From: a virus
Lineage: Duplodnaviria > Caudoviricetes
Strand: one strand, 5' to 3'
IMG/VR virus record: IMGVR_UViG_3300028139_000001
Coordinates: 19,516-83,515 of that record
DNA: 64,000 nucleotides
In this document: positions 1-64,000 of the stretch, in pieces
How the letters are laid out: every line of letters begins with the position of its first letter
How positions within the stretch are numbered: position 1 is the stretch's first letter
Translations under genes and position numbers: made by a program
The notes under the pieces: model-generated
Databases searched by the model: none
The model's input: the letters and a program-made list of their open reading frames with translations, nothing else
Told to the model about the DNA's origin: nothing

Positions 1-37
1 GCCTCCCTCAAGCTGAGCCCAGCCCTTCGGCTAGTTT
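1..37 (-). repeat. GC-rich hairpin repeat, truncated by window edge
   Basis: Reverse complement of 22290-22326 with one mismatch. Confidence 0.8.
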
Positions 38-345
38 GTTAAAAAAAAACTTTTTAGAATTAAATTCATAACATGTAATAATAGATCTATTATTTAGATT
101 ATTCTAAAAAAAGAATCTAGGGCTAACCCATCCAACATTATTACACTTTACTGAGAAATTGGCAAATTCTAGTAGGGTCTATTTTTATATTATAATATAT
201 ATAATATTTATTTTACCTGTTGTTATCTAAAATAATAAACAATTTATACATAAAAATTTTTTTATAGCAAGTTATTTTACGTAGTTATATTAGATTAAAA
301 ATATTTTATTACATTTAAAAAGCCTATATATTATTTAAAATAAAG

Positions 346-415
346 GGATATGTTGCATAGGGCTATGCATTTTGATTGCAGATCATATATATAAGGTTCA
401 ACTCCTTCATATCCT
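346..415 (+). tRNA. trnC: tRNA-Cys (GCA)
   Basis: Cloverleaf by eye: acceptor GGATATG/CATATCC, D stem GCAT/ATGC, anticodon loop TT-GCA-GA, T arm AAGG-TTCAACT-CCTT. Confidence 0.85.
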
Positions 416-1096
416 TCATATCCTTTTATTGTAGGATAAAACCTATTTTTAGGCAGGATAAAAAAGGGAGGAAGAAAAAAAAAAACGATAATTTTCTTTT
501 TTTTTACATAGAAAAAGTTATTTTAGATGTATTGTACGAACGCATAAATTATCAGGAGCTAAAAAAAACAAATTTTTAGAATAATTTCACTTACACAAAC
601 ACATACTATATCAGGGATCTAAAATAATAAATTAGACGATTTTTTTTCTAAATACTTTTGTGGTTATGTAGATTAATAGATTAATAGGTTTTTACTATAA
701 AAAGAATATAAAGTTTTTTTTGCTTTTTTTTTTCTTTAAAAAAAATAAAAAGCTAAAATCTAATTTCTTATTAAAAAATAAGTAAGGAAAGTAGATTAAA
801 CAGTAAATTGTGATAAATATAGTTTATAGTATTATAAACCTACATTTTTATCACTAGTACCTAAAAAAGTATAATAAACTGTAGTAAAATTGTCTTTTTT
901 AGCAATATATATACTAACAGGTACTAACAGTATCAGTATCAGTATTATATATAACTACACTTGTCCGTTAAAAAAAATTATGACTGTTTGTAAGAAAAAA
1001 GAGCCTTGTTGGAATTGATCAGGAAGCGGTAATATAGTACCCATCTACGAAGATGGAAAAAAAAATGATTTTTGGTTACAAAGATCAGGAATTAGT

Positions 1097-27006
<25,910 letters not shown>

Positions 27007-27165
27007 AGTCCTTGTCCTACTAGTCGTCGTTGTTTTTTACTTAGTTGTAGTGAGCATTGTACGAACTTAGTTAATTTTATTGTTAACAATAAAATTATTC
27101 GTTCTAGTATATTAGTGCTTTTTGTAGTTGGAGTATTTTTACTATTTACACCTGGAGTTAGTTGT
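27007..27165 (+). other. In-frame 53-codon linker joining Cox1 to Cox2
   Basis: ...LPLQS-SPCPTSRRCFLLSCSEHC...[26 protein letters not shown]; no stop codon and no ATG. Confidence 0.9.
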
Positions 27166-30100
27166 GATGCACCTAGAGCTTGAGGACTTTACTTCCAAGA
27201 TAGTGCTAGTCCACAAATGGAAGCGATAGTAGAATTACATGACAACATTATGTTTTACTTAGTAGCCATTTTATTAGCTGTTGGGTGATTACAAGCAGCT
27301 ATAATTAGAAACTTTGATAGTTCTAAATCTCCTATTAGTCTTAAATATCTTAAACACGGTACACTTATAGAGTTAATCTGGACAATAACTCCAGCATTAA
27401 TATTAGTACTAATAGCTTTCCCTTCTTTTAAATTATTATATTTAATGGACGAAGTTACAGATCCTTCAATGTCTGTATTAGCAGAGGGTAATTTAGATGG
27501 CCCTAAATCGTATACACTATATAAAAACGAAGACATGATAGCACTAGCTGTTAAAAATATAAATATGCTGGCATTTCCTATTATTGGTAAAAGAAATAAT
27601 ACCATTAAAAGTTTATGCCTTAACCAAATGAAAACTTTAACACTTAACCGAATGTTCTATAATAGAGTTAAAGCTCCTTCTAGAATAGGTCCACATGACT
27701 GAGACGTAATTTCAGTTATAGTTGGTTCACTATTAGGCTTAAATAAAAGAAAATATTGTTCTAATCATATAGATTTATTCAAAGATAATAAATTGCAATA
27801 TAGATTACATCCTAATTGAATAACAGGTTTCACTGATGCAGAAGAAACATTTATTATTTCTATACTTAAAAGTAAAGATAGAGCATTAAATTGAAAAGTA
27901 ACCCCTATATTTGCAATAGAACTTCATGGTAAAGATATAAATTTATTACAAATAATTAAGCTCTTTTTTGGAGTAGGTAATATAATAATTAGTAAAAGAA
28001 ACGGACACGCTATATATTCTGTAAAGTCTGCAAAAGATATTTATTCTTCTATTATACCACACTTTAAGAATTACCCTTTATTCACTCAAAAACAAGCAGA
28101 TTTTATTTTGTTTACAAATATTGTAGAACTAATTATTCAAAAACAACATCTATCAGAAGAAGGATTAATAAAAATTATAGCCTTGTGAGCTTCTATTAAT
28201 AAAGGCTTATCTTCTGAGTTATCTAAATCCTTTGCAAATATTAAACCTATTGCAAGACCTGTAGTTTTATTACCGGGTAACTTTAATATGTTTTGATTTA
28301 CTGGGTTTATTGACGGAGATGGTTCTTTTTTTATAAATATTACTAAAGGTAAAACTAAGATAGGTTATGTTATAAGTTTGAATTTTAATGTTACTCAACA
28401 TATTTGTGACAGTGTATTATTTCATTTTATCCGAAAAGGACTAGGTTGCGGTATTGTTTTTGAAATTAGAAAGGATAATAGAGTTAATATTGTTGTAAAT
28501 AAATTTACAGATATAACAAATATAATCATTCCTCAGCGCAGCAGACTCAGTCTTCGAGACGTTGTCTCGAAGACGCCGAGGATTTTTGATAAACATTATT
28601 TACAAAGTACCAAACTTTATGATTTTAAAGATTTTAGATTAGCTGCGGATTTGATAGAAAAAAAGGAACATTTAACTATTAAAGGTTTAGAAAAAATGAG
28701 AGAAATAAAATCTGGTATGAATACAGGAAGACAACATAGTGGATTGTCTATAGAAAATTCTAATATAAAAACTAATTTATTTATTGCTCAAAAAAGAAGT
28801 TTTCATACTAATGTAAAAGCTATTAATAGAATAGGACCTCACAATAGTGATATTATTTCTGTTATAGTTGGATCATTATTAGGTAAAGCTAAAGTCATAA
28901 GATCCATAGGAGGTACTAGGCTTTGTTATAGACAAAGTTCTTTACATAAAGAATATTTATTTTGACAATACAATTTTTATTTAACCAGAAGATATTGTTC
29001 TAACTCACAGCCTAGGTTGTATAAAAGAGAACTAAAAAATAAAGGTGGTGACAATAAAATTTATTTTGGTTATGAATTCTATACTTATTATTTTAGAAGT
29101 TTTAATTGAATCCATAAAATGTTTTACCATAAAGGAAAAAAGGTACTAAAAATGGAATCTAAATATTTTACTCCTCTCTCTTTAGCTGTGTTTTGTATGT
29201 CTAGTGGTAAGTACATAAACAATAAAATAGAATTATCCACTAAATTTAATAAAGAGAGCGATATAGATAAATTAGTTAACATATTAATAAATTGTTTTGG
29301 TATTTATTGTAATAAAAAAAAATGTTTAGGTAGAAAAGAGTTTTATACTATAATAATTCCTAAAAAGTCGGTAAAGCTATTACAAGCTATTGTTTTACCT
29401 CATATTCCATGCAATATTTACAGTAAACTATTTTATGGACATTCCCATAGAGTTAGCTTGGGCAGTGGTTTTAAACGTTTATCTTCTTTTATTAAAAATA
29501 GTAAAGGATACTCTAATAAAAGAGGTCTTCATACTATTAATAAAGCTAACACAAAAATTTCTCTTAATCCTTTTTGAATTACGGGTTTCGCAGATGGTGA
29601 AGCTAAGCTAATTTCACAATATTGATCACTAAAAGTAAATCATTAAAATTAGGTGTAAGAGTACAGCCGTCTTTCCAAATTTGTCTACATTTAAAAGATG
29701 TAGACTTATTAAGAAGATTAAAAAGCTATTGAGGGGTAGGTGATGTTTATTTACAGAATAATTATTGTATATACATGGTTAATTCTTTTAAAGATATTCC
29801 TATTATAATAGCACATTTTGACAAATATCCTCTTTTTTAAGTCAAAAACAAGCGGATTTTAATTTGTTTAAACAAGTATTTTATTTAATACTTGAAAAGC
29901 AACATTTAACTTCTGAAGGTTTGTTAAAAATAGTTAGTATTAAGACATCATCTAATTTAGGTTTACCTGACCGTTTGAAAGAGCAGTTTCCAAGTATAGT
30001 ACCTGTAGTGAGACCTGAAGTTACAGATCAAACAATTAAAGATCCAAACTGAATATCAGGATTTACAGCAGGTGAAGCTTGTTTTAGAATTAAAATTAAT

Positions 30101-33100
30101 AAATCTAAAACTAAAATAGGACATACTGTATGATTAAAATTTACAATAGCTCAACATGTTAGAGATGTTAAGTTACTTAATAGTTTAATTGACTATTTAG
30201 GGTGTGGATCTATAAACAAAGCAAACAACTGTATTGAGTTTGTTGTGACAGGTTTTACCGATATTCGTTTTAAAATTATACCTCAGCGCAGCAGCCTCAG
30301 TCTTCGAGACGTTGTCTCGAAGACGCAGACGCCGAGGTTTTTTGAAAAATACCCTTTTCATAGTGCAAAGAGTTATGATTTTCAGGATTTTTGTATAGCA
30401 GCTAAATTAATAGAGGAAAAAGCTCATTTAACTCAACAAGGTTTTGAAAAATTATTAGCTTTAAAACAAGGTATGAACAGAGGTAGAGAGGAGTAAAATA
30501 TGTTAACGGAGATATAATCAATTACATTACACCTTTATCGTTAGCTATCTGAATTTCAGATAACGGAGGTTGAGCTAAACCTGGTGTAAGAATAGCTACA
30601 AATAATTTTAAATTACATGAAGTAGAATTTCTAGTTAAACTTATCCAAAGTAAATTTCTTTTAGAATGTATTATTCAAACAGATGGGTCAAAATCTTAGA
30701 ATAACAAAACTATTTATATTAATGCTAGTTCAGTTTCCAGATTGAGGGAGCTAGTCTTGCCTTATTTACATACTTCTATGCGTTATAAGCTAGGTCTATA
30801 AAAATAAACTTATTTTTTTTTTATAAAGCTCTTCTAATATATAGGTATACGATAGTCGAGAGGTAAAACATGGTTTTACTTCTAAGTTTCCGACAGGATT
30901 CTTAGAAAAAAGGTTAGTCTTTTTGTTAGTGTATTATTTTATTAAAATTTTATTTCTAATAAGTTAAAAGATTAGTTTTTTTTCTGGCAACACAAGTGTA
31001 AACAGTTAAATATTATTATTTTCAATATCACACCTTAGAGGATATCCTAGGTGGCAGATGATAATACAAGACTGTCTGAGATAATTATTATTATTTTGGC
31101 AACAGACTGGGTCACTTGTGGGTGTCATTATATTGTCACTTGTAAGTGTAAATATATCTGATGCTTATTGTACAGTCGATAGTTCACTATAAAATGCTTT
31201 ATTTAATATTTCTATTTTAGTTATTTGAAATACACTTTGTAGAGAATAAAATAGCCATTAAGATAGCTGAAACCATTTGATAAATAGGATCCTAATAAAC
31301 ACCTTTTTCATATGGTTAGAAGCAGTAAATTTAGCGTTTAATTTAAAGTAGGTTAGTTTTGCACCAATGATATTGAAATTACGAATACCCAGATTTCTTA
31401 AACAATGATGGAGATTTCGTTGAGTTTGATTCTTACTCGGTAGAATTGGATTCGATTCAACTTAAATCTACTTTACCGTCATTTAATCAATTAAATGCGT
31501 CATTAGATTTACCTAGCCCTCCTACCAGAAATATAACGTATTATCCGGACAACGATCTTTTTGAAAGGCTTGAAAAACAAAAGAATCATAATTTATATAA
31601 GCCATTTAATTATGATAGTCCTCGTTGAGATAGTGATAGAATACTAGATCAAACTCTTAAAGATAGAGCTGTGTGTCTTGCAGAAAAATCTGGAAATTTG
31701 GGTAAAGATGGTTACTACATAAAGGAATATACTACTGGTTCAAAAAAAGGTCAGAGGGTCGTTTGTTTGAACAATAATAGTATCATTGCGGCACGTTTGT
31801 TGGAAATAATAAAAAAATAAAATATATAAGCTGTAGGTTAGTTTTGCACCAATGATATTGAAGTTACGAATACCCAGATTTCTTAAACAGTGATGGTGAT
31901 TTCATTGAGTTTGATTCATACTTAGTTCCTGAATCTGATTTAGAAGATGGAGCGTTAAGAATGTTAGAAGTAGATAACCGTGTTATCCTTCCTGAAATTA
32001 CACACACTAGATTTATTCTTACTGCTGCAGATGAACTGAGTACCTTTAGCAAGTAACTCTTAACGTCTATACATTATCAAATTCCGGGGACACCCTAAAG
32101 ACCTTTTAACTAAACGTTTATCTCAAAAGGTTAAACGTGGCTATGTTAATGACCATAGGTATAGTAATATAAAAAGGTATATACGAAAGTTAAATGGGTT
32201 ATCGTGGATCTAAATCACCTAGTTACCTTATTTGGTAACCCTACAATCTTGTAATTCACGCTACAGCTGCAAAGAAAGATTGCTAGGCTACATCATTATA
32301 GTGCAGTAGGTTGTAAAAGAGCAACGAGTAGACGGTAGTGGTCTATAATAGTAAAAAAGGGTTACACTCAACTATTATAGATTAAGGTATACTCTAGTCG
32401 ACCTGATAATAGGTCGTTGGGTTTATAGCTATACCTAAAATCTAAATATTCTAATTATTAATTAATTAACGCAATGGAGTAATGATTATGTTATTTGGCG
32501 GTGGTACATATGGGCAGAGATTTTTAAATAAAATGAAACCAGATTATTAGATCATGGTAAAGTAAGCTCTCGGTTAAGTGTTCTTTTACTTTACTAGTGG
32601 TAAATAAATATTCTGGATACCCTGGACCACGTAATCTAGTTTCTGTGCTTAAATACAGTATTCTTTTTAGAAGAACAAGAACTCTACCCAGTATCTATGG
32701 TTGTAGGTTTTATTCGGAAAATAACCACAATCGTATCACAAGTGAAGTGATTAATAAAGTACTATCTAATCAAGGTGTTTCTATTACACAAAAGGAACTG
32801 AATGTTTTGTTAACTATTAAGGGTGTAACTTTTGACTTACCCTTCAATAGTCAAACATTACCAGCTTTATTTGGTTTGGTAGGTAAACCTAAAAGCAGAA
32901 GACCTAAATCCGGTATATATATTTTTACACACTTAGCTACAGGTAGAAAATATGTGGGGTCAAGTAATAGTATTTCAAGAAGATTAGAACAATATTTTAA
33001 CCCTAATCCTTTATTTTATAAGGAATATGGTTTATTACTTCCTTTGATTAAAAAAGAAGGGGTAAGTAACTGCTTTTAATCTGGAAATATATGTTATGCC

Positions 33101-36100
33101 GGAGGAATTAAGCTCAGATTATAACTTTTTGTTTTTGGAGCAATATCACTTATTAGATAGTAATTTTAACTTAAATACTCAAAGAGTTGTTAATTTTAGA
33201 GTTAATCAAGGAAATACTGTTTATCTATATGATTTTGAGGGTAAGATTTCATATTACACTGCAACTTCTTTAAATGGATTGAAAGCTCATTTAGGTATTC
33301 ATCATTCTACTGTTACAAAATGTATAAAAACCGGATTACTTTATCTAGATTATTTCATAATTACAGATCAACTAAAATCAGATGCAAAAAAAGCTGGTTT
33401 ATCTTTAGAAGAGTTATCTAATTTTATTTCGGACAAAAGATCTTTATTTCGGCTTCGCTTAAAAAAAAAAGAAATGTGCAACAGTTCTTTTTTTTTTTTT
33501 ACCCAGTCTTCGTTTTGAAAGAACGACGACGCCGGGGCTAAAAAAATATTTTTCTTTGAAAAACAGTAAATCAATCTATATTAAACAAGATGTTACAGGA
33601 GTAACACACAATTTTCCTAGCATAACATCATTAGTTAAATACTTTGATAGAATAGATATTAAGGCTAACCGTAATAAGATAGCTAGTTGTTTAAATACCA
33701 ACGAATCTTATTTAGGTTACACTTACTATACTGATACAACCTAAATATTACCAAACTATAAACATTTGGTGATTACTAGCCTATAAATAATAGAGTTCGA
33801 GTTCCAACAAAGTGTTATAATAATAAAATATTTAGATCATGGAAAAGTAAACTATCGGTTATCCATTCATTTGCGATTCCAGCATTAGGAGTAAAGTGTG
33901 ATGCATACCCGGGTAGATTAAACCAATTCTCTGTTCTTATTAACAGATTAGGAACATTTTATGGTCTTATGGCCTAAACTTTAGTGAACCTTGAGTTCTA
34001 AACTATCAAATTGTCGGGAACGCCCTAAAGCTTTCATAACCAAGTAAGAGTAGTAATACATTTTATGGCGCAGGTAATGACTCGCGGTATGGTGAAATCA
34101 TGAGAGATAATTTAATGGGTAATCCGCAGCCAAGTACCTAGTATTTTTTTATTTTTTTTTTTTATTAGGTATGCAGTTCATAGACTAGACGGTAGTTGGT
34201 ATTATTACCATTATAATGCTTAAGATATAGTCAAACCCCTCCTGAAAAGGTGCAGGAAAGTATAATTATTATATTTTTTGTTAATTAAACATACATATTT
34301 GTTAGTTTGTTTAGGGATAAATTTTTACGATCGTTTGCTAAATTTTCATTTTAATGTGTATAATTTTTAAGTTATTATAATTAATTGTATTTTATATTTT
34401 TATTATAACATTTTCAATCTTAAAGTTGTTTATTATAGTATTATAATGCATAAGTTAATTAATAATTATCTTTTATTAGATTCAAGTATAAGTATATTAA
34501 TTTTTAAAAGAACTTATAATACTACTGCTACTAAACAATCTGAAGAATTTAATCCAGAATTCTTAGCGTTAGAACATATTAATAGTGGGAATCCTACAAC
34601 TGCTTCAGTAATTAATAATATATTGTTAAATCAAGCTATCGCTGTTACTGATTCTAAATTAAAAGATTTATTAAAAGTTGAAGGTGTAGGATTTAACTTA
34701 TATTTATCTAGTTCCCCTGTAGCAAAAGAAGATTATAAACTTTTTTCAAAGTTAACAGGTAATTCTAGCTATAAAGGACATTCGGGTGTGTATATGTTTA
34801 TCCACAAGACAACAGGTCAAAAATATGTTGGTTCTTCTAATTTGTTAAGACGTAGAATGGATTATTACTTTAAGGGAGATTTTTTTTCTTTAACGGGTAA
34901 ATTCTTACCATTGCTAACTCAAAAAGGATTAGGTGCTTTTAAATTAATTATCTTTAAGTTAGATAATAATAAATTTAATGTTAAAAATGCGTTAATTTTA
35001 GAACAATATCATTTATTAAGTAAAGAATTTGATCTAAATACTTTAAGAGTAATTAATGCAGGGTCTTCAAAAGGTGAAAGTGTTTATGTTTATGATTTAA
35101 CTTGTAGTACTCTTTATTATCATGCTTGCTCAAGAATTGAGTTAAAAAGAAGATTAAAAGTTCACCCAGAAACATGTAAAAAATTTTTAGATTCAAATCT
35201 TCCTTATCTTAATAGATTTTTATTATTAAGTGGTTTAATATCTACTGCGGTTAAAAGTAATATGTCTGTTCTAGAATTACTTGAAATAATGCAAAAAGAA
35301 AGACAAATTACGTATACATGAGGTACACGAAGAAATATTTCCGTTATCTTAGAAATTAAAGATGGGAATAAATTTGTAGATACTTGAGGCCAAACTCTTA
35401 AATTTGAGTCTATAACTACATGTATTAACTACTTAAGAGATCTAAGGTTAATTATAAAAAGAGAAACTCTTTCTAAATATATAAAAATTGAAAAAGAGTT
35501 CCACCATTTTTTATGTAAATATTCTGATAGTACTAAACCTGATAATTTTGAAGAAGTAGGATTAATTATAGATGAATACAAAAAATTATGAAAACAAGAA
35601 TTAGTTGATATTCCTGGTTAATAAAAAAAAAATAGACCTGTATTAGTAAAAGGTCCTTATTTTGAAAAAGAGTTTGAAACTATTACAGATACAATTAAAT
35701 ATTTTGAGTCTATTGGTATTAAATTAGATAGGAAGTATTTAACTATTAAATTAAAAAATGGTGAACCCTATAAAGGATATTATTTTAAGTAAAAAAATTT
35801 AACATTAAAAATCATAAAAAAAATTTGCAATGTTTAATTTTAAATGTTAAATAAAAACCCCCAAAGAGAAGGTTCTCCGTTTTCTTATAGAGGTTATTGT
35901 CATAATAGAAGCTATAGTACTAATGATTATATAAATAAACTTAGTGAAAAAGTAAAAACGGAGTATGACAATTTACCAGATTACTCTGTAATTAAACGCC
36001 CAGAATCTTTGGTTTATTCTAGAATGGTTTTGTCTTATTCAGATGTAATTGTAACTTTATATGGTTTAGTTCCTAATAAAGAAATGAAAGATTATTTTCA

Positions 36101-37247
36101 TATTCCGGAAAATTGTAATTTACCCGGTATATACTGTTTTATAAGTAAAGATGGTTTATCTTATTATATAGGGTCGTCTTTGAATATGCGAACTAGATAT
36201 AATCGTCATTTGTTTAATTTAAAACAGAATTCGGATTCTAATTAAAGATATTCTGAAGCTAACCCTAAATTTTATAATTATATGAATAAATATGGCTTAG
36301 ATAGTTTATCTTTTTGCTGTTTATTAGTAATAAAAACTATCTTGGCATGTTTACCGGATTTAACCTTTCTGAAGAAGAAAAGGGGGTTTTAACTGCACTA
36401 ATGCAATTAGATCTCTTAATTACTGAACAATTTTTTTTTAGATACTTTCGGTTTTTCATTAAATGTTGCTCCAAAAGCAGGTACGAGAGAAAATAGTATA
36501 TTGTCTGATGAAACCAGAAAAAAAAATGAGTGATGCTCATCTAAACTTAGATATTACGCTTTCGGAAGACCAATGAAAAGCAATTAGAGCTAAAGCTGCT
36601 GAAGCTTGAGCGAAGGAAATACCAGAAAGCGAAAGAAGAATAGCTATAAATTAATTTAACGGTAGAGCTGTAATTGTAAAAGACTCTAATCAAAAAGTAA
36701 TTGGAGAATTTAATTCTATAGTAAAAGTAGTGGAATATTTACATGTTAATCGTAATAAAAATAAGTCTTTATCTAAAGTCAGGGGATTTATTGGAGAGTA
36801 GAATAGGACCTGTACTATTGATAGAAAAAGAGGGCTCAGTTAGTGAGCGTTTCTATAAAATCCAAGTTTTGGATATAAATAGAAATCTATTGGATACCTA
36901 CAGTAGCTTAAGGGCTGCAGCTAAAAGTTTGGGTATTTCCCCTTCTTCCTTTAGTACAACCCACTCCGGTAGGAGTAGGTTATGTAAAGGTAAATACTAC
37001 TTTATAAAATGTGTATAATCTTCTTTATATTCTATTTATATACAAATGTCTTTTCACCCAGAATATTAATTAAAGTGCTTATCTGTCTAATTCATAATTA
37101 TTAATAAATAAAATTGATTAATTACATTAAAATATCGTAAAAATCTTGCAATGTAGCGAAATTTGTGGAATTTTGCACAGTTCTATGCCCATTGTTGTAG
37201 AATCTGTATCTATTGAGAAATTCCTTTTGTGATTACAGGAGCAATAA
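27166..37247 (+). CDS. cox2: Cytochrome c oxidase subunit 2 (mature part); exons 27166-27489, 31847-32032, 33858-33965, 37149-37247
   Basis: [14 protein letters not shown]...EG|HQWYWSYEY...AAD|VIHSFA...YG|[13 protein letters not shown]...WLQEQ*; CuA ligands present. Confidence 0.95.
27490..29646 (+). CDS. In-frame fusion of nested LAGLIDADG endonucleases (~718 aa)
   Basis: RIGPHD...GSLLG stub, [20 protein letters not shown], second RIGPHN...GSLLG domain, then start of a third gene; open to TAA 29644-29646. Confidence 0.82.
28534..28581 (+). mobile_element. GC-rich hairpin element, family D (48 nt, in frame)
   Basis: CAGCGCAGCAGACTCA-GTCTTCGAGAC-GTT-GTCTCGAAGAC-GCCGAGG inserted after IIP. 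Confidence 0.9.
29520..30496 (+). pseudogene. LAGLIDADG endonuclease with frameshifts
   Basis: [11 protein letters not shown] and [12 protein letters not shown]. Confidence 0.8.
30284..30337 (+). mobile_element. GC-rich hairpin element, family D (54 nt, in frame)
   Basis: Near-identical to 28534-28581; inserted at IIP|FF. Confidence 0.9.
30500..30801 (+). pseudogene. Displaced C-terminus of the original cox2 intron 1 LAGLIDADG
   Basis: [16 protein letters not shown]...SMRYKLGL*. Confidence 0.75.
31362..31820 (+). CDS. Duplicate of cox2 exon 2 start (26 codons) fused to an unknown ~126-aa domain
   Basis: GTAGGTTAGTTTTG|CACCAATGATATTGA occurs at 31348 and again at 31833; frame open to TAA 31818-31820. 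Confidence 0.8.
32573..33744 (+). pseudogene. GIY-YIG endonuclease, frameshifted and hit by hairpin elements
   Basis: [20 protein letters not shown]; break near 33070; insert at 33450-33550. Confidence 0.8.
33450..33540 (+). repeat. Composite hairpin element (AT hairpin family I plus family D 3' end)
   Basis: CGGCTTCGCTT-A(n)-GAAATGTGCAACAGTTC-T(n)-ACCCAGTC...GCCGGGGCT; related copies at ~5020-5080 and 59997-60038 (reverse strand). Confidence 0.8.
34446..35621 (+). CDS. GIY-YIG endonuclease (tail frameshifted to ~35790)
   Basis: [19 protein letters not shown]; open to TAA 35619-35621. Confidence 0.85.
35828..37018 (+). pseudogene. Decayed GIY-YIG endonuclease
   Basis: [19 protein letters not shown]; multiple stops and frameshifts. 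Confidence 0.75.
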
Positions 37248-38182
37248 TGGTGTATATATTTAATATAGTTAAAAGGGTAAATAACTCTTGTGTCATATCA
37301 CAATCTAAATGCCATTATTTATCTAAACCTCACGTTTTTTCTTCTATGCCATTGCAAAGTGGTATATTTACTATTAATAGAAAATTTATTATTGGTTTAG
37401 TTAGTAGTATTATTACTGCTGCCATGGGCTACGGAATAAGACTGATTCTCTTGCATTATTTAGAACATGACGTTTTTACTGATTTAGATAACTGAATAGC
37501 TAGCTTGAGTTATTTTTGCTCTTTAGGTGCTATTCGCTTTGTAATTAATGAATGTCTTAAAGAAAATACTTTCCTAATGTCTTATTGTGGTGGTCCTATG
37601 GGAGTTTCTAACAATACAGCTGGAAGTGGTTCTTTACCTGTTGGTAGTAATGCAGCTGGGTATAATAGTTCTATGCAAGCTCCTAATTCTTCAGATATTG
37701 GTAATTATAGTGCCGGTTCTAGTTCTATTCCCGGTACTGCAGTACCGGGTAGTACTGCAGATCACAGTACTACTGGTTTAGGTAGTTCTAGTGGAGGTGA
37801 TGCTTCAATTACAAATGACCGTTCAAAATTAGAGCATAGAATTAGTAAAGTACAAGATAAAGTACAATACTTTGGGGAACAACTTGAAGGAGCTAAACAG
37901 GACTATAATGAAGTTATATCTAAACAATCTGAGTATGTAACCCACGGTAAAGCAGAGGAATGACAGAGGGAATATATTGAAGCTGTGTCTGCAGTAAAGG
38001 ATTCTGAAACCAATTTATCTAGTGAAATTAGAATGCACAATGTATTACAAAAAAAACTAGTAAACGGTGATTATTCTATGTCTGGTACATCTACTACTAC
38101 TAAACGTAGACTTAGTGATTGTTCTATGGCTAATTATGGTTCTAGTACACCCACTAATACTAAACGTACATCTGATGGTTAA
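37247..38182 (+). CDS. Hypothetical 311-aa membrane/coiled-coil protein carrying a Cox1-tail copy; ATG overlaps the cox2 TAA
   Basis: Track ORFs 37229, 37505 and 37985 are one frame; KPHVFSSMPLQS at 37325-37360. Confidence 0.85.
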
Positions 38183-38245
38183 TAACTACATTTGTGTAGT
38201 TAAAAAGCTTACTGATATTATTTTTTATAATATCAGTTAACGATG

Positions 38246-38323
38246 ATCTTACACAGTTTTATGCCCATTATTGTAGAATCTGTATCTATCGAGAAATTCC
38301 TTTCTTGGTTACGAGAACAATAG
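38246..38323 (+). pseudogene. Second (displaced) copy of the cox2 3' end
   Basis: [25 protein letters not shown] versus used [25 protein letters not shown]. Confidence 0.92.
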
Positions 38324-38387
38324 TAAGATAAAACTTATCTAAGAACTCAACTCTGGATAAATTTTTATAAAACAATTATTATTTTAC

Positions 38388-38550
38388 AATTAACTTGTTA
38401 TGAAAGGTAATGCCATTACCAAATAGTATAGACAAATCCCAGTCTATAGATCTTTTAAGTTTAAGCTGGAAAATTGCAATTACTTTTTTTTTTGTAAAAA
38501 GCAATTATGGAGAAGAGTAAACGTAAGTTAACTAAAGCCATATAAAAACA
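38388..38550 (+). ncRNA. Candidate structured RNA motif, copy 1
   Basis: Colinear conserved blocks and compensatory stems shared with 63024-63187. Confidence 0.5.
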
Positions 38551-39790
38551 GAAAACAAAAAACAAAAAATATATTACCTTCATTGGGATAGCATCTGGTT
38601 TAGAGGCTATTGGTTAAGTGTTTGAATCATTTCTTTTTTTTACTACCTTTAACAAGTATAATTATTCTTATTTGTTTACATAGATTACTGAGGATCATCC
38701 CGGTAAACGGTTATATCTTTGTTGTTCCACCTAGTCCTTTGATGCATAGCTCCGCTATGTTTTGTTTTTTTTTCCTGTGAATTACATATGATTCCCCAGA
38801 CTACTCACACGGCTGCTTTTTCATTTCGAGAAGCATAACATCGAGACCCGAGACCCTTCGTCCGTCATGTAACAAACTGAATTGGTGGTTCTCAACAGCA
38901 GTTGACCAGAAATGTAGAAAGGAAGAACAAAACACTTTTAATTTATCCTCCTACTTTTTCTGGGAATAGATTATATGAGTCAATAAGATCCACCCGACGC
39001 AGGTTATGCCATACAAGTCCCACAGTATAGAACTCGGAAGACCAAAAGTGCATTATACAAAAAAAAAGACAGCAGCTACAATAAGAATAGTGCCTATATT
39101 ATAAAATAGTAAGGTATTTTCACCCTACTAATATAGCATAACTGCACTTTGCTAGTTGCTCCTTTTGATCTTATCTAATATTCTTAAATATACCCGGGTT
39201 CTTACCCGTGGTTACCTTAAGTCCTACGAAAACACCCTAGACTTAGAATTAAATGGGCTTTACTCAAAAACTACTCTTCGTAAATCTAATTGGATACTAC
39301 AATAGTAAAAAATGTAAGTCTAGTTCAGCCAGTTTAATATGAAATGCAACCGTACTGCGTATATTATACGGCATGTGTATTAATAAGTTAGCCGGAACGT
39401 GAAAGAAAGGTGATAAAGATAACATACCGTGGTAGTAACTAAGTTTCTAATTTGACAGAGCGAGTGGAAGTCTCAGAGCTAAGTAACCAAGCAGGTAATA
39501 TAGACCGGATTAAAAGCAGTCTATGTTAAAAAAAGTAAGCCGGCATTAAAAGGCATAGAAGATTACGTGGAGTAGATTAGCAGGGTACAGCTGCGATTTA
39601 TCCATATAGGTACTTTATAGCTAAACACTTATTTAGCACTAGAGTCTAGACCTTTGTAGGGACTATTATAAATGAATTATACCGAATTATATCATCAACT
39701 ATTGTGTTTTTGGAAATATCCAATGTTGGTAGAAGAAGAATCTTAATAGACTTCATATATCATTTGTATCACCTCTCGATCTTGGTGTGA

Positions 39791-39843
39791 TTAGAAAAAA
39801 AAAAAGTAAAAAAAAATTCTATTTTTTTATTTTTTTTTTCTTA
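39791..39843 (-). mobile_element. AT-rich hairpin element, family H
   Basis: Reverse complement of 55053-55102. Confidence 0.8.
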
Positions 39844-40226
39844 CTGCTATCTTTAAAGAGCTATCAGATGTGATAACCTAAGCATATTGAGACGGTAAGG
39901 AAGCCTACTAGAAAATAGTATTCGGATCTACCCAACATCCGATGGGGAAAGGGCCCCAATAAAAACCCCAGAGGAAGATTCTGAACCGCAGAGGCTGGAG
40001 GTGCGATCCGTGGTATAAGGGGGGTGAAGTTATATAAACCTCCAAATCTAAAGTGTGGGTACACGTGTATGTGGGCTTACACATTACATTCATTAAAATA
40101 AAAACAAGATATTTATAAAAAAATTTTTTACGCTTTACAATGGATAAGTAAAATCTTACTAAAAGTAGTTTTACTGTTAACATATTATATTAAATTAAAA
40201 AATAATTAAAACAACTATACAAATAA

Positions 40227-43200
40227 ATGAGATTTTTAAAAAGTCATCCGATTTTTAGATTAGGGAACGATTTCTTAGTGGATTCACCGCAACCTATTAA
40301 CTTAAGTTACATGTGAAATTTTGGTTCTTTGTTAGCTTTTTCTTTAATTATCCAGATACTGACTGGAGTAACCTTAGCGATTAATGGGTTGCTATAAAAT
40401 CTTACTGTATGCTGGAACACCCTGAATATTAAACTTAGGGCAATCAGCAGGAAACTTGTAGATCTTTTAACATTAACAAGATCCTCAGAGACTATGCGTA
40501 AGACAAATATTATATAAATAATATGTGAAGATATAGTCCGTCCTTTTTTATTGAAAAATAAAAGGTATGTTATTTATTTATTATTTTTATTGCTATGATG
40601 TTAACTTTTTTATTTATATCTGGTAATTATAACTCTAAGTTATCAAACTATCGTTCTAGAAACCGCTCGTTTATTAAAAAGGTAAATAGAGAAAAACAAA
40701 TTAGATTTTATAGTACTAAAAATAAAGATATGTGTAATTACTTAAATCCCTGATGAGTCACTGGTTTTGTATTATTTTTTTTTTCTTTTGCTTAAATTAA
40801 CCATTAAACACTGCAAAAGAAAAAAAAAATCAGCAGAAGGTTCATTTGCAATGTCTATATTTAAATCAAAAACTGCTGCTATAGGTTGGACTGTAGAACC
40901 TTGTTTTATTATTACTTTACACGTGAGAGATTTAGAATTATTAAACTCAATTAGAGGTTTTTTTTCTGTAGGTTCAGTTTTAATAGTGGGGAATGATGCA
41001 CGATTTAGAGTCAGATCTAGATCAGAGCTTAATGTTATTATTGCTCACTTTAATAATTACCCTTTACAGACAACTAAAGCCCTAAATTTTACATATTTCT
41101 GTGAAATACTTAATTTTATTAATAACAGAGTTCATACTAACATTCCTGGATTTTTAAAATTATGTTCTTTAATCAATAAATTGAACAAACCCCTGTCTCA
41201 ACCACTTTTAGATAAATTAGCAGAAATAGGTCCTTTACCTAGTGTAGAGTTTGAAACTTCTCTTAACTTAAGTGCCTCAAACATAGAACAAGTCTTAAAT
41301 CCTTACTGAATCTCTGGGTTTGCATTGTTTTTTTTGACGTTATTTCTTTCAGAAATTACTAAAAAAAAACTAGGTGAAGGTTGTTTTACATATTTTACAA
41401 AAACTCGTGTAAATTCTGCAGGTAAAACAGTTAAGGATTATTCTCTTGTGTTTGAAATAAGTCAGAGAACACAAGATTTACACATATTAAATTTAATAGC
41501 TTCTTATTTTAAAACAGGTAAGGTTTATACTGACACTAGTCGTATAAGCAGATACAGATTACGTACTAAAGATCCAATCAGTAATACATTAATTCCTCAC
41601 TTTAAGAATTATCCTTTAGCCGGTCATAAAGCTTTACAGTGTTCACTTTGATTTAAAATAGTTTGTCTTTTAAACGATCAGGTAAGAACAGAGCAAAGAG
41701 ACATAGAGTTAGAAAAATTAATAAAAGAGTTATCTGATTTAAAATAGAAACAATAGATAAATATACTTTATTATACTAGATAATGGCATTACAATCCTAG
41801 TGTATTAGAAGCATTTAACAGTGTAGAGCATAGCGTAATGTGCTCTTTAAATCAACCTATATGCTGGAAGTTCCTAAAGCTTAAAAGATTAAACTTCGCT
41901 TACGAAGTTAATTAAAATCTTTAAGATGTATATGGATAATCAGCAGGAAACCAAAGTAATTCAATTACGAGTAAAATCCTCAGAGGCTATACGGTTGACA
42001 TATTTATTATATGGTGATATAGCCCTATATTGGTTGAAAGATCAATAGTTAAAGATTAATCCATTATACATATTTAATGGTATAATATTATTGCCTAGTT
42101 ACGTATCGGGTCATAAAAATAAAATGGGATTTTGTCACTTATCTACTAACTGTAATAAAAATTCTAATGTACGTACTGAAGACAACTTTTTGAAAAATGT
42201 TTCCAGCGAGTTCTTATATTGATTTTCAGGATTCACGGATGCAACTAGCCGAAGAAGATATAGCACTAATATATCAAGTACTAACAACGAATTAAGTTTA
42301 GTAGTTTGAGGTACAAATTTAAGGTCTCAAGTAGGTACTGGTAAATATACAAAGTTAGTTAGTTCTATTATAAAATTACCGAATTATAATAAGAGTATTG
42401 TAATAGGATTATTATTATCAGATGGTTGGTTAACCTTTGCGAGTAAAACACATAAAAATGCACGATTAGGGTTTAAACAAACTATAAATAATGCATCTTA
42501 TGTATGATATGTTTTTAATGAATTATCTCATTATTGTAGTAGTTACCCTTATTACGCAGAAAGTAAAAGATCAGGAAAAGTATCTTATAATTTAGGATTT
42601 TTTACTCGAGGTTTGCCATGTTTCACTGAATTATACCCATTATTCTATATAAATAACATTAAAATAGTACCAGAAGATATCTATAATATTTTAACTCCAG
42701 TTGCTCTAGCTCATCTTATCATGGGAGATGGTGGATTTAAAAGTAAAGGTATTTATATTTGTACTGACTCTTATACTATTCAAGATACAGTACGATTAAT
42801 GAATGTATTAATCATACGTTATGATTTTAAATGTACTCTTCATAAAGCTAGTAATAAACATGGATATAGAATATATATATCTCGAAATTCATTATATAAA
42901 GTAGAAAAGTTAGTTAAACCCTATTTTATACCCAGCATGTATTACAAACTAGGAGGATAGTCCCATCTTAACTCCTTTGTTTCATTTAGTTATAAATAAT
43001 CCTACTTTTTAATATCGATAGATCGTCAGTATGTAAGATTTAGATTTAAAATATCTTTGCACATGGATGATGTAGAAGTTCTTAATACAATAAAATCTAA
43101 TTTAAATGTAGGTACTGTTACAGTAGAATGTAGTAGAAACAGTTGTTCTTATGTTATACAAAATAAGGAAGAAATTAAAAATGTCATATGCCCTATCTTT

Positions 43201-46200
43201 AATGCATTTCCTTTGCATACTAGTAAAAGATTAGACTTTGAAAATTTTTCTCAAGCGGTCTTTATTAAAGATAAAAAAAATTTATCTAATACTGATATGA
43301 GCAAAATAGTATCCCTTAAAAATACTATGAACACTAAAAGAGAAATATTTACATATAACACTACAAAATCTCAAATTATAATAAACCCTAATTGATTCAT
43401 AGGATTTATAGAAGGTGAAGGGACTTTTGGTATTAAGACAGGATCGGCTTTATATTTTCAAGTTTCTCCAAAAAAATACAAGTCAAGAAAGTTTAAATGC
43501 TATAACGACCTTTTTAACTGGACTATCTAATAATGTTTTACAAAACAGTAAAATATTACCTTTGAATGTAATAAGTACAACGAATGTTAGAACAGATGTA
43601 GTATCTTTAGTTGTAAATAGTGTAGATTCTCTTTATTATTACCTTTTACCTTTATTGGATACCTCTAAAATGTATTCACGAAAGGCTATAGATTTTAATT
43701 TATGAAGAGTTTGAAAATAAAAGGTTATTACTATTTACCTGAAGGTAAAACCCTGCCTGTTTTTAGATATATCTGACATTCTTAATAAAAGATACAGTAC
43801 AAATACTACTAAAAATATATCTGAAATTATTGATAACATTTTTAAAAGATCTCAAACCATTTTTGAAAAAGATCCACCCTTTGATGTTAAATCTAATATA
43901 CCCCACTCAGATAATGTTCGGAAATTTAGTATACAAAATAGATCTGATAACCCTAAAATTGTATATATATACACAAATAAGGGTATGGTTGAAGGTTCTC
44001 CTTTTGTTTCATACAGTTCTGCACAGTAGTACAATACGTAACTAGGTAATTATCTAATCTTACACTTCTATGGTTATGCAAAATAATATTTATATAAATC
44101 TTGCCATTACTCCTATAGTAAGCTATTCTAACGCAGACACATCTAAATTACAAATTATTAAAGAAATTAAAGGTAAATCAGGTATATATCTAATTTTTTT
44201 TTTTAGTTATTTATAAAATAAATAATAAAAAAAAATAAGAATAAACCATAAAAATGGTAAAAGCTACATAGGTAGTAGCGTCAATTTATCTGCACGTCTT
44301 TACAGATATTTTAGTTTAGCCCACATAACTGTTCAATCAAAACATAGCATAATATGTAAATCTTTGGTTAAATATGGATATGCTGGGTTTAGCTTTGAGA
44401 TATTGGAGTATTGTAATAAGGATGATGTGCTAGTTAGGGAACAATATTACTTAGATTTATTAAAACCAGAATACAACATTTTACGTATAGCCGGTTCTTC
44501 TTTAGGTTATTTACACACTGAGGAAGCTAAGTTAAAAATGAGAGGAACAAAAGATATGAGTCCAGAACACTTAGTAAAAATAAGAGAGCATATTTTTAAA
44601 ATAAATTCTAAACGTGCATTACATATTGAGGTTTTTGATATGGAAAATGGTAGTAAAGTTGAATATGCTTCTGCTCGTTCAGCAGCTAAAAATTTAAATT
44701 GTAATGAAAAAACGATAAGAACTTATCTAAAAAGCAATAAACCTTTTTTAGGACGTTATGTAATTACTAAAAAATTTGCTTAATTTTTAACTCTCTTTTA
44801 ACTTTTAGTGGTAAAAAGGTATTTTACCATTGAGGCGGCGTAAAATATGTGTTAGTATTAAATCCTAGTAGTAATACATGTAATCGTTATATAGATACAG
44901 GTAGGTTATATAAAAATAATATTATTTTTTCATCTAAGCCCATAGATAGAGCGTCTAGGGATTAGTTATTGATAAAGGATTCATCTTTAAAATTAGATTA
45001 TGCGTGATGTAAATAATGGATGATTAATCCGTTACTTACACAGTAATACAGCTTCAGCGTTTTTCTTCATAGTTTACTTGCACATAGGAAGAGGTATGTA
45101 TTATGGATCATATAGAGCTCCAAGAACTCTAGTATGAACTATTGGTACTGTTATCTTTATATTAATGATGGCTATTGCTTTCCTGGGTTACCAACATAGC
45201 CCAAAATGGTTTGATATAAGTAATAAAGAAAGTGTAAATTTTAATAAAAAGAATGTTATGAATTTTAAAGTAAATAGTAAAAGACAATTTTTTTTTCAAA
45301 AAAAAAATTGTACAGTAAAAAGAGGATATTCTACAAGTAGTTCTTCAAATAGTATTATAATGTCTGAAAGACTAAAAACAATTATTAATGAGTTAGGTTT
45401 AAACCTTGTGTATTGCTATGAAAATTTAAATTTAGAAGAAACTAGAAAACAAATATTAAATGATACAAGAGGTTTAAGTGGTGTATATATGATAATTAAT
45501 AAAACAACTAAAGATTATTATATAGGTTCTGCCTCAACTGGTAGATTTTATGCTAGATTCTGCAACCATGTTATTTATTTTAGGGGTAGCAAAATAGTTA
45601 AATTAGCCATTAAAAAGTATGATTTGAAAAATTTTGCTTTTGTTGTATTAGATTTATATCCTGATATGGTTACCAAAGAAAATAACCATGAATTGTTACA
45701 TTTAGAAGATAAATACTTAAAATTATTAGTGCCTAATTACAATATTTTAACAGAAGCAGGTTCTAGTTACGGATATAAACACACTGAAATTGATCGTCAA
45801 AAGATGAAAGATATTTATAGTGATGCGATTAATTTTTCTTTGAATAATGAATTATTCAAAGAAAAATTTAGGGAACAAATAGGTAAATTAAATAAAGGTA
45901 AAAATTTGTCTCATGAAACAATAGAAAGAATTAGAGAAAAAGCTTTACTTAGACCTCCTATGTTAGATGAAACTAAGAAAAAGTGTATAGTTAACACAAG
46001 ACCTGTTGTGTTGTACAACTTAGATAGAACTATTTACGGTCAATATTCTACTATTTTAGAGGCAGCTAAAGCTATTAACTGTAATGAAAAAACCATTAGG
46101 AGAGCATTACAGACAGAAAAGAAATTGGTAAAAAGACAATGAATAGTAGAAGATATGTCTCGTAATAAATAGGTATTTTTCGTTAAAAAATTTTTCTATA

Positions 46201-49200
46201 CTTTAAAAATTACATTTTAAATTTTATATTTATATTCTTATATAAATCATAGTCCCATGAGTAAAAATCTTTTTGCAATTTTTATAAAAAAAAAAAGATT
46301 AAAGTGGTATAGCCCGACGGGGTTATAGAATAATATTTAATATTATTTGGCGATATTAGTGAATACGGTTAAAAAAGATTAATAAACTTTAAGACCGTCG
46401 GCTATATAAATGGCCGCTACAGACTGGGTCACTGATGGGTGGCTGAAATGCTGCTTAATGTACAGGCGAAACTTTTAGTTAGATGTGTTTAACTAATAAA
46501 ATATACGAATTCAAAGTTATTTTAGCTTATTGTTAATATATTAATAATAAATAAGTTTGAATGTGTTACCTGAAGGTTATCATGAAAATATGCAACTTTA
46601 CCATCTATCTTCAACATTGGTGTTTAATTCGTTACCAGAAGAAGTATTAAAGAAAAAAGTAAAAGATTTAGAATGGTTATGTGGGTTTTCAGAAGCAGAG
46701 TCTATGTTTTTTATTTCTTCTACGGGGGCTTTATCCTTTAGAATAAAGTTACATTGAGATGATAAGGAAAGTTTAGTTTATATTAAAAATTTATTAGGTG
46801 AATTAGTTGGTCGGAATGTAGGAGTTATTGTAGATTCTAAAGATAAACATGAATCGTACTTTACGTTGGCTAATTTTAAAGATATTCAAGAGATCCTTAT
46901 TCCTATTTTTTCAAAATATTATTTTACTACTTCAAAATATTTAGATTTTCAAGATTTTAAATCTGCGGCTGAAATAAAAAAAGTCTCTTATTTAGAAAAA
47001 AGAAAATTAAATCAGGTAGAGTTAGAAAAAATCTTAGGTTTAAAATCAAGTATGAATTCTCTTAGAAAACATTTTAATAATAATAACCTACCTAAGCGTA
47101 GCTTAACTTCTGATAGACTTTTAGGTTTTGTAGAAGGAGATGGAACTTTCTGTTTACCAAATATGATTCCTTATTTTGGAATTAAACAACATTCTAAAAA
47201 TATACACTTTTTATATGAAATAGCGGAATTTTTGAATAGTTTACCATATAATCCTGAAATAGGGCCCCAAACGGACAAATTAAACACTAAACCTACGGCA
47301 GGTGTACACGAGCCCGATCTAGTTACAGGGATGGCCTCTTTAAGTGTTAGTAATATACTGCAACTCTATAATTATATATTACCTTTTTTTAAATCTTTGG
47401 AGTTCAAATCAAGAAAGGCTGTAGATTTTAAATATTGAGAGGTAGCAGTAAAACTTAAAGCTTTAGGTTATACTACTAAATCTGAAGGTAAGAAATGTTT
47501 AATAGAAATAAGCAAGTGTATGAATAATAAACGTTATTCTACTAATATTGAAGCAGGTAAAACCCTAAACTTAGATGTAATTTGTAAAATTTTTGACTCT
47601 CCACCTATATATGATTTAGCTTCAGGTTTATCTTATAAAGCTTACTCAGATATAGCTAAAGTTTCAAAAAAAGGTAATATAGGGTTTGGTGTAAACGTAT
47701 ACGATATGGATAAATTAGTAAAAGGTTCTCCTTTTTCTTCTTATACTCAGGCAGCATTAGCTATGGGTAATATAAATATTTCTTCGGTAATATCTAAAAA
47801 AATAGATACAGGAAAGTTGTACAAACAAAGATTTACATTTGAATCTTCTGTTTAATTTGACACTTGATAACAAGATTTACACATCCTTACTTACAATAAG
47901 TAAGTATGTATGTTTTACCCTGTTAGCCCCCTTTAGCAAGGGGATTTGAGGGGGATAGAAGCCAAATTCATCGGGGAAACCCTAAAGACTTCAAAACCAA
48001 GCCAAAATGGAAGCAATAGACAGCTGGTGGCCCTATTAATGACTAGGGGTACGGTAATATCTTGAAGTATTGTTTAATAGACGAATGGGCAATCCGGAGC
48101 TAAATTCTGTATAAACAGATAAAAGTGCAACGAGTAGATGGTTTCTTGCCTAATCACCGTATCAATAAATACTGATGAAATACGAGGAATAACTATACAT
48201 AGTGGTTAGGTATAAGGTGTACTCTAATAGCCCCCCAGGGACGCTGGGATATGTAATAAACTGAAAAGGGGCGTTATACTACTAGCTATTTGCGTACTTT
48301 GAGGCATAATATGAGAATGATATAGTAGGTAATTAGCTGGATATCACTAGAATCGGAGAAAATACTTGAACTGGGTGATAGTAAACGGATATGAATTACA
48401 CGAACTCGTGTAGTGAGAGAGATCCTTAGTACCCTGATATATGTATTATATTGATTATGGTTTTGCGGATTAGACTATACTCATACCTCTTAAGCAAGAA
48501 AGTAGTCAAACCGTGATGGGCAGATGTCCTTATGAGGTGCAACAGTTAAACAGGCGAAGTAATAGCTGTTGTAAAATACCACTAATTGCTGGAAACTCTT
48601 AAAAGACAATCAGCAGGAACCTATGTTAAATATAGCGCAGCTGTATATAACGAATTCAACTTTTGGTTCTTCAGAGACTACACGTGGTACATTTTTTTAA
48701 TAAAAGTAAAAGCATTTAAATACGTTTTATAAAAGTAATTATATAGTTAAAAAGATGAAGATATAGTCCGATCCGCTAACGAGAGTTAGCGATAGGAGAG
48801 TCGCGCCTCCACCTTTAGATAAATTTATCAGTATCTTCCCATTTTTTAATAGATACTGGGTTGCAAATTACAAAGGTTTATGTATTACTTTTTTAATCGC
48901 ATCTTTTTTATTAGATTGTTATCAAATATGTTTTTATACTCATCTTCCCTATAAAGGGGAAAAGGGTGAGAATAAAAACGATAAGGTTAGTGATTTATCA
49001 ACAGATGTCCATAAAGTATTACCTAAATTACCTATAGATAGTAATTTTATAGAATGATTTATAGGCCTTTGTGAAGCGGAATCTAATTTTTTAATAAGGA
49101 CAAGAAAAAATGAAAAAGGAGAAGTAGGAGGTTTTGAATTTGTATTTAGAATAGCTTTACACCTAGACGATAGAAAAATATTAGAAGACATAAAAGATGT

Positions 49201-52200
49201 TTTAGCTTGCGGTAGATTAAATACTGAGAGAAACACTTTAGTATTTACAATATCTCAATTAAGTGATATTGAAACAATATTAATACCTTTGTTTGAAAAA
49301 TTTCCACTAAATACAAGTAAATACTTGGATTATTTAGATTTTAAACAAGCATTTTTCTTATTTAAAAATCGAAAATCTAATGAAGAAGGTGTACTGCAAA
49401 TTTACTCTAATATTCTTGAATTGAAACAAAATATGAATTCTAATAGAGTTAATTTTGTTTTACCTGCAAATCATAATATAAGAATTACAGGTAATTATTT
49501 GGTAGGGTTTTTAGAAGGAGATGGGTCATTTTACTTAAATAAAAAAGATATGACTGTTCGTGTTTCACTGGTCACTACTTCAGTAAATAGACAAGTTTTA
49601 GAAAAAATACGTGAATTTCTTTTAAGTTTATTAGACGAACACTCTTATATGTTAGGTAGTACTACTAAACTAATAAATATTTCCGATAAAAAAGTAAAAA
49701 GTTATTTTAGACCTATTTCTATATTAGAAATATACCAAATTGATTTTATTCATAATATATTAATTCCTTACTTAGATAGTGTTGAATTTAGAACTACAAA
49801 ATTTAAAGATTATTCAGATTTTAAAACAATAGCTATTTTAATATTAGAGGGTAAACATTTAACTGAAAAAGGTAAAGAGTTAATAATAAAACTGGGAGAT
49901 TGTATGAATGATAACAGATTATCTACAAACTTAAACCCTCTCATATTGGATGAAAGCGTTACATCAGAATTAGACCTTTTAATTAAAGCAGAACCTTTAA
50001 TACATATTGATTCTGAGGGTAGAGCAATTATAATTTCGGAAAAAAAATACATTAGATCTACTTATATTATAAAAGCTTATTTTTTTAATAATTCTTTTAA
50101 TTATTTTACTAATGGAATTTCATGTGCTAAATTTCTTCATGTAAGTAATAATACTATAACTGCTCGTTTAAATGATGGTAAACCTATAAAAAATAAACAA
50201 GGTTTAGTAGTCGCTAAACAAATAAAAAGAATAAAAGCCTACTCTAAATCCAATTTTTCTCCTAGTTTTTTTTAGTAATTTCTGAAAGAAATTACGTCAA
50301 AAAAAAACAATCCGCAGCCTCAGCCTTCCAACCGTAGGTTGGACTTATAAAATTTCTAGCCTTACGGCGTCGAAATTTTATAAGCCGAGGCTATTAAAAA
50401 TTAGTTAAAGCAACCATCTTATTGTGAATTTTGTATTACTAATCTTATGAGTGCTATTCCTTGAGTAGGACAAGTCATCATCATTATAAGATTAACTCTA
50501 ATACTTTTTAGCCCTCCCACATTTTACATGTGGGGGGCAAACAGCTATATACTGAATATGGCTAATACAAGTATCGAACCTTACAAATATACTAAAAAGG
50601 CATATAACACTTTAACTTGAACTAAATCTAAAAATCTTAAACCCCTTTTTATTCGAAATTATTCTACTGGTAACAATAATTCGACATTAGTGGAGTTAAA
50701 CCCTGATTTTGTTTCTGGGTTTATAGATGCAGAAGGTTCATTTACTACTGTAGTTTACTATAAAAATCGCTGATGTACTAACTCTGTATTTAAAATTACT
50801 CTTCATAAAAAAGATATTGATCTTTTAAAAGCTCTGCAAGCTTTTTTTGGCGGGGTGGGTAAAATATCAGGTAGTGAGGTGGTTTCTTATAGAGTAGAAA
50901 GTGTAAATAGTCTTGTTAATAATATATTTACACATTTAGATAAATATCCTTTGCAAACTCAAAAAAAAGCAGATTATGAGCTTTTTAAACGTATTGTAAT
51001 GTTGATGGATAAAAAACAACATCTTACTGGCGAAGGGCTACAAAAAATCATAAATATAAAAGCTGCTCTTAATAAAGGAGTTTCTGAAGAATTAATGGCG
51101 GAATTTCCTGACACTGCTCCAGTTTCTAGACCTTTAGTGGAATTACCTGAAGTACTAAATATTAGACCTCACTGGTTAGCTGGTTTCACAGCTGGTGACG
51201 GTTGTTTTTTTGTTTACGCAGAAAAAGATTCTAAATATAGTTCTGGTTTTCGTTCTAAATTAAGATTTAATATTTGTCAACATTCTAAGGATAAACTTTT
51301 GATGGAGCGTATAGCATCTTATTTTAACTGTGGAATAGTGGCCGAAACTGCCAGGGGTGAAGTTAACTTCGATGTTCATAAATTCTCAGATATTTATGAT
51401 ATTATTATACCTTTTTTCACTAAATATGCTATTCACGGAGTTAAATTTCAAGATTTTGAGGATTGAAAATCTGTAGCTGAATTAATGAAAATTAAAGCTC
51501 ATTTAACTAAAGAAGGAATAGAAAAAATTATCCTTATCAAATCTAATATGAATAAATCGCGTGTAATTAGCTAATTAAGGTAAATTATTTTATTTTTGTA
51601 AAATTTTTGGCCTTAAATATTATTTTTTTTTTTCAACGTTAGTTGGAATAACTAGAAAAAATTACCAGTCGATAAAAAATGGCAATATGGATTTTTAGCC
51701 TTTCTACGGTACATCTCGTGAAAATAAATGTGTATTTGTATGTAATATATTCCGGATTTAGTATCCTTTTGTAAATAGAGTATAAAAATAATGAATTTGA
51801 GTATGACATACTGAATAGGTGCACTTATATGATATTATATTTATTTGATGGGGAATTTCCCCTGGGCAGATGTTAGTATATAAACTGCTCAACTGTTATA
51901 TACTATTCATCTTGCTACTAATGTTAAATTAGTAAAACAAAATATTTTAAGCTTATTAAGAGTGTATTACTAATCTTATGAGCGCCATCCCTTGGGTTGG
52001 ATCAGATTTAGTTGAGTTGAAAGAAATCACAGAAATTTCTTTAGAAGTTATCTATTTAAGTAGTTTACCTGTAATAGGTACTGTACACAAAAATGCTTTA
52101 AAGAAGGGAATAAATAAACCTAGACTAGAAAACCAAGAATACCTTAATATTCCTTCATCTTTTTTGGCTTTTTTTGCCGGACTAGTTGATGGAGACGGAT

Positions 52201-55200
52201 ATATCCAAATAACCAAAACAACTAAAGGATTTATAGCTATGAAACTTGTTATATCATTACATTTAGAAGATATTTCTACCCTGGAGTACATAAATTCAGT
52301 ACTAAAGGTAGGAAAATTAAATATTTATCGTGATAATAGAAGTCCTACTTGTAAATTAGTTATTAATAGAACAGATTTACAAGAGATTGTGTTTCCATTG
52401 TTTTTATATCATAATATATTCTTTTTAACTGAAACTAGAGCAGATCAGTTCAATTTAGCTATGCATATTTTAAATTATGATATAAGAACTTTTGATAATA
52501 TTCCTAAAAATATCCCTGCTTCTTTTGAATTATTAAAAACACCCTTGGATTATACAAAACTACTTTTCTTTAGAAATTGAATCGTGGGATTTGCAATGTC
52601 CGAAGGTTCATTTTTCGTGAAAGCAAATAATGACGGTTGTTTTCAGTTAAAACAGAGAATACACATTAACTTATTTGAAGCTTTTAAACTAGTGTTTGCT
52701 ACAAATAGAAAAATAGCCCTTGCGTCTTCTTTTGACTGGGGCTGCTTTGCTGAAACAGAAAAAGGACTATATAACCAATTACCCCAATATACAGGTTTAG
52801 TTGAATTTACCAAAGCAAACCCTCTAACATATAAAAGAGTAAAAAAAGACTTTAAAAGATTATGTTCTAACAAGGAAACTTACAATTATATTAAGAGAAT
52901 TTACCTATTAAAGCAAAGGAAACTAAATGCTATTAAAAGGGAACATTATTGTACCTATGCAATTAAACCAAAAAACACTGAGATGGTATTTTTTGGTTCA
53001 ACAGTTGAGACAGGTCATCTTACAAATAGAGTAAATAATATGAACGTAGGATTACCGTATAATAAAAGTATGAAGGTTTCGCTAGGAAGACTTTATAGTA
53101 CTTTTTCGAACCTTTCCGGTAGTAGCGAAGCTTGTTTAATAGATCATCAGGATAAATATTTTTATGAATGATTATGCGGGTTTGTTTTATTTTTTTTTCT
53201 TTTGCTTAAATTAACCATTAAACACTGCAAAAGAAAAAAAAATCAGCTGAGGGTTCATTTCATGTTTATGATAAAGATGATGCAAATTTTGGATTTAGAT
53301 TCCAGATTGGTTTGCATGTTGATGATTGTCAACTATTGTTCTTTATTCAGTCCAAGCTGGGTATAGGAAAAGTTACAAGTTATAAAAATATGGCTTATTT
53401 TAGAGTTTCTAGTCAAAAAGAGATTTTAGTTATAATAGGTATTTTTACTACTTATCCTTTAAACTCCACGAAACATCTTAATTTCTTATCTTTTAAAAAA
53501 GCTTTTGAGTTATATACAAATACTCATAAGAAAACTTTGGAGGTAAAGAAAGAAATCCATAATATTTTAACCAATATGAACACCCTAAGATACGATTATG
53601 AATATCCCGAATCTAGAGTTTACAGAATAACTCCTTATTGATTGTTGGGATTTGTTTTTTTGACGTTATTTCTTTCAGAAATTACTAAAAAAAAACTAGG
53701 TGAAGGTTCATTTTTTCTTCTCAAAACAGAAAAATACAAATTATCGTTTAATGTTAGTCAGTCTGCTAGGGATTTACCCTTATTGGAGGAAATAAAAATC
53801 TTCTTTAATAATTTACGCCTTGATAGTTCTGTAAGCAAAGAGAACAATAGTGTAGCTTACATTTACGAGCAGAAAGGTAAAAATACTTACTTTTTAAGTA
53901 TTACCTACACCGATTACATAAAAAATGTTCTTATCCCATTCTTGGACTCTATGGCTTGGCATAGTAAGAAGGAATTAGATTATATTGATTGAAAAATGGT
54001 GTTAAAGCTTAAAGAATTAGGGCATCACTATACAGAACAAGGACTTAAATTAATATCTCTTATTTATAATCAAATGAATAGTAGAAGATTATCAACTAAT
54101 CCAGATAAAGAGACGGTTGTTGACAGAAAACTTATGGATGTTGAAACTAATAAATTATTAAATGCACCTTCTAACTTTGAAATAAAAGAAGATGGAAGAA
54201 TATGAATTAAATCTTTAAATAGATACTATTGAGAGGGAAATAATATAGAGGTTCAACTTAAAGATAAAAAGGGATTACTGATTAAGACATTTAGTTCTAT
54301 TGCTAGTTGTGCAAAATTCTTAGGAATTCACCCTGCTACAGCTAAAAATAGATTACAACATCACAAGGCTGTATTATTTAACAATAAAGAATTATATATG
54401 ACGAAAAAAGACAGTACATAAGGGTGAGCATGCCTAAATAAAGCATACTCTTCTAAGTCTGATATACAAAAAGTAATAAATTTCTTTTCATTTTCTGGTC
54501 TACATCCTTTAGTTGGGCGTCGTTTAATTGAATATTTAACCTGGATAGATACTCTTAAAAAGCATAATCGTATAGATTCTAAAAAAATATTACATAGCAG
54601 TTTCTTATATAGTAATCAAGTTATTTTCTGAATCCTTTATCTAGTTTATATCATAATATATTGCATTTATCCTGAAGGAGATACTATTTTAAATGACATT
54701 TGTTTAAATATAACTCCTTTAGTGTTGTATATTAATGCAGATAAAGATAAGGTTATAGCTATTAAGAACAATAGAAAAAAATCGGGTATTTATAGATGAA
54801 CACATAAAGAATCAGGAAAGTTTTACATTGGTTCAGCAGTAGACCTAGGACGGCGTTTTTCTAACTATTTTTCTTACCCTTGTATAATTAGTCAAGCCAA
54901 AAGTAGTATTATTTGTAAATCTCTTTTAAAATATGGGTATTCTGAGTTTAGTTTAGAGATTATCGAATATTGTGACATTAAAGATACAATAATAAGAGAA
55001 CAATTTTATATTGATTCTTTAAACCCGGAATATAATATATTAAAAATAGCAGTAAGAAAAAAAAAAAATAAAAAAATATAATTTTTTTACTTTTTTTTCT
55101 AACACGGTTGGGTTCTAAACATTCTGCAGAGACCAAGGCTAAAATTGTATTAGCTTTAACTGGACGTAAAACATCTCTTACTACAAAGAGTAAACAAAGA

Positions 55201-58200
55201 ATAGCCAGACTAGGTATACCACATGACGATGCTACTAGAGCAAAATTAAAAGAGCATTTAACTCAATTAAATAAAAATATGCTTGCTAAGAAAAAAGGTA
55301 TAAAAGTAACTGTTCTTGATTTAGAAACCAATGTTACAAGTGAGTATGACTCAATAAGAAAAGCAGCCCAATCTATAGGTAGTTATGCTAATGTTCTCAT
55401 TAGACATGAAAAATTACAATTAGATAAAGGCTATACAAAACCTTTTAAAGACCGCTATGTAATAAAAATAAATAGAATCTAGGATTAAAGGGTATTCAAT
55501 ATATCAAATGATTAAATTCTTTACGTGCAAGTACACGTTATAATGGTCTTACTTTTCCTGAGGCAGTATTATAGTATATTGGTTATACGTTTGATTGTCT
55601 CTTTTCAAAAAGAATAAACTATGTGATTAATGGGCTCCTTGAAGCAGTAATGTTTCAAAGGCAAATGGGGAAAAGTGCAAGGACATATAATAAGCATACT
55701 CCTATTTATTATATAATTTGCAGCGGAACTTGGTTCGGTTTTTCATAATGAATGAATCAAGAACGTTCAACGACTAATGAGTGAGTTATACCAACAATAA
55801 GCTCGACACGAAAACCCCAGGACCAAATAAAATGTTTGGTCTAAGATATAGTCTAAACATAAGTTAAACCTTATGAGATTGGGGATTAAAAACCCAATAT
55901 AAATCTATGGTCATTTGAGGAGGTTTAAAAACAGTTGAACCACACTATGGTGACATAGTGTTAAAAACCCTGCTTAACAATCCTGGGAACTCTCCTAATT
56001 TAGGATTTGCATACGATTTATTCTTGATGGGTGCGACTTCATCAATTATTCACGTGAAAACTGCAAAAACATGGAGAAAATCAGTGGGGGTGAGAAGTTT
56101 ACATACTTCAGTAGCCTCTCAGAGACTACACGCAGGGGATCTTTACTACGCTTATTTAGTAGGTTTATTTGAAGGTGATGGGTTTTTTAGCGTCACAAAA
56201 AAAGGAAAATATTTAACATATGAATTGGGTATTGAATTATCCATTAGAGATGTACAATTAATATATAAGATTAAAGATTTATTGGGTATAGGTGTTATAA
56301 GTTTCCGAAAAAGGAAAGAAGTTGAAATGGTATCTTTAAGAATTAGAAATAAAGATCATCTAAAAAATTTTATTTTACCTATATTTGATAAATATCCTAT
56401 GTTTTCTAATAAGCAGTATGACTATTTATGATTTAAGGAAGCATTACTTTCAGGAATCATTTATTATGAGGATTTAGTACTTTATTCTAGAAGCATTGTA
56501 CCTTTGAATACAGTTGAAACTATTACTAATGCATCTTATTTTTCTGCCTGGCTGGTTGGATTCATAGAAGCTGAAGGTTGTTTTAGTGCATATAAAAATA
56601 ACGATAGTTATCCAATAGCTTCTTTTGATATTAGTCAAACTAATGGGGATATTATAATTTCTGCTATAAAAAAATATTTCTCTTTTACTACTGCTGTATA
56701 TTTAGATATAACTAATAATTCTAAATTGAAAGTTACAAGTGCAAGATCTATAGAAAATGTAATTAAATTTTTAGCTAAAGCACCTGTAAAATTATTAGGT
56801 AATAAAAGATTACAATATTTATTATGATTAAAAGAATTACGTACAATACCTAGATATTCTAAACTTGTTCCTTCGAAATATTAAATAAACCCAATATATT
56901 TAAGCGTATATTCCTCTCTCCTCAATCAATTGAGCAAAGAGGATAAAAGATCAAGATATAGTCCGATCAACAAAGAAATTTGTTGGGAGTAGTGAGAGTG
57001 TTATATATATATAACATAGTGACTACCAACATAAATGTTCTGTTAACAATGCTACATTAAATAGATTCTTCTCATTACACTTCGTTTTACCTTTTGTATT
57101 AGCTGCTTTAGCTCTAATGCATTTAATAGTTTTACATGACACCGCGGGGTCAGGAAATCCTTTAGGTGTATCAGGAAATTATGAAAGAATACCTTTTGCA
57201 CCTTATTACATATTTAAAGATCTTATTACAATATTTGCATTTATATTTGTATTATCTTTATTTGTTTTCTTTATGCCTAATGTGTTAGGTGATAGTGAAA
57301 ACTATGTTGTGGCAAATCCTATGCAAACTCCTGCAGCTATTGTTCCGGAGTGATAAAGAGAGATGTCACTTAATCTCGCTATTTGCTGGAAGTTCCTAAA
57401 AACAGGATAATCAGCAGGAAACCAAAGGACCACAGGTCCATCTTTTTTAAAAATGGGATCCTCAGAGGCTATACGCGAGACATATAAATATTTTTTTTTA
57501 TGAAGATATAGCCCAAACATAGTAGTAATATTATGAATATAAATATGAATATATTTATATAATCAATATGATCCAGACACCAATTTATTTTTCTCAGTTA
57601 TCACTGTTCGTAGTGCTGCTAGTTCAACAAAAGGTATCGTACGTTTATCATCAGCTCAGAGAGCTGATATGACAATGTCAGATGAATTAAGAGAAATATT
57701 AGTTGGTATTTTACTCGGTGATGGCTGAGTTTGCAAAATTGTGAAGTTAACTATATATTTAGCCTTTTGCTATTTGTTAAATATTAGCTTAGATAATACA
57801 GCGTTAACTTTAGATCCTTATTATACTTTATCGATCATACCTGTTTTAGTTTATTATGAGCCTAAGCTAGACAAAGCATCTATTTTAACAGAAAATAAAG
57901 GAAAATCTGGTTTTTCTACAACAGGTCTTAATCCTTTTTATGTTACAGGTTTCACTTACTTTTTTTTTACATATATAAATATATTAAAAAAAAGTTAGCA
58001 GAAGGAAGCTTTCAAATTAAAATTAGTCAAAATAAAAGCTCTAAGATAGGTTGAACAGTTGATCTTAGATATACACTAGTTTTACATATAAAAGATATAG
58101 ATTTGTTAAAAAAGATTCAAAAATTTTTCGGAGGAATAGGTAAAATTAGAATAGAAAGAGAAGAGCTTTTTGTTTCTTATACTATTTCTTCTTTAGAAGA

Positions 58201-61200
58201 ATTAACAGTAATAATAGAACATTTTAATAGTTATCCTTTAATAACTAAGAAACAAGCAGATTATCTTCTTTTCGAACAAGCTTTTGAATTAATGAAGTGT
58301 AAAAAACATCTTACTCTTGAAGGGTTACATTCATTAGTAATGATAAAAAGTTCAATTAATAAAGGTTTATCTGAAAAATTAAAAGATAGTTTTCCTAATG
58401 TTGTACCAGGATTAAGACCAAAAATTTCTCTTCCAAAAAAGATAGATCCTTATTGATTATGTGGATTTACTGAAGGTGATGGGTGTTTTGGTGTTGAAAT
58501 ATATAAATCTAAATCTACTAAATTAAATTATTCTGTAACTTTAAGATATAGTTTAACTCAAAATAGTAGAGATCATTTACTATTAAGTCATTTAGTGGTA
58601 TTTTTTGGTTGTGGTAAAATAAAAGAAAATCCAATAAATAATGCAAGTTATTTTTATGTATCTGATTTAAAAAACATTAATAATAAAATATTACCTCAGC
58701 GCAGCTGCCTCAGTCTTCGAGACGTTGTCTCGAAGACGCCGAGGTTTTTTAAAGAATACTCTCTTCAAGGTTCAAAAAGTTTAGATTTTAATGATTTTCA
58801 CAAAGTAGCTTTATTAATAAATGAAAAAAGACATTTAACAATAGAAGGATTCGAACTTATAAAAAAAATTAAAAACGGGATGAATAAATCTAGAATCTAT
58901 GAGTAAATTTTAATATATATGAAAAAATAAAATTAACGGTAAAAAGTATGTAGGTAGCAGTGCAGATTTATCTAAAAGATTAAGAAGGTATTTTAGGATA
59001 TCTTATCTTACAGATCTAAAAGATATTATGCTTATTTATAAAGCTCTATTAGCTCATGGCTTTGATAACTTTACGTTAGAAATAGTAGAGTATTGTGAAC
59101 TTTCAAATTTAACAGAAAGAGAACAACACTATATTGATCTATTAAAACCAGAATACAATATTTTAAAAATTGCTGGCTCAATATCTGGTCATAAGCTTAG
59201 TGAAAAAACTAAGGCCAAATTAAGGGCAGTAGCTTTAGGTCGCTCAGAAGAAGCTTTAGCTGTTTGCCCCCCACATTGTACATGTAAAATGTGGGAGGGC
59301 TAAAAACAGAGAGCATCTAAAAATACTTAACGCTAGCCAAAAACATAAAGACCATTTGGCTAAGCTTAATGCTTCTCTTGAACATATAGCGATTCATGCT
59401 AAACCTGTTATCGCAATAAATACTTATAATGGAGAAAGTATGGAATTCAGATCTATGACTCAAGCAGCAAAACATTTTAATATTCACCCTGAAACAATAC
59501 GTAGATGTATAAAAGCCGACAAGCTTTTATTAAATAAGTATAAAATATCACAAAAAAGTTAATGTTGTATCTATTTTAATATTAATAGGAGTAATCTATA
59601 TTAACTCTTATTTGGTTTATAGTCTTCATTTTAAATGAACGATCTATTTCCAACATAGCAAGAAGGTCCCCTACTAGTAATTCTAGATTAACATACGCTC
59701 AAACAGCTGTGGCACATAAAGAATATTTTGACTATGTATTTAGTTTCTTTATTCCTTTTTGTGTTAATGGTTATAAACCTCATTCTAAACTAGTTAGAGA
59801 CAATAGAACTAAAAAATATATAGTTCTATAACCTTCACTACTATGCAACTTCCTTGTTTTAATGGATTTAAAGATATGTTTTATGTAGATAACGTTAAAA
59901 AAGTACCTAGTGATATTTATGAATTGTTAATACCTAAAGGGTTAGCTTTTTGAATTTACTTTTTCACGCTTTTTCTTAAAATATTTTCTTTTTTTTAAAA
60001 AGAACTGTTGCACATTTCTTTTTTTTTAAGCGAAGCCGTTAAAATAGGGAAAAGCTTTCTGGCATTACTGTAGAATTAAAACTGATAAGAATAAATTGGT
60101 ATCTGGATCAGTGATAGTTTATATAGGTGTAATTTTGTTATTTTTAAAACAAAAAAAAAATTACTATTTTTTAAATTTCCAGCACAGCAGCCCCAGCCGC
60201 AGGCGACCGGGGCTAAATTTAAAAATATATATATTTAGTTGATTTTAATTTTGATCTTAACTGTTTAACATTTACGCCTTTTCTTTCTTATAATGATGCT
60301 CTTTCTAATAAAAAGAAGGCCATTAAAGAAAACGAAAAAAAGTCTGGTATTTATCGCTGAACTAATTTAACTAGTAATAAGTCATATGTTGGGAGTAGTG
60401 TAAACTTAGGTAGAATATTAAGAAGTTATTATAATCCTATTTACATTGCTCATATTTCACGTAAGAGTATGATTATAAATAAAGCTCTTATTAAATATGG
60501 CTACTCTGAATTTAAGTTGGATATACTTGAATATTGTGATCCTAAAGATCTAGTTAAAAGAGAGCAATATTACTTGGACCTGTTATCTCCAGAATATAAT
60601 GTATTGAGATTTGCTTATTCATCTTTAGGTTATAAACACACTAAAGAAAGCATGATTAAATTAAGTAAAAATCTTGCTAATTTAAGTAAATCTATTAAGG
60701 TTAAAGTAACTAATTTAGAAACAAATGTTTTGCAAGAATATACTTCTTTAAGAGAGGCTGCTAAAATTTTAGATACTAATAAGACCACTTTAAGAAAATA
60801 CATCCTAAATACTAAACCTTATAAAGGTTTATATGAATTAGAATCTAACCTAACTGTTTCTAATTATGATTCTAATTATGTAAATCATCCTAATTCAGTT
60901 CAAATTGAAGTGCAGGATTTAGAATTAAACACTATTACTTCCTATAATTCTATTCATGCAACATCTAGAGCTTTAGGTATAGGGCATAATACAATATCTA
61001 ATTTTTTTAAACGTAATCAAATTAGACCTTATAAAGGAAGATATGTCTTTAAAAAAGTGGTCTAAGCTTTTTTTTGATGGTAGCCGACATGGTACTGGAC
61101 TACATCTAAGCGTTTATGCATTTACTAATGAAGACGTAGATACCAGGTAAAAAAGTAATAAAGCCATATTGTCATGTTAATTTAATAATCTGTCGATCTT

Positions 61201-62958
61201 CACCTTTCATTAGTTGTTCCTGTAGTGTGTTATAATAATGCTGAATTACATAAAAAACTAATTATAAAAGAAAATAGGGGTAAAGCTGGTATTTACCTAA
61301 TTTTTTTGTTTAGTTATTTATAAAATAAATAATAAAAAAAAAATAAGAATAAACAATATTAATGGTAAATCCTATGTAGGAAGTAGTATTAATCTTACCA
61401 TAAGATTTAATGTATATTTCAATAAAAATCGACTTTTAACTGGTTCTGGTAACAGTATGGCTATTTATCTAGCCATAGTTAAATACGGTTTGGAAAACTT
61501 AACTTTAGAAATCCTTGAATATTGTTGTAAAGATGCTACAATAGAAAGAGAACAGTTTTATTTAGATAAGTTTCAACCTGAATATTATCTGTTGAAAAAA
61601 GCTGGTTCAAATTTAGGATTTAAGCATAGTTTATTGTCAAGAAAAAAGATGAGTGATTTAGCATTAGGCCGTGTCGTCTCAGAACAAGCTCGGCTAAATT
61701 AGGGTGAAGCACTTAGTGGTCGTAAGCTATCTGAGTTTACAAAAGATTAGAAGTTATAAACATACTGAAGAAGCTAAATCAAGAATTAGCTTAGGTAACC
61801 TTAGAACTAGATCTGTACAGATAACAGATTCACATACGAAGGATATTACTACTTTTTCTACAATGACATTAGCTGCGGCACATCTTAATACTACTACTGC
61901 TACAATAGGAAGTTATATAAAAAGCCAGAAACTTTATAAAGATAGATATCTAATATCTATTCTATCAAAAAGCGATAGTTAATATTTTTTTTATGTTCAC
62001 ATTACAAGATAAATTTGATCTTAAATTCTCAATACATTATAACAGGGACAAGAAGCCCCGTATTTATATATTTAAGGAATCTATGGATAACTTACGTACT
62101 ATAGTTAAACCATATTTCATTAATGAAATGTTATATAAATTGGGTCTCTAAAGCTGTCACTTACATTTTTGTTTATTCTGGTATTAACTAGTTGTACTCA
62201 AATGTATGTTGATTTAATTTTTCGATCTTCTTCCTTTCTATGCGATATTAAGATCAATTCCTAACAAATTATTAGGAGTAATAGCAATGTTCTCTGCTAT
62301 TCTTATATTATTGTTATTATCTATTACAGATATTAGTAGAACAAGAGGTATGCAATTTAGACCATTAAGTAAAACAACCTTTTTTGTGTTTGTGTCTATT
62401 TTCTTAATATTAATGCAATTAGGAGCTAAACACGTAGAGTCTCCATTTATTGAATTTGGTCAAATTTGTACGGTTTTATATTTCTTATACTATACAATGG
62501 AGATGTGTGGTGTTACTTTTTTTGAAAATACTTTATTGGAAGTAAAGTTTGCGTTAGGTACAACTACACCAACACCAACACCATCACCAAAACTAATATC
62601 GTTACCAATGGATAATTTTTCTGAAGTTGTTATATTACAAAGTGTAATGTTAACAGAAGCAGTAGATATTATAGAGACAGTCATTAATAATTTACCTGCT
62701 GCTGAAGCAGTATACGATATGGCAAAAAATCAAGTTGGTGATACCTTAAATGCTATTGATGCGTGAGGTACTAGTGCGGTAGCATCCGTAGATTCAGCAG
62801 TTAATACAGCTCAAACCGCTAGTACTGAAGGGTTATCACCTGATACTGTCAAAGCATGTATAAACTCAGCTACTACATTAGCTGATGCAGGTAAAGCTGA
62901 AATAGAAGAAACAATCCAAGTTGCAAAAGAGATATATGAGAGTAGTCGGGATGCTTAA
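40227..62958 (+). CDS. cob: Apocytochrome b; exons 40227-40381, 41786-41831, 44997-45188, 47909-47921, 48516-48546, 51965-52017, 55911-55926, 57038-57354, 62225-62958 (last ~140 codons are a non-Cob extension)
   Basis: MRFLKSHP...WNFGSLL...YLHSNTAS...[20 protein letters not shown]...IVPEWYLLPFY. Intron sites 155, 201, 393, 406, 437, 490, 506, 823. Confidence 0.95.
40772..40832 (+). mobile_element. AT-rich hairpin element, family A
   Basis: TTA-T(n)-CTTTTGC...GCAAAAG-A(n)-TCA; second copy at 53187-53245. Confidence 0.87.
41325..41372 (+). mobile_element. AT-rich hairpin element, family B (frame-preserving)
   Basis: Reads [16 protein letters not shown] inside motif 2. Confidence 0.87.
42244..42960 (+). 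CDS. LAGLIDADG endonuclease inserted into motif 1 (GFTDA|) of another LAGLIDADG
   Basis: IGLLLSDG and AHLIMGDG; host resumes near 43005 (FLISIDRQY) and decays to ~44050. Confidence 0.82.
44100..44783 (+). pseudogene. GIY-YIG endonuclease with a hairpin insert in the GIY motif
   Basis: KSGIY[G]..[13 protein letters not shown]. Confidence 0.82.
44191..44238 (+). mobile_element. AT-rich hairpin element, family G
   Basis: Near-identical to 61298-61346. Confidence 0.82.
45189..46172 (+). CDS. GIY-YIG endonuclease in frame with cob exon 3
   Basis: [19 protein letters not shown]; stop TAG 46170-46172. Confidence 0.9.
46557..47855 (+). CDS. Double-motif LAGLIDADG endonuclease, intact
   Basis: [10 protein letters not shown] and LLGFVEGDG; track ORFs 46557, 46866 and 47520 are one frame. 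Confidence 0.88.
47922..48515 (+). mobile_element. ORF-less group I intron cob-406 (IC2-like core)
   Basis: Splits T|AT; GTGCAACGAGTAGATGG, AAGGTGTACTC. Confidence 0.87.
48900..50275 (+). CDS. Double-motif LAGLIDADG endonuclease (start uncertain)
   Basis: [12 protein letters not shown] and [12 protein letters not shown]; stop created inside a family B element. Confidence 0.83.
50263..50390. repeat. Family B element (reverse strand, 50263-50310) abutting a double-hairpin family D element (~50313-50390)
   Basis: AGCCTCAGCC...GCCGAGGCT enclosing hairpins TCCAACC/GGTTGGA and CTTATAAAATTTC/GAAATTTTATAAG. Confidence 0.82.
50434..51574 (+). CDS. Duplicate cob exon 6 start fused in frame to an intact LAGLIDADG endonuclease
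   Basis: [19 protein letters not shown]...[12 protein letters not shown]...[10 protein letters not shown]...; stop TAA 51572-51574. Confidence 0.85.
52717..52752 (-). mobile_element. GC-rich hairpin element, family D (36 nt, in frame)
   Basis: Reverse strand reads CAGCAAAGCAGCCCCAGTC...GCAAGGG; adds [12 protein letters not shown] between RKI and ETEKG. Confidence 0.82.
53187..53245 (+). mobile_element. AT-rich hairpin element, family A
   Basis: Same sequence and same GFV|AEG site as 40772. Confidence 0.87.
53652..53698 (+). mobile_element. AT-rich hairpin element, family B
   Basis: Lies immediately before GEGSF of motif 2. Confidence 0.87.
54590..55482 (+). pseudogene. GIY-YIG endonuclease fused to the upstream LAGLIDADG tail, broken by a family H insert (55053-55102)
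   Basis: [20 protein letters not shown]...LKIA[H]RLGSKHS. Confidence 0.82.
55927..56884 (+). CDS. Double-motif LAGLIDADG endonuclease in frame with exon 7
   Basis: [10 protein letters not shown] and [10 protein letters not shown]; stop at 56882-56884. Confidence 0.9.
55927..57037 (+). mobile_element. Group I intron cob-506
   Basis: Splits TT|T TCT. Confidence 0.92.
57956..57997 (+). mobile_element. AT-rich hairpin element, family C
   Basis: TTAC-T(n)...A(n)-GTTA between GFT and AEGSF. Confidence 0.75.
58697..58744 (+). mobile_element. GC-rich hairpin element, family D (48 nt, in frame)
   Basis: Inserted at ILP|FF. Confidence 0.9.
59955..60240. repeat. Cluster of hairpin elements (family I 59997-60038 reverse strand; family D 60180-60212)
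   Basis: Sequence identity to the 33450-33540 and 52717-52752 families. Confidence 0.75.
60241..61065 (+). CDS. GIY-YIG endonuclease (start uncertain)
   Basis: [20 protein letters not shown]; open to TAA 61063-61065. Confidence 0.83.
61200..61982 (+). pseudogene. GIY-YIG endonuclease with a family G insert (61298-61346) in the GIY motif
   Basis: KAGIY[G]..[13 protein letters not shown]; later stop and frameshift near 61700. Confidence 0.8.
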
Positions 62959-63023
62959 TCGTTAAATTACCATTAACTATTTTATATGCTGGTAGTTGAA
63001 AATAAATATAACGGCTACATTCC

Positions 63024-63187
63024 ATTAACTTGTATGCTATATACTTACGTTACCTAATAGCATAACAAATCCCAGAATATAAATAATTTTTATTTAAGCT
63101 GGAAAATGGCCTTTGTATATAAATATTTAAAGGGCTATTAAATGGGGAGAAGACTAAACTTATGTTGGTTAAAGCCCTATAAAAACA
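63024..63187 (+). ncRNA. Candidate structured RNA motif, copy 2
   Basis: See copy 1 at 38388-38550. Confidence 0.5.
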
Positions 63188-63294
63188 ATAGTATAAAAAG
63201 TAATATTAATCATTAGTAATTATTAATAAACGGATTTATCTTCATACTATGTATATTAATTTTTAATTTTATTCTAACCTACTATTATACAAAA

Positions 63295-63365
63295 TTCTTA
63301 TTAATGGTAGAACAAGATATACTTTATATCTAAGTATAAGTTTGAGTAGTATATTGATATACTCA
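63295..63365 (+). pseudogene. Possible degenerate tRNA (resembles fungal mitochondrial trnR-UCU)
   Basis: TTCTTATTA-ATGGTAGAACA...TAAGTTTGAGT; D stem partly deleted, anticodon and acceptor 3' strand not recoverable. Confidence 0.3.
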
Positions 63366-63502
63366 GTTTAAAGCATATATCTTATTTATATGTTTATATG
63401 CAAAATTAATTACCTTACGATATATAAGGTGCAGATTTATAGTATAGATGATACATGATTATCCTATACGAAATAGAGGTATTTATAATTTTTGTTTTAT
63501 AA

Positions 63503-63931
63503 ATGTTATTATCATCATTACTATTAACTCCCATACTAGGTGTACTTGCTATATATATTAATAAGCATAATGGAGTTTCACTGCGAAATATAAAATTCAT
63601 AGCGTTAACTACATCTATATTTAATTTATTTATATCATTAATAGTCTTAATTTTATTTGATTTTGGTACAAATCAGTTTCAATTTGTACAAGAATATCAT
63701 GAAATAAGTTATTTTGATTTATACCTAGGTGTAGACGGTTTATCAATTTATTTTATTCTATTAACTACAATAATCATTCCTATTTCACTAGTATCTAATT
63801 GAAAATCCATAACAAAAGATATAGAATCTTATGTTATTATAATACTATTGTTAGAAACTTTATTATTAGCGGTTTTCCTAGTATTAGATATTTTACTCTT
63901 TTACATTTTTTTTGAGTCAATTTTACCTCCT
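63503..63931 (+). CDS. nad4: NADH dehydrogenase subunit 4, exon 1 (partial gene)
   Basis: MLLSSLLLTPILG...LGVDGLSIYFILLTT...FYIFFESILPP. Confidence 0.93.
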
Positions 63932-64000
63932 GTATGAATATCTGGAAAATATTTTTTTATGGGATTTACTGCCAAATTCCGGGGAACCCCTAAAGCTTAA
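63932..64000 (+). mobile_element. Start of a group I intron in nad4
   Basis: Nad4 homology ends at CCT; AAATTCCGGGGAACCC P-like motif follows. Confidence 0.75.

Follow-up and report, generated by a model that had tools for sequence, protein, structure and literature searches.

A family of GC-rich hairpins in AT-rich mitochondrial DNA

The analyzed window, a stretch of 64,000 nucleotides, represents AT-rich fungal mitochondrial DNA (28% GC) in which TGA encodes tryptophan and which harbors numerous intron endonuclease genes. Between 28.5 and 60.2 kb, seven members of a family of GC-rich islands were found, each 33–79 nt long and devoid of coding capacity of its own. Members of this family, designated family D, are built from a 5′ tail (CAGCRMAGCAG; 5′ extension CAGCGCAGCAG) followed by a terminal inverted repeat, GCCYCAG…CNGRGG(C), enclosing a variable interior. 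The motif CAGCRMAGC occurs five times in the window compared with 0.25 occurrences expected, a number reached in none of 100 shuffles, and two further members (50313–50391 and 33502–33538) were picked up by looser scans. The interiors differ among the dispersed copies while the ends are shared, both within the window and in related copies at the loci L010, L013/L090, L032, L056, L064, and L112. A preliminary description of this DNA had proposed a hairpin family with conserved ends and a swappable interior, which these data confirm.

Three main copies, all on the plus strand, reside in LAGLIDADG endonuclease genes and are each one base off a common sequence. The 48-nt copy at 28534–28581 adds 16 residues between IIP and IFDK in the C-terminal domain of the first gene (HEG1), the 54-nt copy at 30284–30337, consisting of the 48-mer plus a tandem AGACGC, adds 18 residues between IIP and FFEK of HEG2, and the second 48-nt copy at 58697–58744 adds 16 residues between ILP and FFKE of HEG3. 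A 36-nt relic on the minus strand (52717–52752) lies antisense to a LAGLIDADG ORF of a cob intron and contributes exactly 12 residues after TNRKI. The other members are on the plus strand: a non-coding relic of 33–34 nt (60180–60213) directly upstream of a GIY-YIG ORF, with TAAATTT at both sides; a non-coding composite copy (50313–50391); and a partial, probably non-coding copy lacking the 5′ tail (CCCAGTCTTCG…GACGCCGGGGC; 33502–33538) in a T-run/A-run context.

The 48- and 54-mers form a perfect stem of 11 bp with a folding z-score of about −3. The composite copy, for which a double-hairpin interior had been noted before, indeed possesses an outer stem (GCCTC…GAGGC) around one GC hairpin and one AT-rich hairpin (z = −5.5). 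This form is restricted to the copy at 50313 and looks like a nested insertion. An AT hairpin at 50275–50295 adjoins this copy. The short copies (60180, 52716, and 33502) fold no better than shuffled sequences and are thus regarded as relics.

Inserts at a shared codon junction in diverged endonuclease genes

The three near-identical copies are located exactly between P and FF/IF of the IIPFF motif, within the C-terminal LAGLIDADG_1 domains of three diverged genes. The host genes match LAGLIDADG_1 (Pfam PF00961) and comprise two LAGLIDADG domains with an I-OnuI-like fold; the equivalence of the three P|FF positions, as initially described, was corroborated by exact junctions. HEG1 (27790–28737), a cox2-intron gene, is open, in frame with cox2 exon 1, and retains both catalytic motifs. 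Its AlphaFold model (pLDDT 91.8) matches I-PnoMI, I-LtrI, and I-OnuI at a TM-score of 0.9, and the insert, mapping to the end of helix alpha-3 in the C-terminal domain, corresponds to residues 249–264, a segment of low pLDDT and the sole disordered part of the model. HEG2 (about 29558–30496) is considered a pseudogene because its N-terminal domain is split across three reading frames. In HEG3 (about 57890–58906), LAGLIDADG motif 1 is frameshifted by an AT-rich hairpin at 57957–57997. The 36-nt copy at 52717, already recognized as in frame, proved to be an exact 12-codon insertion in comparison to nine homologues; its cob-intron host gene has lost a conserved block of eight residues. Equivalent sites without insert also exist in the window. 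The site ATTATACCT|TTTTTCACT (IIIP|FFT; 51404–51427, plus strand) in a paralogous C-terminal domain is empty, as are those after bases 10040, 15710, 46904, 47384, and 15239, and sites carrying CCA, CCC, or CCG in place of CCT.

For three host genes, none of the homologues from other organisms carries the insert at the exact junction, including 11 and 38 homologues compared at P|FF. The copies are 96–100% identical, differing by ~1 nt, while the flanks are only 62–70% identical within 30 nt and diverge 4–6 nt from the junction; no co-converted flanks were seen at the three P|FF copies in this comparison. The host domains themselves differ by 0.3–0.8 changes per site. Outside the window, the 18-residue insert is present at P|FF in the proteins P0126 and P0127, of which P0127 shares a 206-kb mitochondrial contig with proteins of the window itself. 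With other flanks, it is also found at P|FF in P0128 and P0131. In P0127, P0128, and P0131, the partner sequence switches exactly at the element. A tree of the C-terminal domains placed the host at 58 kb next to P0007, which lacks the insert (98% support), and distributed the insert-bearing domains over at least three to four lineages, a non-monophyly weakly supported by this quick search with 60 of its 122 forks open.

Compared with classical MITEs, which combine terminal inverted repeats and target-site duplications with mobilization by a transposase, family D shows a short terminal inverted repeat (GCCYC/GRGGC), and the junctions of the three P|FF copies are unambiguous and free of a target-site duplication. 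Direct repeats flank the copies at 60180 (TAAATTT) and 52717 (AAAYAGAAAAA, 11 nt). For 52717, a reading as target-site duplication finds no support in the protein alignment, which shows no duplicated residues there. An assembly artefact was rejected for the elements themselves because both DNA and RNA contigs from many sequencing runs contain them, as do independent assemblies from ENA and JGI. Neither an empty allele of the same species nor an RNA joint removing the elements was detected among contigs over 42000–61900, where the k-mer contigs break inside the repeat and the raw-read run X21 hardly covers the stretch, so that this result bears little on polymorphism or expression.

Taken from sequence comparison, the empty homologues, the contrast between copies and flanks, and the recurrence of the junction in further genes support the view that family D is derived, has been copied recently, and strongly prefers particular sites, in line with the site-preferring mobile element suggested at the outset.

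Target motif and related elements in other contigs

At the DNA level, a short putative target, WWWCCT|WTTTTT, can account for most of the preference for IIP|FF. This motif occurs only nine times in the window, five of these at IIPFF codons; even so, it barely accounts for six out of six copies being found at IIPFF ((5/9)^6 ~ 0.03). Four sites carry the exact 12-nt motif and are empty, two in LAGLIDADG genes and two elsewhere. The near-identical copies found so far are all located in paralogous genes and in one orientation, and the older members of family D are not at CCT|T-run sites.

A pattern scan of metagenomes provided ~8 informative AT-rich loci among the matches listed, which were mostly chance matches in GC-rich bacterial contigs. 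Other mitochondrial contigs of fungi contain related elements that share the 5′ tail and likewise follow CCT, but outside of the IIP|FF junction. Two such copies were found in apparently non-coding DNA at L010, where a copy measures 53 nt and is thus not a multiple of three, and L013/L090 carry such an element at the start of a GIY-YIG ORF. At the metagenome locus L112, the copy at 52717 has a 54-nt counterpart whose hairpin is intact and whose 3′ flank is near-identical.

Origin of the inserts

Considering these data, we favor family D as a gene-less, non-autonomous mobile hairpin of the mitochondrial GC-cluster type, spreading by copy-and-paste next to CCT plus a T-run (estimated probability about 55%). 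Changes of its interior would involve deletions, small duplications, and other hairpins nested within it, and a young subfamily (48 nt, or 54 nt after a 6-nt duplication) would have reached no fewer than five or six sites by recent copying. The element is envisaged to integrate immediately after CCT and before a T-rich run (CCT|WTTTTTRA), a target probably supplied mostly by the IIP-FF codons (ATT ATW CCT TTT TTT), which lie where helix alpha-3 ends in LAGLIDADG_1 C-terminal domains. Since such CCT|T-runs would mostly stem from these codons in an AT-rich genome, repeated landing at one codon junction of diverged genes could be expected. As the master is 3n long and free of TA, each copy would extend the protein by 16 or 18 hydrophilic residues with no stop among them; the residues may form a disordered surface loop, which the I-OnuI-like fold probably tolerates. 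Integration itself might depend on a trans-acting mitochondrial enzyme or be RNA-mediated.

With junctions free of ambiguity, no duplicated target, and no fewer than five or six insertions at a single codon junction, the young subfamily is a natural data set of unusual clarity on how mitochondrial GC-cluster-type elements choose their targets. The insert also marks a position on the protein surface, where helix alpha-3 ends in the C-terminal domain of I-OnuI-type meganucleases, that may accept a loop of 16–18 residues, possibly of interest to enzyme engineers if this loop is shown to be tolerated. Otherwise, the case is one of ordinary decay, with selfish genes invaded by smaller selfish elements.

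As the main competing explanation, the insert could have originated once and then passed among paralogous endonuclease genes through short-patch gene conversion guided by microhomology (template switching), with the conserved DNA around IIPFF (..ATWCCT / TTTTTTRAAAA..) as the sole homology. In that case, the five to six young copies should share a homologous codon junction and one orientation and lack a target-site duplication, all of which is observed, and the exact-motif sites outside these genes are indeed empty. The partner switch in P0127, P0128, and P0131 is what recombination at this position would give, and yeast GC clusters are reported as hot spots of recombination and conversion (PMC8811140). 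However, flanks of such low identity, diverging within a few nucleotides, do not form a conversion tract. In addition, the related elements of other fungi follow CCT outside of IIP|FF, mostly in non-coding DNA, and no insert is present at two LAGLIDADG sites despite perfect microhomology at the junction. The chimeric records may be assembly mis-joins at a repeat of 48–54 nt, given that breaks inside the element are seen in Logan contigs. The lack of co-converted flanks weakens the case for conversion between the endonuclease genes, named at the outset as the alternative that would undermine a mobile element, and we retain it as a tentative rival of clearly lower probability than a mobile hairpin.

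A further possibility is that selection keeps length and frame so that the endonucleases or maturases still work, the element being adapted to coding targets. All coding copies found are multiples of three (48, 54, and 36 nt), as had been claimed for the family at large; the lengths of the non-coding copies (33/34, 36/37, and 78/79 nt) hinge on an arbitrary choice of ends. Including the changes between copies (48, +6, 36 as 54 minus 18, and 54 in L112), this would occur by chance with a frequency of roughly (1/3)^4, and HEG1 combines both catalytic motifs with a confident predicted fold. On the other hand, the lengths of the three P|FF copies are not independent, all being derived from one master, and the 53-nt copy at L010 departs from the rule. 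The in-frame state follows from the 3n length of the element. Likewise, the stop-free peptides, correctly described for the coding copies, are trivial, given that the 48- and 54-mers lack TA dinucleotides altogether and can be read through in each of the six frames. Of the three hosts in the window, two are frameshifted elsewhere, and the cob-intron host lacks its conserved block. The preservation of frame in the frameshifted hosts is therefore a by-product of one 3n master rather than of selection at each site, and the notion of an element that remodels endonucleases instead of truncating them holds in part only, two of its hosts being broken already. Selection for frame thus appears unlikely.

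More speculatively, the identical patch of 48–54 nt, placed at one structurally permissive junction, may act as a recombination joint that swaps C-terminal helices between paralogues (module shuffling), P0127, P0128, and P0131 then being real recombinants instead of assembly errors; a second version invokes a sequence-specific mitochondrial activity recognizing CCT|T5. We regard these ideas as quite improbable. An ancient insertion inherited by all paralogues and kept near-identical through a hairpin function in RNA processing or stability was rejected despite the stable hairpin and its presence in RNA contigs, as the insert is missing from the closest homologues and most paralogues, the divergence of the host domains far exceeds that of the element, and several family copies are decayed relics.

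Comparison with known mobile elements

The GC clusters of yeast mitochondria are mobile, have conserved ends, undergo merger and shuffling, and include in-frame insertions in var1 (PMC8811140, PMC4478555). Family D resembles them (e.g., GC42 of Saccharomyces and the in-frame var1/rps3 cluster) in being short, gene-less, GC-rich palindromes in AT-rich mtDNA, with many dispersed copies, conserved ends, fast-changing loops, and new forms arising by merger or nesting. In-frame coding insertions and a suspected target preference are shared as well (PMC8811140, PMC4478555). In contrast, there is no sequence similarity, the host of family D is a filamentous ascomycete, its 5′ tail is asymmetric, and its young copies lack the AG/TAG target-site duplication of the yeast clusters. 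Unlike these, the young subfamily is so far confined to one LAGLIDADG codon junction. Family D is a clear and unusually site-specific case of long-known mitochondrial GC-cluster selfish DNA and not a new mechanism.

Small mobile hairpins invading mitochondrial genomes, coding regions included, are also represented by the double-hairpin elements of Allomyces and the MUSEs of Podospora. Rickettsia palindromic elements are palindromic repeats found in frame in protein-coding genes, to which they add surface peptide segments; being bacterial, longer, and unrelated in sequence, they provide an analogy only. Repetitive hairpin elements, likewise small and mobile, are reported to invade sponge and placozoan mtDNA, again including coding regions (PMC2800124, PMC7813641). 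Sequences and hosts of all these mitochondrial elements are unrelated to family D, which shows the double-hairpin form only at 50313.

In mitochondria of Annulohypoxylon stygium, comparison of isolates uncovered short hairpin-bearing insertions, 18 of them in introns and six of these 18 inside conserved domains of homing-endonuclease genes (PMC6140425). These insertions are scattered, the recurrence of one element at the same residue junction of diverged paralogues is not reported, and frame preservation is not a topic of that study (PMC6140425). The byp elements of Magnusiomyces capitatus are GC-cluster-derived inserts in mitochondrial coding regions that are kept in the mRNA (PMC8811140) and skipped by the ribosome. 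Such bypassing applies to inserts that break the frame or carry stops, whereas the coding copies of family D are multiples of three and stop-free in the frame of their hosts. Translational bypass is consequently neither indicated nor needed and was rejected for these copies.

Family D and its insertion sites

The window, with a GC content of 26-34% along its whole length, reads as fungal mitochondrial DNA (code 4). In it the tail of cox1 is fused to cox2; cob exons, one tRNA and the core of a group I intron are also present, as are numerous ORFs of the LAGLIDADG and GIY-YIG types; public runs with its sequence are phyllosphere metagenomes. The GC hairpin family D proposed in the preliminary description proved to be real: CAGCRMAGC occurs five times in the window versus 0.25 expected, and looser scans (5' stem GCAGCCYCAGYC; 3' end GACGCCGRGG) regained the same copies together with 50313-50391 and 33502-33538. 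Its members consist of a 5' tail CAGCRMAGCAG followed by a terminal inverted repeat GCCYCAG...CNGRGG(C) with a variable interior. The 48/54-mers form a perfect 11-bp stem (GTCTTCGAGAC GTT GTCTCGAAGAC; folding z about -3), and the 79-nt copy (50313-50391) holds two hairpins within the outer stem (z -5.5). For copies 60180, 52716 and 33502, folding was no stronger than in shuffled sequences, and they are therefore relics. Swappable interiors between conserved ends were likewise substantiated, by an AT-rich hairpin nested in the outer stem of the 50313 copy and of a copy in the metagenome locus L032, and by differing interiors between the same ends at other loci among the pattern-scan matches listed.

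As initially described, three copies of 48 nt (28534-28581), 54 nt (30284-30337) and 48 nt (58697-58744) occupy the equivalent P|FF position of the cox2-intron gene HEG1 (27790-28737), HEG2 (~29558-30496) and HEG3, the 58-kb gene (~57890-58906). In all three the element follows exactly after the Pro codon CCT and precedes (A/T)TT TTT, within the motif IIP-FF/IF of the C-terminal LAGLIDADG_1 domain. Since the element ends are C...G and the flanks T and A/T, these junctions cannot be shifted. The 54-mer equals the 48-mer plus a tandem AGACGC, each copy otherwise departing from the consensus at a single base. On alignment, the insert at P|FF is judged to be the derived state. In the 58-kb gene the 16 residues are absent exactly at P|FF in 11 aligned relatives, the insert being present in one 99%-identical record and absent in relatives at 68% and 60% identity; in HEG1 it is absent in 38 of 38 aligned homologues. 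A poorly resolved tree groups the 58-kb domain with a protein from elsewhere that lacks the insert (98% support) and distributes insert-bearing domains over at least 3-4 lineages.

When the peptide surrounding the 54-nt copy served as query, the same 18 residues were found at this junction in further genes, namely the protein records P0126 (..NKIIP|FFEKYSL), P0127 (..NVVIP|FFKNYPI; here an intron ORF is fused with an exon of nad type), P0128 and P0131, the latter two pairing other upstream or downstream halves. This raises the total to at least 5-6 distinct occupied P|FF junctions. P0127 shares one 206-kb JGI contig with the window's own proteins and thus belongs to the same mitochondrial genome, beyond the window limits. 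P0127, P0128 and P0131 form one 90% cluster, in which one half is common and the other differs, the change of partner falling precisely on the GC element. As Logan contigs break within the element, this switch is to be read either as recombination at the element or as assembly mis-joining at the 48-54-nt repeat.

Target choice versus conversion

The three filled sites share 62-70% identity in their flanks (30 nt each side), and filled-versus-empty pairs share 55-67%. Because the flanks differ already 4-6 nt from the junction, no conversion tract was found around the three filled sites. The motif WWWCCT|WTTTTT occurs at only nine sites in the window (both strands, inserts removed), five of them being IIPFF codons, and paralogous sites with CCA, CCC or CCG instead of CCT are empty. 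Among the matches listed from the pattern scan of other fungal mitochondrial contigs, related elements that share the 5' tail follow CCT outside P|FF, twice in L010 (apparently non-coding) and, in L013/L090, where a GIY-YIG ORF begins. Taken together, these observations lead us to favour a short DNA target, CCT followed by a T-run, that would direct family D integration and that conserved IIPFF codons would happen to supply. Conversion between paralogous endonuclease genes, an origin of the P|FF copies already considered in the preliminary description, would account for four exact-motif sites without insert and for all young copies known so far lying in paralogous genes in a single orientation; given the low flank identity and the missing tract, we consider it the less likely of the two, though a serious rival.

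Effects on the host endonucleases

All coding copies have lengths in multiples of three (48, 54 by the 6-nt duplication, and 36 nt), as claimed. Counted together with a 54-nt version in locus L112 (see below), this run (~1/81) is suggestive, with few independent events behind it. The 48/54-mers are indeed stop-free, but this is uninformative, since they lack any TA dinucleotide and are open in six of six frames. The 36-nt copy (52717-52752, minus strand) in the cob-intron LAGLIDADG ORF is in frame as described, representing an exact 12-residue insertion after TNRKI relative to nine homologues. A pattern-scan match, the metagenome locus L112 from another fungal mitochondrial contig, contains a 54-nt version of it in which the AT-loop hairpin is intact and the 3' flank almost the same; this version lies beside nad1 sequence, at a position without homology to the 52717 site, within a different LAGLIDADG gene. 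By this comparison, the 36-mer looks like the product of an 18-nt internal deletion. At ~1345-1400 (minus), L112 also carries a different GC palindrome (read PPPQACGGG / SPASLRGR) at FF|DKYPL of an N-terminal LAGLIDADG domain; it shifts the frame, so families other than D do disrupt endonuclease genes close to this motif.

The idea that insertion remodels rather than truncates its hosts held in part, with HEG1 alone looking whole. The N-terminal domain of HEG2 is spread over three reading frames, HEG3 has a frameshift in LAGLIDADG motif 1 from a 41-nt AT hairpin (57957-57997), and the cob-intron host shows the loss of a conserved block of 8 residues. The 41-nt hairpin (TACTTTTTTTTTACATATATAAATATATTAAAAAAAAGTTA, within NPFYVTGFT|..|AEGSF) appears to take the place of one codon and to shift the frame.

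An AlphaFold model of HEG1 (pLDDT 91.8, pTM 0.88) superposes on I-PnoMI, I-LtrI, I-SmaMI and I-OnuI with TM ~0.9. It maps the insertion point to residues 249-264, between helix alpha-3, which is shortened, and the FxKY turn, these 16 residues being the sole low-confidence segment besides the first three. In the I-OnuI-like fold, helix alpha-3 faces away from the DNA-binding sheets, and the modelled loop is therefore plausibly tolerated.

HEG1, within the ORF 26722-29646, is flanked by two diverged copies (~27690-27745 and ~28820-28880) of a 19-residue stretch corresponding to the start of a LAGLIDADG_2 gene, which suggests that an endonuclease gene (or intron) has invaded another one, duplicating the target stretch. 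The HEG1 array, cox1 tail and cox2 exon 1 form a single 974-codon open frame. Tandem arrays with periods of 60 nt and 12 nt lie in an intron ORF region at 11889-12185 and 12440-12559.

Metatranscriptome contigs, from which expression level and translation cannot be read, include family D elements, and none of them shows an RNA joint excising these. Splice joints 45190>48516 and 52018>57038 in the contigs show the 52717 copy to be intronic. At these joints, RNA contigs carry 11 and 15 extra letters (TGTTTTACCCT; CATTTGAGGAGGTTT), which may represent tiny exons or else alternative joints in the cob-region introns.

Relation to known elements and other repeats

Small mitochondrial hairpin elements of Allomyces and Podospora are among the nearest known systems to family D. 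The same holds for yeast GC clusters, with their in-frame var1 insertions (PMC8811140), for the hairpins inserted into domains of homing endonucleases in Annulohypoxylon (PMC6140425) and for the small mitochondrial hairpin elements of sponges and placozoans. Yeast GC clusters have been described as undergoing 'merger and shuffling' (PMC4478555), and the variable interiors of family D match this. Family D has all defining GC-cluster features except a target-site duplication and is regarded as a GC-cluster-type element; its distinctive point is how many diverged genes carry it at precisely the same junction.

Hairpins of an AT-rich family (GTAATTTCTGAAAGAAAT(A/T)AC), with T- and A-runs on either side, occur at 22550-22570, 41339-41359 and 53665-53685 (minus) and at 50275-50295 (plus). 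In P0127 and P0131 this family seems to contribute 18 in-frame residues within the second LAGLIDADG motif, and apparently it does so at 41318 and 53644 of the window as well. At 50275 and in L032, a similar hairpin lies beside or within GC elements. The window also has a second GC-rich repeat (GCCTCCCTCAAGCTGAGCCCAGCCCTTCGGCTAG), with copies in opposite orientations at 1-34 and 22293-22340.

Follow-up and report, generated by a model that had tools for sequence, protein, structure and literature searches.

Intron 1 of the cox2 gene described here has two candidate ends, and the question raised by this locus is whether the nearer end is used and what the sequence lying between the two encodes. 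The window (the whole stretch of 64,000 nucleotides that was analysed) is AT-rich, with a G+C content of 26–34% along its length, and reads as a fungal-type mitochondrial genome translated with code 4. The tail of cox1 and cox2 share one open frame from 26722 onward, a single-frame arrangement known in Pleosporales (PMC5626475). Exon 1 of cox2 closes with a complete codon, GGT, the final base of which (T27489) marks the 5′ splice site, and the Cox2 reading resumes at C31847, directly after G31846. The productive junction between exons 1 and 2 is fixed by an RNA contig from a related organism, in which the end of exon 1 (GAGGGT) is joined to CAT-CAATGATATTGAAG of exon 2. The 3′ end of cox2 carries another host-gene duplication, and a 341-codon stop-to-stop frame at this end bears, by inspection, no obvious likeness to the sequence discussed below. 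The features of the region are listed in Table 1.

Table 1. Features of the cox2 exon 1–exon 2 region, numbered from the first nucleotide of the window.
Feature	Positions	Strand	Basis or remark
cox2 exon 1 (N-terminal membrane part of mature Cox2, DAPRAW...SVLAEG)	27166–27489	+	same frame as cox1 tail
cox2 intron 1 up to the distal acceptor; 4357 nt, layout of group I type	27490–31846	+	U before 5′ splice site, G before both acceptors
Endonuclease ORF modules: LAGLIDADG_1, LAGLIDADG_2, LAGLIDADG_1, LAGLIDADG_2 fragment	27490–30699	+	Pfam
Candidate internal guide GCCCT	27500–27504	+	by eye; putative
Candidate ribozyme core	30991–31177	+	helix names assigned by eye; putative
Candidate P3, CACAAGTG with CACTTGTG	30991–30998 with 31113–31120		
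Candidate P7, GACTG with CAGTC	31105–31109 with 31173–31177		
Candidate P8 hairpin	31121–31165		
Proximal 14-nt intron-end copy; G31361 = candidate alternative terminal G	31348–31361	+	repeat, direct reading
Proximal duplicate of the exon 2 start (76 nt)	31362–31437	+	93% identity to real exon start; Pfam COX2 E 5.4e-6
Linker; may extend the Cox2 copy in strongly diverged form	31438–31472	+	alignments
Conserved cargo domain, ~115 aa, without in-frame ATG	31473–31817	+	alignments, AlphaFold, dN/dS
TAA, stop of the proximal frame	31818–31820	+	frame reading
Distal 14-nt intron-end copy; G31846 = terminal G of productive splice	31833–31846	+	repeat, direct reading
True cox2 exon 2, 62 codons (HQWYWSYEY...TAAD)	31847–32032	+	spliced onto exon 3 at 33858

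The original prediction, that 14 nt of intron end and the exon start occur twice, was borne out by a repeat search, and all of its coordinates are correct. The search (family D2) recovered a direct repeat of 90 nt (31348–31437 and 31833–31922; 94% identity, offset 485 nt) made up of 14 nt of intron end and the first 76 nt of exon 2. By direct reading, the 14-nt intron end GTAGGTTAGTTTTG is present up to G31361 and again up to G31846, and both copies are followed by CACCAATGATATTGAA, beginning HQWYW. The first 30 nt of the repeat are identical, the 17th exon base being the first to differ (A31378 in the proximal copy, G31863 in the distal one), and 5 of its 90 positions differ, with three non-synonymous (N/S, N/S and V/I) and two synonymous changes. 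A G stands immediately before the alternative site, as before the productive one, and the 14 nt before and 16 nt after the site are the same at G31361 and G31846, which is the identity expected for the same P10; the ribozyme would, therefore, be locally unable to distinguish between them. The identity of the copies, calculated per 15-nt block, is 87–100% up to 31437 and then falls suddenly to 20–40%. The sharp edge of this 94%-identical tract suggests that gene conversion from the real exon, or selection, keeps the acceptor and the opening 76 bases of the exon copy close to the real ones.

Because exon 1 closes on a whole codon at T27489, the 27489/31362 joint is in frame, and the frame is open from 31362 to 31817. 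Reading of this frame confirmed that the proximal copy provides 26 Cox2 codons (31362–31439) and then 126 more (31440–31817) before a stop, the distal copy being the full exon, as had been proposed. Pfam sees COX2 in the first 33 residues only (E 5.4e-6), over positions 8–35 of the 120 in the profile, and the complete periplasmic CuA domain is absent from this frame. The tail of the frame, referred to here as the cargo, gave no Pfam or PHROG matches. It contains the motif LPSF..L..SL..P.PP...D.DLF.RL.KQ...Y.S..W..D..L...L..R...LAE.SG..GK.GY.IKE...G...G...V.....LL..I, and the stretch corresponding to the linker before this domain is still plain Cox2 sequence in one relative (P0012). Searches of the window with the tail (tblastn and blastn) detected no second copy of the cargo and no similarity to the window's GIY-YIG and LAGLIDADG ORFs.

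A word-indexed search detected no protein other than that of the window, which is present with hardly any variation in about 60 contigs of this species, the longest of 206 kb. An exhaustive HMMER search of 1.84 billion representatives yielded 12 relatives (E 2.6e-21 to 2.7e-4; 33–50% identity), to which profile searches and cluster look-ups added P0018, P0019–P0022 and P0023; the domain is conserved across more than 12 diverged sequence clusters. The relatives come from metagenome or Logan assemblies, unnamed or labelled "hypothetical protein", and one of them, filed as Streptomyces fungicidicus, probably sits on a contaminating contig. Collections of viral and prokaryote genomes contained no relatives, and a metagenome scan found a single short locus with one (L001). 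The part common to the relatives is about 115 residues long, from LPSF to LL..I, and the alignment gives equal domain boundaries in all family members. A codon comparison of the window domain with that of L001 (pN 0.38, pS 0.60) gave a dN/dS of about 0.44, with dS near saturation, which indicates that the domain is under purifying selection.

In every case seen here, the domain adjoins pieces of cox2, and at least three genomic layouts can be told apart. In the window, it lies in the intron, behind the duplicated acceptor. In the closest relatives (P0018/P0022; 68% identity over 151 residues), Cox2 exon 1, the fragment of exon 2 and the domain form one continuous ORF, the domain being colinear with the Cox2 membrane part. 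In P0018, a nad4-like C-terminus leads into the complete membrane part of Cox2, after which come the fragment and the domain; exon 1 of the window and the Cox2 part of this sequence share 79% identity. The P0018/P0022 ORF is the protein expected from proximal splicing in the window, but intronless in the DNA. Exon 1 itself stands ahead of the fragment in P0018/P0022 and in P0021 (...SVLAEG joined to HQW...). All readable N-terminal extensions (P0006, P0011–P0014, P0017 and P0019–P0023) resemble Cox2 exon-2 fragments: in P0012 the fragment is followed by LPSI..., in P0020 it reaches ...LRVLEVD, in P0013, P0006/P0019 and P0023 the extension reads LW[FYI]WSYEY..., and in P0014 and P0011 the fragment is degenerate. 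The RLIL/RLIF codons ahead of the Cox2 fragment in P0006, P0019 and P0023 mirror the intron end of the window (RLVL).

The third layout, a free-standing domain behind cox2 and before a dead copy of the gene, is that of L001 (1118 nt), the sole relative with readable DNA. Here, an intact cox2 terminus, stop codon included, is followed by a spacer containing degenerate SYEDFL..VEFID pieces; next come the domain, beginning with its own ATG, a stretch of 26 nt and, lastly, a decayed cox2 copy. The last 14 of these 26 nt match the intron end of the window at about 10 of 14 bases, the final base being A. The decayed copy is intronless, begins at the same HQWYW point and reaches the gene end with stops and frameshifts. 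In all three layouts, the domain therefore lies immediately before an HQWYW start and immediately after remnants of Cox2. Judged from these sequences, the duplication is no recent accident: the cassette is old, and has been reshuffled or relocated together with pieces of cox2. The history originally proposed, in which an element entered the exon and supplied a new acceptor and exon, is one of several that would give the same tandem layout.

These layouts also refine the idea that proximal splicing would give a membrane-anchored Cox2 devoid of CuA. The idea gained ground in that the same protein is encoded without an intron in P0018/P0022, but the anchor is not an obligatory part of the protein, given that the L001 domain has its own ATG and a dead cox2 copy downstream. 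A Met is found right before the domain in L001, P0009 and P0010, the ATG being confirmed in L001 only. An AlphaFold model of the Cox2 fragment plus the domain has a disordered Cox2 leader (pLDDT 43–55), with the domain remaining confident. The Cox2 piece thus looks like an expression leader rather than part of the functional fold, because the leader is modelled as disordered, L001 has its own ATG and P0009/P0010 have a Met before the domain.

Modelled alone, with a 13-row alignment as the input, the cargo domain has a pLDDT of 83.8 overall and of 88–96 over residues 40–126, and its core consists of three helices, a small sheet and a C-terminal helix. Foldseek searches of PDB and BFVD with this model gave no convincing match (best E about 0.47–0.79), and nor did VIA-align in a wide and a repeat look (top Z 3.8); no usable match was found in the ESM Atlas. 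Sequence searches of PDB with the tail and the family profile found no match, and Pfam and PHROG searches of the tail and 13 family members detected nothing except COX2 in the leader. VIA-align Z scores to winged-helix domains (SAMD1, KAT6A, IdeR, CAP, IscR, MCM and Cdt1) are 2.1–2.9; on this weak likeness, a nucleic-acid-binding role, for example in splicing or in helping the cassette to spread or persist, is the leading guess. The assertion that the cargo is not a homing endonuclease has held: it carries no LAGLIDADG, GIY-YIG, HNH or His-Cys box motif or domain recognisable by Pfam or PHROG. To our knowledge, almost every protein described from the introns of fungal mitochondria is a homing endonuclease, a maturase or rps3. 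Together, the model and the searches identify the cargo as a new, conserved domain of non-nuclease type that is linked to cox2 and has a confidently predicted fold and no clear structural match.

Upstream of the cassette, the first LAGLIDADG_1 module of intron 1 is in frame with cox2 exon 1, and the LAGLIDADG modules form a diverged tandem of about 1756 nt (repeats D1, D3, D4, D6 and D10; spacing 1750–1758). The Rfam group I model RF00028 found no match in 27490–31900 (E up to 1) or in 30650–31900 (E up to 10); the neighbouring cox2 and cox1 introns do match it. The putative guide GCCCT may pair with the end of exon 1 (AGGGT, 27485–27489), forming P1 with a U.G at the splice site. If the core assignments in Table 1 hold, the core would end some 184 nt short of the proximal G and some 669 nt short of the distal one. 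The MFE fold of 30960–31361 has a z of −2.33. No excess structure is found in the 485-nt cassette (z = −0.19), a second self-splicing module therefore being unlikely, and searches for a group I module of its own in the cassette found no Rfam match at E up to 10.

Evidence on the use of the two acceptors comes from RNA. Fourteen phyllosphere metatranscriptomes contain 96–97% of the words of 27000–32100. In the Logan contigs of one of them (X13), the unitigs of intron 1 have depths of 400, 457 and 563, and the cassette unitig (31348–31862) has a depth of 1475; for comparison, the depth is 8419 for an exon 1 unitig, 10204 for the exon 2–exon 3 junction (32032 to 33858) and 1052–1900 for intron 2. 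Cassette RNA is, thus, 2.6-fold above the rest of intron 1 and at about 15% of the depth of the exon 2–exon 3 junction; the distal acceptor therefore dominates, and the proximal product is minor at best. The excess in cassette depth is compatible with some proximal splicing, yet is no larger than the level of intron 2, and does not decide the matter; the step at 31348 could also be explained by differences in the stability of intron pieces, by differences in intron content between strains or by DNA in the library. The X13 contigs list no 27489 joint for either acceptor, but at k=31 the two junction paths have every word in common as far as the 16th exon base and the unitigs are interrupted at the 30-mer that both share, which deprives this absence of meaning, and the raw RNA-seq runs labelled with the species (X19–X21), which contain 0, 0 and 1 reads of the organism, provide no test of junction use either.

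The explanation that we propose is that the last 485 nt of intron 1 form a cargo cassette, in which a copy of the acceptor and of the exon-2 start continues, in the same reading frame, into a domain of about 115 residues. Most transcripts would be spliced to G31846, yielding Cox2, and a minority would be spliced to G31361, which would place the ATG-less cargo behind Cox2 exon 1, where it would therefore be translated by the signals of the host gene. The Cox2 piece would serve as an expression leader outside the fold of the cargo, and gene conversion from the real exon would maintain the acceptor copy. That this conserved, cox2-associated cargo is expressed through the duplicated acceptor, used as a minor alternative 3′ splice site, has, in our view, about an even chance of being right. 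The cargo may otherwise be a genuine, once-mobile, cox2-associated gene that rides unexpressed with the homing intron, behind an unused decoy acceptor kept by gene conversion, a possibility that we consider serious though on the unlikely side. The cargo has no ATG, the distal site clearly dominates in the X13 depths, the intron's own LAGLIDADG genes could mobilise everything between the splice sites, and the proximal copy has N for the S of HQWYWSYEY that is kept by the real exon and most relatives, which suggests relaxed constraint. A silent passenger is, however, harder to reconcile with an intact 126-codon frame that is near-invariant in about 60 contigs of the species, with purifying selection on the domain across lineages, with an acceptor copy that is perfect across 30 nt or with cassette RNA at 2.6 times the level in the rest of the intron.

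Free-standing endonuclease genes duplicate their targets, and host-gene duplications around a cargo are typical of them. The domain could thus be the leftover DNA-binding module of a nuclease gene that entered cox2 and duplicated its target, as the further duplication at the cox2 3′ end and the weak likeness to winged-helix DNA binders might suggest, but this degenerate remnant is an improbable identity for a domain that has the same boundaries in all members, no nuclease-bearing relative in the near and longer length classes, no Pfam match and no resemblance to the GIY-YIG and LAGLIDADG ORFs of the window. Still less probable, and indeed very much so, is that 31362–31846 is a second intron module, removed in a second step once splicing at G31361 has taken out the large module. 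Its 5′ and 3′ boundaries would fall on the same exon bases, and the layout is like that of the side-by-side intron modules in Ophiostomatales (PMC7902536), but the 485 nt lack excess structure and an Rfam match, contain no guide-and-core candidates, and are filled to about 94% by the open frame. The original prediction had set against itself an inert tandem duplication with an ORF that is not conserved, and the conservation in more than 12 diverged clusters, the dN/dS of about 0.44 and the confident fold speak otherwise. A recent inert duplication with a chance open frame, which was rejected on the conserved relatives and the dN/dS, is scarcely credible: the repeat is indeed tandem and 94% identical, but the domain encoded in the 395 nt of unique sequence that separate the copies is conserved at 33–68% identity in many clusters, the same architecture occurs in distant relatives, and, given the local stop-codon frequency of 0.068–0.070, chance would leave a 126-codon frame open about once in 10^4 (4 of 20000 shuffles of this stretch were left open).

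If the duplicated acceptor is used as we propose, this would be a case of natural alternative splicing by a group I ribozyme, giving a second protein from a core respiratory gene. Taken further, cox2 of these fungi might be a two-product gene, in which a group I ribozyme picks between identical acceptors and the minor product is a Cox2-anchored conserved domain of an unrecognised, non-nuclease, cox2-bound class, either a selfish-element protein or a host factor; this wider reading is doubtful at present.

Mitochondrial group I introns of Podospora anserina reportedly use alternate 3′ splice sites, fusing 3′-located intron ORFs to the upstream exon. As in the window, a G is said to precede these sites and the following bases to imitate the real 3′ exon; the mimic in the window differs in being a 90-nt duplicate of the intron end and exon, the cargo is not an endonuclease, and the site here is a candidate. 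Alternative splicing and plastic intron folds are discussed, with citation of Sellem and Belcour (1994; Nucleic Acids Res 22:1135), in PMC3073962 and PMC7902536. The Podospora introns and the idea of "splicing-mediated core creep" (PMC7902536) are taken here as precedents for reading G31361 as an alternative acceptor. The latter paper, from 2021, describes an intron holding a copy of the downstream exon and proposes splicing intermediates in which a downstream ORF is fused to the upstream exon (PMC7902536). The copy of the downstream exon inside the intron is shared with the window, but in that case the duplication is at the 5′ end of the intron and accompanies a LAGLIDADG ORF, and a conserved non-nuclease cargo is not described there.

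Free-standing or mobile ORFs that enter mitochondrial genes carry a replacement for the gene end that they displace, as in Allomyces atp6, the mORFs of Glomeromycota, Ophiostoma rps3 and Saccharomyces COX2-ORF1. Their cargo lies between two host-gene copies, one functional and one decaying, which is exactly the pattern of L001. They differ from the window in carrying LAGLIDADG or GIY-YIG nucleases and in duplicating the gene's 3′ end, whereas the window duplicates an internal exon start together with a splice acceptor, and its cargo has no nuclease motif. Cytoplasmic male sterility in plants involves chimeric mitochondrial ORFs that are lineage-specific products of recombination. In these ORFs, as in P0018/P0022, the N-terminus of a respiratory-chain gene is fused to an unrelated coding sequence, but the cox2 cargo is a conserved, folded domain of many lineages.

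For annotation, the duplication means that automatic pipelines could choose the wrong acceptor, so that a truncated Cox2 would be reported. A further lead is orf127 of Stemphylium lycopersici, a hypothetical protein abutting the cox2 stop (PMC5626475), which may be a member of the cargo family.

Cox2 intron 2 contains a cassette of the same design as the duplicated-acceptor cassette of intron 1: the end of the intron and the start of exon 3 are repeated internally (see the table below), and this internal copy is followed directly, and in frame, by a GIY-YIG ORF. The cargo of intron 2 is a classical endonuclease, unlike the unnamed domain carried by intron 1. No depth step was detected at the internal copy in X13, a phyllosphere metatranscriptome.

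The 3' end of cox2 represents a second event of cargo plus duplication within one gene. The two copies of this end, which are 84% and 66% identical to the cox2 end of L001 (a related 1118-nt contig carrying the cargo domain and pieces of cox2), flank an open frame that spans 341 codons from stop to stop and has no obvious similarity to the cargo domain by inspection.

Coordinates of repeated features in and around cox2
Feature	Copies (window)	Remarks
Intron 2 end plus exon-3 start	32547-32587 and 33832-33872	41 nt, 80%
Diverged tandem units, intron 1	27650-28731 and 29400-30487	
G+C-rich palindrome GTCTTCGAGACGTTGTCTCGAAGAC	28550-28574 and 30300-30324	one in each intron 1 tandem unit
Last ~30 cox2 codons	37149-37244 and 38234-38320	

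The tandem units of intron 1 (period ~1756 nt, ~72% identical) each contain one LAGLIDADG_1 and one LAGLIDADG_2 gene. X13 RNA depth peaks at 960 and 2063, versus ~450 nearby, in the bins holding the palindromes.

A single open frame (26722-27489) runs from the tail of cox1 through exon 1 of cox2, with neither a stop nor an ATG ahead of the Cox2 start (...PLQSS...VSC|DAPRAW...). This agrees with the cox1/2 fusion described in Pleosporales (PMC5626475). In P0018 and P0022, the closest relatives carrying the cargo domain, a nad4-like C-terminus reads into Cox2 with no intervening stop, the joint (...SC|DA...) lying at the same point as that between cox1 and cox2 in the window; the nad4-like part is a further upstream partner fused to Cox2.

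Within the family, P0016 (NCBI/UniRef) alone has a public name: its entry, a hypothetical protein, is assigned to Streptomyces fungicidicus. It is located on a 19-kb contig that most likely entered that assembly as contamination from a fungal mitochondrion.

Follow-up and report, generated by a model that had tools for sequence, protein, structure and literature searches.

The question raised by this locus is how a gene without any recognizable nuclease came to lie between two copies of the end of cox2. Insertion at the 3' end of a gene, together with a replacement terminus, is normally read as the signature of a homing endonuclease, and here it surrounds a gene for a predicted membrane protein. 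Our main reading, to which we assign a probability of roughly 0.6, is that the open reading frame (ORF) belongs to the class of mitochondrial "mobile ORF / gene-hybrid" cassettes but has no nuclease, and that it is located in the fused cox1/2 3' end and moves by homologous recombination.

The two cox2 termini and the ORF between them

The window, that is, the whole stretch of 64,000 nucleotides that was analysed, belongs to a fungal (Pleosporales) mitochondrial genome using genetic code 4, in which cox1 is fused in frame with cox2. The features of the locus are the following.

33966..37148, + strand: last cox2 intron, group I (Rfam group I core at 33966-34254; Pfam GIY-YIG and NUMOD1; RNA joint 33965>37149 in four runs)
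37149..37247, + strand: last cox2 exon, QCSEICG...LQEQ, with the stop TAA at 37245-37247 and its start set by the RNA splice joints
37170..37246, + strand: terminus copy A ("A type", ending CAGGAGCAATAATGG), which serves as the functional end of cox2
37247..38182, + strand: ORF of 311 aa (P0001), whose ATG (37247-37249) shares one base with the cox2 stop
37313..37366, + strand: Cox1-tail tag, residues 23-40, HYLSKPHVFSSMPLQSGI
37382..37558, + strand: two-helix membrane module, TM1 ~46-70, acidic loop 71-83, TM2 ~84-104
37571..37801, + strand: disordered Ser/Gly/Asn-rich linker, residues 109-185
37802..38065, + strand: antiparallel helical hairpin (coiled coil), residues 186-273, AlphaFold pLDDT >90
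38066..38179, + strand: conserved basic C-terminal tail with two (T/N)TKR motifs
38183..38245, + strand: spacer conserved in the family (..GTAGTTAAAAAGCTTAC..TTAACGA..)
38246..38323, + strand: terminus copy B, of the "B type", with TGG for Trp and the pseudo-stop TAG at 38321-38323
38324..38350, + strand: cox2-type 3' UTR, TAAGATAAAACTTATCTAAGAACTC

The final 77 nt of cox2 are present twice, at 37170-37246 and 38246-38322, and 66 of these 77 nt are identical (86%; blastn E 8.6e-20 within the window). The doubled 3' end flanking the ORF, described in an earlier note on this DNA, is confirmed. Copy A completes cox2 in frame. According to the alignment of the loci, the ending ...CAGGAGCAATAATGG is specific to termini adjacent to an ORF, while the ending ...CAAGAACAATAG, followed by the same 3' UTR, is common to the downstream copies and to cox2 ends without a directly attached ORF. 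Genuine cox2 ends of the B type, with a 3' UTR that is intact and the same as that of the window, occur at the loci L009, L015, L017, L022 and L028, where an ORF follows at a distance of 0.4-1 kb. In the window genome, the two copies have derived states in common (the Ile codon, CCC and TTCCTTT), which suggests local conversion between them. The spacer of the window genome folds into two hairpins (z -4.8); we rejected their conservation across the family, given that they are found only in the window lineage and in L002 and that the other loci have a shorter spacer.

The coupling of the ORF to cox2 through TAATG is real in the window, where the cox2 stop and the ORF start overlap at 37245-37249, but it is not universal, as in four lineages the ATG is replaced by ACT, ACC or GTG. 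The lineages devoid of this ATG whose junction was read retain an in-frame ATA. Translation of the ORF would start by termination-reinitiation, either at TAATG or at the in-frame ATA next to it; one-base overlaps of this kind are found in the literature for nad4L/nad5 of these fungi. We also considered the ORF as a frameshifted extension of Cox2 and rejected this possibility: by our reading of the alignment, the frame is equally open in genuine B-type ends without an attached ORF, so its openness is a property of the cox2 sequence and does not count as evidence.

The splice joints 32032>33858 and 33965>37149 were seen in four metatranscriptomes, and RNA contigs (assembled contigs of the four runs, not reads) extend from 37149 across the ORF and copy B, with a depth 5-9 times that of the intron and 0.6-1 times that of the exon. 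The ORF is thus kept on the spliced cox1/2 RNA. None of the RNA joints corresponds to an A/B recombinant lacking the ORF or to a circular form, which counts neither for nor against such forms of the DNA. In run X18 the depth drops approximately three-fold near 38382-38411, which weakly suggests that an RNA ends downstream of copy B; in the other three runs, one contig spans this point. The region from 38.4 to 40.3 kb is also transcribed and has no Rfam match; the sole match in the scan of 38150-40900 is a group I intron at 40336.

The ORF protein and the selection acting on it

The searches for a nuclease in the ORF were negative. The 311-aa protein has no Pfam match at E up to 10, and LAGLIDADG, GIY-YIG, HNH and NUMOD domains are absent at E up to 0.01 from 22 family members and 10 distant ones. 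With the AlphaFold model, Foldseek retrieved from the PDB only generic helical hairpins at E above 0.07; the best hit of a sequence profile search of the PDB had an E of 0.4, and the ESM Atlas gave no usable match. Neither the catalytic motifs nor the fold of a homing endonuclease (LAGLIDADG or GIY-YIG) were found, and the description of the cargo as something other than an endonuclease gene agrees with Pfam, AlphaFold and Foldseek alike.

The other features attributed to the protein from its sequence, which were two hydrophobic segments, a Gly/Ser linker and a coiled-coil-like region, are borne out by the sequence analysis and by the confidently modelled hairpin; the membrane part of the model has low confidence (pLDDT 50-67). 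In the membrane module the residues R65, D75, R97 and E102 are invariant, and the linker differs in length among relatives, always through in-frame indels. The charge distribution suggests that the protein inserts in the inner membrane as a hairpin, with the N-terminus and the coiled coil in the matrix and the acidic loop in the intermembrane space.

The Cox1-tail sequence reported within the ORF is likewise confirmed. The tag HYLSKPHVFSSMPLQSGI matches the Cox1 tail of the window genome itself (BLASTP E 2e-5; profile-profile E 5.6e-6), and the copied piece comprises 16-21 residues. In relatives, an identical run of 18 nt, CCTAAACCTCACGCATTT, is common to the Cox1 tail and the family tag; the tag of the window has GTT where this run has GCA. 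Two other interpretations were not supported. In one of them, the whole N-terminal module would be a diverged duplicate of the Cox1 tail, linker and Cox2 TM1; hhalign aligns the 16-residue tag only. The other identifies the ORF with ATP synthase subunit 8, which is absent from Pleosporales mtDNA; this is a protein of ~50 aa with an N-terminal MPQL motif and a single membrane helix, versus 311 aa and two helices here, and the "MPLQS" of the ORF is part of the Cox1-tail copy and is missing from subfamily 2. A nuclear atp8 has been reported for S. lycopersici (PMC5626475).

Selection acts on the reading frame. Each of the 28 indels among the family ORFs has a length divisible by 3, and stops are missing from 20 of 21 copies. 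A maximum-likelihood codon model applied by region, which supersedes the NG86 value of ~1 for the whole ORF, yields omega values of 0.26 for the membrane module (2dlnL 32), 0.32 for the C-terminal tail (2dlnL 17.6) and 1.01 for the coiled coil, with 0.07 for the control cox. Purifying selection thus acts on the module and the tail, and the rate of the coiled coil is neutral or higher, with episodes of dN>dS such as that between L004 and L010 (pN/pS 3.15, p 0.0013). We would guess that the protein is anchored to the membrane, works in the matrix, and serves the element and not respiration.

Distribution, apparent mobility and alternative explanations

We found 49 homologues of the ORF, and all the named ones come from Pleosporales; among 1.84 billion representatives, the family amounts to 51 clusters. 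In 42 metagenome loci the arrangement of cox2 end, ORF and second terminus recurs with the shared boundary GG|ATYTTACAC, and the ORF is nearly always followed by a terminus copy; a displaced terminus with the native-type 3' UTR is seen downstream of the ORF in ~30 loci. This architecture is common to three Pleosporales families. Some copies of the cassette sit at sites other than cox2, and the C-terminal domains are interchangeable among family members. At L017 there are tandem paralogues, each with its own terminus copy, and at L019 there is an unrelated ORF of 476 aa with a third terminus copy at the same boundary. Relatives of the ORF carry 5' pieces of cob, cox1 or nad1, or are fused behind nad3 or rps3, which indicates from sequence that chimerism by recombination is general in the family. 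The earlier proposal that the ORF formerly sat behind cox1 is plausible but unproven, being one of several explanations of the Cox1-tail tag.

The divergence of the ORF and that of its host gene disagree strongly in both directions (p down to 1e-14), and four-fold sites give the same picture. In host comparisons, made on short segments (~300 codons) of metagenome contigs, L004 and L010 differ at 60 of 192 same-amino-acid codons in cox2 versus 8 of 184 in the ORF (p 2e-12), and L013 and L038 at 32 of 284 in the host versus 42 of 79 in the ORF (p 4e-14). For the latter pair, the last 25 codons of cox2 differ at 12 of 23 such positions (p 7e-6 against the host value). In general, when close hosts carry different ORF lineages, these last 25 codons track the divergence of the ORF and not that of the rest of cox2, and the density of mismatches climbs gradually from about -100 nt toward the terminus. 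For many pairs the synonymous divergence of the ORF is 3-7 times below that of the neighbouring cox2, and for others the ratio is >1. The host clade {L013, L035, L038} has 97/97 support, while the ORF tree is star-like, without resolved branching. The ORF is matched in its young age by the noncoding spacer and by copy B, and similarity is lost abruptly just past copy B. From this rate discordance, read on short host segments, the cassette appears to move between species. Presence/absence polymorphism at the cox2 end is deduced from the B-type junctions and the published C. glycines coordinates.

The earlier note interpreted copy A as a replacement terminus, copy B as the displaced old end, and the ORF as a passenger moved by the route of 3'-end invasion. 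The geometry of such an invasion and the two terminus types stand, as does a non-nuclease cargo that is apparently mobile. What does not fit a simple picture of one displaced terminus per recipient is the low age of copy B and the spacer, equal to that of the ORF, and their presence with it at non-cox2 sites; copy B thus behaves as part of the moving unit and not only as the recipient's old end. The cassette consists of a replacement cox2 terminus, the ORF, the short spacer conserved in the family and another cox2 terminus, which is followed by the native 3' UTR. It could spread between mitochondrial genomes after hyphal fusion via ordinary homologous recombination, in which homology would be provided on the left by the body of cox2 and on the right by copy B; the event could be gene conversion or the integration of a circle that had looped out. 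Cuts by the GIY-YIG endonuclease encoded in the neighbouring intron, whose end lies 21 nt before the repeat boundary, may help this spread; the intron is absent from many loci carrying the ORF, so such help would not be general.

The endonuclease of this intron could also play the leading part. The last cox2 intron contains, according to Pfam, an intact GIY-YIG gene of 391 aa (34446-35621) and a second, broken endonuclease gene (35844-37018), the repeat boundary lies 21 nt downstream of its 3' end, and it is present at some loci and absent at others at exactly the same site. If the nuclease cut intron-less cox2, long co-conversion tracts might take the cassette along, driven in trans, and variable tracts predict the gradual rise of mismatches described above. 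We find this hitch-hiking rather improbable, as most loci with the cassette directly on cox2 are without the intron (L002, L004-L006, L010, L012, L013 and L035) and the cassette is also found at non-cox2 sites. An old resident gene, which we also consider unlikely though deserving of more weight, would involve a single insertion in the ancestor of Pleosporales and vertical inheritance of a lineage-specific protein of the host's inner membrane, which might, for instance, assist the fused Cox1/2 as an accessory factor; the termini would be a fossil kept alike by intragenomic conversion, and the discordance would come from paralogue sorting and uneven rates. The occurrence of the architecture in three families, the purifying selection on module and tail, the co-transcription with cox1/2, the derived states shared by the two termini, the tandem paralogues of L017, which make differential loss possible, and the poorly branched ORF tree are all compatible with it. 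However, the 3-7 times lower synonymous divergence of many pairs could come from vertical inheritance, whether of orthologues or of paralogues, only if the ORF had a lower mutation rate, and other pairs have ratios >1; the noncoding spacer and copy B are equally young, and an omega that reaches or exceeds ~1 in a third of the protein, with interchangeable C-terminal domains, is unusual for a respiratory accessory subunit.

Two further explanations have very little in their favour. The position and flanks of the ORF are those of known endonuclease mORFs (PMC3630166; 10.1101/028324), and endonuclease genes are known to decay, which would make it a homing endonuclease gene with motifs beyond recognition; yet relatives are as free of nuclease domains as the ORF itself, the model consists of two membrane helices, disorder and a helical hairpin, and selection keeps the frame intact, contrary to what is expected of a decaying gene, so we regard this origin as highly improbable. 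Still harder to credit is a local tandem duplication of the cox2 end around a meaningless chance ORF. Short duplications are abundant in these mitogenomes, for example at 31348/31833 in the window and, in L037/L038, as short tandem repeats where cox2 ends, but dozens of contigs contain the conserved ORF, its indels all keep the frame, two of its domains have an omega clearly below 1, and the repeat always brackets it at an identical boundary, which contradicts a duplication unrelated to the ORF.

Within our preferred reading of a nuclease-free cassette moved by recombination, a more specific role can be imagined, which we offer as a long shot. The cassette would be selfish, using the ends of host genes as homology arms, and its protein would present a Cox1-tail mimic on a constant two-helix anchor in the inner membrane, together with interchangeable, positively selected matrix domains, thereby interfering with the feedback of cytochrome oxidase assembly or with mitochondrial inheritance. 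In yeast, the C-terminal tail of Cox1 is the part that binds the translational activator Mss51 (PMC5683760).

If the preferred reading is true, homologous recombination alone, or the nuclease of a neighbour, can mobilise cargo genes in fungal mitochondria, and new mitochondrial genes, as well as chimeric ORFs resembling those of plants, could arise in this way. A family listed only as hypothetical proteins in published Pleosporales mitogenomes, several of them from crop pathogens, gains a name and a testable context, and the 3' end of cox2 becomes an unreliable phylogenetic marker in this order.

Comparison with known systems

In the literature surveyed, we did not find descriptions of the terminus duplication, the Cox1-tail tag, or the selection or mobility of this family. 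Published members are orf284 of Coniothyrium glycines and "hypothetical proteins" without a name in Ascochyta lentis, Exserohilum rostratum and Bipolaris (P0035, E 5.7e-62; P0008, 66% identity). For orf284 the authors likewise report no conserved motif; by its published coordinates, it adjoins trnF and nad4L, not cox2, behind which C. glycines has no ORF (PMC6221350). The similarity of the ORF to this family is significant and full-length, including the two-helix module ..FTINRxFIIGLVSSIITAA.GYGIRLILLNYLEYDVFTNLDNW..SLSYFCSLGGIRFVINE.

COX2-ORF1 (F-SceIII) of Saccharomyces is a free-standing ORF that overlaps the 3' end of COX2, by 19 nt versus 1 nt here; recombination and introgression between species affect this ORF together with the COX2 3' region, and phylogenetic incongruence is limited to this part (10.1101/028324). 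It encodes a LAGLIDADG/NUMOD endonuclease and has no second COX2 end (10.1101/028324), in contrast to the predicted membrane protein and duplicated termini of the window.

The mORF "gene hybrids" of Glomus sp. resemble our locus in several respects: the ORF lies in the 3' part of a conserved mitochondrial gene, cox2 included, the inserted C-terminus is in phase and the native one is displaced downstream, the ORF and the inserted terminus are on the mRNA of the host gene, and there are signs of horizontal origin. However, these hybrids encode LAGLIDADG or GIY-YIG endonucleases, shown in Allomyces to be drivers of mobility, whereas the cox2 ORF has no nuclease domain or fold. They are recent, strain-specific insertions, while the Pleosporales cassette is order-wide, and only in the latter does the downstream copy appear to travel with the ORF.

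Plant mitochondrial chimeric ORFs of the cytoplasmic male sterility type contain pieces of conserved genes, are co-transcribed with an essential gene and have a hydrophobic N-terminal part; they are young, species-specific and not flanked by termini of a host gene. The Pleosporales ORF family is similar to them in being built from pieces of mitochondrial genes and co-transcribed with cox1/2, and differs in being an order-wide family with a conserved module, known here from sequence and RNA.

The cox2 end and its second copy in the window

The 64-kb window is a piece of an intron-rich fungal mitochondrial genome that uses genetic code 4, recovered from phyllosphere metagenomes. In its translation, cox2 is joined in frame to the last cox1 exon, which is the cox1/2 fusion known from Pleosporales (PMC5626475, PMC6221350, PMC8956966). 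Behind cox2 lies an ORF that a protein search found on 40 contigs, the largest of 206 kb.

Features around the cox2 end in the window (window coordinates, strand where assigned)
34446-37018: last cox2 intron, with an intact GIY-YIG gene (391 aa) and, in series with it, a second one that is broken into GIY-YIG and NUMOD1 pieces
37149, +: start of the last cox2 exon, from RNA splice joints
37245-37247, +: cox2 stop TAA, from translation of the last exon
37247-37249, +: ATG of the 311-aa ORF, which ends at 38182
38183-38237: spacer between the ORF and the second cox2 terminus, two hairpins (-17.7 kcal/mol, z -4.8)

The cox2 end is present twice, as the earlier note had claimed: the 77 nt at 37170-37246 (copy A, the functional end) recur at 38246-38322 (in copy B, the second terminus) with 86% identity (E 8.6e-20), and copy B can still be translated as a cox2 terminus peptide. 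The reported overlap of the cox2 stop with the ATG of the ORF was also recovered. We refer to copy A, the ORF, the spacer and copy B with its native 3' UTR as the cassette. The longer hairpin of the spacer results from an AT-rich insertion missing from most other loci.

The Cox1-tail copy noticed in the ORF occupies residues 23-40 and matches the Cox1 tail encoded by this same genome (BLASTP E 2e-5; profile-profile E 5.6e-6). In relatives, an identical 18-nt run is common to the Cox1 tail and this tag, and the tag of the window is two bases off. The tag shows that part of the ORF derives from the 3' end of cox1; the ORF may formerly have stood behind cox1, as the earlier note proposed, or may only have gained the tag by recombination, like the cob, cox1, nad1, nad3 and rps3 pieces of its relatives.

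Transcription, selection and predicted protein

Four metatranscriptomes show removal of the cox2 introns at high depth (joints 32032>33858 and 33965>37149), and an RNA contig that begins at the splice acceptor at 37149 extends across ORF, spacer and copy B. In all runs, the depth of the ORF region is 5-9x that of the introns and 0.6-1x that of the exons (184-237 for the exon contigs of X16); these depths come from assembled contigs, which carry no information on strand or transcript ends.

RNA depth in the four metatranscriptome runs (run: intron; ORF region)
X16: 26; 129
X19: 23; 134
X20: 102; 652
X18: 321; 2335-2885

A minor joint, 31871>37149 (one run, depth 33), connects the duplicated exon-2 start area to the last exon and could reflect alternative or aberrant splicing. 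Exon-like depth was also observed at 38400-40335, a region in which neither a long ORF nor a match to Rfam was found; since a group I intron (40336-40563) begins where it stops, the region probably represents an exon from an RNA gene that has escaped recognition.

The ORF is a real gene. When 21 copies are aligned as nucleotides, each of the 28 distinct indels has a length divisible by three, and the frame is free of stops in 20 copies, with 13-44 stops in the other two frames. The remaining copy (L012:325-1161) has one in-frame stop (...APNN*GIGSS...) in a sequence intact elsewhere, which could reflect either recent loss of function or an error in sequencing. Under a maximum-likelihood codon model, dN/dS is 0.26 in the membrane module (2dlnL 32 vs dN/dS = 1), 0.59 in the linker, 1.01 in the coiled coil and 0.32 in the tail (2dlnL 17.6), with 0.07 in the neighbouring cox sequence. 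In the coiled coil of some lineages dN exceeds dS (pN/pS 3.15, p 0.0013, between loci L004 and L010).

AlphaFold, run on a 22-sequence alignment, predicted two helices with modest confidence (residues 45-71 and 83-107), disorder at residues 107-186, a helical hairpin at 186-273 (pLDDT >90) and a disordered tail behind it. The N-terminal 45 residues have a net charge of +5 and the loop between the helices one of -4, and because of this distribution and the positive-inside rule, the N-terminus and the C-terminal domain are predicted to face the matrix and the loop the intermembrane space.

The ORF had been described as lacking a nuclease motif, and the searches bear this out: Pfam gave zero matches for it at E up to 10 and no nuclease family among 22 relatives and 10 distant members, profile searches of PDB sequences and a search of the ESM Atlas returned nothing for the protein, and Foldseek with the model returned generic hairpins only. 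With no known family or fold, the ORF cannot be recognised as an endonuclease, whether intact or decayed.

The family comprises 49 homologues. The named ones, from Ascochyta lentis, Exserohilum rostratum and Coniothyrium glycines, cover three Pleosporineae families, and the C. glycines protein has been published as orf284, in which its authors saw no motif (PMC6221350). Out of 1.84 billion representatives, the membrane-module profile matched no more than 51 clusters. The constant part of the family is the two-helix module, with invariant R65, D75, R97 and E102, followed by a linker of a few to ~300 residues; this one anchor is combined with at least four C-terminal domains that are unrelated to each other.

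Two terminus types and probable exchange between hosts

Of 42 metagenome loci, almost every one that extends far enough has a cox2 end followed by the ORF, a conserved spacer of ~55 nt and another cox2 terminus. The repeat starts at the same base at every locus (GG|ATYTTACAC), 21 nt 3' of a group I intron site that is filled in some loci and empty in others. Shared synonymous states separate two terminus types: functional, ORF-adjacent ends finish in ...TTGGAAAAG...CAGGAGCAATAATGG, and downstream copies in ...TTAGAGAAA...CAAGAACAATAG, then TAGGATAAAACCTATCTAAGAACTC. The second type is the native cox2 terminus, because the genuine cox2 ends of five loci (L009, L015, L017, L022 and L028) are of this type and have the same 3' UTR.

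The insertion site behind cox2 is used repeatedly, as L017 and L019 (below) show. Family ORFs detached from cox2 carry other heads (65 cob codons, the cox1 start, nad1 pieces, or nad3 or rps3 read-through), and most still keep the downstream cox2-terminus copy.

Several loci show further variants. Two paralogous family ORFs stand in tandem behind cox2 at L017:2329-5597, each followed by its own terminus copy, the second headed by the 5' end of cox1. At L019:10939-15205, an unrelated 476-aa ORF (12112-13542; hydrophobic N-terminus, Lys/Glu-rich C-terminus, Pfam negative) lies between the second and third terminus copies, the third with the same boundary, and a 224-aa ORF of similar build follows (14531-15205). 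The family ORF continues in frame, with no intervening stop, directly after rps3 at L029:197-2341 and after complete nad3 at L025:1786-2982. Where cox2 meets an ORF of a divergent lineage (L037:269-560, L038:2081-2290), its last ~30 nt form several tandem repeats, which appear as IRKMLIMISRTIV repeats in the ORF frame. In-frame inserts also occur at the Cox1-Cox2 junction, right after the Cox1 tail PLQS: a Cys-rich domain of ~110 aa with weak IBR / B-box matches (E 0.004-0.007) is found in L004:139-480, L019:3213-3560 and L022 ~1130-1640, flanked in L019 by a duplicated cox1 tail, and the window's own linker (27007-27100) is ~30 aa longer than the minimal one.

The divergence of the ORF was compared with that of its hosts by counting same-amino-acid codons that differ in sequence (Fisher test), the hosts being represented by ~300 codons of metagenome contigs.

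Synonymously differing codons (WIN, the window)
L004 vs L010: host (cox2) 60/192; ORF 8/184; p 2e-12
WIN vs L013: host genes 79/259; ORF 15/175; p 3e-8
L013 vs L038: host genes 32/284; ORF 42/79; p 4e-14

Four-fold sites show the same discordance, host values agree among the cox1 tail and both cox2 halves, and the host clade containing L013 and L038 has 97/97 support. In close hosts, the last 25 cox2 codons diverge like the ORF and unlike the remaining cox2 (12/23 differ, p 7e-6), and mismatch density increases from about -100 nt to the terminus, which suggests that the functional terminus was exchanged along with the ORF. When distant hosts are compared, identity reaches 93-100% in the membrane module, the linker, the tail, the spacer and copy B, and similarity breaks down directly 3' of copy B; the first ~20 ORF codons are hypervariable. 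We read the cassette as probably exchanged recently among Pleosporales mitochondria, with a star-like ORF tree from which donors are not identifiable.

Proposed movement of the cassette and known systems

The gene, its transcript, the selection on it, the two terminus types and the discordance with the hosts are direct results; how the ORF is translated and how the cassette moves we infer. Translation could proceed by reinitiation at TAATG, for which the one-base nad4L/nad5 overlap reported in these fungi (PMC6221350) is a parallel. In four lineages the ATG of this motif has become ACT, ACC or GTG, and an in-frame ATA directly 5' of the lost ATG is retained in those in which the junction was read. 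Movement would occur by homologous recombination, either as gene conversion or as loop-out of a circle and re-integration, with the cox2 body as left homology arm and copy B as right arm; this would account for the youth of copy B, for its travelling with the ORF and for the end of similarity behind it. The intact GIY-YIG gene of the neighbouring intron could supply breaks, and since most carriers have no intron, it would be only an occasional helper.

The same geometry is found in the endonuclease mORF 'gene hybrids' of Glomus, Allomyces, Rhizopus and Mortierella, which include cox2 (PMC3630166), and in COX2-ORF1/F-SceIII of Saccharomyces, a system in which recombination between species affects the 3' end of COX2 (10.1101/028324). 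Both, however, are defined by an endonuclease ORF, and the cassette ORF, when tested, showed no endonuclease domain or fold; the cassette is therefore not filed as a member of the mORF class. We call it instead a putative nuclease-free variant of the mORF-type kind.
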